Assembly (NCBI GenBank): GCA_963736855.1
Contig: CAVTQK010000015.1
Location: 384,001 to 448,000 of the forward strand
Origin: an uncultured delta proteobacterium
GTDB lineage: Bacteria > Desulfobacterota > Desulfobacteria > Desulfobacterales > UBA2156
Direction of reading: 5' to 3'
Length of the DNA stretch: 64,000 bases
Below, one piece after another: positions 1 through 64,000 of the stretch. The notes under the pieces were generated by a model. The model saw only the letters and a list, made by a program, of their open reading frames with translations. It ran no database searches and was not told the DNA's origin. Each line of letters begins with the position of its first letter. Positions within the stretch are counted from its first letter, which is position 1. The position numbers and the translations under genes were made by a program.

Positions 1-1
1 C

Positions 2-403
2 TTTATGCTCTCCCTCGCGGCCTGCAGGGAATGCAAAGCTTGCCGTTCCCGCCTTTCGCCGGCTCAGGGAAATGTTCGAAGTTCCGAGCATCTTCTCTCC
101 CAAGGAAAACCGCACCCGCACCGGATCAAAAACTTCTATTCCTTCACATGCAACCACAGCGGTAGCCGTGACCTCATCGCCCTGATCAACCCTTGCGCTG
201 CTGAGGGAAAGACTCTTGAGTATCAGGTTCGGTTTTATCTTCTCGGGTTCCCGCACTTCTTTCCTGGTAGGTATCTCTCCCCGATCCTCCCGACCAGACT
301 CCGCCTGCCTACCCTCGAACGAACGGCTCCTGCGATCCTGACCAGAAACATAAAAGGGTATACATAAAAGAAAAAGAACTCCGATCAAAATGCCCTTCTT
401 CAT
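2..403 (-). CDS. Secreted protein with CARDB/Ig-like domain, 3'-partial (runs off window start)
   Basis: Not in the ORF track (no stop in window). Manual translation: MKKGILIGVLFLLCIPFYVSGQD... (signal peptide) ...KPNLILKSLSLSSARVDQGDEVTATAVVACEG...VRVRFSLGEKMLG...ASFAFPAGREGEHK. ATG overlaps the upstream gene's stop (TAATG at 405-401). Confidence 0.7.
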   Translation of the reverse strand, partial: MKKGILIGVLFLLCIPFYVSGQDRRSRSFEGRQAESGREDRGEIPTRKEVREPEKIKPNLILKSLSLSSARVDQGDEVTATAVVACEGIEVFDPVRVRFSLGEKMLGTSNISLSRRKAGTASFAFPAGREGEHK

Positions 404-1729
404 TATGCTCCGTCTCTACTGTTTTGAGCTCTTTTTATGGTTCGACTTCTGGAAATCGCAATGGCGACATATAGTGGAACGAAAATCAGCATGCAAATAA
501 GCCAAAAGACCGGTCTCATCATGATCCATGAGGCGCCGACAACGGGCATCAACATGATTCTGGCTGCTCTTCGGAGCCCATCGGATTCCGATAGATAAGC
601 AGCGATTTTCGGGGAGCATGAATAATACAACCGGACAAGGAATCTGCCCGCGCCGCTTTTAGCCAGGATTCGGTCTCGGAATTTCCTGAGGATATCGACC
701 TGCCAGGCTACGGGAGATCCGTAGGCGGCGGTCGCGATAAAACAGCCGCCGCCACCGTCATCGGAAGGCGGCGATGAAGGGTTGGGACCCACAGCAATAT
801 CGACAGGACCGTCACCGGCGAAAATGGATGCGATCAGGGAACAAGAATCCGCATCGATGACCGAAATGATATCATCCGATGCATTGGCGACAAATACCGT
901 CTGGCCGGAAGGGTGGCATGCGACACCGCCGGGGTCTCGTCCCACGGCGACGGTGGAGACAACGGTGTTGGAGGCGCTGTCGATTACAGAAATGGTGTCG
1001 TCATCAGTGTTTGCAACATACACCCTGCTTCCGTCGGGCCTCACAGCCAGGCCGGATGGGTTGCTGCCGACCGTGATAAGGTCCAGACCTGCATTCGCCA
1101 ACGTGTCAATGGGCATCACGGCGTTTAAGTTTCCCGATGCGTAGGCCCGGTTTCCCGAAGGCGAAACAGCGACGCTGACAGGAAATCGCATGCCGATATT
1201 GGCCACCACGGTATTTGTTGCCGTATCGATGGTATGCACGGTCCACAGACGCAGCATGGCAACATAAACCCTTGCCCCGCTGGCATCGGCTGCAATGCCA
1301 TACGGCCAGGAGCCCAGCGTAATTGTTTGCGTCAGCGTATTCGTCGTCGCATCGATCACCGAAATCGTGAAGCTGTTGTTATTGGTCACATAGACCCGGT
1401 TTTGAGAGGAACTGAAGGCGACATCCTGAGGTTCCGGACCGACGGCTATCGTCAGCGATCACGCTGTTTAAGGCCGTATCAATGACGGATACCGTGTCGG
1501 AACCTCTGTTGGCGCAGAAGGCTCTCGAACCATCACCGTTGAGGGCTATCCCCTGGGGTTGGTCGCCGACTGGAATGGATGCGATAACCTGATAGGTGGT
1601 GGAATCCAATACGGTCACACGATCGGAGTTGAAGTTGGCAACATAGATGCGCTCGGCATGCGACTGAGCAGGCACAAGGGGAAGGCATAAAAAAATTGCC
1701 AAACCAATCCAAGAAAATCGTCTGGTCAT
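403..1729 (-). pseudogene. YVTN beta-propeller repeat protein with C-terminal CFI-box-CTERM domain; one +1 frameshift at ~1453 (pseudogene or sequence error)
   Basis: ORFs 1379-1729 (signal peptide, IYVANFNSDRVTVLD) and 403-1389 join into ...NSVIA-TIAVGPEPQDVAFSSSQNRVYVTNNNS... if one base at ~1453 is removed. C-terminus GGGGCFIATAAYGS...LRKFRD...LYY plus TM helix and basic tail. Confidence 0.85.
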
Positions 1730-1785
1730 GGTGCGATTTCTCCTACTGGGTGGTTTTCAGTTTCACTGCCGGGGTATTATTAATT

Positions 1786-2308
1786 GATAAGAACTTGCTT
1801 TTACACGGATGGATTAAGGACGAGGATGGATTGTGTTTTGTCATCATCCGTACCTCAAGATATGGGAACCTTCAGGCAATGTGACGTATATACTATTGAT
1901 TATCCGAAAGGAAATGTGCTGTCAATCGGGATTGTATAGCCAAGATGCCGTTTTCCTGGAGTGTTCGGGCATAGGTCGCCTGTCTGCGTACATTGCACAG
2001 GCAGGCGAGTCAACTTCGGACGGGTTTTTCAGAAATAAGAATCCATGGGGTAAGCCGGGTCGGCGACGTAATCCTCTGTGGAAGGCGCAACGGGGTCATC
2101 ATATGTTGCCGTCTCAATCAGGGTCGGGGCATGGGCGACATGCCTTTCCGGTCGTTTCGGATCCCATAAGTTCAGGTGGTTGAGTATTTTTTTAATCACA
2201 TCCGAATTTTCTATGAACGCGACCACCCGCATTTTTCCCTGGCACTTGGGCCAGGCCAGGGGATTGATCTCATATATTTTTTTTGGATCAGGCGCGACCA
2301 GCTTTTTC
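1786..2308 (-). mobile_element. IS91/ISCR-family remnant 1: transposase 3' end plus ori-like end
   Basis: Minus strand encodes (WSRLIQK)IYEINPLAWPKCQGKMRVVAFIENSDVIKKILNHLNLWD, an IS91-type C-terminus. Ends AAAAGCAAGTTCTTATC|AATT, resembling the oriIS TTCCTAT motif. Homologous to 10908-11439 and 16733-17023. Confidence 0.85.
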
Positions 2309-2647
2309 GAAAACAAAGAGGAGGCCACTTTTGACCTGTCAACTGCCAATCGTTCGGTACGGCTTGCTGTGGATCCCGGGTATGATCTGTTTCGGCGTCT
2401 CGTTCGCGAAGAGATCCAGCCCACAGTGAATTCCATCCGGGGTTCCACTTCGCTTCTAGCCGTAGTCGCCGGAGATCCTTCTACCGATGATCTGAAGACG
2501 GTCAGAACCCTGCTCGCGGGCCTCAGCCATCCAGAAACGCACATTCTCCGCGAAGCAAATACGGTGCCGCAGCAGCTCAAAGCTCACGATATTCTCTACT
2601 TCGCCATAGGCGGGAGAAAAGGCCATCTTCCTGCCCCTTTCATCTGA
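2309..2647 (+). pseudogene. Internal fragment of a probable M1-aminopeptidase-like gene
   Basis: RLAVDPGYDLFRRLVREEIQPTVNSIRG resembles the post-catalytic segment of deltaproteobacterial M1 peptidases (recognised from memory). No credible start; begins at the IS91 breakpoint. Confidence 0.45.
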
Positions 2648-2796
2648 AGCAGATCAAATGCTTGTTGGCAAGATCCCGCATTGCGGAAATTACAGCCATT
2701 TCATTTTCCGTAACGCACAGAATCTGGTAAAAAGCACTCGGTCAGTCGCCGCATCGCCGACTATATGTAATCTCATTTCAGAGGATCGAGAGAGGG

Positions 2797-3627
2797 CTAG
2801 TGCACTCTGATGTAGGGACTATAAATAATACCGTTTATGAGCAAATAGACGCCAAAGGCCAATGCGGCATATCCAAAGGCAAAGTAGAGTACTTTATACC
2901 AGAGAGCTGGGGCAGGGGCCTCGGCAAGCTCGAGATTCCCCTTTTTTTCTAGTCGCTCCACCCAGGCCGGTTTTTCCTCCATGGCTTCTTTAAGTTTGAC
3001 AGTGCCTGCGAACATCGCCTCATTCAATGGAAAACTGAAGGGTCGAAGATGCCCGACAAAAAAATGAATTATGAAGATGTAAAGAACCGCCAAGATTGCC
3101 TCCGCCTCGTGCAAGAGGCCGGCCACATTGAGTCCCCAGCCAGGCAATATGCGGCTTGTGGCGAGAGGATACATGAGCATGAGCCCGGTGCCTGCCAGCA
3201 GTGGTAAGCCCCAGAAGACCGCCCAGTAATCGAACTTCTCCCAGTAGGCCCAACGGTCCAATTTAGGGGGCGAACCTAATCCAAAAAACCATAGAATTCG
3301 CTGCCATAGATGCCGTGCATCGTGAAAGTTGGGAACCAGAGAGTCCGGCCCCAAAATGCTTTCTCCCAAATTCCGCCAGTCAACCTTGGTGAAGAGGTAT
3401 ACGACATGCACCAGGAAACCGACAATCATCAAGAGACCTACCCGTTGATGGATCAGAAACGAGGAGTCATAACCCCCGAAGACATTGCTGAGTGTCTTGC
3501 CCCAAGAGGTGGTAATGAATAGACGACTGAAACCGGTGGCCGACTGAATCAGAAAGGTTAGCATAAGGAAGAAATGAAACAGCCGATCTATCTTATTAAA
3601 TCGTTTTATATGCATTGTCGACTTCAT
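2797..3627 (-). CDS. Membrane cytochrome b (FdnI/CbcL-like di-heme b domain)
   Basis: RFNKIDRLFH, IHQ, WAYWEKFDYWAVFWG, LLHEAEA, IIHFF; several TM helices; ATGA overlap with the upstream gene. Confidence 0.88.
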   Translation of the reverse strand: MKSTMHIKRFNKIDRLFHFFLMLTFLIQSATGFSRLFITTSWGKTLSNVFGGYDSSFLIHQRVGLLMIVGFLVHVVYLFTKVDWRNLGESILGPDSLVPNFHDARHLWQRILWFFGLGSPPKLDRWAYWEKFDYWAVFWGLPLLAGTGLMLMYPLATSRILPGWGLNVAGLLHEAEAILAVLYIFIIHFFVGHLRPFSFPLNEAMFAGTVKLKEAMEEKPAWVERLEKKGNLELAEAPAPALWYKVLYFAFGYAALAFGVYLLINGIIYSPYIRVH

Positions 3628-4307
3628 TTCTCAGACTTCCCTTTCTTCCTGAATAGCTCACGCAAGCCCACCAGAACACTATGCGGCACAAAGAAACCCA
3701 GTGTGAAAAGTAATAGCAAGAGCATAAACCAGTAAGTGTAATACAGGAGGGGAAAGCTCTTCTTGGTTCCTGGCGCCCCTGGTGCAGGTTCATGGATAAC
3801 ATAACTGGCGAAAGATGCACCCGCACCCTCATGACACTTGGCGCATACGTACGCATGCTTCCGGATCGGGTTCATGGGTGAATTAAAGTATTGAATGCTG
3901 GCAATGGGTTCCCCCCCATGACACTGCCGGCAGGTTAAGTTGGCACGCACCGTGTGGATGTCTTTCGTCTGCTCGGAATGGCAGGTCTGGCAGGTCTTCT
4001 CCGTGTAAAACGCAATTCCCATGTGAGAGTCGCCAAGGCGCGAGCGGTTCCTCACCTGGGCCGCTGACGGGCTGTAGGGAAACAACCCGACCTGAACGCC
4101 GGGGACCTCGATGAAGGGCCGCTGGCGCCTTGGCCGCACTTCATACTCCTCATAATAGCCCGTGCTGGCCTCCCGGTCCTTATACCGTCGGATCGCGGAA
4201 GCCACCTCCTCCTGGGCGGAGGCCGGGGGCGGCAGGGCAAAGAGTACGCCTGCCGCCACGGTGACCAGCACGATCAAGAGCCTCAGAGTGACTGATGACC
4301 TTGCCAT
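3624..4307 (-). CDS. Membrane-anchored triheme cytochrome c
   Basis: Signal peptide; CQTCH, CRQCH, CAKCH; C-terminal TM helix. Confidence 0.88.
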   Translation of the reverse strand: MARSSVTLRLLIVLVTVAAGVLFALPPPASAQEEVASAIRRYKDREASTGYYEEYEVRPRRQRPFIEVPGVQVGLFPYSPSAAQVRNRSRLGDSHMGIAFYTEKTCQTCHSEQTKDIHTVRANLTCRQCHGGEPIASIQYFNSPMNPIRKHAYVCAKCHEGAGASFASYVIHEPAPGAPGTKKSFPLLYYTYWFMLLLLLFTLGFFVPHSVLVGLRELFRKKGKSEK

Positions 4308-4320
4308 CGTGCTCTCCTGT

Positions 4321-5604
4321 TCATTTCTTTGGGGTAGCCAGCTTGTAACCGATTGGCTCGATGGGTTTCCCGACCGGTTTGGGAATTTTTGCCAAGGCCT
4401 CCCACTCTGCCTGCAATTTTTTCAAATCCTCATTCTTGTGCTTGTGGCAGGTCTGGCAGGAGTTGGGCATATCCTTGTTATTGAGCGTCTCCGCGGGCAG
4501 CAGGGTGACAAACACATGGCTGTGCAAGTCACCGGACTCGGCACTGGTTACGATCCGCGGCATGTGGCAGCCTACGCAGTTAGCGAAGGAGTGGATTGAG
4601 TGGGCCATGTTCTGATTGGTTTGGACATGGCACTGAAAACATTGCTTGGAACCCGCTGCCTGGGTCTGGGAGCGGGTCGGCGGTACTCCGATCTGGTGCA
4701 CGTAGTGGCATGACACGCAATTCACGCCTTCCTTGAAATGTTTGGACTGCTTCCAGTCGATGTATTGCTGGTGATGGGCCTTGGAGAACTCGTTGCCGTA
4801 AAGGTGATTTGCGTCGCCGCCGGCGAATGAGGTGGACTTGAAATAGCTTTCCAGTACTCTACCGGGCTCGTAGCCCACGGCCCACTCCGCATCCTTGTAT
4901 TTGGTGGCCTTGCCGCGGTTGTGGCAGGAGCCGCAAATCTCCACGGCCACTCCCGAGGTGAGCTTGGAGGGGTTGACGATGGTCTGCCTCTTTTCGAAAA
5001 CGGCTGTCTTGGGCAGCGCCGCGTGCCAGGACCCTTTCCCATGGCAGGCTTCGCAGCCCACGGCAGGCTCGACGAATTTTTGCTTGTCGAGATCGACGCC
5101 GGTGGCATGGCAACCGCCGCACTTGAGTAGCCAGGGATTTTTATCCCAAGTGGCCTCGTTATAGTTCACCCAGCGATCGGTGTCGGCATTGTATTGAACC
5201 GGGGAGATATATAGCACGCCGCCCTTTTCCACGATGTAACGCTGTTTCCACTGGCTGCCGATGGTATATTTTATGTCTTCGATTTTGGGGATAAAAATTT
5301 GATCGGCCGGGACCTTCAGCTTGTCGCCAAGTTTGGCGAGATCTTCGCGGATTCTCTTCTCGTCGAAATCCGCTATGATCGCGTCCCTGTTTTTCTGGGC
5401 ATCCTGGGTCATGCGGCTGTGGAGTGTCATCATCCAGGAATCGAAGTGCTCCAGGTGGCACATCTTGCAGGTGTCCGACCCGACATAGGCTTTCGGCTGT
5501 GCCATGAGCTGCTTGATGTCAACCGCCTTCTCTCCGCCGCAGGCGGACAGGACCAGGGCCATGACACCGATGGTCAGGACCGCTATCAACGCTCTTGCCT
5601 TCAT
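4321..5604 (-). CDS. Octaheme cytochrome c lipoprotein (c554/c552-type multiheme)
   Basis: Start MKARAL at 5604 after GGAGG; lipobox LSAC; eight CxxCH motifs (CKMCH, CGGCH, CEACH, CGSCH, CVSCH, CFQCH, CVGCH, CQTCH). Confidence 0.92.
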   Translation of the reverse strand: MKARALIAVLTIGVMALVLSACGGEKAVDIKQLMAQPKAYVGSDTCKMCHLEHFDSWMMTLHSRMTQDAQKNRDAIIADFDEKRIREDLAKLGDKLKVPADQIFIPKIEDIKYTIGSQWKQRYIVEKGGVLYISPVQYNADTDRWVNYNEATWDKNPWLLKCGGCHATGVDLDKQKFVEPAVGCEACHGKGSWHAALPKTAVFEKRQTIVNPSKLTSGVAVEICGSCHNRGKATKYKDAEWAVGYEPGRVLESYFKSTSFAGGDANHLYGNEFSKAHHQQYIDWKQSKHFKEGVNCVSCHYVHQIGVPPTRSQTQAAGSKQCFQCHVQTNQNMAHSIHSFANCVGCHMPRIVTSAESGDLHSHVFVTLLPAETLNNKDMPNSCQTCHKHKNEDLKKLQAEWEALAKIPKPVGKPIEPIGYKLATPKK

Positions 5605-5855
5605 TTCGACCTCCGTGAGTTGGGTTTGGGTGTGATCACACTTCTGAGCAGGCACATGAACTCGTCTGGGTCTACCGGCCTCCCCGGGCAGGCGCAAATT
5701 TGACGCTTGAGGGACTCTTCCAGGTTCAAAAGCAAAGGTTCACAGGCCAAGGCGATGATCGTGAGCGGGTGCTCGATCTTGAGCTCGCGCAGTGCGGTGT
5801 GGATGAACTGTTTCGCATACAGATCGCTGACGAGAAATCACTTTTCGACAATTTT

Positions 5856-5885
5856 AACCTATCACATGGTGTGGAACTTTGTCAA
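5856..5885 (-). promoter_or_regulatory. Candidate sigma70 promoter for the cytochrome operon
   Basis: Minus strand TTGACA-N18-TAGGTT with TG just upstream of the -10. Confidence 0.35.
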
Positions 5886-6030
5886 TGGTTTTTGTTTCGA
5901 CATGGCAATCATAGAGATCATTCGCCTGTAAGACACGATTCATCCTTGGTTCGGGGCATGACCTCATTCTTTATGCCAGTATCTCGAGGACTGCTGGTCT
6001 TGCATGAAAACGTTAAGTCCAGGTTTAGGG

Positions 6031-6201
6031 TTATGGTGTTTCATCACTATTACCCGGCATATACCAGTCACCCCCGAACGTGTTGATGAGGGCCACCGCG
6101 ACAACCAATCGCTGGCCGTGAAGGCGGATCCCGGTGCGCTCAGTCCCCAGCACTGTATTCTGCGCCGTCGCCACTTCAAGATGGGCATCGGGGGCCAGCA
6201 G
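6031..6201 (-). pseudogene. 3' fragment of an OprM/NodT-type RND outer-membrane efflux protein
   Basis: Manual translation HLEVATAQNTVLGTERTGIRLHGQRLVVAVALINTFGGDW...stop matches the family C-terminal pattern YLEV..AQ....QRL...V.LI.ALGGGW. No 5' part present. Confidence 0.6.
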
Positions 6202-6423
6202 GGAAGATTTACTTTGCTGAGGACCTCACATCGACGCTTCACCACTATTTTGTGTGGAAAACGTTGAAAAAGCTGCTCAGGCAGTCTTGCCGGTTTGTGC
6301 GGTGGACTTAACATCAATGCAGTGCAATCAAAACTTGACTATGGTACACTTCTTCAAATCGATGCCCCATGCAGGCCAGCCAGAACATACGCAACGCTCC
6401 TATACCTTTAGGCAAATTGAATT

Positions 6424-6499
6424 GATAAGAAGTCGCTTTTTTGCGGGTGGATAAAGCAAGAGCATGAAGTGTGTTTTACCATCGTCTGGACCCCAAGAT
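6424..6499 (-). mobile_element. IS91/ISCR-family remnant 2: ori-like end only
   Basis: GATAAGAAGTCGCTTTTTTGCGGGTGGATAAAGCAAGAGCATGAAGTGTGTTTTACCATCGTCTG is nearly identical to 10908-10983 and 14199-14269; preceded by AATTGAATT. Confidence 0.85.
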
Positions 6500-6570
6500 C
6501 TGAGCATTTCAAATCCTGAGATTGGCAGCGGATATACGGAATCTGCCACTGCTGTGGGTGCTGACTTCTG

Positions 6571-9500
6571 TTATTGACTTTCGTCCAGCACTCCCCGAAT
6601 CGTTTTGAGCATTTCTTGGACATCATACGGCTTATGGATAAAGGCTTTGGCCCCGATCTCCGAGACTCTCTCGAACTGTCCGGCAACAGAATAACCGCTG
6701 GCGATGATAACCTTGGCCTGGGGATTCATCTCCAGGAGCATTTGAAGACATTGCGTTCCTCCGATTCCGGGCATAATCAGGTCGAGGATAACCAGCTTAA
6801 TTCTGTCTCTATCCTCTCGGTAGACTTGCAGGGCGGTCTCACCATCTTCTGCGCTGATGACCGTGTACCCAAACATTTTGAGAATCGTTTTGCCTAGATC
6901 ACGCACAACATCATCATCATCCACAAGAAGTATGATCTCATCGCCGCCGCGCTGCTCTGCCACCCCTGTATCGATACGGGAAGTTCCTTCGAGTTGCTCG
7001 ATCGCTGGAAGAAAGATCTCGAATGTGGTTCCCTGGCCTGGATTGCTGACGCATGTGATGTGCCCATGGTGATTCTTGACTATGCCGTAAACCATGGCTA
7101 GGCCCAGGCCGGTGCCTTTCCCGACCTCCTTGGTGGTAAAAAACGGATCAAAGATATGTTCCAGGGTAGTCTTTTCCATCCCTTGACCCGTGTCGGCAAC
7201 GGTGAGAAGAACATAACTCCCGGGAGAAAACTCTGGCTGGGTGCGGCGATAACCCTCATCCGGAACGATGTTTTTCGTTTCGATTCTGAGCGTGCCACCA
7301 TCCGGCATGGCATCCCTTGCATTTACCGCGAGATTCATCAAGACCTGCTCGATCTGTGAGGCATCGGCATTCACATAGTGAAGGTTCCACGTCAGATGCA
7401 GCTCGATCCTGATCATTTTGGGGATGGTCCGTTCAAGTAACATCCTTACATCGTCCACAATTCGGTTGAGGTCAACGGGCTGGAGTTGTGATTCCACCTT
7501 GTGGCTGAAGGTGAGCAGCTGGCGGGTGAGATTGCCCCCGCGTTTGGCGGCACGACTGATCTCCTGAAGTTCTCGGTAGCCTTTCTCTCCTTCCGTCTTC
7601 TTCAAAAGTAACAAATCCGCATAGCCTTGGACGGCCTGGAGGAGGTTATTGAAATCATGGGCGATACCTCCGGCGAGCGTACCAACGGCCTCCATCTTAT
7701 GGGCCTGCCGAAGTTGTGCCTCGAGCTTCTTGGTTTCGGTGATATCGATGACGATTCCTCTAATTCCGACAGCCTTCCCATCACGGAACTTGGCGGTGGA
7801 GTGCATAATCACGGGAAAGGTGCTCCCGTCTTTGCGTAGCGCGATGTATTCATTCAACCCAAGCCTCTCTCCGTTCATGACTCTCTTGGCGTTTTCAAGA
7901 GCCCTGGGTCGATCTTCCGGAGATATCATATCAAAGCCGTTCAGGCCTTGTTTCAGGTCCTCTTGGGAAAGCCCAAAATGAGCGAAAGCATTCTGGTTGA
8001 CAAAGGTGATATTCCCGCTGGCATCCATCTCAAAAACGGTTTCAGGTAGCAATTCGGCCAGTTCCTGGAACCTCTCCTGACTCTCCCGCAGCGCCTCTTC
8101 CCCCTGCTTGCGCTGGATGATTCGCCACATGCCGGTCATCAGCAGAGTGAGTTGGCGCACGTCGGCCTCGTCATAATCCGTTGGCTTGTTTCCGACACCG
8201 GAAACCAGCACGATGCGGTCCCCGTCGAAAAGAGGGACGTTCATATGCCGGTGCACCGCCACGTGGCCTGGGGGAGTGCCACGTTTGAGGGGGTTGGGAG
8301 CCTGATAATCATTGGTGATGATTGGGCGACGCTGGCGAACGGCTTCGCCCCAAAGACCGGTCGTCTCGACGGGGTATTCGATGGGTTTGTCAACCATCCG
8401 GCATTCCTGCATGGCCAGACGAGACCAGGCATGCATGGTAAGCACCGTTTCATCCTCGTTCATGAAGGCTACATATCCGATGGTGCTTTGTGTCAGCCGG
8501 ACCGCTTCTTCCATTGAGAATTCAGCGATCTCGTGAAATGTGGCGCCGGTCATCTGATTGAGCTGGAGAAGCGTTTCCAGACGGGATTCGTCGAGCCGGC
8601 GTGCTTCTTCCGCACACTTACGCTCAGTAATGTCTCGCACCACGCTGATCAATGTGCGAGTGCCATCGACGGTTTCACCCCGCGAGCTGACCTCCACTGG
8701 GAACGTGCTACCGTCGCTGCGTCGGTGGACGGTCTCGAAGAGCAGCCCGCGCTCATCCGCCTCCGCCATTTGGTCGGCGGTCAACTCCAACGTTTCAGGC
8801 GCGCGCAGGTGATGGATTGTCAGCTCCAGTAGTTGCTCACGGCTGTACCCATAGGCCTTCGTGGCCGCTATATTGGCTTCCAAGATGCGCCCATCGTCTC
8901 TTCGCATGAAAAGGATGATGTCCCGACTGTGGACCACCAGGAGTTCGTAGCGATGCAGCGACTCTTCAGCGCGTCTACGTTCGGCTAGGGCTTTAAATTC
9001 CCGACGCTCAAGCAGGTGCTGTCGAACGAGCAAGAGAACCATGATCAACGTGATTGCCAGGGTCAGAGTGAAGAGCAGATTGACACTGAAAAGGAACCGG
9101 TCAAGGCGATCGCGCTGCTCCGTCAGGATTCTGTCGGCTGTCAATTCAGAAGCGTGGTTCAGGTCTCTGGCTTTCTGAAATGCCCCGGTGATCCGGGACA
9201 ACACAATCTCAATGGTGGTTTCCGTCTCCGGACCATACCCCGAGACGCCTTCGGAAAGCCAAAGCTGTACATCGGCGATGGCCGGAGCAACGACAGCGTG
9301 GAACGCGGAAGCCTGGATCAGATTGTCGAACACATAGGTGGTGCGCAGTCCGACTATGGCATTGTGGACGGCCATGACTTTGTTACGAAGCCGCATGAAG
9401 TTCTCCGAAGTTGGGGCAACCTTGGTCACTTCAGCGGCAGAGACGACTTGCGCAAGATCTTCGTTGACAAGCGCCAGGTCATGAAGCTGTCCAAGCAGTG

Positions 9501-9630
9501 TGCCGGGAAGATTCTTTTCCACTGAGCGCAGGGTGACGTTGGTGTGGATCCCTGCCGCAATCAGGGCGACAAGGACGGATACCACGGCGCTCCAAAGCAA
9601 AATCTTGATAATGGGTGGAGGCCGTCTCAT
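6571..9630 (-). CDS. Membrane hybrid sensor histidine kinase (2TM-PAS-GAF-PAS-HisKA-HATPase-REC)
   Basis: H-box [38 protein letters not shown]; receiver LLVDDD...ILDLIMP...HKP. Start taken at MRRPPP (ATGA overlap with the TAXI stop). Confidence 0.93.
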
Positions 9631-10817
9631 GGGGTTGGCGTTCTTTTGGAAACTATGCCATGCTCTCGGTAGAATCGTTCTGCTCCCGGATGAAGCGGGA
9701 TCGAAATGCCTTGCAAGGCGGTCTTGAGGGTAATCGCCTTTCCTTGGGGGTGCCCGCCTTTCAAAAGCGACAGTGTCCGCTCGCTCCACAAGGAAGCGGT
9801 CAGCTGGTAAACGAGGTCTTCGGGAATCGCTGAGCTGACCACCAGCAGGGCATGGACCTGCAGGGTCGGAGTATCCGGAACCCCCGGATAAGCACCGGCG
9901 GGTATTTCACCTGGGACGAGGTAAGGAAATTTTGCATTGATCCGCAACGCAATCTCTCGGTCAATGGGAACAAAGAATAGCCCAATATCGGCTACACGCT
10001 GGGCCGCTTCCATGGGAATGCCCGCCATCACTACAAAACCCTGAAGTTCACCTTTCACCATTTTGTCATCAGTAAAATTGGGCTTCAAATACAATGGGTA
10101 CATATCTTTCTCGGACAAGCCATAGGCATCGAGAACGATTCGCATCACCATCAGCGAGCCTGAACCGATTTCGTCGATGGAAATCCGTTTCCCGCGGAGA
10201 TCCGACACGCTGCGTATGTTGGCATCCCGGCGTGTCACGATCTGAAATTTCTCGGGGTAGAGGCTCGCAACCGCACGGACGACTTTGACGCTTTCATCCC
10301 CGGCGAAAACCCGCTCTCCCTGAAAGGCCCAAGCTGCAACGTCGGCTTGGACTATTCCAGTTTCGATCTCTCCGGATGCCAGCGCCCGCACGTTGGCTAC
10401 CGAGCCGCCGGAACTTTGGGCCACACCGATGTATCCCGGCAGTCCAAGCACTCCGGCTTGAGGCATAGCCTCTCCTTCAGCAGGCCCAGTCAAACCCTGC
10501 GCAATCAACTTGCCAACCGGATAATAGACGCCTGAAGTCCCACCCGTTCCGATGCGAAACAGTCGTTTTGCTTCTCCCACACAGGGGGCGGGCATGGCCG
10601 TCAGCAGAAACAAACACAATATCATCAGCATGTAAGGTACCGGAATTCGGTCATTACGATCCGATCCAGGTATCCCTCGCACAACCGGGAGTTGTCTTTT
10701 CGTTCGATAAGATCTTACAAGCTGTCTCAGTCGCTGCCGATTCATTTCCTCTTGCTCCTCCCGGTTGAGATATCGACCAAAACCGTCTCTTACGCTCATG
10801 ACCTGAAGATGTTGCAT
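9627..10817 (-). CDS. TAXI-family TRAP solute-binding protein (true start may be ~10631)
   Basis: IGTGGTSGVYYPVG, SSGGSVANV, QADVA, LYPE, IPLHPGAERFYRE; signal-like segment MLMILCLFLLTAMPAPCVG. Confidence 0.9.
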   Translation of the reverse strand: MQHLQVMSVRDGFGRYLNREEQEEMNRQRLRQLVRSYRTKRQLPVVRGIPGSDRNDRIPVPYMLMILCLFLLTAMPAPCVGEAKRLFRIGTGGTSGVYYPVGKLIAQGLTGPAEGEAMPQAGVLGLPGYIGVAQSSGGSVANVRALASGEIETGIVQADVAAWAFQGERVFAGDESVKVVRAVASLYPEKFQIVTRRDANIRSVSDLRGKRISIDEIGSGSLMVMRIVLDAYGLSEKDMYPLYLKPNFTDDKMVKGELQGFVVMAGIPMEAAQRVADIGLFFVPIDREIALRINAKFPYLVPGEIPAGAYPGVPDTPTLQVHALLVVSSAIPEDLVYQLTASLWSERTLSLLKGGHPQGKAITLKTALQGISIPLHPGAERFYREHGIVSKRTPTP

Positions 10818-10907
10818 ATGTGACCGATCTCTGGAATGTATATCTGTTGTGGGAACATTCTGTGCGTTGTCGATGAGTCTATCTGGAGTGAGTCCACCGA
10901 TTCAATT

Positions 10908-11725
10908 GGCAAGAAGTCGCTTTTTTGCGGGTGGATTAAGCAAGAGCATGAAGTGTGTTTTACCATCGTCTGCACCCCAAGATATGGGAACACACATTTG
11001 TCGTGGCGTGTAAATTCTCGATTAACTGAAGGGAAATCCGCTGTCAATACGAATTTTATCTGCAAGAGGCCATTTTCCCGGCTGGTTCGAGCATAGGCCA
11101 CCTGTCTGCCGGCCAGGTAGGGATCGCACAGGCAGGGCGGGTCAACTCCGGACGGATTTTTCAGAAATAAGAATCCATGGGGTAAACCGGGTCGGCGACG
11201 TAATCCTCTGTGGAAGGCGCAACGGGGTCATCGTATGTCGGGTGTTCAATCAGGTTCGGGGCATGGGCGACGGGCCTTTCCGGTTGTTTCGGATCCCATA
11301 AGTTCAGGTGGTTGAGTATTTTTTTTATTCACATCACGATCTTCGATAAACGCGACCACCCACATTTTCCCCTGGCACTTGGGGCAGATCAGGAGATCGA
11401 CCTCATATATTTTTTGGATCAGGCGCGACCCGCTTTTTCTAAGTGCCGGTGGGGGACGGCTTTGATGACTTTTTCACACAACCATTGCCCGAACTCCACC
11501 ACGCGCTTCTGATGACACGAGGGACAAAAGTGACGCCTTTTGCATGGAAAGGACAAAAGGTATTCGTGACCGCACTTCCCGCACCGAACCCTGGCGAACC
11601 CGTTATGGAGCACCCCGCAATCTAGATACCAATGGATCACCTCTTTGACATACGGGCGGAAAAAGCTGTATCCCCTCTCAAATCGATCTTCATAGATGCG
11701 TTCAAAGTTGGATTCAACAACATTG
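10908..11725 (-). mobile_element. IS91/ISCR-family remnant 3: internally deleted transposase plus ori-like end
   Basis: N-terminal Zn-binding domain YLDCGVLHNGFARVRCGKCGHEYLLSFPCKRRHFCPSCHQKR...VPHRH is joined at ~11440 directly to the C-terminus RLIQKIYEVDLLICPKCQGKM. The HUH/Y2 catalytic core is absent. Confidence 0.92.
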
Positions 11726-11891
11726 ACTCTCGACCTCCGGTGGGCAAGGAAGGCATCAGAGGCTGATAGTGATCAGTCCTTTTTCCCACCAGAGGCGAGA
11801 AAGGGGAAGGTTTGTTCCATTTTTTAAGACAAACAATTGGTGGAGCGGAAGCTTTCCCGCCCGCACATTGCGTTTCTTCTCCAAAGAGGCG

Positions 11892-12494
11892 TTAGAAATC
11901 ATAATCATAAGTTTCGTCGTGAGCCGGTTTAATATCTTTCATCATGACCACGACATCAACCGGCATGTTGTTCCGGTCCTTGACCATGTTCGGAATCACT
12001 GTTGCACGATAAAATCCCGCTCTGGCGAAAGCGTTGATAGCCGATGTGTTGATGTCCGGAATCTCGACGAGTAGTTTTTCAAGCCCGAGTTTGTAAGCGA
12101 TGTCCGCGAGCTCTTCGATCATCAGATGCCCCAGACCGATGTTGCGGTAGTCTTTGTGCACAAAGATCCGCACAGTACCCAGGTGCCATTTCCAGCCGGA
12201 TCGACGGCGATTGATAGTGGCATCGGCAACAATTTTGCCATCTCTTACTGCCACGATGGGCAGGGTCTTGGCATAGTCGAGGTTCTTCGCCCATTTTTCA
12301 ATAAGGAGCCTGCTTGAAACCTCGTCACGCAAATACCGTGCATCTTCTGCGGGAACCGCCTGGAAAAACTCATACACAGCGTCCTTATCTTCTGCCACCA
12401 TAGGACGTAGAATAATCTTGGTCCCATCTTTCAGATGAGTTTCCTTGTGATATGTGTTTAAATTGATTGTGGGATAAATGTTGGGATCCAACAT
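11892..12494 (-). CDS. GNAT-family N-acetyltransferase (resembles the GNAT domain of protein lysine acetyltransferases)
   Basis: LKDGTKIILRPM, FVHKDYRNIGLG acetyl-CoA motif; GGAGG RBS. Confidence 0.88.
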   Translation of the reverse strand: MLDPNIYPTINLNTYHKETHLKDGTKIILRPMVAEDKDAVYEFFQAVPAEDARYLRDEVSSRLLIEKWAKNLDYAKTLPIVAVRDGKIVADATINRRRSGWKWHLGTVRIFVHKDYRNIGLGHLMIEELADIAYKLGLEKLLVEIPDINTSAINAFARAGFYRATVIPNMVKDRNNMPVDVVVMMKDIKPAHDETYDYDF

Positions 12495-12599
12495 GGCGAG
12501 TACCTCCTTTCATCTCTCAGGGGTTAATTGATCGAGGTCTGTCCGCAAGACAGGCTCTCCGGACAGGTTCCTTAGTAAACTCGTTCACGAATGCACAAA

Positions 12600-12616
12600 A
12601 GCATTCTCCGTGCCGG
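12600..12616 (-). promoter_or_regulatory. Sigma54 (-24/-12) promoter of the GNAT gene
   Basis: Minus strand CCGGCACGGAGAATGCT = GG-N10-GC; AT-rich IHF-like tract at ~12645-12685. Confidence 0.75.
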
Positions 12617-12711
12617 ATTTAGAAGACCGAATTAGCTAGAGGTAAGATATTGAAAAAGAATGGAATATTAGGAAAACATTAGTTTCTGAAAGGTCAGGCA
12701 TTCCGCCAAGT

Positions 12712-12768
12712 ATTGCATTTTTGCACGACTATGCAATGCACAAATGTAGGTATGCAATCTCTCATGAA
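12712..12768. promoter_or_regulatory. Candidate enhancer (UAS) with clustered TGCA elements
   Basis: ATTGCATTTTTGCACGACTATGCAATGCAC...TATGCAAT, 100-150 bp upstream of the sigma54 promoter and directly after the activator gene. Confidence 0.5.
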
Positions 12769-14156
12769 CTCTTGCCGCTCGAACGACCGTTGCGTACCGG
12801 AATTTGAAGATTCAGGCGCCTTATTCTGCGCCACAAAGTGGTAGGGTGTATACCCATTTGGGCAGCGGTTAACTTCCGGCTCCAGTTATTCCTCCGAAGA
12901 TTTCCATAGATAAAATCTTTTTCCATGTCTGCCAATGAAGATGCAGACGCCATGATCTGTTCAGGAGACGGTATTACCCTATGTGCTAGCTTTCGGTGGA
13001 CGCTCTCAGGAAGATGCTCTATCCTTACCACGTGATCTGTACAAACCAATGTGGCATATTCGATGATATTTTCCAATTCCCGAATATTACCCGGATAATC
13101 ATAAGACATCAGAATACTCATGGCTTCAGGCGACATACCATGAACTTCTTTGCCCCTCAGACGGCTAAATCTTTGGACAAAATGCTCCACTAATAGAGGA
13201 ATATCTTCTTTTCGCTTTCTCAATGGCGGGAGAATTAGCTTGACGATATTGATCCGATAATAGAGATCTTCTCTAAACAGTCCCTTTTGAACGAGTTCTA
13301 CAAGGTTCTTGTTTGTAGAAACCACTATGCGGACGTTGGCCTTTTCCGATTTTGTGCTGCCGAGTGGTTCGTAGACTTTGTCTTGGAGCACTCGCAGGAG
13401 CTTAACTTGAAGCAACATCGAGATGTCTCCGATTTCATCCAAGAAGAGACTCCCATTTTGAGCCAGAGCCAGCCTTCCCGGTTTGTCCCTCTTTGCATCG
13501 GTAAACGCACCGGCTTTGTATCCAAAGAGCTCGGATTCGAGGAGCGTATCCGGTAATGCACCGCAGTTTACGGTAATCATCGGCCCCGTTTTTCTATGAC
13601 TGAGTGAGTGGATCGCTCTTGCAAAAAGTTCTTTTCCCGTTCCGCTTTCGCCTTCCAAGAGGATTGTTGTATCATCTTTAGATACCAACTCGAGCATTTC
13701 AAATAGGCGATGCATCTCCCGGTTGTTGCTGATAATGCCCAAAAAGGAATGCTGACCGGTCAGTTCTTTCAGTAGTTGTTCAACCATTCTTAGATCTCTA
13801 AATGTCTCAATTCCTCCGATCACTTTGCCGCTTTGATCTTTCAAGACAGCCGTAGAAATTGTTACAGGAATCCGGTCACCTTTTAAATCAACTATATAGA
13901 TGAATTGGTTCATAATCGGTTGGCCTGATTCAATTGTCTGACGCAGGGAGCATCTCTGCTCACAGATTTCGGCTTTGAATACTTCCCGGCAATATCGGCC
14001 AATTGCGTCGACTTTCTTGACTCCCGTGATCTGTTCAGCGGCACAGTTGAAAAAGCTAATCTTCCAGTCCGAGTCGACGGTAAAAACGCCGTCGGTAATG
14101 TTGTCAAGGATCATCTGGGTCTGATTTTCATGTGCTGTGTTCAAAGTTTGAATCAC
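12762..14156 (-). CDS. PAS-domain sigma54-dependent transcriptional activator (PAS-AAA+-HTH)
   Basis: GESGTGKE, ESELFG, GAFTDA, FLDEIG, FREDLYYR, YPGNIRELEN, C-terminal HTH. Confidence 0.93.
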   Translation of the reverse strand: MIQTLNTAHENQTQMILDNITDGVFTVDSDWKISFFNCAAEQITGVKKVDAIGRYCREVFKAEICEQRCSLRQTIESGQPIMNQFIYIVDLKGDRIPVTISTAVLKDQSGKVIGGIETFRDLRMVEQLLKELTGQHSFLGIISNNREMHRLFEMLELVSKDDTTILLEGESGTGKELFARAIHSLSHRKTGPMITVNCGALPDTLLESELFGYKAGAFTDAKRDKPGRLALAQNGSLFLDEIGDISMLLQVKLLRVLQDKVYEPLGSTKSEKANVRIVVSTNKNLVELVQKGLFREDLYYRINIVKLILPPLRKRKEDIPLLVEHFVQRFSRLRGKEVHGMSPEAMSILMSYDYPGNIRELENIIEYATLVCTDHVVRIEHLPESVHRKLAHRVIPSPEQIMASASSLADMEKDFIYGNLRRNNWSRKLTAAQMGIHPTTLWRRIRRLNLQIPVRNGRSSGKSS

Positions 14157-14198
14157 TTTCTCAGTCGACCTGTTTCTCAGCTAAAGTACCATTGAATT

Positions 14199-14316
14199 GA
14201 TTAGAAGTTGCTTTTTTACGGACGGATTAAACAAGAGCATGAAGTGTGTTTTACCATCGTCTGCACCCCTCGCATTTTCACCTGGCACTTGAAGCAGATC
14301 AGGGGATCGACCTCAT
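14199..14316 (-). mobile_element. IS91/ISCR-family remnant 4: 118-bp miniature (ori-like end fused to a short transposase piece)
   Basis: Ori segment matches copies 2 and 3; 14270-14316 encodes EVDPLICFKCQVKMR; abuts the GGDEF stop codon. Confidence 0.85.
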
Positions 14317-15738
14317 TTATTCCGCCATAACCGTCCGGTTGCGGCCATCGGTTTTTGCTTGGTAGAGCGCCTTGTCCGCCCGGTGGAAGCACTCGTCAAT
14401 AGACATTTCTCTTTCCATCTGGCAGACGCCGAGACTGGCTGTCATGCTGATTTTCTGGTCGTCAATCACGGCCGGGTTCTCGGCAAAATGGAGGCGGATT
14501 TTTTCAGCCACTTCCTTTGCCCCTGCTTTTTCTGTCCCGGGAAGCAGGATAAGAATCTCTTCTCCTCCCCATCGGGCAACGGCGTCCTGGTCTCTTAACA
14601 TGTTCCGTAAGGTTTGCGATACGTACATCAGCAATTTATCGCCCATTTCATGGCCGAACCGGTCGTTGACTTGTTTAAAATGATCCAGGTCAATAAGTAT
14701 AATCGACGAACCTTCCCCACTTCTCTTGATCCTTTTAAATTCCTGTTCCAGCAGAGAGATCATTGCGCGGCGGTTGATCATTCCTGTGAGGTAGTCGGTG
14801 GTAGCGGCTGTTTCCAATGCAGCTTCGGCACGCTTGCGCTCCTCTATCTCCTGCCGGAGTTGTTCATTGACCTCGGCAAGCCGGGCGGTTCGCTCGACGA
14901 CTCGAGTTTCAAGAGAATTCCTGGCATCCTGGAGTTCGTTCATGGCTTGTTGCGTGTGTTCATGGCTTTTTCTGAGACGGTTGGACATGGTGTTAAAAGC
15001 ATTGGCAAGGTCGCTTAATTCATCGCGGGTATCCACTTCCACCTGTCCGGGGAAGATTCCGTCGGCGATTTCGCTGGATCGCCGTACAAGAAGGCTGATC
15101 GGCCGGATAATGCGAGCGGCCTGTATTTTACTGAACCCGTACGCCAGCAGGAATGAGAGGACAAGCGAAACAAGACCCGCGATTCGGATGGTGCGGAATT
15201 TTTGCTGGACGTCATCGGCGCGCATGTCTATTCCCAATAGATACTGCCCCTTGCCATTCTTTAACGGCGCATAGCCGGAAAGAAAACATCCCCATTCATC
15301 GCAGGTGATTTTACTGTCTGCGGTAAGATTTTCAAATCCGTGTTTCATGTTCGGGACTTCGACATCATAAAGTTTGCCGGGATGTGCCTGAGCATCCGAT
15401 GTATCTGAGTCAATGACAAATACGATGTCTTCGCCCTGCTTGCGCATGATATAGATAAACGCGATATCTTTATTGGCTGTCTGAAATTCTCTGAGCATTT
15501 TCAGATAATTCTGATAGGCGGGAAGAGATGCGTCCTGGGGACCCTTGATGTCCACAATATCATTGGCATCCATTGCGCGGCTGATGAGTGCCGCGCTGTT
15601 CATCAGCCGGTTCTGGAGTTGTTTGAATAACGTACTGATGGCGCTGTGGTAAAAATACGTGCCGATGCTGCCGGAAACCAGAATAATGACCAGAAAGTGG
15701 CTATAAAAGAGTTTTTTCTGGATTGTAAAACGCATCAA
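14317..15738 (-). CDS. Membrane diguanylate cyclase (periplasmic sensor-HAMP-GGDEF)
   Basis: Two TM segments, HAMP (RDELSDLANAFN), DYLTG, DLDHFKQVND, RxxD I-site (RDQD), RWGGEEI, ADKALYQAK. Confidence 0.92.
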   Translation of the reverse strand: MMRFTIQKKLFYSHFLVIILVSGSIGTYFYHSAISTLFKQLQNRLMNSAALISRAMDANDIVDIKGPQDASLPAYQNYLKMLREFQTANKDIAFIYIMRKQGEDIVFVIDSDTSDAQAHPGKLYDVEVPNMKHGFENLTADSKITCDEWGCFLSGYAPLKNGKGQYLLGIDMRADDVQQKFRTIRIAGLVSLVLSFLLAYGFSKIQAARIIRPISLLVRRSSEIADGIFPGQVEVDTRDELSDLANAFNTMSNRLRKSHEHTQQAMNELQDARNSLETRVVERTARLAEVNEQLRQEIEERKRAEAALETAATTDYLTGMINRRAMISLLEQEFKRIKRSGEGSSIILIDLDHFKQVNDRFGHEMGDKLLMYVSQTLRNMLRDQDAVARWGGEEILILLPGTEKAGAKEVAEKIRLHFAENPAVIDDQKISMTASLGVCQMEREMSIDECFHRADKALYQAKTDGRNRTVMAE

Positions 15739-15939
15739 CCGGATCTCCGTAAAGTTGAAAGGTCAGTTAGGGCGCTGCGGCCGAAGGGCAATCATATCCC
15801 GGGTGATTTTACTTTTTTCCCAGGAGCATCTTAAGCACGCGATGTCTGAAGAGGCTACTAGAGAGTCCGGCAATCGATCCGACGCGCCACGGTGAGCATA
15901 CCACTTTTGTGGAACCAACCGTTCAAAAATTCGCATCGA

Positions 15940-16200
15940 TTGAATGTCTATCAACTTACGACCTGCTTTCCGTACTTCAATCCCATAGAGAAACTATGGA
16001 AAAAGGTCAAACAGGATGGAACTTATCCTCATTACTTCCCCACATTTGAAGACCTCGTCGGAAAGGTTGATGAGATCCTCCCTCTATTTCAAAACTCTCC
16101 AGATGAAATCCTTTCCCTCTTTGGTCTCAACAACGAACTTGAAAACCATGCGAGGCTGGCAGCATAATCTCACACCAAAATATTCTTTTTAAAACCATAG
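15940..16200 (+). mobile_element. IS630-family transposase 3' fragment with probable right end
   Basis: VYQLTTCFPYFNPIEKLWKKVK...YFPTFEDL is a degenerate LPxYSPxxNPIE motif; no N-terminal part. Confidence 0.75.
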
Positions 16201-16223
16201 AAATCCACAGAAAGGGAGTCTCA

Positions 16224-16655
16224 CTATCTATTCTCTAAAGCGGCCAGTCGATCCCTAAGCTCTTTTTCCTTTTGCCATCTGGTGGTTACATCGCGAACAA
16301 TCGCGGCAGAACCCAAGATTTCTCCAATGGAAAAGCGTACAAGAACCATACTGAATTCAACGGAAATGCGTGTTCCGTCCTTCCGCATTGCCGGTACTGC
16401 CAGCAATTCTCCGGCGTAACGGGTAGAACCGGTCGCCATAACCTTACGGTAGCCCTCCCAATGCCGGGTCCGTAGTTTCTCAGGGATAATGAGATCGAGG
16501 CTTTGCCCCGTTGCCTCTTCTGCACTAAATCCGAAAATGGATTCCGCCCCCGAATTCCAAAGCTCGATTTGACCATCTCGATTTGCGAAGATGATTGCAT
16601 CTTGGGTTTGATCCACAATTTGTCGGTACAACCACTCGTTCGTGTATTTCTGCAT
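16224..16655 (-). CDS. Stand-alone PAS domain protein
   Basis: DAIIFANRDGQIELWNSGAESIFGF...LDLIIPE...RKDGTRISVEFS...IVRDVT; GAGG RBS. Confidence 0.9.
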   Translation of the reverse strand: MQKYTNEWLYRQIVDQTQDAIIFANRDGQIELWNSGAESIFGFSAEEATGQSLDLIIPEKLRTRHWEGYRKVMATGSTRYAGELLAVPAMRKDGTRISVEFSMVLVRFSIGEILGSAAIVRDVTTRWQKEKELRDRLAALENR

Positions 16656-16705
16656 TGGGCAACCTCTTGATATCTTATCAAATTTAAAGCCCCGGATACC
16701 TCCTG

Positions 16706-16738
16706 AATTGAATTGATTGAATTGATAAGATTGATAAG
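16706..16738. repeat. Stuttered (A)ATTG repeats and duplicated ATTGATAAG at the ori junction
   Basis: AATTG AATTG ATTG AATTGATAAG ATTGATAAG read directly from the sequence. Confidence 0.85.
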
Positions 16739-17023
16739 AACTCGCTTTTACAAAGGCGGGTTAAGGACGAGGATGGATTGTGTTTTGTCATCATCTGTAC
16801 CTCAAGATATGGGAACCTTCAGGTAATGTGACGTATGTACTATCAATTATCCGAAAGTGAACGTGCTGTCAATCGGGATTGTATCGCCAAGATGCTGTTT
16901 TCCTCGTGTGTTCAAGCACAGGCCTCCTTTATACGTGCATCGCACAGGCAGGGCGGGTCAACTCCGGACGGATTTTTAAGAGTAAGAATCCATGGGGTAA
17001 ACCGGGTCGGCGACGTAATCCTC
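16733..17023 (-). mobile_element. IS91/ISCR-family remnant 5: ori-like end plus last transposase codons; right boundary of the island
   Basis: Colinear with 1786-2076 (GGACGAGGATGGATTGTGTTTTGTCATCATC...GGGTCGGCGACGTAATCCTC). Confidence 0.88.
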
Positions 17024-17153
17024 AGTAGAAGGGATTCTCATTAACAAGACGGAAATTAACCAAACCGTCCTGGTGTGTGATAAGCTTGCCAGGCAGTGTG
17101 AGCAGGGGGAGGCCGCTTTCCAGGCGAATTAAAATTTGATACATATTGATTTC

Positions 17154-17528
17154 ATGAATATTTCCAATAAAAAATTCGATCGCATCGTCAAACAGGCCAT
17201 CGGCCGGATCCCGGAAGAAATCCATAGGCATCTGGATAACATCCTGATTACCGTACAAAATAAACCGACACCGGAAATGCTGTATGAGGCGGGACTGTCT
17301 TCGGATGAAACGCTGCTGGGATTATACCGAGGTGTGCCGCTTGACGAGCGTTCGATCATGAATCCGCCCCTTCATCCCGATACGATCTTCATCTTCAAAG
17401 AACCCCTTGAAGAGATGTGTTCAAGCCTGGAAGAACTGGAAAACGAAATCGAGATCACCATCGTGCATGAAATCGCCCACTTTGTCGGTTTCCCCGAGGA
17501 ACGCCTCTCTGAATTGGGTTACTCCTAA
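17154..17528 (+). CDS. Minimal zincin-like metallopeptidase
   Basis: LLGLYRGVPL, PDTIFIF, TIVHEIAHFVG (HExxH). Confidence 0.85.
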   Translation: MNISNKKFDRIVKQAIGRIPEEIHRHLDNILITVQNKPTPEMLYEAGLSSDETLLGLYRGVPLDERSIMNPPLHPDTIFIFKEPLEEMCSSLEELENEIEITIVHEIAHFVGFPEERLSELGYS

Positions 17529-17710
17529 ATAATGAGACAAACCCCCTGCCGGATGAACCTGATCGTTTCAGGGGTGAAAAGTTCAAATCAAACGAAAACC
17601 ATTTCAACATCTTTTTAGAGTCCTTGAGCCTTGTTAGGGTACAAATCAAAAGGAATTTTCGACACAAGGATAAGGATTTCTCGCAATCTCCCTTGGGGAA
17701 AATAAAATAA

Positions 17711-17740
17711 TTGACAGGCATTTTTATTTTCTGTTAGTAT
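17711..17740 (+). promoter_or_regulatory. Sigma70 promoter of the rpsF operon
   Basis: TTGACA-N18-TAGTAT with extended -10 TG. Confidence 0.7.
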
Positions 17741-17769
17741 ATTCGATTTATAGAAATCAGCCAACCACA

Positions 17770-17817
17770 ATCCTTGCTCCGGACAAAAGTTCCGGGGCTG
17801 AATAACCATGAGGAGGT
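17770..17817 (+). ncRNA. S6:S18 ribosomal protein leader (cis-regulatory RNA)
   Basis: TCCTTGCTCCGGAC-aaaa-GTTCCGGGGC...GAGGAGG: 5' CCTT can pair with the SD, with an internal hairpin, immediately before rpsF. Confidence 0.65.
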
Positions 17818-17820
17818 TTT

Positions 17821-18273
17821 ATGAAACGATACGAAACCATCGTTATCGCCGATCCCGAAGTTTCCGAAGAAAACCGAACAGCACTTTTCGAGAGATATCA
17901 AGGAATCATCTCTCAGAGAGGGGGTTTTCTGGTGGAAATAGACGTTTGGGGGACTCGGCCACTGGCCTATGAAATCAAGAAAAAGGGTCGGGGGTTTTAT
18001 TTCCGTCTGGATTATTGCGGCGTCGGATCTCTGGTGGATGAAATCGAGCGCTTTTCCCGCATCGATGACCGCATCCTCAAATACCTCACGGTCTTAATCG
18101 CTTCCGATGTCGACTTGGAACAGATCAAAGCCGAGACGGCCCGTAAAGAAGAGGCGGAAAAGGCCGCATCGATCCAAGCAGCTGCAACTCCTGAGACGCC
18201 TCAGATCGCAACAACGGAAAGCGCAACTGCCGGAGAGACTGTACAACCCGATGAAACCCCATCCAAGGAGTAA
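17821..18273 (+). CDS. rpsF: 30S ribosomal protein S6
   Basis: MKRYETIVI...WGTRPLAYEIKK; low-complexity acidic tail. Confidence 0.97.
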   Translation: MKRYETIVIADPEVSEENRTALFERYQGIISQRGGFLVEIDVWGTRPLAYEIKKKGRGFYFRLDYCGVGSLVDEIERFSRIDDRILKYLTVLIASDVDLEQIKAETARKEEAEKAASIQAAATPETPQIATTESATAGETVQPDETPSKE

Positions 18274-18279
18274 CGACCC

Positions 18280-18555
18280 ATGGCTTTCAATTCCCAATCA
18301 TCCAGACCCAGGCCCGCACCTAAAAAGCGCGTCTATCATCGCCGAAAGGTTTGCCGATTTTGCGCTGACAAAAAACTGGTAATCGACTACAAGGATCCGA
18401 GAACGCTCCGGTATTTCATTACAGAGCGCGGAAAGATCATTCCCAAGCGCATCTCCGGAACGTGCGCCAAGCACCAGCGCGCGCTCACTCAGGCCATAAA
18501 ACGCGCCCGGACCATCGCCCTGCTGCCTTTCGTGGGATCTCTGGATCACGTCTAA
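18280..18555 (+). CDS. rpsR: 30S ribosomal protein S18 (Zn-binding form)
   Basis: RRKVCRFC...IDYKD...[19 protein letters not shown]. Confidence 0.98.
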
Positions 18556-18594
18556 CCCGATCCGAATACGGATCTGGGAAAGGAGAAGCGCGTT

Positions 18595-19554
18595 GTGACA
18601 TCTGCCTTGCCACAGAAGGCATCCAGGGATATTGTTACCGGGATCGCCGTCACGCTGATCATTTTCGCCCTGACGTTGAATCTTCCGTTGATAGGCTTTT
18701 TTCTGGCCGTGTTCATCCCTTTGCCCATCCTTTTTTACCGAGCCAAGCTGGGGAGACGCAACGGAACTTGGGTCCTGGGATTGACCTTTGTGGTGATGAC
18801 TGCCATAATCGGACGCCTATCGCTCGATGCGCTTTTTTACCTCGAACTGCTGGTCCTCGGATTTGCTATAGGCGAAATGCTTTTCATGAGGCTGTCCGTC
18901 GAAAAGACGGTCCTTTACGCCGTAGCAGTAGTGTTGGGCACTTCCAGCGCTTTTCTGCTCCTCTATGGCCTAACCTTCCAAGCGGGTATCAGCACAGTGA
19001 TCTCCGATTACGTTCTCAAAAGCCTGAGGCTGACCCTGGCAATCTATGAGAAGATGGGAATTTCCCAGGAAGCAATTCGTTTGATGTCCGATTCCATGGA
19101 ACAGATCCAGTATGTCCTAGTCAGGATCCTCCCAGCTTTGGCAGTCGGCTCCACCCTATTTGTGGCCTGGGCCAACCTGCTGATGGCAAGGTCGGTCCTG
19201 CTGTCGAGGAACCTTTTTTTCCCGGATTTTGGCCCGCTGAATCGCTGGAAGGTTCCGGAAGTCCTGGTATGGGGCGTTATTGCCTCGGCTCTTTTGCTCC
19301 TTTTCCCTTCAAGGGCCATGAAGGTGATCGGTTTAAACGGTATTATCGTCTTTATGGTGGTTTATTTCCTGGAAGGGATCGCCATTGTTTCCTTCTTCTT
19401 TGAAAAAAAACAATTTCCTCGATTCCTGAGATCGACCATCTATGTTTTCATCTTTATACAGCAAATCATCTGCCTGCTGGTCATCGGGTTGGGATTTTTC
19501 GATACCTGGCTTGATTTCCGAAGGTTGAGCACACCACCTCAAAACAGTGAGTAG
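18595..19554 (+). CDS. DUF2232/YybS family membrane protein
   Basis: Multi-TM protein ending GLGFFDTWLDFRR; conserved position between rpsR and rplI. Confidence 0.88.
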   Translation: MTSALPQKASRDIVTGIAVTLIIFALTLNLPLIGFFLAVFIPLPILFYRAKLGRRNGTWVLGLTFVVMTAIIGRLSLDALFYLELLVLGFAIGEMLFMRLSVEKTVLYAVAVVLGTSSAFLLLYGLTFQAGISTVISDYVLKSLRLTLAIYEKMGISQEAIRLMSDSMEQIQYVLVRILPALAVGSTLFVAWANLLMARSVLLSRNLFFPDFGPLNRWKVPEVLVWGVIASALLLLFPSRAMKVIGLNGIIVFMVVYFLEGIAIVSFFFEKKQFPRFLRSTIYVFIFIQQIICLLVIGLGFFDTWLDFRRLSTPPQNSE

Positions 19555-19598
19555 AATCTACAACACGTCTTTTCGACGTTTTTTCGGGAGGATCATCC

Positions 19599-20045
19599 AT
19601 GAGAGTTATTTTAAAAGAAACCATTGATGCCCTGGGGACTATCGGATCTGAAGTGACGGTGAAGGACGGATATGCCCGGAACTACCTTTTTCCCCAGAAC
19701 AGGGCGGTCCCCGCCACGGAACACAATCGAAGGTCGATGGAGAAACAAAAAGCCAAATTCGACCTTCAGGTGGCCAAGGAAAAGGCCCTGGCCGAAGAGA
19801 TGGCCAAACGTCTCGAAGGGGTTTCCTGCACCATACCCGCCAAGGTGAGTGAGGAAGATCGGCTATACGGATCGGTTACGGTTCGGGATATTGTCCAGGC
19901 GCTGGCCCTGCAGCAGATAGAAGTTGAAAAACGGATGGTCATGCTCGCCGAACCTATTAAAACCATCGGAAGCCATCGGGTCCCCATCCGGATCTATGCC
20001 GGTATCGAGCCGAAAATCGAAGTCCGGGTGGTCCCCGAGGAATAG
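19599..20045 (+). CDS. rplI: 50S ribosomal protein L9
   Basis: MRVIL...VKDGYARNYLFP...LYGSVT. Confidence 0.98.
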   Translation: MRVILKETIDALGTIGSEVTVKDGYARNYLFPQNRAVPATEHNRRSMEKQKAKFDLQVAKEKALAEEMAKRLEGVSCTIPAKVSEEDRLYGSVTVRDIVQALALQQIEVEKRMVMLAEPIKTIGSHRVPIRIYAGIEPKIEVRVVPEE

Positions 20046-20082
20046 CAAAGCACTTTCCCTCCGACACATCGAGGCGCTTACC

Positions 20083-21468
20083 ATGGCTCTTTCCGATTCT
20101 GCCTTCCGCAAGCTTCAGGGCATCGTCGGGGTTGACCGATGTACCCGCAGTCTGGAAGAACGCGCCTGTTACGCCTACGACGCTGCTACCGGCCGATCCC
20201 TGCCGGATGCGGTCTTATTTCCTGAAACCGCCGCTGAAATCTCCGCGGTTTTGACCTGCGCCAACGCCGAACGATTCTTCGTGGTCCCGCGGGGAAGCGG
20301 ATCCGGTATGACCGGAGGATCGGTTCCCGTCCAGGGAGGTATCGTCCTGGTCATGAGCCGGATGAACCGCATCCTAGCCATCGACACGGAAAATCTGGTG
20401 GCCCATGCCGAGCCCGGAGTCATCACCGGCAAGTTCCATGCCGCTGTGGAAAAAGAAGGGCTCTTTTATCCTCCGGATCCCTCCAGCTCTGATTTCTCCA
20501 CCCTCGGTGGAAACCTGGCTGAATGCGCCGGTGGGCCTAAAGCAGTCAAGTACGGAGTCACGCGGGATTACGTTTTGGGACTCGAAGCTGTACTGCCTAC
20601 CGGCGAGATCATCCGGACCGGTGTACAAACGACCAAAGGCGTGGCGGGTTACGATCTGACCCGGCTTCTGGTGGGCTCTGAAGGGACCCTTGGCATCATC
20701 ACCCGTATAACGCTGAAGCTTTTGCCGCTTCCGCAGTCCGTCATGACCTTGACGGCGGTTTTTCATCGTCTGGAAACGGCGACCGAGACTGTATCGGAGA
20801 TCATCCGACGCGGCATCATTCCCCGAACCCTGGAATTCATGGACAACGCATCCATTCGCTGTGTGGAAAGACACCTGAAGATGGGTCTTCCCGTGGATGC
20901 CGGAGCCCTCCTTTTAATTGAAGCCGACGGCGATCCGGAGGAAACGATTAAAACTATAAAAAAACTTCAGGACCTCTGTCACAACAACGGAGCACATAAC
21001 GTCCGTACTGCGTCCACCGCTGAAGAAGCGCAGGCGCTTTGGAAGGCCCGAAAAACCATCTCTCCGGCTCTTTTTCAGTACGCCCCCCATAAAATCAATG
21101 AGGACATCGTGGTGCCCCGGAGCCGGATTCCTCAAATGATTCGACGAATCGAATCGCTCCGGGAAAAAACCGGCCTGTTCATGGCGAGTTTCGGACATGC
21201 CGGGGACGGAAACATTCATTTTAACATCATGCTCGATAAAAATGATCCCGTGGCTTTGAAAAAGGCTGAAGACACGGTGGAGGAAATTTTTGATTATACC
21301 GTGGAACTGGGAGGAACCCTTTCAGGGGAGCATGGGATTGGTATTACCAAGGCACCCTATCTCTCCAAAGAGATCGGGCCCGAGGCGCTTGCGCTCATGA
21401 AAAGGATCAAGAAAGCCTTTGACCCCAATGGCATTCTCAATCCAGGGAAGATCTTTCCGGCACGTTAG
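20083..21468 (+). CDS. FAD-linked oxidase, GlcD/D-lactate dehydrogenase family
   Basis: PRGSGSGMTGG, YPPDPSS, KYGVTRDYV, GHAGDGNIH, SGEHGIG, DPNGILNPGK. Confidence 0.92.
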   Translation: MALSDSAFRKLQGIVGVDRCTRSLEERACYAYDAATGRSLPDAVLFPETAAEISAVLTCANAERFFVVPRGSGSGMTGGSVPVQGGIVLVMSRMNRILAIDTENLVAHAEPGVITGKFHAAVEKEGLFYPPDPSSSDFSTLGGNLAECAGGPKAVKYGVTRDYVLGLEAVLPTGEIIRTGVQTTKGVAGYDLTRLLVGSEGTLGIITRITLKLLPLPQSVMTLTAVFHRLETATETVSEIIRRGIIPRTLEFMDNASIRCVERHLKMGLPVDAGALLLIEADGDPEETIKTIKKLQDLCHNNGAHNVRTASTAEEAQALWKARKTISPALFQYAPHKINEDIVVPRSRIPQMIRRIESLREKTGLFMASFGHAGDGNIHFNIMLDKNDPVALKKAEDTVEEIFDYTVELGGTLSGEHGIGITKAPYLSKEIGPEALALMKRIKKAFDPNGILNPGKIFPAR

Positions 21469-21507
21469 GCATCCTCAAGCACGCTGCGATCCCCTCTGGA
21501 TAAAGGG

Positions 21508-21711
21508 CTATTCCACCTTCAGACGGATATCCGGAAACCCGATATCCTCGAACCGTTCGTAACGTGTCTCCCTATCGTGCTCGATGGCGCAACGCAACCT
21601 CAGTGCGCAGTATTTCCTGCAAATGGGGTCCTGGGAAAGATAATCGCCGAAACAGTCCAGTCGTTCCCCCATCCGGAAGCGATCGGTGCTCTTATTGAGG
21701 ATCCTCTTCAT
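21508..21711 (-). CDS. Small Cys-containing hypothetical protein
   Basis: LDCFGDY...ICRKYCALRLRCAIE; overlaps the 3' end of suhB in the same direction. Confidence 0.55.
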   Translation of the reverse strand: MKRILNKSTDRFRMGERLDCFGDYLSQDPICRKYCALRLRCAIEHDRETRYERFEDIGFPDIRLKVE

Positions 21712-22492
21712 TTCCAATATCCAAAAGCGAAAGCATTTCGTCATGAATGTGCCCATTGGTCACCAGGAGCGATTTTTTCTCCAAGGTAAATGGGCGATTG
21801 TCATAATCAGTGACCGTCGCACCTGCCTCCAGGGCGATCCGGAAGCCGGCGGCCGTATCCCAGGGATTGAGGTTCTGCTCCCAGAAAGCATCGAATCGGC
21901 CGCAAGCCACATAACAGATATCCAATGCTGCCGATCCTAATCTGCGCACTCCTCGAGAAGCCTCCATGCATCGTCGAAATCTTCGGATCATGGGCCCCAC
22001 GTTCGGTCCGGGGTTATGGGGAAAACCGGTGACCAGCAGGCTGTTCGCCACTGCGCGGGCATCCGTCACCCGGATGGGCTTGCCGTTCAGGGTCGCCCCG
22101 CATCCCTTGACTGCGATGAATAACTCTTCCAGAGGTGGTGAAAGGATGACTCCCACCTGGACTTCATCGGCCGAAGCAAAGGCGATGGAAACGCAGTATA
22201 TCCCCAGCCCGTGCGCATAGTTGATTGTACCGTCCAATGGATCGATGATCCACCGGGAGGCGGTTTTTTTCCCGGCTGCGCCGCTTTCTTCAGCCAGAAC
22301 AGCGTGATCCGGAAATGCGCTTCGGATGGTTTTAAGGATGGCCTCTTCAGCCGCGATATCGGCATCAGTGACAATGTCGGCGATCCCCTTTTTGGTGGAT
22401 ATCTTGGAAAGCTTTCCAAACCGCCGGGTGAGCTCCGCCCCTCCTTTGCCTGCGGCGGCCATGGCGACCCTCTTGATTCGATCCAGATCCAT
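21692..22492 (-). CDS. suhB: Inositol monophosphatase family protein
   Basis: DIVTDAD, AEE, WIIDPLDGT, RRLGSAA, PWDTAAG. Confidence 0.93.
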   Translation of the reverse strand: MDLDRIKRVAMAAAGKGGAELTRRFGKLSKISTKKGIADIVTDADIAAEEAILKTIRSAFPDHAVLAEESGAAGKKTASRWIIDPLDGTINYAHGLGIYCVSIAFASADEVQVGVILSPPLEELFIAVKGCGATLNGKPIRVTDARAVANSLLVTGFPHNPGPNVGPMIRRFRRCMEASRGVRRLGSAALDICYVACGRFDAFWEQNLNPWDTAAGFRIALEAGATVTDYDNRPFTLEKKSLLVTNGHIHDEMLSLLDIGNEEDPQ

Positions 22493-22626
22493 TAGAGGGC
22501 GAACTTACACTCCGCCAATTCGGACTGTCAACAAGTTTTATTGGCTCGACAAAAAGTCTATTTGTCTTGCCGGGGCAGGATTGCACTGCATCTTTGGTCT
22601 GCCGGTTCGTCTTGCACTCAGGCAGG

Positions 22627-24270
22627 TCATGGCAATGCACCCCGAAACCGGATCTTTGAGAGGATACCCTGCATGGCATCGATAAGCCCATGGAGTGTGG
22701 ATCGATTCCGTGCACAAATGGGGACCCCATCGTAACGTCGACTCAAAGCCGCCACTTCGGATGCTTCCAACTGATCTATCTTGTTCAGGACCCGGATGGC
22801 CGGTTTGTCCATCAATGCAAGCTCATCTAAAATTTTTTCCACCGATTCCACCTGCTCTGGAAAGTGGGGATGGCTGATATCGATGACATGAAGCAAAAGG
22901 TCTGCCTGCTCCAGCTCTTCTAAGGTCGCCCGAAAAGCCACCATAAGGTCCTGGGGAAGATCCCGGATGAATCCCACCGTATCCGTGATGATGACTTCCA
23001 TATCCTGCGGGAAACGAAGCCGCCGGCTGGTGGGGTCCAAGGTGGCGAAGAGGCGGCTTTCAGCCATGACCTGGCTGTGCGTCAGCGTGTTGAGAAGGGT
23101 GGATTTACCGGCGTTGGTATAGCCGATGATGGAAACGACGGGTAGGTGCTTTTTACCCCGCATCGCCCTCTGGGTTTTGCGGTTTTTCCGAACCTGCAAC
23201 AGCGCCTCCTCCAGTCGGACAATCCGATCTCTTGCCCGCCTCCGGTTGATTTCCAACTTGGTCTCACCGGGGCCGCGGCCGCCGATGCCGCCCGTCAATC
23301 TGGACATGGCCGTATTTTTCGTAACGAGCCGGGGGAGGAGGTATTTCAGTTGGGCAAGCTCCACCTGGAGCTTCCCTTCTCGGGTCTGAGCGCGCTGGGC
23401 GAAGATATCCAGGATCAGCTGGGTTCGGTCGATGATCTTCAACTGGAGCTGGTCCGCAAGAGTTCGGATCTGTGAAGGATTTAGTTCCTGGTCGAACACC
23501 ACCATGGTGACCCCTTTCTGAAGGGCAGAAATGGCGAGCTGCTGGAGTTTTCCCTTTCCCAAGGGGAGTTGGCCGCCGGAGCTTCGCCGGTAGGGTTCCG
23601 TCCCCACCACTTCCAGCCCGCACGATATGGCCAGAGCGAGCAATTCCCTGCGAGATTCCTGTTTCAGGTGCCTCGGCATATCGCCGGCATGCATCAGGAG
23701 TGCGCGTTCCGAACCCGGTTTTGTTCTTCGGATTCCCTCAAAAAGGGACAGCTCGGTCTCCAGCGCATGGATCCGGTCCAGACAGGCGATGTCCATGCGA
23801 TCGGGCCGTAAGGGATGCAGGAAGCCGTAAGGCTTTTTTTCGGGGCCTTTGGGCAGGATATAAGCAGCGTGGACGAGACCGGGCTCCCCGTCTTCGGAGA
23901 CTGTCACTGCGGCCATGAAATCGAGGGTAAGCAGGCAAAGATCGGTGAGGTCGTCTTCGGTCAGTGTCTCCTCCGCAAGATGCGTGTGAACACATCGCAC
24001 GCCGTTGAGGCGCCCGGAGGCCGAACGGTATCCGGTCAGGTCAGGGATGACGATTTTCTGGTAGTCTCCCACGATCACGTGGGTAACTCGGCCCGTCCGC
24101 TCGATGAGTAGACCGAGCTGTCGCCGCATTTCACGGGAAAGCCGGCTGATTTCACGAAGGAGCTGAAGGCTGATCAGGTGCTGGATGGGTACGCGACGGC
24201 GGTACAAGGCTTCAAGGCCACGGGTCTGATCGGCCTTGAGCCCTCCGGTATTTCCAAAAAGACGCTTCAT
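22627..24270 (-). CDS. hflX: GTPase HflX (long N-terminal form)
   Basis: GGRGPGETKLE, GYTNAGKST, DTVGFI, NKID. Confidence 0.96.
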   Translation of the reverse strand: MKRLFGNTGGLKADQTRGLEALYRRRVPIQHLISLQLLREISRLSREMRRQLGLLIERTGRVTHVIVGDYQKIVIPDLTGYRSASGRLNGVRCVHTHLAEETLTEDDLTDLCLLTLDFMAAVTVSEDGEPGLVHAAYILPKGPEKKPYGFLHPLRPDRMDIACLDRIHALETELSLFEGIRRTKPGSERALLMHAGDMPRHLKQESRRELLALAISCGLEVVGTEPYRRSSGGQLPLGKGKLQQLAISALQKGVTMVVFDQELNPSQIRTLADQLQLKIIDRTQLILDIFAQRAQTREGKLQVELAQLKYLLPRLVTKNTAMSRLTGGIGGRGPGETKLEINRRRARDRIVRLEEALLQVRKNRKTQRAMRGKKHLPVVSIIGYTNAGKSTLLNTLTHSQVMAESRLFATLDPTSRRLRFPQDMEVIITDTVGFIRDLPQDLMVAFRATLEELEQADLLLHVIDISHPHFPEQVESVEKILDELALMDKPAIRVLNKIDQLEASEVAALSRRYDGVPICARNRSTLHGLIDAMQGILSKIRFRGALP

Positions 24271-25637
24271 CCCATGTTGACGGGCGCCAGATTTTCAAAA
24301 CGGGTGTACGCCGTCAAGAAAGTCAGCGGGACTACGCCGGTGGGTCCATTTCTCTGCTTGGATAGCAGCAGTTCAGCTTTCCCTTTGTTGGGGTTGTTCT
24401 CGTCTTTGTTGTATACCTCATCCCGATAGATGAAGGCAACCACATCCGCATCCTGCTCCAGCGCCCCGGACTCCCGAAGGTCCGCTAGTTGCGGTCTTTT
24501 GTCTACTCGCTCCTCCAGCTTCCGGTTCAACTGGGAAATCGCCAAAACCGGCAGTTCGAGCTCTTTGGCCAGAGCCTTGAAGGATCGGGATATTTCAGAA
24601 ATCTCCAGATCCCGTCGTTCGGCCATATAATGGCTTCTCATGAGCTGAAGATAGTCGATGACGATCAGACCGAGATTGACCTCCATCTTGAGCCGTCGCG
24701 CTTTGGCCCGGATCTCCAGAACCGAGATGTTGGGGGTGTCGTCGATGTAAACAGGGGCTTCAGAGAGGACGCCTGCGGCATTTGTGAGGTTGACCCAGTC
24801 TTCCTTACTGAAAAACCCGCTCCGCAGGCGCGATGAATCGATCCTCGCTTCGGCGCACAGCATGCGCATGGCGAGTTGCTCCTTGGACATCTCCAGCGAA
24901 AAGATGGCACTAGCGACTTTAGCCTCCACCGCTGCATTTCGGGCAATATTCAACGCCAAGGCTGTCTTTCCCATGCTCGGTCGTCCCGCCACGATAATAA
25001 GATCTGATTTTTGCAGCCCGGAAGTGAGGTTGTCAAAGAGGGTGAATCCGGTTGGGACGCCGGTGATCAGCGCCTTGTTCCCCTGCCGCTCCTCCAGGGC
25101 GTCGATGCTTTTATCAATGAGCGCGCTGATAGGATAAAAGGACTGCCGGTGTCGCTTCTCGGACACTTCAAAAACCGCTCTCTCGGCAAAATCGAGGATC
25201 TCCTCAACACTTCCCAAGTCTTCAAGGCATCGCTTCGAGATGGCATTGGTCTTTTCAATAAGCCGTCTCAAGATCGCCTTGTCATGGATGATCTTGGCAT
25301 AATGGGCCGCATTGACCGCCAGGGGGACGGTATCCACGAGGCGGGCCAAAAAGACGGCTCCTCCCACCTCCTCGAGCTGTCCTTTTTCCCTGAGTCTGTT
25401 GGATAATGTGACCAGATCGACCGGTTCGTCCTTATTGAACAGATCCACAACGGCTGAAAAGATCTTTTCATGGGCCAATCGATAGAAATCCTTAGGGGAA
25501 AGGATCTCCAGGACATCTAACAACGCTGTGTTATCGATGAGGATGGCACTGAGAATGGACTCCTCAGCCTCGATGCTGTGGGGAGGAACGTGGTATAGTG
25601 CGGGGTCTTTCTTGGACCTTTTTTGGAATTCAGTCAT
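24267..25637 (-). CDS. dnaB: Replicative DNA helicase
   Basis: PPHSIEAE, GRPSMGKT, IDYLQL, LRESGALEQDAD, KQRNGP. Confidence 0.98.
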   Translation of the reverse strand: MTEFQKRSKKDPALYHVPPHSIEAEESILSAILIDNTALLDVLEILSPKDFYRLAHEKIFSAVVDLFNKDEPVDLVTLSNRLREKGQLEEVGGAVFLARLVDTVPLAVNAAHYAKIIHDKAILRRLIEKTNAISKRCLEDLGSVEEILDFAERAVFEVSEKRHRQSFYPISALIDKSIDALEERQGNKALITGVPTGFTLFDNLTSGLQKSDLIIVAGRPSMGKTALALNIARNAAVEAKVASAIFSLEMSKEQLAMRMLCAEARIDSSRLRSGFFSKEDWVNLTNAAGVLSEAPVYIDDTPNISVLEIRAKARRLKMEVNLGLIVIDYLQLMRSHYMAERRDLEISEISRSFKALAKELELPVLAISQLNRKLEERVDKRPQLADLRESGALEQDADVVAFIYRDEVYNKDENNPNKGKAELLLSKQRNGPTGVVPLTFLTAYTRFENLAPVNMG

Positions 25638-25672
25638 CGGAATTGCTCAAGGAAAAAAGGACATGGGCTGGA

Positions 25673-27028
25673 TCAGTACTGGCCCGTTTCCAACTTCCGG
25701 CAAAGGTATTCCACTTGTTGCTGGATCTGCTGGTTTTCTTTTACGCCCCGTTCAATGAGATTCACCGAATGAATGGCCGTGGCGTGATACCGGTTAAAGC
25801 TTTTTCCGATTTCCTGGAGAGTTGCATCCGTGTACTTTCGGGTCAGGTACATGGCGATCTGTCTCGGACGGAGGACGGTCTGTTTCCGGGAACGGGAGGT
25901 CAATTCATCCGGGGAGATCCGGTATTGTTTGCAGATGAGCCGCTTGATGGCATCCACCGTGATGTTTCTCCGGTGCTGAACCATATTCTTGACCACGCTT
26001 CCCGCAAGGTTCAAATCCAAAGGCGCACACAGCAATGAAGCCTTGGCCATCACCCCGGACAGGCCGCTTTCCAGTTGCCGGACATCGTCGGTAAGTTCGC
26101 TGGCCAGATATTGAATGATATCATCGCAGATCTGATATCCATTGAATTTGACCTTCTGTTTTAATATTTTAATCCGAGTCGCATAATCCGGGGCTTCGAT
26201 GTTGGAAATCAAACTGGAGCAAAGCCTGGATTTCAGCTTGTCGTTGATCTTTGGAATGTCCAAAGGCAAATGGCAGCTGGTAAAGATGATCTTCTTATCC
26301 ACGCCCAATAAGTCTTCCAGGATAAAATTTAATTCGATCTGAGTCCGATTTTTCCCGGAAAGTAAATGGATGTCTTCCAGGAGAAGCACATCGCATCGGC
26401 TTCGGTATTTTTCTTTAAACGCATCGATGGTCCCGGACTTGAAGGCATGGATCATTTCCAGGGCAAAATCTTCAGCCGTGATATAATAAACCCGCTCGTT
26501 GGGAAAATAGGATAGAACATGGTGTCCCACAGCCTGAGAAAGGTGACTTTTCCCCAAACCCGGCTTGGCCATCAACAGAAGTGCACTTTGCTGGGACTTT
26601 TTGGAGCATGCCAAAGAAAGAGCTGCCGAATAAGCAAAATCATTGCCGGTTCCCACTACAAACTGGTCGAAAGTGAAGTCCGATCGGAGAGTTTTACCGT
26701 TATGGGGCATGGGGTGGATGTTGGGAAGGGGAATCTGATTATCCTCCAAAGGATCCTTCTGCCCCTTTTTATGCCCGTTGGATTCGGAAATCTCAAAAAC
26801 AACCTGATTTTCAAATCCCAGCACCTCCCGGATTTCCGATGTGATCAAATCCCCGTACTGGGTCATCATCCGTTTCATTGAAAAGGCGTTGGGACTTTGA
26901 AGAACGATCTGGGGCCCTGTTTCCGGTTTTTGAACGACCGGCTCGATCCACATCCGATAACAATGAGCCGGGATCCGGTCTTGAATCCTGCTTTTCACCT
27001 GGTCCCAGATCGTTTCCAATGCATCCAT
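25673..27028 (-). CDS. dnaA: DnaA-family AAA+ protein, divergent paralogue-like
   Basis: FTFDQFVVG..N, GLGKSHL, LLLEDIH, VRQLES, domain IV PRQIAMYL...LQEIG; not followed by dnaN. Confidence 0.9.
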   Translation of the reverse strand: MDALETIWDQVKSRIQDRIPAHCYRMWIEPVVQKPETGPQIVLQSPNAFSMKRMMTQYGDLITSEIREVLGFENQVVFEISESNGHKKGQKDPLEDNQIPLPNIHPMPHNGKTLRSDFTFDQFVVGTGNDFAYSAALSLACSKKSQQSALLLMAKPGLGKSHLSQAVGHHVLSYFPNERVYYITAEDFALEMIHAFKSGTIDAFKEKYRSRCDVLLLEDIHLLSGKNRTQIELNFILEDLLGVDKKIIFTSCHLPLDIPKINDKLKSRLCSSLISNIEAPDYATRIKILKQKVKFNGYQICDDIIQYLASELTDDVRQLESGLSGVMAKASLLCAPLDLNLAGSVVKNMVQHRRNITVDAIKRLICKQYRISPDELTSRSRKQTVLRPRQIAMYLTRKYTDATLQEIGKSFNRYHATAIHSVNLIERGVKENQQIQQQVEYLCRKLETGQY

Positions 27029-27629
27029 ATTAAAAATAAAAGTCCCATTCCCGATTGAGTTCGTGAAAACGATGCGCTGAAAAACCGTATCCGCCGATTG
27101 CCGATCGCGTGGGAGATTTTCGGGTCTGCGTCGATGACAGGGTTCCTTCTATGGTAAGAGGGCAATGCTGTCAAATCGGATGGTTTGGGTTTTTCATGAA
27201 CTTCTTAACAGATTATTAACATTTCACAACTAATTGTTATTATTTAATTATTGTATACTTAAAAGCCAACTGCCCCAAAACATGATGCTTTTTTTACCGG
27301 GGGTTTCTCCAAGCATTTTGGACACATCCATGACCGTCTCTCAAATATGCACAATCCGGCTTTGAAAAAAAATCTTTCAATTTCTATATTTTTCTTTGAT
27401 TTTTGAAAAATTTCATATACCGACATCCGGCTCGCTTGGAAAAAATCATTTAAAGAAGAGATTAACTTCGGTTTTCGTTTGAAAGGCGGGGCAACCCCTT
27501 ATAAGGTGTCGCAAATGGTTGTGCTCCCGGACAGACTTTATATCCCTGAATAATACAGACGGACCCCTTGAATGCCTTAAAAAGCGTTCTTATCGTGATG
27601 CTCGGGTTCACTCAGGCAGAAAAATCGCA

Positions 27630-28655
27630 ATGAAAGCAAAATTCGATACACGACCCATTATTGTAGTTACCATGGGAGACCCTGTGGGAATCGGCCCCGA
27701 GATCGTTGTTAAAGCCATGGCACGGAGCAATTTTGATCATTTCTGCAAGCCCGTTATCCTGGGAGATCCCTTACGGTTGGAGGTTGCAAAAAAATGCGTG
27801 GGGATTTCCCCGGAAATACGTGTGATCAACAATCCGCGCCAAGGACATTATGAGGGCTCCTGCATCCATGTGATCCCTATCAGCCGTCTGAACCCGGAGA
27901 AAACCCGGTGGGGAAAGCCTACTCGATCCACGGCTGCCGCCGCAATCCGATATATCACCACGGCCGTGGATATGGTGCAACGGAAGGAAGCTTCCGCCAT
28001 GGTGACCTGTCCGATTCATAAAAATGCCTTCAGCCTGACGGGGCTGCCGCATGCCGGCCATACGGAACTCATTGCCGAACGGACCGGATCTTCCGATTTC
28101 ATCATGATGATGGCAGGAAGCAAATTGAGAGTCGCCCTGGTTACCATCCACGAACCCCTCAGGGAAGTGCCCGGCCTGATTACACAGGAACGGGTCGTTC
28201 GCACCATCGTTTTAACTGCGCAGGGCCTCATGGAGCGCTTCGGTGTTCACAAACCCCGCCTGGCCGTTTCCGGACTAAACCCGCATGCCGGAGAGAACGG
28301 CCGGTTCGGGGACGAAGAAAAACGGATCCTGGGGCCGGCCATTCGCCGAACCCTCCGGAAAGGGTATCGGGTGGAGGGCCCCTATCCTCCTGACACCGTG
28401 TTTTACCGGGCCCTCACGGGAGCCTTTGATGCGGTGATCGCCCTGTATCATGACCAGGGCCTGATCCCTTTCAAGCTCATTCATTTCAACGACGGCGTCA
28501 ACACCACATTAGGCCTTCCTCTGATCCGAACCTCCGTCGATCATGGTACGGCTTATGACATCGCCGGAACCGGAAAGGCAGACCCGGGAAGCCTTGCAGC
28601 CGCCTTACGGATGGCTGCAGATCAGGTGCTCCACCGACGCAGGACGCTTTTATAG
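27630..28655 (+). CDS. pdxA: 4-hydroxythreonine-4-phosphate dehydrogenase
   Basis: TMGDPVGIGPE, GHTE, LNPHAGE, YHDQG, RTSVDHGTA. Confidence 0.96.
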   Translation: MKAKFDTRPIIVVTMGDPVGIGPEIVVKAMARSNFDHFCKPVILGDPLRLEVAKKCVGISPEIRVINNPRQGHYEGSCIHVIPISRLNPEKTRWGKPTRSTAAAAIRYITTAVDMVQRKEASAMVTCPIHKNAFSLTGLPHAGHTELIAERTGSSDFIMMMAGSKLRVALVTIHEPLREVPGLITQERVVRTIVLTAQGLMERFGVHKPRLAVSGLNPHAGENGRFGDEEKRILGPAIRRTLRKGYRVEGPYPPDTVFYRALTGAFDAVIALYHDQGLIPFKLIHFNDGVNTTLGLPLIRTSVDHGTAYDIAGTGKADPGSLAAALRMAADQVLHRRRTLL

Positions 28656-28676
28656 GTGTCATCCAGGGATTCAGAA

Positions 28677-31505
28677 ATGATCACCGATCAGATCATCATC
28701 CAAGGTGCGCGGCAGCACAACCTTAAAAACATCGATGTTTCCATCCCAAGGAATAAGCTGGTTGTCATAACCGGCCTATCCGGATCCGGTAAATCGACGC
28801 TGGCTTTTGATACCCTTTATGCAGAAGGTCAACGCCGGTATGTGGAATCTCTTTCCACATATGCCCGTCAGTTTTTGGAGCGGATGGAAAAACCGGACGT
28901 TGACAGCATCGAAGGGCTTTCTCCGGCCATCGCCATTGAACAAAAATCCGCCGGCCATAACCCTCGATCCACAGTAGGGACCGTCACGGAAATTTATGAT
29001 TACCTCCGCCTGTTGTTCGCGAGGGTTGGCACGCCTTATTGCTATCAGTGCCATCGTCTTATCACCTCCCAGTCCATTGACCAGATCGTGGACCAGATCC
29101 TATCCCTGCCTCAGGGGACCCGAACCCTAATCCTGGCACCGTTAGTAAATCAGCAAAAGGGATCTCACGAGAAACTCTTTAAGAAGCTCATCAAGGAGGG
29201 TTTTGCCAGGGTCCGCGTCGATGGGATGTTATATGAAATTGAAGAGGTCCCTGCGCTGGTGAAAAACAAGAAGCACGATATCCAAGTCGTGGTGGATCGT
29301 CTCCAGGTTAAGGACGGCCTCAAAAGCCGTTTGGCCGATTCCCTGGAGCTGGCCATGGCCCAATCGGATGGGGTGGTCATTGTGGACGTTGTGGGGAAAG
29401 AGCCGATTCTGTTCAGCGAAAAAGCGGCATGTATCCACTGCGGTATCAGCTACCCCGAACTCACACCGGCAAGCTTCTCCTTCAATTCCCCTCAGGGAGC
29501 CTGTCCGAAATGCGACGGGATGGGCACCATCACCGAATTCGATCCGGGTTTGATCGTTCCCAATCCGAGCCTTTCCCTAAGGGAGGGGGCGGTGGCTCCC
29601 TGGGCCAACCGCAATTCGATCTATTTCGCCGAATTCCTCGAGGCTCTGACGCAACATTACCGCGTGGATATTTTTACACCCTTCAAGGACCTTCCGGAAC
29701 CCTTCAAACAGGCCTTATATTATGGTTCCGGAGATGAAGTCATCACTTTCTATTTCGAGCGTGACAACCGACGATATACTTACCAGAGACCCTTTGAAGG
29801 GATAATCCCCAATCTTCAGCGACGTTACATGGAAACCGACTCCCACCAGATGCGGGAGGAGATTCAGCAGTATATGAACTTTCAGTCGTGCCCCGAATGC
29901 CAAGGGACGCGACTGAGGCCCGAAAGCCGAAGCGTTCGGGTAGGGGGGAAAACCATATCCGAGGCCACCGCATTTTCCGTTGAAAGGGCCAATGCTTTTT
30001 TCCTGGATTTGAAACTTGTCGGGAAGCGCCGGATCATCGCCGAACGGATTCTCAAGGAGATCGTGGATCGGCTTGGATTTTTGAAAAATGTGGGACTGGG
30101 CTATCTGACTCTGGATCGCTCGGCCAACACCCTGTCCGGCGGCGAGAGTCAGCGGATCCGGCTTGCCACCCAAATCGGATCCAAGCTGACCGGTGTCCTT
30201 TATGTCCTAGACGAACCGAGCATCGGACTTCATCAACGGGATAACCGGCGTCTTTTGGACACGCTCGTGAAGATGCGGGACATCGGTAATACCATTCTTG
30301 TGGTCGAACACGACGAGGAAACCATCCGACAGGCGGATCACGTCATCGACATGGGACCTGGGGCCGGAATCCATGGCGGCGAGGTCGTCTTTTCCGGGGA
30401 CCCGGAAGCATTGGCCGCCGATTCCCGGTCCCTGACCGGGCAGTACCTGTCGGGGGTAAAAAAAATAGAGGTTCCTAAATACCGGCGTAAAGGACATGGA
30501 ACCCAACTCATCGTCGAAAAAGCCTCCCAAAACAACCTCAAGAATCTCACCGTAACCTTCCCTCTCGGCTGCCTGATCTGTGTCACCGGTGTTTCCGGAT
30601 CCGGGAAATCCACCCTTGTCCTGGAAACCCTTTATCGCGCCCTGTCCCAAAAGCTTTATCGCGTAAGGGTTCCGGCAGGCGCTCATGAACGGATCATCGG
30701 CATTGAACATATGGACAAGGTGATCCACATCGATCAGTCCCCCATCGGACGGACGCCCCGATCAAATCCGGGCACATATACCGGAGTCTTCACGTTTATT
30801 CGGGAACTTTTTTCCAAAACTCCCGACTCCAGGGCTAGGGGCTATAAAGCCGGCCGTTTCAGTTTCAATGTGAAAGGGGGACGATGCGAGGCCTGCACAG
30901 GAGACGGCATCATCAAAATCGAAATGCACTTCCTGCCGGATATTTACGTTCCCTGCGACGTGTGCCGAGGAAAACGATACAACCGGGAAACCCTCGAGAT
31001 CCGTTACAAAGGAAAGAACATCACCGACGTATTGGAGATGACCGTGAACCAGGCGTTGCAGTTTTTCGCAAACATCTCCGCCATTCGTTCAAAACTGCAG
31101 ACGCTAATGGACGTGGGGCTGGGGTATATCCGATTGGGTCAGCCGGCCACCACCCTTTCCGGTGGAGAGGCCCAGAGAGTCAAACTGTCCCGGGAACTGA
31201 GCAAGAGAGGTACCGGGAAGACCATCTATTTTCTGGATGAACCCACCACCGGACTCCACATGGACGACATCCGCAAGCTTTTAACCGTGCTCAATCGCCT
31301 AGTGGATGCCGGAAACACCGTCGTCGTCATCGAGCACAACCTGGATGTCATCAAGTGCGCCGATTACATCATCGACTTGGGACCCGAAGGGGGGGATGCA
31401 GGAGGTCAATTAGTGGGTTGCGGGACACCCGAAGCCGTCTCCGGCCTCACCCACTCCTACACCGGGCAGTTTCTTAAAAAGGTCCTTCCCGCCTCATACC
31501 GCTGA
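28677..31505 (+). CDS. uvrA: Excinuclease ABC subunit A
   Basis: GARQHNLK, two Walker A motifs ([16 protein letters not shown]), two LSGGE signatures, Zn fingers. Confidence 0.98.
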
Positions 31506-31533
31506 ATCCGAAAGGGAACCATCGGCGAAAAAT

Positions 31534-31581
31534 AAAAAAAGGAGCCGACCCTTCAAAGAAGGACTCGGCCCCCCTTTTGTT
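31534..31581. terminator. Bidirectional intrinsic terminator between convergent uvrA and atpE
   Basis: A-run, GGAGCCGA..CCTTC-aaa-GAAGG..TCGGCCCC, T-run. Confidence 0.7.
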
Positions 31582-31593
31582 TCTTAGGCGAAA

Positions 31594-31878
31594 TTAATGG
31601 GCGGCGAAAATCTTCGCGATCGCCGCTGCCTGAGGATGCGCGTAAATGAGAATCAGCGCGATGACGAGTGCATAAATACACAACGACTCGATCATGGCCA
31701 GGCCGATCAACATCGTGACGGTCACCTTACCGGAGGATTCCGGGTTCCTCGCAATCCCCTCAACGGCCGCGCGCAGTCCGAGGCCCTGAGCAATGCCGCA
31801 GAAAGATGCCGCAATGGCGATCCCGAAACCTGCCGCTGTCACGCTTGCGATAAAAAATTTCAATGCTTCTGCTTCCAT
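31594..31878 (-). CDS. atpE: F0 ATP synthase subunit c
   Basis: GIAQG...IARNPE...AMIESLCIY. Confidence 0.97.
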   Translation of the reverse strand: MEAEALKFFIASVTAAGFGIAIAASFCGIAQGLGLRAAVEGIARNPESSGKVTVTMLIGLAMIESLCIYALVIALILIYAHPQAAAIAKIFAAH

Positions 31879-32020
31879 TCGTCCTCTACCTCCTTTTTAA
31901 GTATGGTTTCTGGGCTTCTTCCATAACCCATTTCCGCTTATGAAATCTCTTGTCCTCCGGCGCAGGTCTGTTGCTCCCCGGTGTTACCGCAGGATGAAAT
32001 CCTCCGGACCGGTTCATGTA

Positions 32021-32710
32021 TCAGTGCGCATGCTCCATGGCACCGGTAAAATACATGATGGACAAAAGAAAGAAAACAAAGGCCTGTACCAGCGCCACGA
32101 AAATTCCCAGCCCCATGATGGGAAGCGGCGCAAAGAACGCCCCAGCAAGTGCAAATAAAATGGCCAGCACCAGCTCGTGTCCCATCATATTCCCGAAAAG
32201 CCGGAAGGTCAGAGAAAGGATCCGGGCCAGATGGCCGATGAGTTCAATGGGGAAGATGATGGGGATCATCCACCATACCGGTCCCAAAAAATGCTTGATA
32301 TACTTAGCGCCGTGATACTTAATGCCTATGATATGCGTGAAAATGACCACGGTCAGCGCACAGGAAGCCGTGGTGTTGAGGCTGGCGGTAGGCGGAAAAA
32401 ATCCGGGAACTAAACCGATCAGGTTACAGGTGAAAATGTAAATGAAGACCGTAGCGATGATGGGCAAGAGCCATCGCCCCTCCTCGCCGGTGATGTCCAC
32501 CATGAAGTCCTCAATGCCTGAAATAATGACCTCGAAAAAGTTTTGCCCTTTGGAAGGAATCATACTAACGCCCTTTGCCGCCAGGGCTCCGGCGATGATG
32601 AGAATGGCCATCACCACCCAGGAATAGATTACGTGGGGATAGGCATGGGCGAAATGACCCAGTCCTACAGCCTCAAACAGTTTGACGAAAAAGAGATAGG
32701 GATGCTCCAC
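32021..32710 (-). CDS. atpB: F0 ATP synthase subunit a
   Basis: NLIGLVPG, RILSLTFRLFGN, VQAFVF. Confidence 0.97.
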   Translation of the reverse strand: MEHPYLFFVKLFEAVGLGHFAHAYPHVIYSWVVMAILIIAGALAAKGVSMIPSKGQNFFEVIISGIEDFMVDITGEEGRWLLPIIATVFIYIFTCNLIGLVPGFFPPTASLNTTASCALTVVIFTHIIGIKYHGAKYIKHFLGPVWWMIPIIFPIELIGHLARILSLTFRLFGNMMGHELVLAILFALAGAFFAPLPIMGLGIFVALVQAFVFFLLSIMYFTGAMEHAH

Positions 32711-32711
32711 G

Positions 32712-33098
32712 TTACGTTGCCTCCTTGAAAATAAGATGTTTCAGCTCCATAAGCGTTGCAAACAGGATGCTTAAAACAACCACTGAAAGCCCGAGAATCA
32801 AGCCCAGCGGATCCACATACTTTCCTGAGATCAGCCAGAAGATGATCAGGCCGCTGACGGCAAACCGGGCGTAATATTTAGCAATGACGACATGGTGAGA
32901 AGAAAGATGGGGGGGCGTAAGCGCGCTTTTAAGGGTGCGACAGAGCAAATGGAAATTGACCGTTACGATAAGTCCTCCCAAAATCAGGCCCAGGGCAAAG
33001 CGCGAAGATGTCAATAGGAACCCTACCATCGAAATAAGGCTCAAAAGCACCCAGTTGGAACGGGTGATACAGGTCAGAATGCGTTTTTGAATCTTCAC
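32712..33098 (-). CDS. atpI: ATP synthase subunit I
   Basis: Four-TM protein directly upstream of atpB; GTG start after GAGG. Confidence 0.85.
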   Translation of the reverse strand: MKIQKRILTCITRSNWVLLSLISMVGFLLTSSRFALGLILGGLIVTVNFHLLCRTLKSALTPPHLSSHHVVIAKYYARFAVSGLIIFWLISGKYVDPLGLILGLSVVVLSILFATLMELKHLIFKEAT

Positions 33099-33179
33099 GG
33101 CACCTCGATGATTCTCATATATGGCCCACACAAAACCTAAGATCGATTCAACCACTCGAACCCGAAAGTCGATCTGATT

Positions 33180-33399
33180 TCATACCCGTCCGCTCTTTTT
33201 TATGGCCAATCCGATGTTTCTGAAGGCAGCCGCGATTCCCAGCCCTAGAAAAATAAGAGGTTAACCAGGGACCTGACTGAAAGCGCCGGTCGAGGTAAAC
33301 CCCGATGGTCAGCCCGATAAAGATGGACAGTGCGATTTGGAATCCCAAGCTGCTGTAATAAGCAAGATCTCTGATCCAACGCCGGGTTTCCCGCTTCAT
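33180..33399 (-). pseudogene. AtpZ/AtpI-family protein with a +1 frameshift at ~33258 (possibly sequence error)
   Basis: IGVYLDRRFQSGPWLT continues as LIFLGLGIAAAFRNIGLAIKKSGRV* if base 33258 is removed. Confidence 0.8.
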
Positions 33400-33535
33400 T
33401 TCAACGAACGGTCCTTGTGTAGGTAAAACCCCAAACCGTATAAGGCCACGGCTTTTACCATGGCTTCCATGTCAAGTCAATCCCAAAATGAAAATTTTTT
33501 ATCCCCCGGCCCATTCTGCATCCTAAGCCCATCCC

Positions 33536-34336
33536 TTAGTTCCAGCCAAGGGTTTCGGCGTCAAAAACCGGCCCATCGGAGCAGACATGCAGGTATCGGT
33601 CTTTCCTTTTTCCCTCCACGGCACACCCCAGACAGGCACCGATGCCACACGCCATCAGGGCCTCGATGGAAACCTGACAGGGCGCATTTATGAGCCGTGC
33701 CATCTGCACGACGCATCTGAGCATCGCTTCGGGTCCGCAAGCATAGATGATATCCGGCGGGAAAGTCTGCGCCAGTTCCTGGACAGGGTAAGTGACCAGG
33801 CAATGATCCCCGGCGCTTCCGTCGTCCGTGGTGACGTGGAGTTTGACTCCCATCTCCTTCAACTCATCCCGGCACAGCAATTCCTCCTGGCCCCTCGCAC
33901 CGAGGAAAAAATCACAGCTTCCCGGATCCATCCCATTTTTCAGCATTGTTTCCAGAAAAAAGATCAGCGGCGCCACGCCGATGCCGCCGGCCACAATCAT
34001 GAGACGGCAAGCGTCCTTCGGCAACACGAATCCTCGACCCAGGGGGCCCACCATACGGACCATTTCCCCTTCCCGGATCCGCATCATCTTTCGGGTCATC
34101 GCCCCCACCACGCGGTATAGGATCTGAATTTTCACATCCCCTTGGCCGCTGATTTTGACTCGATGGATGGAAAAGGGCCGGGGAAGCAGGGGACTCTCTC
34201 CGTCCGGAATATGCAGCATGATAAACTGACCCGGAACGGCGCTGATATAAGAAGGATCGCATGCCAGCGTCATTTTACAGCATTCCGGACTCATCCTTTC
34301 ATGATGTAGTATGGCTGATTTTTCCAGAATCATCAC
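33536..34336 (-). CDS. pyrK: Dihydroorotate dehydrogenase electron transfer subunit
   Basis: PGQF, RPFS, GPLGRGF, AGGIGVAP, MACGIGACLGC...VCSDGPVF. Confidence 0.92.
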   Translation of the reverse strand: MMILEKSAILHHERMSPECCKMTLACDPSYISAVPGQFIMLHIPDGESPLLPRPFSIHRVKISGQGDVKIQILYRVVGAMTRKMMRIREGEMVRMVGPLGRGFVLPKDACRLMIVAGGIGVAPLIFFLETMLKNGMDPGSCDFFLGARGQEELLCRDELKEMGVKLHVTTDDGSAGDHCLVTYPVQELAQTFPPDIIYACGPEAMLRCVVQMARLINAPCQVSIEALMACGIGACLGCAVEGKRKDRYLHVCSDGPVFDAETLGWN

Positions 34337-34345
34337 ATATCTTCC

Positions 34346-35122
34346 TCAAACGGTGCAAAGTTCGATGGCGCCGGCAAACCGGCCGGTGGTTTTTCTACTG
34401 CGATAAGAGAAAAACAGGTCGGTCCGGCACCGGGTGCACAAACCGCTGTTGTGTACGTTGTTTCCTGAAAGCCCTTCATCGATGAGTTGGTCCCGGGTGA
34501 TGGACCAAAAATCAAAACGGTTGCGGCTATCTTTGTAAATCCAGTAGGATGGGGGAATCTCCTCCGCATAATTCGTGAATTCGGCGCAGCAGGGCCCCAA
34601 GGAAGGACCGATACAGGCGATGAGGTTCTCCGGTCGACAGCCGAATGTACGGTTCATGGACCGCACGGTCTTTCCCACGATCCCTCGAATACTCCCCCGC
34701 CAGCCGGCATGGACGTTGGCAATCACCGGATGCACCGGGTCGTATATGAAAATCGACTGGCAGTCAGCCACTTGGATCACAAGGATCATTCCCGGAATAT
34801 CGGTGATGGCTGCATCCGCCCGGGGAATTATCGGGTTTCCCCATGACGAGGCTGCCTTTCCGGCCGGGAGCATCCAAATCGCATCGCCGTGGATCTGGTC
34901 CATGAAAACCGCCTCGCCACCTCCGGCGCATTCCAGAATTTTCCCCCGGTTTTTCACAATCTTCAGCGGGTCATCTCCCAGTCCGACGCTCATATTCAAA
35001 CTGTCGAAAGGAGAGTCGCTGAATCCTCCATGACGGGTAAAAACCGCATGGAAAAGGCCTGGTTGGGCGACCAGCGCCGGAAATTGGAGAAAGAGGACCC
35101 CGCTTTTTTCCGAAAAAATCAC
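34346..35122 (-). CDS. pgeF: PgeF/YfiH family (polyphenol oxidase-like / purine nucleoside phosphorylase)
   Basis: QIHG, ADA, VADC, HAGWRG, IGPS, FFSYR. Confidence 0.92.
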
Positions 35123-35625
35123 GCTGAGTATGCTTTGAGGATCTTTTCGATGAGTCTTGTTGTGGAAATGCCCTCGACAACGGGGATCCTCACCACCCGT
35201 CCCCCGCGACCCTGAACCAGATCCGCCCCCACGATTTGAGATGCCTCCCAGTCGGCTCCTTTTACCAGAACATCCGGGGCCACCTCTTCAATGAGGTTCA
35301 AAGGGTCCGGTTCTTCGAAGACCGTGATGTAATTGACGCATGCCAGGGCGGCAAGGACTTCGGCCCGGTCTTTTTCGGAATTGATTGGTCGGTCGTCTCC
35401 CTTGATGCTCCGGACGGACGCATCCGAGTTGAGCCCTACCAAAAGGACCTCTCCCAGCGTTTTTGCGGCTTTCAGGTAACGAACATGCCCCACATGGAGG
35501 ATGTCGAAGCAACCATTGGTAAAGACGATCCGCTCCCCGCGACTTCGATGAACCTTCAGGGCTTTTTTCAGGGCGACCCGGTCGATAAGCTTCATTTCGA
35601 CCGTCATGACTGCCTCTCCTTTCAC
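35119..35625 (-). CDS. rfaE2: D-glycero-beta-D-manno-heptose 1-phosphate adenylyltransferase
   Basis: [30 protein letters not shown]. Confidence 0.94.
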
Positions 35626-35632
35626 AGGCTCC

Positions 35633-36547
35633 TCACAGAGTCCGGGCCAGGGTCAGGACATCCACCTTGAAGGCTCCGGCCTCTGTCAGTGCCGTAGCAC
35701 ACGCCTCGGCGGTGGCTCCGGTGGTGTGAACGTCATCCACGAGCAGGATCCTTTTCCCCGCTACTAAAGAAGGTTTCTTCACGGCAAAGGCACCCTGGAT
35801 CGCTGCCCTTCGCTCCTTCCGATTCAACCCGGTTTGGGGTCGCTCCCAGCGGGTCCTGATCAGGATATCTCCCGAAATCCTGTAGGCAAATTCCGGCTTA
35901 CCGTATATGAGGGAATACCGGGGCCAGTTCTTCACCAGGAGATATGCCTGATTGAATCCTCTGCTTTTCAATCGCCGGCGATGAAGGGGCACAGGGATGA
36001 CGACGTCCACAGGATCCTCATTCCATATCCGGTAAAAGAGGATAAACATCAACATCCCGAAGGGGTGCGCCAGTTGGATTTTACCTTCGTACTTGAGCCG
36101 GTGCACCGCCGTCATCATGCCTTGCTCATAAACCCCCACGGCCCTGGCCTTACCGAACGCCCGCAACTCAGCGTCGCACTTTGGACAAAGATGGTCAGTT
36201 CCCTGACGACCGATGAACATTACCCCGCAGACCGGGCACAGCGGGGAAAGGATTGGAACAAATCCCGTCACGCACGCCGGACATGTGCATCGGGACAAGA
36301 GTCGATTCATCACCTGCTCAAAAGAGGCCTTAAACAGATCTTCTTCGGTCATCCAATCGATGAAATCCGTGTCATCACCGTTTGTCCCGGCATTATATAG
36401 AATCCCGCAGATCAGGCACCGGGAAGGAAAAAGAACGTCTCTAAACGGTGTCATCCACCTGCGGGTGACCCTTTTAAAAAAAAGGAGAGGCTTCTTGGAA
36501 AGAAAGGAGGAGGCATCCACCTCCTTTATCCGGTTGCCGTTGATCAT
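35633..36547 (-). CDS. comF: ComF family protein (Zn ribbons plus PRTase domain)
   Basis: Several CxxC pairs, [23 protein letters not shown]; start placed at the ATGA overlap with the rlmB stop. Confidence 0.88.
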
Positions 36548-37317
36548 ACGCCGGCTTGGATCCTTGCCCGGAAAACCGTGTACATGGCAATCCCTCCTGC
36601 CACCGATACGTTTAAGGAGTTCAGCCTTCCCCTCTGGGGGATTGAAACCAGTGCATCGCAATGTTGCTTCACCAGGGAACGGATCCCCTTCTCTTCGCCT
36701 CCCACCACCAAGGCGACGGGGCCGTCCAGGTCAACGGAAAAAAGGGGAGTTTTCGCTTCAGGATCGAGGCCGTATACCCAGATTCCCTTTTCCTGAAACC
36801 GTTGGATGGCGCGTACCAGGTTGGTGACCCGGGCCATTCGAATATGTTCCAGGGCCCCGGCCGAAGCCCGGGACACCGCCGCCGTCGGCGGCGCACACCG
36901 GTCCTTGGGAACCACAATACCCGAAACACCCATGCACACACCGGTTCGAACCAAGGCACCCAAATTCCCGGGATCCATCACGCCGTCTGCAACCAGCAGA
37001 AACGGGAGTTCCCCGCCGGGATCGGCCTCCATAAGCATATCGTTGATTTCCATCACCGGATATGGGCCGACCTTTGCGGCGATTCCCTGGGTGAAATGGC
37101 TTCCGGCTATGCGGTTTACTTTCGTAAGGGGCATTTCCACCAACGGGATCCTTCCCGCCTCAGCCTTTTCCCGAATAGACGTTTCCCATAAGACCTTCTT
37201 CCCTGCCGCAATATAGATATTAAAAAACCGGCGTCGCTTTGCAGCCAGGGCCTCGGTGACGGGATGGATCCCATATAGCACCTCGGTTTGTGCTGTCTGT
37301 TTTCGATTGTCCGTCAT
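36544..37317 (-). CDS. rlmB: 23S rRNA (guanosine-2251-2'-O)-methyltransferase
   Basis: YGIHPV, DPGNLGALVR, GGEEKG, SLNVSVA. Confidence 0.93.
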   Translation of the reverse strand: MTDNRKQTAQTEVLYGIHPVTEALAAKRRRFFNIYIAAGKKVLWETSIREKAEAGRIPLVEMPLTKVNRIAGSHFTQGIAAKVGPYPVMEINDMLMEADPGGELPFLLVADGVMDPGNLGALVRTGVCMGVSGIVVPKDRCAPPTAAVSRASAGALEHIRMARVTNLVRAIQRFQEKGIWVYGLDPEAKTPLFSVDLDGPVALVVGGEEKGIRSLVKQHCDALVSIPQRGRLNSLNVSVAGGIAMYTVFRARIQAGV

Positions 37318-37348
37318 ATCCTATTGCCGGAAGAATCGTGTGGATCTT

Positions 37349-37933
37349 TTATGTGCAGGGCTTCTTGCATCGGGTACGGTACCCTTGGATGAGATCCGTC
37401 AGTTCCGAAACGGCGTCTTCCAACCGATCGTTGATGACCACATGGCGGTACATCTGAATTTGGGTAATCTCTGTTCGGGCATCGTCCATGCGTCTTTCAA
37501 GGGATGCTCCGGTTTCCGAGCCCCTTTTCTCAAGCCGCTCCCTGAGCATCCCCAGAGAGGGTGGCATGATGAAAATGGAGATGCACTCTGTGAATCTTTC
37601 CAGGATCTGGCGGGTCCCCTGGATGTCGATATCGAGCAACACGTCGTTCCCCCGGCTCAGTTCCCGGTCCAGAAACGCAGCACTCGTCCCATAGTAATTC
37701 CCATGCACCCGCGCCCACTCGATCCAGTCTCCCGATTCGATGCCGGTTTTGAATGCCGCCTCGGTAATAAAAAAATAGTCCCGGCCGTTTTGTTCCCCCT
37801 CCCTGGGCTTTCGGGTCGTGTAGGAAACGGAATACACCATGTCGGGAAAGCGCTTTAGGATCTCTTGTCCCAATGTGGTCTTTCCGCTTCCGGAAGGCCC
37901 CGACAGGATGAAAAGGCACCCGGAACGTTTCAT
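37349..37933 (-). CDS. gmk: Guanylate kinase
   Basis: SGPSGSGKTT, TTRKPR, YYGT, DIQG. Confidence 0.96.
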   Translation of the reverse strand: MKRSGCLFILSGPSGSGKTTLGQEILKRFPDMVYSVSYTTRKPREGEQNGRDYFFITEAAFKTGIESGDWIEWARVHGNYYGTSAAFLDRELSRGNDVLLDIDIQGTRQILERFTECISIFIMPPSLGMLRERLEKRGSETGASLERRMDDARTEITQIQMYRHVVINDRLEDAVSELTDLIQGYRTRCKKPCT

Positions 37934-37963
37934 GGGACATCTCTCACAAGCGTCCTGCAGAGT

Positions 37964-38224
37964 CTAAGCCTCCTGGGATTCTTTCAGGGTGGCATAACGC
38001 TGGGAAATGGTTTCCGCCTGGATCGCGGACAGGATGACGTGATTGCTGTCCATGATGATGACGGAACGGGTCTTCCGGCCGTGAGTCGCATCCACCAGGC
38101 GCTTTTCCTTCCTGGCTTCGTCCTTGAGGCGTTTCATGGGAGCGGAGTTGGGAGAAACGATCGCCACCACCCGCTCGGCCACCACCGTCCCACCAAAACC
38201 GATGTTCAATAATGTCTGCTCCAT
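37964..38224 (-). CDS. remA: RemA/DUF370 family protein
   Basis: LLNIGFG...SAPMKRL...[10 protein letters not shown]; between yicC and gmk. Confidence 0.93.
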
Positions 38225-38273
38225 AGGATCTCCTTCAGGACTGGTTCCTAAACAGGTCTAAGGAGGATTCGTC

Positions 38274-39155
38274 TCATTCGATATTCAGAATCTGTTCCCG
38301 CATTTTTTCCAGCTCCGACTTGACTTCCACCACTACCTGGGAAACGATGGCATTTTCCGCTTTAGCTCCTATAGTGTTAAACTCCCGGTTGATCTCTTGC
38401 AATAAAAAATTTAGCTTTTTTCCGGCCGGCTCCGGGGAATCCGTTATATGCCGAAACTGGGACAGGTGGCTTTTCGCCCGGGTGATTTCTTCCGTGATGT
38501 CCCGTTTGACGGCAACCATTGCTGCTTCCTGGGCGATGCGGCCCGGATCGAGGTCCATCTTACTGGAAATCAATGCCGATATCCGTTCCTCGAGACGAAG
38601 CCGACACTCGGCCGGGGCATCCTTCGTCTCTCTTTCTACATTCGTAAGGTGCCCTTCGATCTGTTCAAGGCGCATGGTGAAATCATTGCGTAGGGCTTGC
38701 CCTTCTGCGGTTCGCATCACTTCCAGGTCGTTTAGTGCCGCCGCCAGGCACGATTGGACGCTTTGCCAGCAATATTCAACGTCTTTTTCCTTTGCCTTTA
38801 ATTGGATCACTCCGGGAGCGTTGGCGACCAGATCCAAAGAGACTTCCCCGGGAATCCCGAATTCCTCTTTCAAATGAGCCAAAGCGGCATAGAAAGACCG
38901 TGCCCTGGCATGGTCCACCTGGAAGTCAACGGTCGGTTCGGACGGCTCCTGGATCGAAAGGAAGATCTCCAGCCGTCCCCGGCTGATCCATCGAGCCACT
39001 TCCTTTTTGATCCGATCTTCCAGTTCCAGGTAATCGCGGGGCATCCGTAACGCAATGTCGAGAAAACGGCTGTTGTAAGAACGGATCTCGATCGTGATTT
39101 CCATCGAATTGTCCATGCGTTTTGCTCGTGTAAAAGCGGTCATGCTTTTAACCAT
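38274..39155 (-). CDS. yicC: YicC/YloC family endoribonuclease
   Basis: KSMTAF, DITEEITR, GKKLNFLLQEINREFNTIGAK, REQILNIE. Confidence 0.94.
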   Translation of the reverse strand: MVKSMTAFTRAKRMDNSMEITIEIRSYNSRFLDIALRMPRDYLELEDRIKKEVARWISRGRLEIFLSIQEPSEPTVDFQVDHARARSFYAALAHLKEEFGIPGEVSLDLVANAPGVIQLKAKEKDVEYCWQSVQSCLAAALNDLEVMRTAEGQALRNDFTMRLEQIEGHLTNVERETKDAPAECRLRLEERISALISSKMDLDPGRIAQEAAMVAVKRDITEEITRAKSHLSQFRHITDSPEPAGKKLNFLLQEINREFNTIGAKAENAIVSQVVVEVKSELEKMREQILNIE

Positions 39156-39717
39156 GTGAAATTGCCTTTCCAATCTCCGTCGGAGGTGCACCAGCTCTTG
39201 CCAGATCCTTGACATACTTATCGCGGACTCGCTTCAGGTATCGCAGCATATCCGATCGGCAATAGTCCGGGTATGTCCATGGCAGCTTTTGGAATACCCC
39301 ATTTTGGAAAAGGAGAGTCAAATCGGCGTAAATACCCTGTCCTATGTAGATCCGGTGAGAAAAGTTTTTTCCGGTGGCCACAACGACATGCTCCCGCGAC
39401 ACATACCCGGGGTCCAAATTCACCCGACGCTTCCCATCTAGTGCGAATCGGCTCTCCAGGGTATTGGTTTCGACCTTGATGGCTGTCAGATCATCCCGCC
39501 GGATTAAGAGTTCAAAGGCCATCATCCTTCGAAGGAGGGGGGTCCCCATTTCCGATTCATAATAATCGGTCAGGTCAAAGGGAAACCACCGGCTGACCAT
39601 GTCCACGGAACCGTAGCGGTCCGCGAGCATGCGGACTGCCGATGGAAACAGCGACTTGTCTTTTAAAAAAATCCCGATAATCAGCTTGACCGGTTTGGGT
39701 ATGTGCAAAAGACTCAC
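39148..39717 (-). CDS. DUF4416 family protein
   Basis: TDYYESEMG, RRVNLDPGY, KNFSHRIY, LPWTYPDY. Confidence 0.85.
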   Translation of the reverse strand: MSLLHIPKPVKLIIGIFLKDKSLFPSAVRMLADRYGSVDMVSRWFPFDLTDYYESEMGTPLLRRMMAFELLIRRDDLTAIKVETNTLESRFALDGKRRVNLDPGYVSREHVVVATGKNFSHRIYIGQGIYADLTLLFQNGVFQKLPWTYPDYCRSDMLRYLKRVRDKYVKDLARAGAPPTEIGKAISHG

Positions 39718-39883
39718 GGGCTATTCGCTTGTTTTAAAAAGGATTTATACAGGTACGCCGTCATGACGAAGGGTGCGGCGCCCAGCAGATGGACATTTTA
39801 CGAAGCCAATAAACCCTGTTGTTGCAAAAGCCAACTCCGCAGTCCAATTACAGCGGGACAGGTAATCTGCTTGCTTAAACGGT

Positions 39884-40054
39884 TCAAGAGATGCGTTTGG
39901 CTTCGTCGATGAGCATGATGGGAATGTCGTCCTTGATTTCGTACAGCAGCTTGCACCGGTCACAGATCAGCCCGTCTTTTGTGTCGTTAAGATGGATATT
40001 CCCCTTGCATTTGGGACAGGCCAGGATATCTAAAAGCTCCTGACTTATGGCCAT
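39884..40054 (-). CDS. Trm112 family protein (56 aa, below the ORF-track cutoff)
   Basis: Manual translation MAISQELLDILACPKCKGNIHLNDTKDGLICDRCKLLYEIKDDIPIMLIDEAKRIS; GGAGG RBS. Confidence 0.93.
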   Translation of the reverse strand: MAISQELLDILACPKCKGNIHLNDTKDGLICDRCKLLYEIKDDIPIMLIDEAKRIS

Positions 40055-40804
40055 TTTTCCTCCTTTAAGGTATAGGTGTCCAGTTTACATGGTTCTATAA
40101 CCGTGGGTGGTTTGCCAAAACAATCAAATATAATGGATATTAATAACCTCGATATCAAAAAAGTCGTCTATTTGTAAAGAAACGAGTTGCAGGGACATTA
40201 ATTATAGTTCGCTTCATGTGACTTAAAAGCGTTCCCCGTCGCCCACGCCCCGTCAATACCGGTGATTCCCACACTTCAGGGAACCGCTGGTATCCTCACT
40301 CAATGTTTAGGTTTCCGATCCTGCCCGCCCCTCCGATATTACATCCATACAAATACCGGCTAAAGACCCATCGATGATGCATGCTCAAATCAGTTGAAAT
40401 TTCAACAAGATGGCGTTGCACTTTGCATTTGACAATGCTTTCCCCTTCGGATAATTGAAAATTCACAACCTAAGATAATCTGGGCGCTTTCATATTTTGG
40501 GCATGGATGATGGAAAAATACAAGTCCATCCTTCCACTCAATTTCGTCATCCAAAAGCGCATGATCGTCAACGTGGACAGTTTGCGCTTCTTCATACCGC
40601 CGGTATGTTCATCATCGCCATGTGGATGGGGGTTTTTTGGCGGATTGGCCTTGTGGATCGCGAAGAGCGGCATCAGCGAAAAAAGACTGGAGAACCATGA
40701 TTGAAAGGGATGGCTGATAGCTGGACCGGATGGATGCCTTGAGCTATGCTGCTCCGACTTTTTCCATCTGAACCCCTACTTTTTCCAATCGGATAAGACA
40801 ATCC

Positions 40805-42157
40805 ATGAAGATCCGCAAAACCATGCGCGTTTTGGCTGTGGACAACTGCCGGGAATCCTTAAATCTCATCACATCTACCCTTGAAGCATCCGGATTTCAG
40901 GTCACGGCCGTTACAAGCGTTGCGGAGGCTATACGGGTTTTGGAATTTGCGAAGGTGGATCTCGTCATTTCTGAATTGATGGTTCACGATATGAAAGGAC
41001 TCGACTTCATCCGATACATGCGGGACAACTTCACCGATCTGGAGATCCTTACCACGACCTTAAGTCCATGCATCGATGATGCGATCCGCGTCATCAAGGA
41101 AGGCGCCAACGACTATCTGATAAAACCGCTCGATGTTGACCAATTGCTGTCAGCCGTTATGCGCATGAAAAGCAAGCTGATACGTCGGCGCCAGATTCAA
41201 GAGGAAACTTCGCGTAAATCCTATGGGATCATCGGCGAATCGGCAGGCATCACCGGTGTGATAGATAATATTGAGAAGGCTGCCTCCTATAATGCGAACG
41301 TCCTGATCCGAGGCGAAAGTGGAACCGGGAAGGAACTCGTGGCCAGGGCCATTCATTACGCCAGTGAACGCGCCGCATCGCCGTTTGTTCCCGTCAACTG
41401 CACCGCCATCCCTGAATCCTTGTTGGAGAGCGAACTGTTTGGACATGTGCGGGGTGCTTTCACCGGTGCCCGGGACGGGCGGGCGGGTTTTTTTCAAATT
41501 GCCGAAGGCGGAACGCTGTTTCTGGATGAAATCGGTGACGCAAGCCCGGCAATGCAAGGCAAACTGCTTCGGGTTCTCCAGAACAAGGAAATTCAGATCG
41601 TGGGCTCCAGCCGGGTGCAAAAAATCAATACCCGCATCATCACCTCTACGAACAAGGATCTGATGTTTATGGTCCAAAAAGGCCTTTTCCGGGAGGATCT
41701 CTATTATCGGCTTGTGGTCATAGATATTGTCTTGCCGCCACTGCGGGAGCGAAAGGAAGACATTCTTCCTCTCGCCCATCATTTCATGAACAAATTCATC
41801 AAAGAACTCCGGCGGGATCTTCCCCGGGTTACCGATGGCGCCCTCGAAGCGCTAAAAAACTACCGGTGGCCGGGGAATGTCCGTGAACTGGAGAATCTCA
41901 TTCAGCGGCTTCTGGTCATTGTGGGTCGTCCCGTAATCGATGTGGCCGATCTTCCCCCCTACATGCGCTTTCAGATGGAGCGGCTGGCGGATCCCATGAG
42001 GACTCTGGCCGATATGGAGGCGGAGCATATCCGATCGGTTCTACAATTGACCGGGGGCAACAAAACCCGGGCCGCGAATATTCTGGGAATCGACCGCAAG
42101 ACCTTGCGTGATAAGTTGAAAAAATATTGCATCCCTGACAAAGAATCGGGGAATTAA
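40805..42157 (+). CDS. NtrC-family sigma54 activator with atypical receiver domain
   Basis: REC-like N-terminus, GESGTGKE, GAFTGA, WPGNVRELEN, Fis-type HTH. Confidence 0.94.
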   Translation: MKIRKTMRVLAVDNCRESLNLITSTLEASGFQVTAVTSVAEAIRVLEFAKVDLVISELMVHDMKGLDFIRYMRDNFTDLEILTTTLSPCIDDAIRVIKEGANDYLIKPLDVDQLLSAVMRMKSKLIRRRQIQEETSRKSYGIIGESAGITGVIDNIEKAASYNANVLIRGESGTGKELVARAIHYASERAASPFVPVNCTAIPESLLESELFGHVRGAFTGARDGRAGFFQIAEGGTLFLDEIGDASPAMQGKLLRVLQNKEIQIVGSSRVQKINTRIITSTNKDLMFMVQKGLFREDLYYRLVVIDIVLPPLRERKEDILPLAHHFMNKFIKELRRDLPRVTDGALEALKNYRWPGNVRELENLIQRLLVIVGRPVIDVADLPPYMRFQMERLADPMRTLADMEAEHIRSVLQLTGGNKTRAANILGIDRKTLRDKLKKYCIPDKESGN

Positions 42158-42180
42158 TCCCCACCGGGGTAATTTTCCCC
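42148..42180. promoter_or_regulatory. Paired palindromic activator binding sites (UAS)
   Basis: GGGGAATTAATCCCC and GGGGTAATTTTCCCC, ~140-170 bp upstream of a sigma54 promoter, with an AT-rich IHF-like tract (~42240-42290) between. Confidence 0.7.
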
Positions 42181-42315
42181 GCTCGTTTTTCACCGTTTTC
42201 GACTAACCAACCCTCTTATTGCTTCCCGCTTTTCCCGGATTAAAAAAATTCTAACTTATTGAAATAAAGATAATTTATTATCGTATTGAACATCACGATT
42301 TCCAATTGAAGGCGA

Positions 42316-42332
42316 CTGGCCCGGTATTTGCG
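42316..42332 (+). promoter_or_regulatory. Sigma54 (-24/-12) promoter
   Basis: CTGGCCCGGTATTTGCG = TGGC-N7-TTGC. Confidence 0.8.
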
Positions 42333-42424
42333 ACAGCATTAGGTAAAGGGACTTGATCGAGATATCATGAAGTTTCACATGCCGGCAGCATTTTTGCGAT
42401 CTTTAGATGGTAAGGGATGGGATA

Positions 42425-44173
42425 ATGGACAATAACACCCCTGATCGGTTGGAATATTATAACTCCCTCAAGCGAAATATTTTTATTGCGGTTGTGATCG
42501 TTTCCATGATCCCCCTGATTGTTTTCGGTAGTATCACCCGATACGAATTCCAAACCTCTTACACCGAAAAGGTGCGGGCCCATCTCAGCATTATGGTCAA
42601 GAAGCATGCCCAAAACATCGATACCTTCCTGAAGGAACGTCAGGCCAACATCGTCTCTTTGGCTAGCAGCTACCCCTATGAGCAATTGGCGGATAATACT
42701 TTCTTGGCGCAGCAGTTGGCCCGCTTCCAGAAGACATATGGCCCGGTCATTACGGATTTGGGGATCATAAACGAAAAAGGGGAACAGGTTTCTTACGCCG
42801 GTCCGTTTCAATTGAAGGACGCCAATTACGCGGATTCCGAATGGCTGAAGCAGGCGATGGCATCGGATATTTTTACAAGCGATGTTTTTATGGGCCTTCG
42901 CCGGCTGCCGCATTTCATCGTAGCCGTTCGAAGTCTCAAGAGCGGAACTCCTTGGCTGCTTCGCGCCACCATCGACTTCATGGCATTCAATGAGTTGGTT
43001 CAGAACATTCATATCGGAAAAACAGGGTTTGCCTTCATCATCAATAAAAAGATCGAAATGCAGACGGACACCACCAGAAACGTGGAAAAGAACCTATTCC
43101 GCGATGCTGAATTGTTTCATCCGGATAAAACCGGGATGGATATAATAAACGAACCCCTTTTCCAAACCCGAACGAGCGACTCCGGGAGAGAAGTCATCTA
43201 TGTCGTCCGTCTCCTGAAAAACGGAGAGTGGGCGCTGGTGTTTCAGCAGGACTACTTGGATGCTTACAGTGAGCTCTACCGGGCGCGAAAGGTCGCTCTC
43301 TTGACACTGGTGTTGGGTGGGATCGCCATTATTCTCATGGCGGCATGGGTCTCCCGCCACACCACCATAAAAATCGCCGAGGCCGACCAGGAAAAAGAAA
43401 TCATGAACCGTCAGGTGATCCAAAGCGGGCACCTGGCGTCTATCGGCATGCTGGCAGCCGGCATCGCCCATGAAATCAACAACCCCGTGGCCATCATGGT
43501 GGAGGAAGCCGGCTGGATCGAGGATCTTCTGGGAGATGAAGATTTTAAGGAAAGCGAAAACCTCAACGAATTCAAGCGGGCATTAGTGCAGATTCGAAAA
43601 CAGGGAATTCGATGCCGTGATATCACCCGCAAACTGCTGAGCTTTTCCAGACACACTGACAATCGAGATCAGCTTTTCGATCTCAACGAATTGATCCGGG
43701 AAATCACAAATCTGTCTTCGCAGCATGCCAAATACAGCAACATCACCATTGAATTGAACCTGACCGAACCGCTCTCTTCGATCAAGGCATCCCAGACAGA
43801 AATGGAACAGGTGATCTTCAATCTGCTGTACAACGCCATCGATGCCATCGATAAGAAAGGTGGTAAAGTCCGCATCCACACCTGGCAGGACGATTCAATG
43901 GTTCATTTCGAAGTTCAGGATACCGGGCCAGGCATTTCCGAGGCCAATTTGAAGCGCATTTTCGACCCGTTTTTTACGACCAAGCCGACAGGACAGGGAA
44001 CGGGCCTGGGACTGTCGATCTGTTATGGAATCGTTCAGAAAATGAACGGCCAGATCGTCGTGGAAAGCACTCTTGGAAAAGGCTCTCGCTTTGAAATCAG
44101 CCTTCCGGCGGCGGAAAGTCAGGAAGAGACGGAGACCAAAACGACGAAAACCGTGGGTTCAATGACATCATAG
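42425..44173 (+). CDS. Cache-domain sensor histidine kinase
   Basis: Two TM segments, AAGIAHEINNP, NAIDA, DTGPG, FFTTK, GTGLGL. Confidence 0.94.
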   Translation: MDNNTPDRLEYYNSLKRNIFIAVVIVSMIPLIVFGSITRYEFQTSYTEKVRAHLSIMVKKHAQNIDTFLKERQANIVSLASSYPYEQLADNTFLAQQLARFQKTYGPVITDLGIINEKGEQVSYAGPFQLKDANYADSEWLKQAMASDIFTSDVFMGLRRLPHFIVAVRSLKSGTPWLLRATIDFMAFNELVQNIHIGKTGFAFIINKKIEMQTDTTRNVEKNLFRDAELFHPDKTGMDIINEPLFQTRTSDSGREVIYVVRLLKNGEWALVFQQDYLDAYSELYRARKVALLTLVLGGIAIILMAAWVSRHTTIKIAEADQEKEIMNRQVIQSGHLASIGMLAAGIAHEINNPVAIMVEEAGWIEDLLGDEDFKESENLNEFKRALVQIRKQGIRCRDITRKLLSFSRHTDNRDQLFDLNELIREITNLSSQHAKYSNITIELNLTEPLSSIKASQTEMEQVIFNLLYNAIDAIDKKGGKVRIHTWQDDSMVHFEVQDTGPGISEANLKRIFDPFFTTKPTGQGTGLGLSICYGIVQKMNGQIVVESTLGKGSRFEISLPAAESQEETETKTTKTVGSMTS

Positions 44174-44189
44174 AAGGGGGGGAGAAAAT

Positions 44190-44618
44190 ATGAGCATCGC
44201 CAACGTGCTGCTTGTTGATGACGAGACCGCGTTTCTGGAGACCATGAACAAGCGGCTCACCAAAAGAAACTTCCAGGTTAAAACCGTGGATTCCGGTATT
44301 GCCGCATTGGAAACCCTAAGCGAGAACGGGGAGCAAATCGAGGTGGTGATTTTGGATGTTCAAATGCCCGGCATGGACGGTATCGAAACCCTCACGGAAA
44401 TCAAACGGAAATATCCTCTAGTCGAAGTGATCATGCTGACTGGACATGCAACGGTGGCCTCAGCCATCGAAGGAATGAAGCAAGGCGCCTATGACTACCT
44501 CATGAAGCCTTGCGAAATGGAAATCCTACTCTCCAAGGTCATGGAAGCCGCTAACAAAAAGCGCGGGCACGAACAAAAGATCATCGAGGCGCGAATGAAG
44601 GAAATTACAAGCTTTTAG
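44190..44618 (+). CDS. Single-domain response regulator
   Basis: LLVDDE, ILDVQMP, LTGH, MKP. Confidence 0.94.
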   Translation: MSIANVLLVDDETAFLETMNKRLTKRNFQVKTVDSGIAALETLSENGEQIEVVILDVQMPGMDGIETLTEIKRKYPLVEVIMLTGHATVASAIEGMKQGAYDYLMKPCEMEILLSKVMEAANKKRGHEQKIIEARMKEITSF

Positions 44619-44632
44619 CTTAGGAGATAGGC

Positions 44633-45034
44633 ATGATGCCGAAAGAATTCACTCCACTCATCCGGCTCTTGTTAGTGGACGATGAAGTTGAGTTTACCTC
44701 GATCATGGTCAAACGGCTTGGACGCCGTAACATCGTCGCCACTACCGCCAACAACGGCGAACAGGCCCTTCTCCTTTTGGATAAAAATACCTATGATGTC
44801 GCCGTGCTCGATTTGAAGATGGAAGGGATGGATGGTCTCGAGGTGCTCAAGATGTTAAAGCTGAAAGCACCCGATCTGCCGGTCATCATACTCACGGGAC
44901 ACGGTTCTCAACTGGCCGCTGAAGAAGGATTTGCACACGGCGCCTTCGACTATCTGTCAAAACCCTATGATATCGAAGGGCTCACCCAAATTATTCGAAA
45001 GGCAGTTTTCGGAGGAAGAGAACAACATGAATAA
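44633..45034 (+). CDS. Single-domain response regulator
   Basis: LLVDDE, VLDLKM, LTGH, SKP. Confidence 0.94.
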   Translation: MMPKEFTPLIRLLLVDDEVEFTSIMVKRLGRRNIVATTANNGEQALLLLDKNTYDVAVLDLKMEGMDGLEVLKMLKLKAPDLPVIILTGHGSQLAAEEGFAHGAFDYLSKPYDIEGLTQIIRKAVFGGREQHE

Positions 45035-45449
45035 ATTTAAAGTACTCGTGGTGGACGATGAAGAGGATTTCCTCGCTATCCTGGTCAAGCGATTAAGCAA
45101 ACGGGGAGTCACGGTATTCGAGGCCAAGAGCGGCAGCGAAGCCTTAAGTTTGATCGGACGGGAACCGATCGATGTGGTGGTTCTGGACGTTCGGATGCCC
45201 GGACTCGACGGCATCGAAACCCTGAAGGCCATCAAGCAGATCGACCCATGGATCGAGGTTATCATGCTGACGGGGCACGCCAATGTCGAGGTGGCCGTGA
45301 AAGGCATGGAACTCGGGGCCTTCGATTATCTCATGAAACCCATGAACATCGATGATCTTCTCTTTAAGCTGCAAGACGCCAATGAGGCGAGGAAATTGAA
45401 ACAACAGGGACATCGTAGGAATGATAACAGGGACTCATCCGGAACATGA
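45027..45449 (+). CDS. Single-domain response regulator
   Basis: Start MNKFKV; VVDDE, VLDVRMP, LTGH, MKP. Confidence 0.94.
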   Translation: MNKFKVLVVDDEEDFLAILVKRLSKRGVTVFEAKSGSEALSLIGREPIDVVVLDVRMPGLDGIETLKAIKQIDPWIEVIMLTGHANVEVAVKGMELGAFDYLMKPMNIDDLLFKLQDANEARKLKQQGHRRNDNRDSSGT

Positions 45450-45488
45450 AATTTGACCTTCAACCAATACCGAAAGGAGAAAGTAACC

Positions 45489-46778
45489 ATGAAGTTCTTT
45501 AAACAATGGACCTCATTTATGATGGCCGCCGCAACGGCGCATGCAAAGTGGGAAAAGGATGTTTCCGATACTGTTTTTTCAAGTCGGAAGCGGATGGTGA
45601 TGCTTGGACTCCTGATGCTGCCGGTGGCAGTCGGTGGTATCGCCTTCGCCGATCAGGTCGCAGGGATGCTGCCGGAAATGATCGGGGGGAAAACGGCCTA
45701 TAGTCCGGCATTTTTTACGCCCACCATTTTCATTGCATCGATTCTGATCGGCATCATCGCCGGACTGATCACCGGCTGCATCGGCGCGGGCGGCGGCTTC
45801 ATCATCGCGCCGGCCCTGATGAGCGCCGGCATCAAAGGCATCCTCGCCGTGGGAACCGACCTGTTTCATATTTTCGCAAAAGCCATCATGGGAAGCGTCA
45901 TCCATCGAAAACTGGGCAACGTTTCGGTGGCCTTGGCATTTATCTTCCTCATCGGCGCCATCGTCGGCGCCACGGTCGGCGGCGTCATCAACCGCGTCCT
46001 GTATGAGATCAATCCGGTTTTAAGCGACGCCTTTATTACTACCATTTATTCCATCATGCTGGGTTTTCTGGGCGTCTATTCCATGATCGATTTTTTCAAG
46101 GCAAGAAAGACCGCCGGTGACACCGGAGGCGCGCACGGTGGAAAATCCGAAGGCGCCGACCTGGGGGCGCTTCCCAAAAAACTGCAGGCCGTCCGCATTC
46201 CGCCCATGATCACCTTTGATCAAAGTCTCGTACCTGGGGGCCGGAGCATTTCCTGTGTTTTTCTGATCTTAAGCGGCGCGCTGGTCGGTCTGGCTGCTGC
46301 CATCATGGGGGTAGGCGGCGGATTCCTCACGTTTCCGATTTTTGTTTATATCCTGGGAGTTTCCTCCATGACCACCGTGGGAACCGACATCTTGCAGATC
46401 GTGTTCACGGCCGGTTACGCCGCCATCAGTCAGTACGCCATCTATGGGTTTATCTTTTATACTCTGGCCATGGGCATGCTGTTGGGGTCCTTGATTGGTA
46501 TTCAGATCGGGGCCATGGTGACCAAGGTCGTGAAGGGGATTACCATCCGGGGATTTTACGCCATCGCAGTCATGTCCGGATTCGTGAACCGGATCTTTGC
46601 ACTTCCGGGAAAACTGTCGTCAATGGAGGTGATTCATCTGTCCAAATCGACCATCACGGTGCTCAACGCCATCGGTACCTATGCTTTTTTCATTGTGCTC
46701 GGAACCTTCGGCGTTTGGGTCATCGGAACGTTTTTAATGAACATCAAAACCCTTAAAGGAGGGGAGGTGGCGTCATGA
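45489..46778 (+). CDS. TauE/SafE (TSUP) family membrane protein
   Basis: GCIGAGGGFII.P, AVGTDL, IMGVGGGFLTFP, TVGTD (two repeats). Confidence 0.92.
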   Translation: MKFFKQWTSFMMAAATAHAKWEKDVSDTVFSSRKRMVMLGLLMLPVAVGGIAFADQVAGMLPEMIGGKTAYSPAFFTPTIFIASILIGIIAGLITGCIGAGGGFIIAPALMSAGIKGILAVGTDLFHIFAKAIMGSVIHRKLGNVSVALAFIFLIGAIVGATVGGVINRVLYEINPVLSDAFITTIYSIMLGFLGVYSMIDFFKARKTAGDTGGAHGGKSEGADLGALPKKLQAVRIPPMITFDQSLVPGGRSISCVFLILSGALVGLAAAIMGVGGGFLTFPIFVYILGVSSMTTVGTDILQIVFTAGYAAISQYAIYGFIFYTLAMGMLLGSLIGIQIGAMVTKVVKGITIRGFYAIAVMSGFVNRIFALPGKLSSMEVIHLSKSTITVLNAIGTYAFFIVLGTFGVWVIGTFLMNIKTLKGGEVAS

Positions 46779-47461
46779 TTGCGCATAAAAGCCTGTTTTT
46801 CAAAGGATTGGGGCTGCTGGTAGCCTTTTTTATCGTACTCTTTCTCATGTTCATGCCGCTCAATAACGGTCAGAATTTTCTGAACTCCATGGACAATCTC
46901 TATAACACCATCTCCAAGGGATCGGCCTACTATATCCCCAAGATGAAAACAGAGATCGCCCCTTACCAAGGAAAATTCATTACTCTGGATCTGACCATGG
47001 CCACGGAACGGGAAGCGAAGGAAACGGCTCTTCTACTGACCAAGAGCGGCGCATCCGCCCAAATCGACGGCGTCAAACTCAAGGTTTCGGGAGATCTGGG
47101 CGCTATCCTCGCCAATTGCCTAGAGGATTCTGATTTTATGTTCAATAATCAGGGAGAGCAGGTTTCGGCTAAATACGGATATCCTGAAAAACAGGTGCTC
47201 TACAACTGGTATCGGGCCGACATTCAAATGAATAAGGGCCTGACCCATCAGAAACTATTCAGTGAAGCCAAAATTGTGGCGTCGGTTCAGGCCAAAGCCG
47301 TAGAATGCGCCTTCAATTACTACAAGATCGTTCCCGAAAGCATCCGGAATAAGATTTGGGTCGTCATTTTTTCTCTGGTGTTTTATGTGATTTATACTCT
47401 ATGGTTCGGATTCTCCATTATGTTCTTGTTTGAAGGTTGGGGTATGCGACTTGAACATTGA
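46775..47461 (+). CDS. Conserved 2-TM membrane protein accompanying the TauE gene
   Basis: N- and C-terminal TM helices, DNLYNTISKGSAYYIP; ATGA overlap. Confidence 0.85.
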   Translation: MIAHKSLFFKGLGLLVAFFIVLFLMFMPLNNGQNFLNSMDNLYNTISKGSAYYIPKMKTEIAPYQGKFITLDLTMATEREAKETALLLTKSGASAQIDGVKLKVSGDLGAILANCLEDSDFMFNNQGEQVSAKYGYPEKQVLYNWYRADIQMNKGLTHQKLFSEAKIVASVQAKAVECAFNYYKIVPESIRNKIWVVIFSLVFYVIYTLWFGFSIMFLFEGWGMRLEH

Positions 47462-47491
47462 TTCCGGATAACGGAACAGGGGCTGGAGTCG

Positions 47492-50146
47492 ATGACTCCG
47501 GCCCCTTTCCGGACCAGAATGAAACGAATATTCGAAAAATTAAAAGGCTTTTTCCAATCAGACGCCGCCCCTTTGCATACAGATGAGGACGTCGAAAGGC
47601 TTCGGCTCGCCTTTAAAGGGCGGCATCATCATTTCAAGCTTCTGCTAAACGCCAATCAGAGATCCCTTGAAATCATGGCGGATATCGAGCAGGCGTTGCG
47701 CAGCCGCCCTTTCGGTATGACCTTTGTACGTTCCGCATGTACCGGAATTGCTGTCAATGTCCTGAAAATGATTAAAAATATGGAACAGTTGGCACCTGGA
47801 AAATATTCGGATTTGAGGAGCCGTTATGAGGTCATCAATCAGCGCATGCAGGAAGTTCTATCCCGTAAAAACGGTTCAAAAGAAGAGGTATTGATTCTTC
47901 ATCTCGGCGAAATTGACCCGTCCAAACTGGACCTGGTCGGCGGGAAAATGGCCGGTCTGGCCGAAATTCGGAACCGGATGTCTATTCGGGTTCCGGAGGG
48001 ATTTGTTATTACTACTTACGCCTATGACCGCTTCCTTTCGAGCGCCCGTTTACAGGAGGAAATTGATCGGTTGTTTCAGTCCGGCGATAAAGACGATTTG
48101 ATTTCACTCTATTCACTTAGCACCCGAATTCAGCAACTCATCCTCAAAACACCGGTTCCGGATGCAATCGTAAGTGCCATCCATGATGCCTGGAAAAAAC
48201 TCGAAGATTCTTTCGTTGGGAAAAAACTGACAGCCGCCCTGAGAAGCAGCAGCCTCTTCGAGGATGCAGCCGGCGCCTCTTTCGCAGGTCAGTTCCGGAC
48301 AGAGCTAAATGTATCCTATGACTCCGTCCTGACCGCCTACCAAGAGGTGGTGGCCAGCAAGTACAGTGTTCATGCCATCACCTACCGTCTGGCCAAGGGA
48401 TTCAGCGACGAAGATATCGCCATGGCCGTGGGGTGCATGGCCATGGTGGATGCAGCAGCCGGCGGCGTGGCCTATTCCGTCAATCCGGTGAATGAAGCGG
48501 ATGATGCCATATACATCAGCGCCGTTTGGGGGCTTCCCAAAGCCGTTGTGGACGGATCTACCGCGTGTGACCAGTTTGTCGTTCATCGGTCTACATCCGC
48601 TATTCGTTCCGTTATCGGGCAGAAGGAAACGTATTTTATTTGTTATCCCGAAGAAGGCCTCTGCAGGATGGCGCCAACCGGTGAAAAAGCCGGGGAACCG
48701 TCGCTGACGATCGATCAAATCCTTATGCTGAAAAATATCGTGCTGAAACTCGAAGCATTTTTCAAGACGCCCGTGGATGTGGAATGGGCTGTGGCGTCGG
48801 ACGGTGGTATCGTGATCGTGCAGTGCCGACCTATGAAGCATGTATCGTCACGATCTGAACGGAGAAAAAATCTGGAAGACGATGTTCATATCGTCCTGAC
48901 CGGTGGTGTCGCTGCCAGTCCTGGAATCTGTTCAGGCCAGGTTTTCATCGCTTCTAAAGCAATGGATTCGTTGAAATTTCCGGATGGCGGCATTTTGGTA
49001 GTCCGTCAACCCCTTCCGCAATGGGCCAGCCTGATTAGCCGGGCAGCAGGAGTCGTTGCGGAACAGGGCGGTATGGCAGGGCATCTCGCCAATGTGGCGC
49101 GTGAATTCGGTGTGCCGGCGCTTTTCGGATGTCCTTATGCGGTGGAAAAGTTGTCTCATTACCGCGAGGTGACGCTCGATGCGGATAGCGGTGTGATTTA
49201 TGAGGGTCGCCGGGAGGATCTTCTGGACCTAGAGAACGCCATTGTCCATGTTATGACCGGAAGCCCGGTTTATAAAGTACTGGCGGAGGCCAGCAAGCAT
49301 ATCATTCCTTTAAACCTCCTCGATCCGGCATCCCCAAAGTTTCGTCCCTCAGGCTGTGAGACCTTTCATGATCTCACACGTTTTATACATGAAAAATCCG
49401 TCCACGAAATGTTCAATTTCGGCCATGAACACCATTTTTCCGAGCGTTCCGGAAAGCAGCTCTTTTTTAAGGTTCCCATGCAGTGGTGGGTGCTGAATTT
49501 AGATGATGGATTTACGGAGGAAATACGTGGGAAATATGTCCGCTTGGAGCAGATTACTTCCATTCCCATGCGGGCCTTTTGGGACGGATTCGTTGGCGTT
49601 CCCTGGGACGGTCCTCCAGCTTTGGATCGCCGGGGATTTGCATCGGTCCTCTTTCGATCCACCGCCGATCCGGCCCTGGCGACTGGCGTTAAATCGCGAT
49701 ATACGGAAAAAAATTATTTCATGATTTCCCGCCATTTCTGCAATCTCAACTCCCGGCTCGGCTATCATTTTTCCGTCATGGAAGCTCTGGTGAGCGATCG
49801 AGTTCCCGAGAACTATGTGAGTTTTCAGTTCAAAGGCGGCGCGGCGGATTCCGATAGACGGCTCAAAAGGGTCCGGTTTCTCGGTGATATCCTGGAGTCC
49901 TATGATTTCCGGGTAGAAATTCAGGAAGACAGCTTGATCGCCCGCATCGAAAATTTCGATTGCAACACCATGCAGAAACGCATTAAAATTCTAGGCCATC
50001 TTTCGCTTCATACCCGCCAGTTGGACATGATTATGTCCACACCAAATTCGGTGAACTATTTCCGATTAAAAATCCATAAAGATCTTGAATATGTGCTGTC
50101 GATGCCGGTTGAAACGCCTCCCGTCGATGCGATTGTCACTTTATGA
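47492..50146 (+). CDS. PEP-synthase-like protein (ATP-grasp plus phospho-His swivel domain, atypical C-terminus)
   Basis: VGGKMAGL, LRSS...ED...SFAGQF, DVEWA, VQCRP, GGMAGHLANVAREFGVPA; no recognisable pyruvate-binding barrel. Confidence 0.88.
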   Translation: MTPAPFRTRMKRIFEKLKGFFQSDAAPLHTDEDVERLRLAFKGRHHHFKLLLNANQRSLEIMADIEQALRSRPFGMTFVRSACTGIAVNVLKMIKNMEQLAPGKYSDLRSRYEVINQRMQEVLSRKNGSKEEVLILHLGEIDPSKLDLVGGKMAGLAEIRNRMSIRVPEGFVITTYAYDRFLSSARLQEEIDRLFQSGDKDDLISLYSLSTRIQQLILKTPVPDAIVSAIHDAWKKLEDSFVGKKLTAALRSSSLFEDAAGASFAGQFRTELNVSYDSVLTAYQEVVASKYSVHAITYRLAKGFSDEDIAMAVGCMAMVDAAAGGVAYSVNPVNEADDAIYISAVWGLPKAVVDGSTACDQFVVHRSTSAIRSVIGQKETYFICYPEEGLCRMAPTGEKAGEPSLTIDQILMLKNIVLKLEAFFKTPVDVEWAVASDGGIVIVQCRPMKHVSSRSERRKNLEDDVHIVLTGGVAASPGICSGQVFIASKAMDSLKFPDGGILVVRQPLPQWASLISRAAGVVAEQGGMAGHLANVAREFGVPALFGCPYAVEKLSHYREVTLDADSGVIYEGRREDLLDLENAIVHVMTGSPVYKVLAEASKHIIPLNLLDPASPKFRPSGCETFHDLTRFIHEKSVHEMFNFGHEHHFSERSGKQLFFKVPMQWWVLNLDDGFTEEIRGKYVRLEQITSIPMRAFWDGFVGVPWDGPPALDRRGFASVLFRSTADPALATGVKSRYTEKNYFMISRHFCNLNSRLGYHFSVMEALVSDRVPENYVSFQFKGGAADSDRRLKRVRFLGDILESYDFRVEIQEDSLIARIENFDCNTMQKRIKILGHLSLHTRQLDMIMSTPNSVNYFRLKIHKDLEYVLSMPVETPPVDAIVTL

Positions 50147-50365
50147 GTGTTTTTCATCCTCCATAACGTGGATCGCATCATTATCTTTTTTGAAGGAGAA
50201 ATGGTTCTTCTCTCCATGCTCTTATCGCTGACCCACAGCCGATATTGGCTGTTTCTCACGGCCTTTGTAGGGGCCAATCTGCTTCAGTCCGCCTTTACCG
50301 GATTTTGTCCCACGGCCAACCTGTCGAAAAAAATCGGTATCCAACGGGGACAGGCCTACAATTAA
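50147..50365 (+). CDS. DUF2892/YgaP-like small membrane protein (start uncertain, possibly degenerate)
   Basis: WLFLTAFVGANLLQSAFTGFCP. Confidence 0.75.
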   Translation: MFFILHNVDRIIIFFEGEMVLLSMLLSLTHSRYWLFLTAFVGANLLQSAFTGFCPTANLSKKIGIQRGQAYN

Positions 50366-51519
50366 AGATTAAGCAGCAACCGCATGTAAATGTGAACCAA
50401 TTCTTCCAAAACCTTATCCCAGGATTGTTCCGAAGCTTTTTTTTGGGCTTTTTCACCGATGGTTTTGCGCAGATGGGGTTCTGACAGTCGTTCGAGCACC
50501 CCGCCCATTTCCTCCGGGCTCGGATGACCGGAAAGCACGAATCCGTTTTCACCGGTTGTAATCAGATCCCTGGCGCCGACTTTTTGACTGATGATCACCG
50601 GGAGCCCGGCGGCCATCGCTTCAAGGACAGCCATTCCGAAAGTATCCATCCAGGACGGCATGGCAAAAAGGTCTGCCGCAAGATAGTAGGGTTCCACGGG
50701 AGTCACGGGACCTGCGAAAATGACGCGATCCCCGATGCCCAATTCCTTTGCCAGGTAACCAAACTTCCTCTGGTTTCCTTTCCCTGCCACCAGGAGTTTC
50801 CAAGGAATTTCAGGCATGCGCTTCAGGGCGTGGGCCATCCCTTTCATCACCAGATCCAGTCGTTTGATTTCAAAGTTCATTCCCAAGAATAGGATGACCA
50901 CATCCGAGGATGCGAGGTCGTACCGGGCCCGGACTTCCTTGCGGCATGCCTGCCGGTCCAATCCTGTGAATCGCTCCAGGGCGATTCCGGGATGCATGAT
51001 CCGGATCCGGGACTCGGGGATCTCATAGCACCGTAAAACTTCTTCCTTGACCAGACTGGAAACCGGCAAGATGTTTGCGAGACGAGGATTGACCATCCCT
51101 CGCCCCTCCACCCAGGCGGTGGCCCGGTCGAAAAGGCTCATCCGCTTTTTTCGAACTTCCCGAATCCACGTCTTATGAGGGATGCCGTGAAACGTCCACA
51201 GATCCATCTGGTGGATCCGCTCGTGGCTGTGAACCAAGACGTCCGGATGGCGACGGATCCATCGATCCACAAAATGAGCGAAGCTTAGCGGTTCTAAAAT
51301 CCTCGGGAACTTCACCACCGGGATTTTATGAAACCGGATAGGGGCTTTGCCGGCCTTCCAGCGGTGCGCCAGGACGTGAACCGTAAGACTTTCCATCCGG
51401 GCAAGACGCTCCCCCATCTCGAAAACAACGGATTCCGCTCCTCCCATGAGGCCATACTTCGGAACCACCAGGGCGATGGGAATTTTCCCTTTCTTTTGCA
51501 CCTTTTTTAGGGATTCCAT
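50362..51519 (-). CDS. Glycosyltransferase family 4 (LPS core)
   Basis: GGAE, DTFGMAVLEAMAAGLPVI. Confidence 0.92.
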   Translation of the reverse strand: MESLKKVQKKGKIPIALVVPKYGLMGGAESVVFEMGERLARMESLTVHVLAHRWKAGKAPIRFHKIPVVKFPRILEPLSFAHFVDRWIRRHPDVLVHSHERIHQMDLWTFHGIPHKTWIREVRKKRMSLFDRATAWVEGRGMVNPRLANILPVSSLVKEEVLRCYEIPESRIRIMHPGIALERFTGLDRQACRKEVRARYDLASSDVVILFLGMNFEIKRLDLVMKGMAHALKRMPEIPWKLLVAGKGNQRKFGYLAKELGIGDRVIFAGPVTPVEPYYLAADLFAMPSWMDTFGMAVLEAMAAGLPVIISQKVGARDLITTGENGFVLSGHPSPEEMGGVLERLSEPHLRKTIGEKAQKKASEQSWDKVLEELVHIYMRLLLNL

Positions 51520-52445
51520 CGATAGCCCCTTGCCACCGCACGGTACTTGAGCCATTTTTCAAGGTTTTTTTCTTTTTTCCCCCAGAAAATCGTTTCCGCC
51601 TCAAGAGTCAATAGCCGCCAGTATGCCTGCAAAAGGCCCTCGCGATGGATCCGGCGGCAAGTTGCCTTTGAATAATGCTTATTATAAAAAAGCGTCTCGG
51701 CATGGACTTTCTTTTCCCAGACCGCGAGGCGATGGTGTCCGCGTTCGCTCTGTCCCCCCCAGTGCAATATCACGGCTTCCGGGATGAATCCGACCCGAAA
51801 TCCGGCTTGACGCACGCGCAGGCAGATATCGGCATCTTCACCGTAGAGGAAAAACCGCTCGTCAAATCCCCCGATTTCTCGAAGCAGAGACCGCCGGCCC
51901 ACCATGCTGGCGCCCAGGACCCATGCAATGGGGTTCATATCGCCGGTCGGGAAACCGATTCGCATCTTAAGCTCTTTTTCGCCGTGCTTCCCCCCGGGAT
52001 ACCGCCACTCCACAGAGGACTGGGACGAGCCGTCGGGGTTTACGATTCGGGTTCCGGCGATCCCCACCTCCGGGTGGACGGACAAGTATGCCACCATACG
52101 GGAAAAAGCTCCTGGTTGGACTTCGGTATCCGGGTTCAGGAAATAAATGCACTCTTCCGCCGCACTTTCCAGGGCCTGGTTGTTGGCACGTGAAAACCCC
52201 ATGTTTATCGAATTGGCGATGAGATGAACCTTTGGAAAACTTTCTTGGATAAGATTTCGGCTGTGATCGGTCGATGCGTTATCCACTACCAGGACTTCGA
52301 ATCGTACTCCATCTTGTGCGAAAACGGATTCCAGGCAGCGTTTAAGGAAATATGCGGCGTTGTAATTGACAATGATGACGGTCAAATCCGCCAAAAAATC
52401 CGGGGGGGCGCCTGAAATGGGATTCATACCTTTGCCAGAAGCCAT
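51507..52445 (-). CDS. Glycosyltransferase family 2
   Basis: IIVNYN, VDNASTD, LNPD, FFLYGEDAD. Confidence 0.92.
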   Translation of the reverse strand: MASGKGMNPISGAPPDFLADLTVIIVNYNAAYFLKRCLESVFAQDGVRFEVLVVDNASTDHSRNLIQESFPKVHLIANSINMGFSRANNQALESAAEECIYFLNPDTEVQPGAFSRMVAYLSVHPEVGIAGTRIVNPDGSSQSSVEWRYPGGKHGEKELKMRIGFPTGDMNPIAWVLGASMVGRRSLLREIGGFDERFFLYGEDADICLRVRQAGFRVGFIPEAVILHWGGQSERGHHRLAVWEKKVHAETLFYNKHYSKATCRRIHREGLLQAYWRLLTLEAETIFWGKKEKNLEKWLKYRAVARGYRWNP

Positions 52446-52452
52446 GCCTTCA

Positions 52453-54039
52453 TCAGGAACGAATCTTGAAAAGAATCATGCGTCCGGTATCCCGGTGCTT
52501 CCATCGTCCGACCTTCTTGAAATCCTTTTTATAGCCTTTTTGAAAAAAATCGTATCGGTCCCGGGGCCAGTGCCGCTCTTCCCAAAGAAAATAGCTCACG
52601 TCCATGCTCTTTAAGTTCGATAAAAAGGCCTCGTAGCTATCTCCCACCAGGGTGTTAAAATCATTATAAGGCTGGGGGCACGGAGCTCCGGGGTACTTCA
52701 GGTTGGCATAAAAGGATAACCATCGTATCGTATCCATCGAGGCCGCCACGCGGATTTCTTCTCGGTTTCCTGAAATCCGGGCCACGGTCTCACCGATTTC
52801 CTTAAAGACCTCCTTGTCTTTTTCCCGGGGTTGCAGGTTTTTGGGAAATGTGAACACCAGGATCACCAATAATAAAACCCAAAAGGCCGCCCGATCTTTC
52901 AGGCCGAAACGCGATTGGAGGAAAAGGTGGATACGTTGTATTCCAAGCCCGGCGAAAACGGCGCTGGGAAAAATGACAATGGCCATGTGTCGGTTGTCCA
53001 GGATCCACCACTGCAGGATATGAATATACAACGCCCCCGCAGCGACAACGATCATTAGGATGAAATAGATCAATGCGGGTTCTTTTCGGATATATGTCTT
53101 AATCTGCAGAAATCCTAATAAAAACAAGGCAAAAAGGGGATAAAAAAAAGCCTCCAGGGCACGATTGGCAAAGGTTCCCAGACCCACAAGCCATCCGAAA
53201 TTACTGGCTTCCGGCAAAAAGCGCTTTACGAGAGGGTCCTGAATACCCGACCCCAAATCGGCCAGATGCAGGCGGAGGAGCTTATAGTGAGATACGGGTC
53301 CGGAGGCCTTGTCAATGATTTCGTGGGCCCGGTACAGGCCCGATGGAGGCAGCCCGTATATCCAGGCTGCGATAAAAGTGACTCCTGCCACGGCAATGAT
53401 CGGTATCAGAAATAGGGCCAGTTTTTTCAGGCGCGCCTCACGCTCGGCCACTATTAGGTAAATTGCTGAAACGAAGATGGCTGCCATTGCCTCAACCCTG
53501 GCCCAGGTGGCCAATAAAAAAGACAGGCTCGACAAAAGGAGACCCCCATAGCCTTTCGTCGATTTCCGGGCAGTAAAGCAGGACATTCCGAGAACCAAAA
53601 AGAACCAGTAGACCGGATCCCGGATTACGTCGGCACTCCGCCCTACCAGAACCGGCATGACCGCAAAGACCAGGACGGCCAGGGCGCTGATAGACTCGGT
53701 GAAAAACCGGCGCAGCAGAAAATAGAGAGGGACCAGAGTCAGGGTCCCGAACAGTAAAGAGACCGCACGTGCAGCTTGAATCCAGTCTCCGAAAAAGGGG
53801 AAAGCGGCGGTGATGAGAAAAGCATAGTTGGATAAAAAGCCGGTCCCGCAAGGAATTGCCTGTTTCCAGAGTCCGTAATAAAGAGCCCGGGCCTGATGGA
53901 TATAGAGGGTCCCGTCCGGGTTGACGATATAGGTCTGCGCACAGGCATAAATCCGGATGGCTGCCCCTAAAAGGATCACCCAGAAACCCGGGTTTCGGAC
54001 AAGACGACGAAATTTAGAAGGAAGTGGCGATTTTTCCAT
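52453..54039 (-). CDS. ArnT/PMT-like (GT-C) membrane glycosyltransferase
   Basis: NPDG..Y in the first loop, many TM helices, RAVSLLFG; lies in the LPS cluster. Confidence 0.8.
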   Translation of the reverse strand: MEKSPLPSKFRRLVRNPGFWVILLGAAIRIYACAQTYIVNPDGTLYIHQARALYYGLWKQAIPCGTGFLSNYAFLITAAFPFFGDWIQAARAVSLLFGTLTLVPLYFLLRRFFTESISALAVLVFAVMPVLVGRSADVIRDPVYWFFLVLGMSCFTARKSTKGYGGLLLSSLSFLLATWARVEAMAAIFVSAIYLIVAEREARLKKLALFLIPIIAVAGVTFIAAWIYGLPPSGLYRAHEIIDKASGPVSHYKLLRLHLADLGSGIQDPLVKRFLPEASNFGWLVGLGTFANRALEAFFYPLFALFLLGFLQIKTYIRKEPALIYFILMIVVAAGALYIHILQWWILDNRHMAIVIFPSAVFAGLGIQRIHLFLQSRFGLKDRAAFWVLLLVILVFTFPKNLQPREKDKEVFKEIGETVARISGNREEIRVAASMDTIRWLSFYANLKYPGAPCPQPYNDFNTLVGDSYEAFLSNLKSMDVSYFLWEERHWPRDRYDFFQKGYKKDFKKVGRWKHRDTGRMILFKIRS

Positions 54040-54053
54040 GCTCTGAATCCGTA

Positions 54054-55187
54054 TCAGATATCACGGTTTCTGTCACTCCCGTCCTGATCCACCGAGTCAG
54101 TGACTTTTTCATGCTCAAAGTGTCGATTCACTACCCTTAAAACCTCTGAAACGGTCAATTCTTCAAGGCATCGGCTTGTCCCGCTGTCCCCGCATCCTTT
54201 CTTACGGCATGGTATGCAGGACATTTCTTTGGATACGATAAGATGCCGGGCACCCCTAGGCGCCCATGTGACGGTCGAAGACGGTCCAAAAATAGCCACC
54301 GTCGGGGTTCCCACTGCGGCGGCCATATGCAAGGATCCGGAGTCCACGCCGATGTAAAGTCGACAGATCTTGAAAAGGGCCGGAAGCATCTGCATCCGGG
54401 TCTTCCCTGCAAGGTTAAAAATATCTCTGGACAGACCTCGGACGAGAGTTTGGGCCCGTTCCCGTTCTTCGGGTGACCCGGTGATGACGACGGAAACCCC
54501 ACGGTTTTTCACCAGATCAGCCATCAGGCGAATCCAGCCATCTCCCTTCCATTCCTTGTAGGGCCACAGGGAAAAAGGGGAAATGGCCACCAGAGGACGT
54601 TCCTGAGAAATCCCTTCCTTTGTTAAAAACGCCCAGATTTCCGTTTCTTTTTCCCGGGAGATCCGGATTGTGGGTCTTTCCTCGGCCGGGGGCACACCGA
54701 CGGCGGCAAGGATGTTCAGATGATGTTTCACGGCGTATTGACCCTTTTCTAGGTCGGAATCGGGTTGCACCAGGTGGGTAAAAACCCTTTTACGCACTCC
54801 TTGCCGTCCGTGATCGAGTCTTCCTATCCTAAACGGGGCACCGGAAAGGCAAGCAATGACCGTACCCCTGGAGCCGGTCCGAAGATCCAACACCAAAGCA
54901 AACCGCCGGCGCCGGAGATTGAGGATCCACCGCAAGTGGTGATCCAATGCCCTTATCGTCGGTCGGGGTGCCACATCCACGCCGATTGCTCCCTCAATTT
55001 CCGGAATATGCTCCAAAAGCCCTCTCGCCTTTTCCCTGATGCACATCCAGATATCGCATTCAGTAAAGTGCTGCTTGAGGGCGACAAGGGCCGGTAAGGA
55101 AAGCACCACATCTCCGATATCTCCCAGTTGGATGAGGAGGATGGAACCGCGGATCTTTGGGAGTCTGCTTTCTCCTTTGACAAGCAT
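54054..55187 (-). CDS. Glycosyltransferase family 9 (heptosyltransferase-like)
   Basis: IGDVVL, KEW, DSGSLHMAAA, IFGPS. Confidence 0.92.
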   Translation of the reverse strand: MLVKGESRLPKIRGSILLIQLGDIGDVVLSLPALVALKQHFTECDIWMCIREKARGLLEHIPEIEGAIGVDVAPRPTIRALDHHLRWILNLRRRRFALVLDLRTGSRGTVIACLSGAPFRIGRLDHGRQGVRKRVFTHLVQPDSDLEKGQYAVKHHLNILAAVGVPPAEERPTIRISREKETEIWAFLTKEGISQERPLVAISPFSLWPYKEWKGDGWIRLMADLVKNRGVSVVITGSPEERERAQTLVRGLSRDIFNLAGKTRMQMLPALFKICRLYIGVDSGSLHMAAAVGTPTVAIFGPSSTVTWAPRGARHLIVSKEMSCIPCRKKGCGDSGTSRCLEELTVSEVLRVVNRHFEHEKVTDSVDQDGSDRNRDI

Positions 55188-55191
55188 CGTC

Positions 55192-56142
55192 TCACCGGCA
55201 GATGGATATCGGCTTGGGGCACCCGGTTAGGTGCCAGGCAATGAGTTTCAGGTAGACCCCTAAGCGCCGGCGTAGACCGCCCGCAAGCCCCAGGGTCAGG
55301 AAGACGCCCAGGGCGGTCAGTACTGCATTGACCAGCAGCCGAAAAAAAACCACGGCATATATCGCTAAAAACCCCTGGGGGTACCATTTTTGAAAATAGG
55401 CATACCTGGCCCGATAAAATAGTTTCCTCGATTCCACCCCGAATCCCACGCTCTGGCCCTGTCGGTGGATCACTTCGGCTTTCGGGATAAAAAAGATTTT
55501 CCATCCGGCCCCATGCATCCTCAAGGCCCAATCGGTTTCTTCAAAAAAGAAAAAATATCGTTCATCCAAAAGCCCCACTGCGTCCATGGCGCTTTTGCGA
55601 ACAATCATGCACGCGCCGACGCACGAATCCACTTCCACCGGATCCGTTTCGGCGCGCCTTTTCCCGGTAAAGCGTGAAGGAAAGAGGGCCCTCAGGATCC
55701 CCTCGTTGGTCAAGAGCGTCACCCATGATGGAAAAGGAGCCACGGAATTCTGGCACCTTCCGTCCGAATGGAGGAGCTGTGCACAGGCCATCCCGGCCGA
55801 CGGCGTTTTTTCCATGAAATCGAAAAGGAGCTTGACGGCTCCTTTCTCGGGCAGGGCATCGGTGTTGAGGAGTAGGGCATAGCGCCCTTTCATCTGGCGA
55901 AGGGCCTGGTTGCAAGCCGCGGCATACCCAAAATTTTTTGGATTGACGATGAGGTTCACGCCGGGGTACCGCTTCCTGACAGCCGCAACACTTCCGTCCG
56001 CGGAGGCGTTGTCCACAACAAATACTTCATATGCCGGACTGTCGAAGGTCTCATAAACCCGCGACAGGCATTCCAGCAGGAGCCCCTTCGTGTTCCAGTT
56101 CACGATGACCACCGTGATATCGGTCGATCCGCCCTCCACCAT
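55192..56142 (-). CDS. Glycosyltransferase family 2
   Basis: VIVNWN, VDNASAD, LNTD, FFFFEETD. Confidence 0.92.
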   Translation of the reverse strand: MVEGGSTDITVVIVNWNTKGLLLECLSRVYETFDSPAYEVFVVDNASADGSVAAVRKRYPGVNLIVNPKNFGYAAACNQALRQMKGRYALLLNTDALPEKGAVKLLFDFMEKTPSAGMACAQLLHSDGRCQNSVAPFPSWVTLLTNEGILRALFPSRFTGKRRAETDPVEVDSCVGACMIVRKSAMDAVGLLDERYFFFFEETDWALRMHGAGWKIFFIPKAEVIHRQGQSVGFGVESRKLFYRARYAYFQKWYPQGFLAIYAVVFFRLLVNAVLTALGVFLTLGLAGGLRRRLGVYLKLIAWHLTGCPKPISICR

Positions 56143-57224
56143 TAATCCTTCCCCATTTCATCCATCAGCCCTTCGACGGCTTCAATGACATCTTGAACCG
56201 AAATCCGCTCCATACATAACGCCGCAACGTTTGCTCCGTGCCGCTCCAGGAGGCACTTCCGTTTGAAACAAGGACTGCACGCCATTTTCGTCCGGAGCAC
56301 ACGATGCCGTTTACCGAAAGGTCCGGTTCTCCATGGGGCTGTGGGCCCGAAAAGGGCTAATACTGGTGTTCCTACTGCAGCAGCCAGATGCATGGGGCCG
56401 GTATCAGTGGAAACGACACACGCGGCGTTTTCATAGATGGCACTCAGCACTTTGAGGGTGGTTTTGCCCGTCACATCAACCGCCTTTTCATCCATCCGTC
56501 CCCGAATATCTTCCACCATTGCGGCGTCCTCCCGACTTCCGGTAAAAATGATCCTGACCGAATGCCTCCGGATCAGGTCATCGGCAAACTTTGCAAATTT
56601 GCCCGGCTCCCAGAGTTTGGTCATCCATTTGGCACCTGGGTTGATCGCTACATACGCCGCATCCGGTTCAATTCCGCAAGAGGCCAAGAGCTGCCCGGCC
56701 TCTTTCCGATCCTGCATTCGGATCGGCACATCATAAACGATCCGGCTGCACCGGATTCCCAAGGCCTCAAGAAATATCAATTGCCTTTTGAGGGCATGGT
56801 ATTCCATGGAAACAGCCGGAATGCGTTCGCTTAAAAAAAGGTGGCTGTGTTCCATATGCCCCATTCCCTTTCCGAACCCGATCTTTCGCTTTCCCCGGGC
56901 AAGGAAGATGAGGAGGCTGCTTTTTAAAAGGCCGTGAAAATCCAGGATCATGTCATACTGAGTATCCCGAAGGTTTTTTAAAAAAAATGCCATAGCCTTA
57001 AAATGCGAGAACGCATCTACGGAGAACAACCCGCGGATCCATCTCTTTCTCTTGGAAACCAGCACGCGATCCAGGGCCCGATGCCCGATGACCAGATCCG
57101 AGGCCGCCTCTTCCACTAGCCATGTAATGCGCGCAAAGGAATAATGGGCGCGCAGGGCGTTTAAGGCCGGAAGGGTGTGGATCACATCTCCGATGGCGCT
57201 GAGCTTAACGATGAGGATATTCAC
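56142..57224 (-). CDS. Glycosyltransferase family 9, heptosyltransferase I-like
   Basis: ILIVKLSAIGDVIH, WLVEE, DTGPMHLAAA, LFGPT. Confidence 0.9.
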   Translation of the reverse strand: MNILIVKLSAIGDVIHTLPALNALRAHYSFARITWLVEEAASDLVIGHRALDRVLVSKRKRWIRGLFSVDAFSHFKAMAFFLKNLRDTQYDMILDFHGLLKSSLLIFLARGKRKIGFGKGMGHMEHSHLFLSERIPAVSMEYHALKRQLIFLEALGIRCSRIVYDVPIRMQDRKEAGQLLASCGIEPDAAYVAINPGAKWMTKLWEPGKFAKFADDLIRRHSVRIIFTGSREDAAMVEDIRGRMDEKAVDVTGKTTLKVLSAIYENAACVVSTDTGPMHLAAAVGTPVLALFGPTAPWRTGPFGKRHRVLRTKMACSPCFKRKCLLERHGANVAALCMERISVQDVIEAVEGLMDEMGKD

Positions 57225-58264
57225 AAAAACGCCTTTGCAGCCTCAAAGACTGCATTGGTTGTGATCCGGGTCATGCACTGCGAATGACCCAAAGGGCACT
57301 CCGGCTCAAGACAGGGACTACAGGAAATTTTGGACTTGAGGATTCTTCCCCGGTATCCCCAGGGTCCTGTGGCTTCCGGATCCGTGGAGCCGAAAATGGC
57401 GACCAGAGGGACCTTTAAAGCCGATGCCACATGCATCAGCCCAGAATCATTGGTGATAAATAGCCGACATTCCCGAATCAGGGCCATAGCCTCAGACAGG
57501 TCGGTCTCTCCAGCCAGGTTCACGGCCGGATATCGCATGCTTTGACGGATTCGAAGCCCGAGAGCACGGTCCGCGGGTCCCCCGAAAATCAATATTTTTA
57601 CCCCGCAGACCTCCTGGATCCGATCCCCTACAGCGGCAAAACGATCGGGCGGCCACTGCTTGGCAGGCCCATAAGCCGCACCTGGATTGATCCCTACAAG
57701 GGTATCGGTTTTTCGGATCCCGAATCGATTCAGGAGGCGTTGCGCCTTTTTTGTCTCCTTTTCTCCGATAGAAAGACAAAGCTCGCGATTCGTATCCGGG
57801 ATACCGACTCCTTTTAAAATGCCCAGATAATATTCGACCTGGTGAACCTTTCGACACCGTGTTAAAAGAGGCGAACGGTGGGTCAGTAAAATGCCCCTCC
57901 CGTCGGTGGGGTATCCGATGCGTACGGGGATGCCGGACAGGGCCGCGATGAAGGCCGCTTCGAAGGCATTCTGGAAGAGGATTGCCGCATCGAATCGGAA
58001 GGCTCGAAGATCCCGGGCCAGACGGATGAACCCGAATATCCCTTGGTGACGTCCGGCCTTATCATAAACCAGGATATGATCCACATAAGGCAATCCCTCG
58101 AAAACAGGAACCACCCAGGGTTTAGCCAGAACAAAGATCTCCGCTTTCGGAAAACACTTCCTGAGGGAGCAGACTGCCGGTGTCATCATGACCGCGTCCC
58201 CAACCCAGTTAGCGGCACGCAAGAGGAGCTTCGGGGATTGATGTCCCTTAAATCGGATTTTCAA
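57221..58264 (-). CDS. waaF: LPS heptosyltransferase II
   Basis: NWVGDAVM, NPGAAYGPAKQW, NDSGLMHVA, FGST. Confidence 0.93.
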   Translation of the reverse strand: MKIRFKGHQSPKLLLRAANWVGDAVMMTPAVCSLRKCFPKAEIFVLAKPWVVPVFEGLPYVDHILVYDKAGRHQGIFGFIRLARDLRAFRFDAAILFQNAFEAAFIAALSGIPVRIGYPTDGRGILLTHRSPLLTRCRKVHQVEYYLGILKGVGIPDTNRELCLSIGEKETKKAQRLLNRFGIRKTDTLVGINPGAAYGPAKQWPPDRFAAVGDRIQEVCGVKILIFGGPADRALGLRIRQSMRYPAVNLAGETDLSEAMALIRECRLFITNDSGLMHVASALKVPLVAIFGSTDPEATGPWGYRGRILKSKISCSPCLEPECPLGHSQCMTRITTNAVFEAAKAFL

Positions 58265-59190
58265 GATCGCCTTTTATCTCCCAAACGCATTTCCCTCGGC
58301 CAGAGATGGCAGGGCCGCGTTTTCCACCGCTGATGCACCCATAGCCACTGGCCAGGGAAACGGCGCACGACAGCCTCTAATGTCTGTGTATATCTTTGGG
58401 TATTCTCTTCCAGGTCTTTTCGCCTGTCCCCGGTTCGTACCAGCGGAATTTCCTCTAAAAACTCGGTAATAAATCTTTGGCCTTCACGAACGAGAAAAAC
58501 CGGAATCACCGGTGCTTCCGTTGTCAGGGCCATCAGCGCCAGCCCCTGGTTGGTACATGCACTTTTCCCGAAAAAATCGACAAAAACCCCCTCATACCAA
58601 TCCATATTCTGATCCAGCAAAACCACCACAGACTCCTTCTGCTTCAAGGCTCTTAAGATTTTGCGCATGGAGCGGGTGCTGGGAATCAACCGGGCTCCAA
58701 ACCGTGACCGGTATCGATCAAAAAAAAGATCGAGAGTCTTCACATCCAGAGGACGATACGGCACATGGACCGGTACGTTTGCCTTGGCCGCAGCCCCGGC
58801 TAAAAGCTCCCAGTTTCCCAGGTGCAGGGTCAACAGCAAGACCCCCTTTTTTCGATCCATGGCGTTGCGAAAATTAGAAAACCCGCGTATGGAAATGAAA
58901 CGGCCCAAGCTTTCCGGGGTCTGTCCAAGGGACCAGCCGATCTCAAAAACGATCCGCGACAAATTCCGGAAAGACTCCATGGCTAACAAGCGGATCGAAT
59001 CCGGGGATTTTTCCCCGGCAAACGCTTGGGTGAGGTTTTTCAGGGCGATCTCCCGGTGACGTTTGTCGATGGCAAACCAGATTCTGCCGATCCAACGCGT
59101 AACGCTATCAACGCTTGTCAAAGGAATCGATCCCATAAGCCTGAGCGCGACGGTTACCAGTGCGCACCCGAGTTGATCAATCATCTTCAC
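58261..59190 (-). CDS. Lipid A late acyltransferase (LpxL/HtrB family)
   Basis: HLGNWE, LLDQ, FFG, QWLWVHQRWK. Confidence 0.92.
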   Translation of the reverse strand: MKMIDQLGCALVTVALRLMGSIPLTSVDSVTRWIGRIWFAIDKRHREIALKNLTQAFAGEKSPDSIRLLAMESFRNLSRIVFEIGWSLGQTPESLGRFISIRGFSNFRNAMDRKKGVLLLTLHLGNWELLAGAAAKANVPVHVPYRPLDVKTLDLFFDRYRSRFGARLIPSTRSMRKILRALKQKESVVVLLDQNMDWYEGVFVDFFGKSACTNQGLALMALTTEAPVIPVFLVREGQRFITEFLEEIPLVRTGDRRKDLEENTQRYTQTLEAVVRRFPGQWLWVHQRWKTRPCHLWPREMRLGDKRRS

Positions 59191-59214
59191 GGATTCCCGG
59201 CAAAAATAACAGAT

Positions 59215-59988
59215 TCATTTTTCACGCGTCTTTAACGAGAATTCCCACGCCTTGGCGTGTTTCAAAAAAACGTACCATGAAGAATTGGCTGCAATCACAA
59301 TTCCGGCATATCCGTCTAAAAACCCCAGCTTCCAGAAATAGCTTTCGAAAAATTTGACGGCCCCGTGCAACAGGCCCAGAAGAAGGTATTTACCCGTTCT
59401 CGGCCCTTTCTCCGAAGCCGCCACATCCGAAAAACGATTGATGGTCGCCACCTGGTCCGCGATGCTTCTGTAGACGTCATGATAGAGCGGCTGAGAAAGT
59501 GGTACAACCCTTCCTTGCACGATGAGTCGCTCATGCAAGGCGTCTTGGCTCCATTCTCCTTTTCCCCGGCGGACCAAACGGATCTTTCGATCCGGGTACC
59601 ACCCGCCATGACGGATCCACCGATTCAGATAGAAAGAGAGCCTGGGCATGGAAAAACCTGCCGTCTCCGGCAGCGCTGATGCAACCGCGGCAGTCATTTC
59701 ACGCGCCAGGGCCGCGGATACCGTTTCGTCCGCATCCATATTGAGTATCCAATTCGATCGAACGCATTCCATGGCAAACTGTTTTTGTCCCGCGTATCCT
59801 TGCCAGGGACGTTGAATCACACGAGCTCCCATTTGGGTGCATAGGGACGGTGTCCCATCCGTACTTCCCGAATCCACCACCACGATCTCGTCGGCAAAGG
59901 AGATACTGTTAATAAGCTTCGTAATGCGATCCGCTTCGTTTTGGGCAATCACCGCGATACCGATCGTTTGGCCCCTCAACTGTTCCAC
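59215..59988 (-). CDS. Glycosyltransferase family 2, WaaE/KdtX-like
   Basis: VVVDSGSTDGT, MDADE, GWYPD, LHE, GFLDG. Confidence 0.9.
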   Translation of the reverse strand: MEQLRGQTIGIAVIAQNEADRITKLINSISFADEIVVVDSGSTDGTPSLCTQMGARVIQRPWQGYAGQKQFAMECVRSNWILNMDADETVSAALAREMTAAVASALPETAGFSMPRLSFYLNRWIRHGGWYPDRKIRLVRRGKGEWSQDALHERLIVQGRVVPLSQPLYHDVYRSIADQVATINRFSDVAASEKGPRTGKYLLLGLLHGAVKFFESYFWKLGFLDGYAGIVIAANSSWYVFLKHAKAWEFSLKTREK

Positions 59989-60021
59989 CGGTCTATCCCC
60001 TCTTATCCTTTCTTTTTCTAA

Positions 60022-61173
60022 TCACGGTTTCCGCATTGCTTTTTCGACATGGTTCCGGACCCAATCGGAAAACTCCGCCCCATCGCTTTTCAGGAATTGC
60101 AGCCTGATGCCGAGCACCATCAAGGGGATATCGGTCGGAACCCTTCCGCGGATGCGGGCATAATCCTTTTCCGTAGTTGCGACAAAAAATGCACCTTTTT
60201 TCCGGCCCTCTCGCCAGATGGATTCCAGCTCCTTTTGTGTATAGGGATGGTGGTCCGGAAATCTAAAAAAATTTACTATATCATAGTGTTGGGTCTTGAG
60301 GGAATGTCGAAAATCGTCGTTTTGAGCGATCCCGGAAAAGGCGATACCCCGTTTTTCCGACAAGGAATCGACATCTTCCGCCTTTGGGTTGTCCCCCTTT
60401 ATCCGATAAACCATGGGATAATGGGCGGCATAAAAGAACGGCTTTTTATTAAAGGCCTCCCGATCCAGGAAACGGGGAGGATTCATTGCAGATGCCGAGC
60501 CGGGGTCGCACCGGGTAAAAATAAAACCATCGGCCATTAAGAGTGCTGAAATCGGTTCCCGGAGGGTTCCTCTGGGTAGAAGGTGTCCGTTTCCCACAGG
60601 ATACCGATGGTCCAAAAGCACCAGATTCAGGTCTCTTTCGAGGGCCAGGTGCTGAAATCCATCGTCTAAAATCAAGACATTGGATCGATACTGTTGGACA
60701 GCCAGGGTCCCGGATGCAAACCGGTTCGACCCCACAAGGACCGGAATCTCCTCAAGTTGTTCAGCCAGCATGAAGGGTTCATCCCCGGCATCGTCGGGCG
60801 TCATGAAGACAGTGTTTCCGTCGCTGACCACTCCGCCGCATTTCTGGGCTTTTCCCTTGTATCCCCGGCTCAGGACCGCCGCCCGATAACCCATTTCCTT
60901 GAGCAGGTTAGCCAGATAGGCCACCATAGGGGTCTTTCCCGTTCCTCCCACCGTCAGGTTCCCGACGGAGATCACCGGGCAGGGGAGTCTTTTGGCTTTC
61001 AGGATTCTGTTTTGGTAAAGCGTCCGCCTCAGTTTTGCAGCACCACCGTAAACGAAGGAGGCCCAAACAAAAGCCTCTAAAGCCCAACGGTGCGGGCCTG
61101 TTTCGGGATCCTGCAGGGTCCAAAGAACCCATTTTTGACTCTTTGAAAGGATTTTAGAAAGATTCAGAATCAC
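60022..61173 (-). CDS. lpxK: Tetraacyldisaccharide 4'-kinase
   Basis: SVGNLTVGGTGKTP, SRGY, GDEP, LDDGFQH, FPDHH, TTEKD. Confidence 0.96.
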   Translation of the reverse strand: MILNLSKILSKSQKWVLWTLQDPETGPHRWALEAFVWASFVYGGAAKLRRTLYQNRILKAKRLPCPVISVGNLTVGGTGKTPMVAYLANLLKEMGYRAAVLSRGYKGKAQKCGGVVSDGNTVFMTPDDAGDEPFMLAEQLEEIPVLVGSNRFASGTLAVQQYRSNVLILDDGFQHLALERDLNLVLLDHRYPVGNGHLLPRGTLREPISALLMADGFIFTRCDPGSASAMNPPRFLDREAFNKKPFFYAAHYPMVYRIKGDNPKAEDVDSLSEKRGIAFSGIAQNDDFRHSLKTQHYDIVNFFRFPDHHPYTQKELESIWREGRKKGAFFVATTEKDYARIRGRVPTDIPLMVLGIRLQFLKSDGAEFSDWVRNHVEKAMRKP

Positions 61174-62564
61174 GATCTGCCTTCCGTTGGTTTGGAGGCC
61201 GAGCCCGTTATGATAACACCGCTGTCATCCTCACTCACCCCATTCCCGCCCGTAAGGTGCGCGGCCACCACTCTCAAGATCTTTTCCACAGCTCCCCTTC
61301 CTTCAGAAGCTACCCGGTAAGCGGCCAGACCCATCGCCTCGGCAGTTTTCGGGTCCTTCATCAACCGGAGCATCACGGCAGCCAATGATTCCGAGTCTGG
61401 AACACAAACGGCGGCACCTGCTTTCAGGAGTGCGTCGGCGATCGACGCAAAGTCGCTCATGTCCGGACCAAACAGGATCGGCTTGCCCCGCGCAGCTGGT
61501 TCCAGGGGGTTATGCCCTCCTTCTCTGACCAGGCTCCCACCCACAAAGACCATATCCGCGGCAGCATAAAGATTTGTTAAAACACCCAGCCGGTCCACAA
61601 CCAGGCAAACCGGGCTTTTGGATCTTTTGCCGTCCGGTTCGCTGAGCAAAAACGCCTTGAGACTCAGGGATTCAGCCATACGGCAGACAGCACCCGCCCG
61701 TTGGGGATCCCTGGGCGCCAAGACGATTCCTGCATCCGGGATAGATTCCCGGATTCTTAAAAATGCATGAAAGATCTTCTCTTCTTCTCCTTTGTGGGTG
61801 CTTCCGGCCACCAGGATTTTTTGGCTTACGTCAAATCCGAGATCCTGTTTCAGAGTCCCCGCCTCCAAAGGCATTGCCAACACAGCCGAATGTTCATACT
61901 TGAGGTTTCCCGTGATCTGAATCCGGCTTTCCGGAACCCCCAGGCGGGTGAAGCGACGAGCATCCTCCACGGTGGGCGCGCATACTCCGGAAAGCGCACC
62001 AAAGAGCATTCGGGTCACGGATTGAAATTGCCGGTATCGGGCATACGATTTCCTGGAGATCCGGGCATTGATCAGGACGAGGGGGATCTTTCTTTTTCGC
62101 AAGGAAAAAATGAAATTGGGCCACAGGTCGGTTTCAAGGATTAAAACAATGGCCGGATCGACTCGCTTGATAACGGATCGGACGCAAGGCCACCCGTCAA
62201 AGGGAAAGAAAAAAACCGGCTTTTGAATCCCGTCGACGAGCTGGCCGGCCAGCTCGAATCCGCTGAAGGTGCTTACCGACAACACGACGGGACGATCCGA
62301 AAAACGGCCCTTGAAGGCCTGGATCAGGGGGATCGCCGCCATCACCTCCCCCACCGACAAGGCGTGTACCCAGACAGGTCGGCGCTTATAGCGGGCTGCA
62401 CAACTTGGAATTGCCGTGAAACCCATACGCCTGAAAACCGTTTTTCGGCGTTTTTGAGAAAGCATCCCCATGGGGAGGATGAAGGGCATCACAAGGATCA
62501 CACCCAGGGCCATCGCCAGGTTATATCCCCAAAGCATCAATGTCGGGATTTTTTTAATCAGCAT
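61170..62564 (-). CDS. waaA: Kdo transferase
   Basis: WVHALSVGE, ETDLWPN, NARIS, GSTH, GGHNPLEPA. Confidence 0.95.
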   Translation of the reverse strand: MLIKKIPTLMLWGYNLAMALGVILVMPFILPMGMLSQKRRKTVFRRMGFTAIPSCAARYKRRPVWVHALSVGEVMAAIPLIQAFKGRFSDRPVVLSVSTFSGFELAGQLVDGIQKPVFFFPFDGWPCVRSVIKRVDPAIVLILETDLWPNFIFSLRKRKIPLVLINARISRKSYARYRQFQSVTRMLFGALSGVCAPTVEDARRFTRLGVPESRIQITGNLKYEHSAVLAMPLEAGTLKQDLGFDVSQKILVAGSTHKGEEEKIFHAFLRIRESIPDAGIVLAPRDPQRAGAVCRMAESLSLKAFLLSEPDGKRSKSPVCLVVDRLGVLTNLYAAADMVFVGGSLVREGGHNPLEPAARGKPILFGPDMSDFASIADALLKAGAAVCVPDSESLAAVMLRLMKDPKTAEAMGLAAYRVASEGRGAVEKILRVVAAHLTGGNGVSEDDSGVIITGSASKPTEGRS

Positions 62565-63630
62565 GCATCAGGTTGACGGCGGCAAAACACGCAAAGACGA
62601 AATTTGCCACCCATGGCGCAATCGCCACGGGAAGCATCTCACCATACCCCAGTGACAGACAGAAGCTATAAAAGATCCAATAAATAAAGGCTGCTCCGAT
62701 GCCACAAGCGATCCCCATGGGCATGGCCTCTTTCACCGACCGTTTGAGCGCAATGCCCAGACCCAATAGACTCATGATCACACAAACAAAAGGGAAGGCG
62801 ATCTTGGCGTGAAGATCCACTCGATATAGGGTCGCGTCATACCCTTCCATCTCCACCTTCCGAACGTACTCGTGCAGTTCGACCAGGTTCATTTCTTCCG
62901 ATTTCTTCACGACCCTCTGAAGATCTTCGGGAAGAAGGTCCAGGGTTTCCTCTTTAAGGTCGAATCCGATGGTTTGGTATCTATTGGTCTTTGAATCGAA
63001 CACTTGCTCCATTCCGTCTAATAATATCCACTTACCATTCTGGTAGTATCCCTCCTCGGCGTCGACCCGGTGCACTAGTTGAAAATTCGGGCCAAATCCA
63101 TGCAGGGTGATCCCGTGAAAGGTCTTCCGGGCCGGGTCGTAATACCGGATATGAGTGATGTACCGATTGCTCTTGATCCAGATATTTTTCTCCCGGGAAG
63201 TCATGGCCGATTCCTTCCGGACCTCAACGAGCCATATTTGATTGGCCCTTGTCATACTCATGGGGATTCCGATTTCAGAGATTAAAAACAGCAGAACCGA
63301 AAATCCGAAACCCGATAACAGGACTGGAAACAAGAGCCCATTGACCCCGATTCCACTTCCTTTCAAGGCAATCCACTCGTTGTTCTTGTTCATGAGTCCG
63401 AAGGTGATCAGGGTCGAAAGCAGAACCCCGACCGGGATGATTTGACCCAGGATAAACGGAATCTTTAGAAGAAAATAGATGCCGGCCCGCGACAGCGGCA
63501 ATCCCGCCTCGATGAAATCATCGATTTTTTCGAAAAAATCGACGGCGAGATAGATGCCCACGACCATCGCCAGGACCATCATGAAAAACCGCAGGATCTC
63601 TTTGAGAATGTATCGATGTAAAATCGACAT
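62554..63630 (-). CDS. lptG: LPS export permease LptG
   Basis: ILHRYI, NEWIALKGSG, YjgP/YjgQ topology; follows lptF. Confidence 0.92.
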   Translation of the reverse strand: MSILHRYILKEILRFFMMVLAMVVGIYLAVDFFEKIDDFIEAGLPLSRAGIYFLLKIPFILGQIIPVGVLLSTLITFGLMNKNNEWIALKGSGIGVNGLLFPVLLSGFGFSVLLFLISEIGIPMSMTRANQIWLVEVRKESAMTSREKNIWIKSNRYITHIRYYDPARKTFHGITLHGFGPNFQLVHRVDAEEGYYQNGKWILLDGMEQVFDSKTNRYQTIGFDLKEETLDLLPEDLQRVVKKSEEMNLVELHEYVRKVEMEGYDATLYRVDLHAKIAFPFVCVIMSLLGLGIALKRSVKEAMPMGIACGIGAAFIYWIFYSFCLSLGYGEMLPVAIAPWVANFVFACFAAVNLMHAD

Positions 63631-63641
63631 GGCATGGACGC

Positions 63642-63998
63642 TTATTTCGGTTTCTTCATAAAACGAGCTTTCACCCTTGCGAATGCGAACCGGATCTCAT
63701 CGATTCCCACCGTCCGTTCTCTGGCCGAGCGAATGAGCAGAAAAATCCCGATCCCTCCGAAAACGATATTAGGCGCCCACATCCCGATAGCCGGAGGATA
63801 GGCTCCGGTCTCCCCAAAGACCCAACCCATCGATAACATAAGATAATACGCTAAAAAGAAAATTAGTCCTAAAAGGATGCCGAACGATCGTTTTGCGGAC
63901 TTGGAATGGATGCCCAGGGGCACCCCCAGTATCCCCAGCGCAAAACAAGCGGCCGGTATGGAAAATTTTTTATGATACTCCATCAGGGTCAGATAATA
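63642..63998 (-). CDS. lptF: LPS export permease LptF, 5'-partial (runs off window end)
   Basis: EYHKKFSIPAAC...GVPLG...YY...W.PN; frame is open to the window edge. Confidence 0.88.
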   Translation of the reverse strand, partial: YYLTLMEYHKKFSIPAACFALGILGVPLGIHSKSAKRSFGILLGLIFFLAYYLMLSMGWVFGETGAYPPAIGMWAPNIVFGGIGIFLLIRSARERTVGIDEIRFAFARVKARFMKKPK

Positions 63999-64000
63999 CT

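Follow-up and report, generated by a model that had tools for sequence, protein, structure and literature searches.

Array of ori ends upstream of zincin and rpsF

The window, a stretch of 64,000 nucleotides from an uncultured delta proteobacterium (genome G000, contig C15), opens with gene modules separated by remnants of IS91/ISCR-like elements (Table 1). Five repeats in a single orientation each have an ATTG tetranucleotide, whose G lies at 1786, 6424, 10908, 14199 and 16733, with spacings of 4638, 4484, 3291 and 2534 nt. Both the positions and the orientation given for them in an earlier note on this DNA (five co-oriented repeats, 2.5-4.6 kb apart) were reproduced, and the terminal motif AAAAGC(A/G)A(G/C)TTCT(T/A)(A/G)(T/C)C, abutting AAT, was found in 5/5 repeats. 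Transposase remains are present in four of the five copies, copy 2 being the exception, and none is intact, as had been noted as well. The main segments of copies 1 and 3 share 50-63% amino acid identity with an intact relative, while the transposase 3' coding DNA amounts to 57 nt in copy 4, about 60 nt in copy 5 and zero in copy 2. Elements 1, 3 and 5 have exact stretches of 35-46 nt in common; the remnants in the island are 45-800 nt long, 70-92% alike and belong to at least two sub-lineages, with a difference of 13% between ori1 and ori5.

Table 1. Features of the array and its flanks (window positions unless stated otherwise)
Feature	Position	Strand	Content
Module 0, left part	2.2 kb beyond window, to end at G000:C15:381806		Transposase fragment and YeeE/YedE pair (+)
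Module 0, right part	1..1782	-	CARDB-domain gene (ends left of window) and YVTN/YncE-type beta-propeller gene split by frameshift
Element 1	1783..2335	-	ATTG target (1783-1786), ori end, transposase 3' remnant (about aa 352-445)
Module 1	2797..5697	-	Cytochrome b561-like, small c-type cytochrome, multiheme cytochrome c
Element 2	6416..6502	-	One 5-nt tip duplication, ATTG target, 78-nt ori end alone
Module 2	6571..10817	-	PAS-GAF-PAS hybrid histidine kinase and TAXI-family binding protein
Element 3	10905..11712	-	ATTG target, ori end, transposase 3' part (aa 352-445) fused to 5' part (about aa 27-116)
Module 3	11892..14156	-	GNAT acetyltransferase and PAS sigma-54 activator
Element 4	14191..14321	-	5-nt unit and ATTG target, 70-nt ori end, 57 nt transposase
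Module 4	14317..16655	-	HAMP-GGDEF gene, transposase fragment (15783-15914), single-PAS gene
IS630 remnant in module 4	15892-16167	+	Match below cut-off
Tandem copies before element 5	16707..16729	.	Four exact tandem copies (5, 4, 5, 9 nt) of target and ori tip
Element 5	16730..17032	-	ATTG target, ori end, last transposase codons
Right flank	17116..18273	+	Zincin then rpsF; G005 homology restarts at 17116

Leftward extension of the contig, as proposed in the earlier note, revealed a sixth, degraded ori end of about 45 nt at position 381806, 2.2 kb left of the window and directly 3' of the stop of a DVU0298/HEAT gene, which was spotted by eye at a synteny break and scores below the HMM threshold. 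This end is the left edge of the island, and the whole array comprises six ends and five modules in 19.3 kb. Upon random intergenic placement of 50 ends, six fell inside 19 kb in 0.015% of 20,000 trials (the sixth end, added after its discovery, is included); the clustering is not due to chance. Inside the window all 11 passenger genes lie on the transposase strand, as claimed before, but the rule does not extend to the whole array (11/13), the exceptions being the two YeeE/YedE genes (+) of module 0, which is opened by the sixth end. Among the orphan gene fragments formerly placed at module edges, only the IS630 remnant and pieces of transposase were recognized; the extra transposase fragments within modules lie in module 4 and outside the window, about 400-600 nt from its left end. 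As for the core genes at which the array was said to stop, zincin comes before rpsF in G003 and G005 too, but gave no alignment here in G002 and G004.

Element type, target and tip duplications

Intact relatives of the transposase score above the cut-offs of PF14319, PF04986 and NF033538, while NF052416 (ISCR clade Ia) yields 141.5 bits against a cut-off of 925; none of the solved structures matched. A single catalytic tyrosine position is kept (NLARYIIR), and the motif xxENLARYIIRAS is without the first tyrosine in the 40 variants examined. A single catalytic tyrosine is the criterion of the ISCR branch; IS801 belongs to the two-tyrosine branch. Judged by sequence, which includes the similarity of the window remnants to intact relatives, the element is of single-tyrosine IS91/ISCR type, and the repeats are, as the earlier note had supposed, real oriIS ends. 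The same end is found 190-280 nt past the transposase stop in 43 of 80 related loci, a count from which two doubtful tip calls were dropped and in which many loci end too early. According to the available part of PMC13181058, IS91 and IS1294 encode an HUH transposase with PF14319 and PF04986 and have the ori 3' of the gene with a tetranucleotide, CTTG or GTTC, adjoining it. The arrangement is the same here, with NNTG as putative target (ATTG at 21/47 ends), whereas IS91 differs in having two tyrosines, Y249 and Y253 (PMC5714925).

The ATTG at which element 4 sits is a native part of the sequence upstream of the sigma-54 activator in G005, and five comparisons of filled and empty sites yielded no clean empty site. 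Upstream of full-length relatives conservation stops, by eye, at the transposase promoter; no conserved terIS was seen, and no 5' end is left in the window copies. TTGACA occurs in 35/47 ends of G000, with a -10 box that is poor or at 15 nt, and is missing from copies 0, 2 and 4. No window copy passed a sigma-70 promoter scan, which gave 12 sites against 14.8 expected, while TTGAC-N17-TATAxT is conserved in a related sub-lineage.

No two-sided target duplications were seen, only one-sided tandem copies. Exact duplications of target and ori tip abut 13 of the 47 anchored ends in G000 (3/50 were left out as not anchorable), compared to 0.46 in shifted controls, 5.0 with swapped flanks and 63/3427 genome sites, and they are also present at 11/37 near-intact elements elsewhere. 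The units are 4 to 40 nt long, and every one has the first letter of the tetranucleotide as its exact start, which narrows down the cut site; the duplications were probably left by repeated nicking at the tip. IS91 members, by contrast, reportedly do not duplicate their target. A literature search of mostly freely accessible papers, without supplements, found nothing on such tip duplications or on chromosomal arrays of decayed ori ends.

Ends across the genome and modules in sister genomes

About 50 such ori ends are present in G000. Pairs of ends within 6 kb number 13 against 3.7 expected, 12 of which are co-oriented. Up to 10 kb, 13/14 pairs are co-oriented (8/9 leaving out the window array) and beyond 10 kb 13/24. 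With seven co-oriented clusters in the genome, one of which (C21:155-165 kb) has the same n+1 layout as the window array, the single chromosomal hotspot proposed in the earlier note is not upheld. A similar density of repeats in random orientation genome-wide, which it had named as evidence against its reading, was not encountered, the ends being clustered and co-oriented. An intact cognate transposase was sought genome-wide as suggested, but in the G000 assembly (25 contigs) all cognate matches are fragments. IS91-family frames on C9, C17 and C24 were rejected as cognate enzymes (22-26% identity, no such ori nearby). Likewise, replication-strand bias was rejected as source of the co-orientation, since only 29/51 ends agree with the local GC skew.

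The ends might be passive debris, inserted singly into an island made otherwise and co-oriented because insertions upstream of, and facing, genes were favoured or kept and the island genes share a strand. Genome-wide, lone ends included, the outer gene faces away from the element at 41/50 ends, while of the inner genes only 20/49 begin next to the element (Fisher P 3e-5); the bias of the outer genes counts for this reading, and also for the explanation favoured below. Orientation is furthermore mixed in other genera, with 6/14 close pairs co-oriented in G006, G160, G161 and G164; near intact transposases 11/18 ends are co-oriented. Weak matches to the R2 model may be ordinary promoters, and only those with E<=1e-5 entered the counts. 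On the other hand, internal transposase fragments without promoter are all co-oriented within clusters too, neighbouring ends are close kin (8/20 clustered ends have their nearest relative in their own cluster, 0.9 expected), and at the left edge of the island the outer gene of the ori is directed toward the ori.

The array is absent from the sister genome G005, which holds modules 2 and 3 at other end-marked loci. This bears out the proposal that the region was put together from separate modules, and the counter-evidence named for it, relatives with the same gene order free of repeats, was not found. The module 2 copy (88-89%) lies behind a different ori, the orthologue of another G000 ori, which is kept with its own outer gene while its inner side differs from G000. 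The module 3 copy (92%) resides in a tRNA-Leu island flanked by other co-oriented remnants and has a different ori 350 nt further upstream, and a homologue of module 1 (74%) adjoins tRNA-Leu in G003. The junctions of modules 2 and 3 with the remnants are non-homologous between G000 and G005; thus, their moves were not single crossovers in shared remnants. Since the end of the HEAT gene is truncated in G005, the short locus there may be a deletion and not the ancestral empty site. The ordinary tRNA-Leu islands housing modules 1 and 3, and the different ori of module 3 in G005, which points to a fresh insertion, would suit passive debris. The joint in strain X1 described below lies inside elements, however, which argues that these take part in rearrangement, and debris inserted singly is regarded as quite unlikely.

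Module order in strain X1 and assembly of the array

Strain X1, 96-99% identical and represented by one public run, differs in module order. (Runs X2-X4 gave short pieces only, and their joints and depth differences were left out.) Contig 3 of X1 (5386 nt, depth 25) links window positions 15858-16938 to 2205-6441, both sides of the link being 255 nt or longer, and joins the last module to the first: the first 205 nt of element 5 run on to module 1 instead of zincin. All five junctions between module and ori tip are retained in the X1 contigs. The ori after the PAS gene is of ori5 type (22 differences in 1081 nt), and the switch occurs at least 205 nt inside the element. With 28 extra letters and about 200 nt missing, the joint is not the product of a simple crossover, and the two further joints needed for a clean circular permutation have short sides of only 76 and 22 nt. 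As assembled, this single contig, with one strong joint in one run, implies a reordered block, which most likely arose by ordinary recombination between leftover ends. In a mosaic test a crossover in element 5 near 16910-16940 was compatible with the data, and private mutations in element 1 equally so. An apparent crossover between element 3 and the C21 copy was rejected as an artefact of the C21 copy ending.

The joint ties the right end of the block to its left end, and the X1 contigs are broken at most elements, with no piece spanning the array. It could also be the head-to-tail junction of an excised circle or of tandemly amplified modules 1-4, or stem from chimeric assembly of short reads. 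Against this, the contig continues across the joint without a break and includes letters that G000 does not have, none of the X1 pieces listed has the G000 joins of ori5 with zincin or ori1 with module 1, and the X1 zincin contig carries other transposase sequence upstream; we consider all three improbable. A circle or an amplification would likewise mean recombination between remnants.

The explanation we favour, and hold to be fairly probable as a whole, is that of a lineage-specific island built and reshuffled on decayed single-tyrosine IS91/ISCR-type copies by host recombination between remnants. While transposase was available, ori ends, often as one-ended fragments, would have been joined behind NNTG, where the junctions are seen and the enzyme is presumed, mostly just upstream of gene starts, so that a module reads away from an ori on its 5' side. 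A module between two co-oriented remnants may then loop out as a circle, either by homologous recombination or by rolling-circle read-through, and re-enter by homologous recombination within a resident remnant, a mechanism that the observed reordering suggests. Re-entry would leave n+1 co-oriented ends per n modules, favour sites bearing remnants and permute the module order, with the module and the ori at its 5' side as stable unit. The array would thereby behave like an ISCR1 or ISPps1 tandem array and not like an integron, and no transposase would be needed today. This model draws support from the n+1 layout, seen here with an end where synteny breaks on the left and again in the C21 cluster, and from the clustering, co-orientation and kinship of the ends, which do not follow GC skew. 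The outer-gene bias, the native ATTG at element 4, the exact stretches common to elements 1, 3 and 5, the X1 joint with all tip junctions retained and the ori of module 2 in G005 that is kept with its outer gene count for it too, and IS801 fragments and the circle model of ISCR1 arrays provide precedents. Against it count the weak co-orientation outside this genus, the irregular X1 joint and its two short companions, the non-homologous junctions of modules 2 and 3 between G000 and G005, the possible deletion in G005, the reading of the element 5 mosaic as private mutations and the negative promoter scan of the window copies.

Alternatively, a transposase acting in trans could nick an ori, roll through the module to the next NNTG/ori and insert the circle at another tip, the tips resembling attC/attI. 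The n+1 layout fits such cassettes equally well, the tip duplications in G000 and elsewhere speak for repeated processing, and read-through and action in trans have been shown for IS91 and IS801 (PMC13181058, PMC3189936, available parts). Yet G000 and G005 have different oris on the left of module 2, and the G000 assembly is without an intact cognate transposase. The switch in X1, moreover, lies within the element. The crossover within remnants and the ori kept 5' of each module speak for capture by inserted oris and homologous recombination between remnants, as in ISCR1 and ISPps1 arrays, and not for cassettes entering at the tip, which is unlikely. Nor do the X1 joint and the ori of module 2 in G005 support the unit implied by the earlier note, an ori with read-through cargo inserted at ori junctions. 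A wider version is similarly doubtful, in which the tips would be reusable chromosomal recombination sites, nicked repeatedly by a trans transposase, possibly under SOS control, that loads modules behind an outward promoter. Such a system would resemble integrons but have no integrase; it would serve sensing and respiratory genes, and host recombination would reorder the several arrays of a genome. Site-specific exchange at a fixed position was not observed: in one event, the sole strong joint lies within a remnant with tips kept.

Having n+1 sites for n modules and a reorderable content is common to this array, integrons and IS26 pseudo-compound arrays. The separating sites here, in contrast to integrons, are transposon remnants, and neither an integrase domain (IntI) nor domains of intI1 or the 3'-conserved segment were found among the island proteins scanned. 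Among plasmid matches the closest named element is ISPps1 (29% aa), which we take to be ISCR8. On pADP-1 three co-oriented ISPps1 transposases, at distances of 9.5 and 11.7 kb, enclose different amidohydrolase modules (presumably atzA/atzB); unlike here, where only old ends are left, the copies are intact and near-identical, lie on a plasmid and come paired with IS1071. In ISCR1 complex class 1 integrons (Toleman model) co-oriented IS91-like copies also separate non-cassette gene units, with genes on the oriIS side reading away from it (PMC6218425, available part), and circular units are proposed to be taken up through homologous recombination (PMC7707992, available part). Arrays of this type, delimited by co-oriented ISCR copies and with varied cargo, were already described, whereas the earlier note knew of none. 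The present ones differ in being chromosomal, in relying on a decayed element for homology, in occurring several times per genome, and in a cargo of sensing and redox genes. The miniature right ends of IS801 in Pseudomonas syringae measure 229-679 nt and are mobile through one-ended transposition, and the authors regard IS801 fragments chiefly as substrates of recombination; co-oriented module arrays or tip duplications do not feature in the available part of that account (PMC3189936).

Gene gathering of the ISCR type is known mainly from resistance and catabolic plasmids, and the same logic would apply here on a chromosome, at several loci, via ends of 45-800 nt that are overlooked by annotation. 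G000 and X1 form a natural before/after strain pair with different module order, which makes array growth by transposase at the tip versus host recombination testable, as well as the cut site of a single-tyrosine ISCR-type element. Compared to the window, X1 has one base missing at 1453.

Composition and extent of the array

The repeat array described in the earlier note is real: the five ori-end repeats stand at the positions it gave, 2.5–4.6 kb apart and in one orientation, four of the five retain transposase DNA, and each is preceded by ATTG on the plus strand. As also claimed there, the intervals hold mutually unrelated contents (four modules) and all 11 passenger genes within the window lie on the transposase strand. 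The window corresponds to G000:C15:384001-448000. To the left, the array proved larger than claimed. In the sister genome G005 (~90% nucleotide identity to the source genome G000) a DVU0298/HEAT gene almost abuts the zincin gene, thus the G000-specific stretch starts ~2.2 kb before the window and ends at about position 17116. A sixth, degraded ori end, spotted by visual inspection and scoring below the HMM threshold, is located directly behind the HEAT stop codon at the left synteny break, so that the array comprises six ends and five modules, with two YeeE/YedE genes of module 0 on the strand opposite to the other passengers.

The end of the HEAT gene is shorter in G005 than in G000 and the congener G004; by this comparison G005 may have lost the array, the absence of which need not be the ancestral state. 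Since the same place harbors trkH/trkA in the congener G002 and an unaligned 2.4-kb insert in G004, the locus varies within the genus. A frameshift in the beta-propeller gene at window position 1453 is absent from X1, a public sequencing run from a 96–99% identical strain, which has one base fewer there; either a sequencing error or a recent lesion may account for the frameshift.

Coordinates and contents of the array and of further features (L-numbers denote compared sequence stretches)
Feature	Location	Content
Sixth end	C15:381806	degraded ori end
Module 0		two YeeE/YedE genes
Element 1	window 1786	
Module 1		cytochromes
Element 2	window 6424	
Module 2		hybrid kinase, TAXI
Element 3	window 10908	
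Module 3		GNAT, sigma-54 activator
Element 4	window 14199	
Module 4		GGDEF, PAS
Element 5	window 16733	
Hairpin sites	window 11100-11130; L010; L013; L049:10584-10630	one inside transposase coding sequence
Other-clade IS91 frame	G000 C24:202149-203384	411-aa open frame
Five ends outside the genus (L183)	G164:C30:271001-291000	each end immediately precedes a different gene: radical SAM; nitroreductase; MarC; metallo-beta-lactamase fold; nitroreductase
~165-nt repeats (examples)	G000 C15:121145-121316; C9:642932-643101	

Transposon family, target and tip stutter

The array ends are members of the IS91 family. Full-length transposase relatives were drawn from the best 80 of 417 matching stretches, whose records are mostly Deltaproteobacteria, Syntrophales or Desulfobacterales; together with the rnf, rubrerythrin and cytochrome c3 genes of the host genome, they suggest a Desulfobacterota-type anaerobe. 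These relatives contain PF14319 and PF04986, pass the NCBIfam IS91 model without reaching the cut-off of the ISCR clade Ia model, and carry the same ori end 190–280 nt past the transposase stop codon. They keep one catalytic tyrosine, and a single catalytic tyrosine is an ISCR trait. For the IS91 transposase two are described (PMC5714925). The intact cognate transposase gene that the earlier note proposed to seek in G000 was not found in the assembly. An open frame on contig C24 falls in another IS91 clade; its catalytic motif has two tyrosines, and it is not accompanied by an ori of the array's family. An AGAAC-N4-GTTCT palindrome, which we take to be of the LexA box type, overlaps the transposase promoter in L106, L108, L111, L113, L147 and others. 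SOS control is on record for ISCR1, ISCR2 and ISCR8 (PMC13393415).

The ori ends stand at a target tetranucleotide NNTG (ATTG at 21 of 47 ends), resembling the CTTG given for IS91 (PMC13181058), and at element 4 the ATTG is native sequence, present in the sigma-54 upstream region of G005. The ends would be made by one-ended transposition, as demonstrated for IS801 (PMC3189936). Ahead of 13 of the 47 ends exact tandem units of the end's own tetranucleotide and the first ori bases are found, termed tip stutter here, compared with 0.46 for shifted flanks, 5.0 for swapped flanks (no more than 11 in 5000) and, among genome sites, 63 of 3427. Near-intact elements of other genomes show it at 11 of 37, with units of up to 40 nt. 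Every unit begins with the first base of the tetranucleotide; nicking, short extension and religation would give the stutter and place a cut 5′ of the tetranucleotide. Where a single unit of 4–5 nt is present, it may be native target sequence. The literature describes IS91 members as lacking target duplication (PMC13181058), and within the limited coverage of our literature search no description of tip stutter was found. At the ori of an element with full-length transposase (L177:1679-1780, G034:C27) 3–7 nt target-plus-tip units run for ~100 nt, and L116, L146 and L174 show similar runs with other tetranucleotides.

Distribution of ends and relocation of modules

A profile search of G000 returned 52 ends at E<1e-6, or 51 once one 52-nt tandem pair is merged. 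The pairs C5:13788/C14:5384 and C15:709/C23:801, (near-)identical ends that lie on different contigs and share identical flanks, are probably assembly duplicates; with two duplicates removed and the sixth end added, 50 ends were analysed. The genome-wide count suggested in the earlier note reveals clustered ends and co-oriented close pairs: 13 neighbour pairs are ≤6 kb apart versus 3.7 expected (0 of 20,000 trials that high), and 13 of 14 pairs ≤10 kb apart share one orientation (8 of 9 when this array is left out) versus 13 of 24 at larger distances. Further close pairs are co-oriented in 5/5 cases within the genus and in 6/14 outside it, where ends near intact transposases give 11/18; in the stretch L183 a related sub-lineage has five near-identical ends, all in one orientation, four of them ~2 kb apart. 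End orientation in G000 shows no correspondence with GC skew. Seven clusters are present in G000, and in the four compared with five congeners most of the cluster is unmatched, although parts of those on C19 and C24 have a match. A separate ~165-nt repeat family has ~60 copies in G000 (~90% identity) and is polymorphic relative to G005.

At 41 of the 50 ends the outer (tip-side) gene points away from the ori (median distance, 81 nt), the geometry described for ISCR1 (PMC6218425); just 20 of 49 inner genes are oriented with the 5′ end at the element. A TTGACA motif occurs in 35 of 47 ends, and no window copy passes a promoter scan.

Modules have relocated between genomes. In G005, module 2 (88–89%) lies behind the orthologue of the G000 ori at C21:798567, and the outer gene of that ori is retained in both genomes. 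Module 3 (92%) sits inside a tRNA-Leu island of G005, with other co-oriented remnants on both sides. Module 1 is found in the congener G003 (74%) at the same tRNA-Leu; a scan of the surrounding 7.4 kb detected no element. A PG-binding module has two copies in G000 (73%), both outside an ori. The AAA_14/DUF4143 module of the C24 array (L018:11656-13026) is 95% identical in G003, with core genes at ~75%, and points to a recent interspecies transfer.

Reordering in a related strain and resemblance to ISCR arrays

The island was compared with four of 23 listed sequencing runs. X1 contains every module at 96–99% identity and all five module-to-tip junctions as in G000. Contig 3 of this run links the PAS gene, followed by the initial 205 nt of element 5, to inner element 1 and module 1; the joint carries 28 other letters and is flanked by at least 255 nt on either side. 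Two weaker joints have short sides of 76 and 22 nt: in one, module 3 adjoins a remnant resembling element 1; in the other, zincin adjoins a transposase fragment. In the simplest reading the module order is 3-4-1-2 in X1 versus 1-2-3-4 in G000, a circular permutation needing one excision and one re-entry. The contig 3 joint could possibly be a circle or amplification junction instead. Exact 35–46 nt stretches are common to elements 1, 3 and 5. Exchange at exact ori junctions, envisaged in the earlier note, is not what X1 displays: the switch falls within the remnant and each tip remains with its outer module, thus the reordering, a single event in a single run, resembles homologous recombination rather than tip insertion.

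Circles would re-enter via recombination, as proposed in the Toleman model for ISCR1 arrays (PMC7707992). On pADP-1 three co-oriented ISPps1 copies are arranged around catabolic genes. The integron tests run on the region come out negative. Given the ISCR1 model and the pADP-1 precedent, we regard the region as operating like an ISCR tandem array. Arrays of this kind are known from earlier work; new here are the occurrence of several chromosomal arrays built on decayed ends, the reordering between strains and the stutter at the tips.

Several remnants carry an inserted small GC-rich hairpin of the form CCTG(C/T)CTGC...GCAG(G/A)CAGG, and the X1 joint coincides with such a site. The Trichlorobacter plasmid NZ_CP058410.1 (L197) has 14 matches to the transposase, including two co-oriented copies 7.8 kb apart with the same three-gene block ahead of each.
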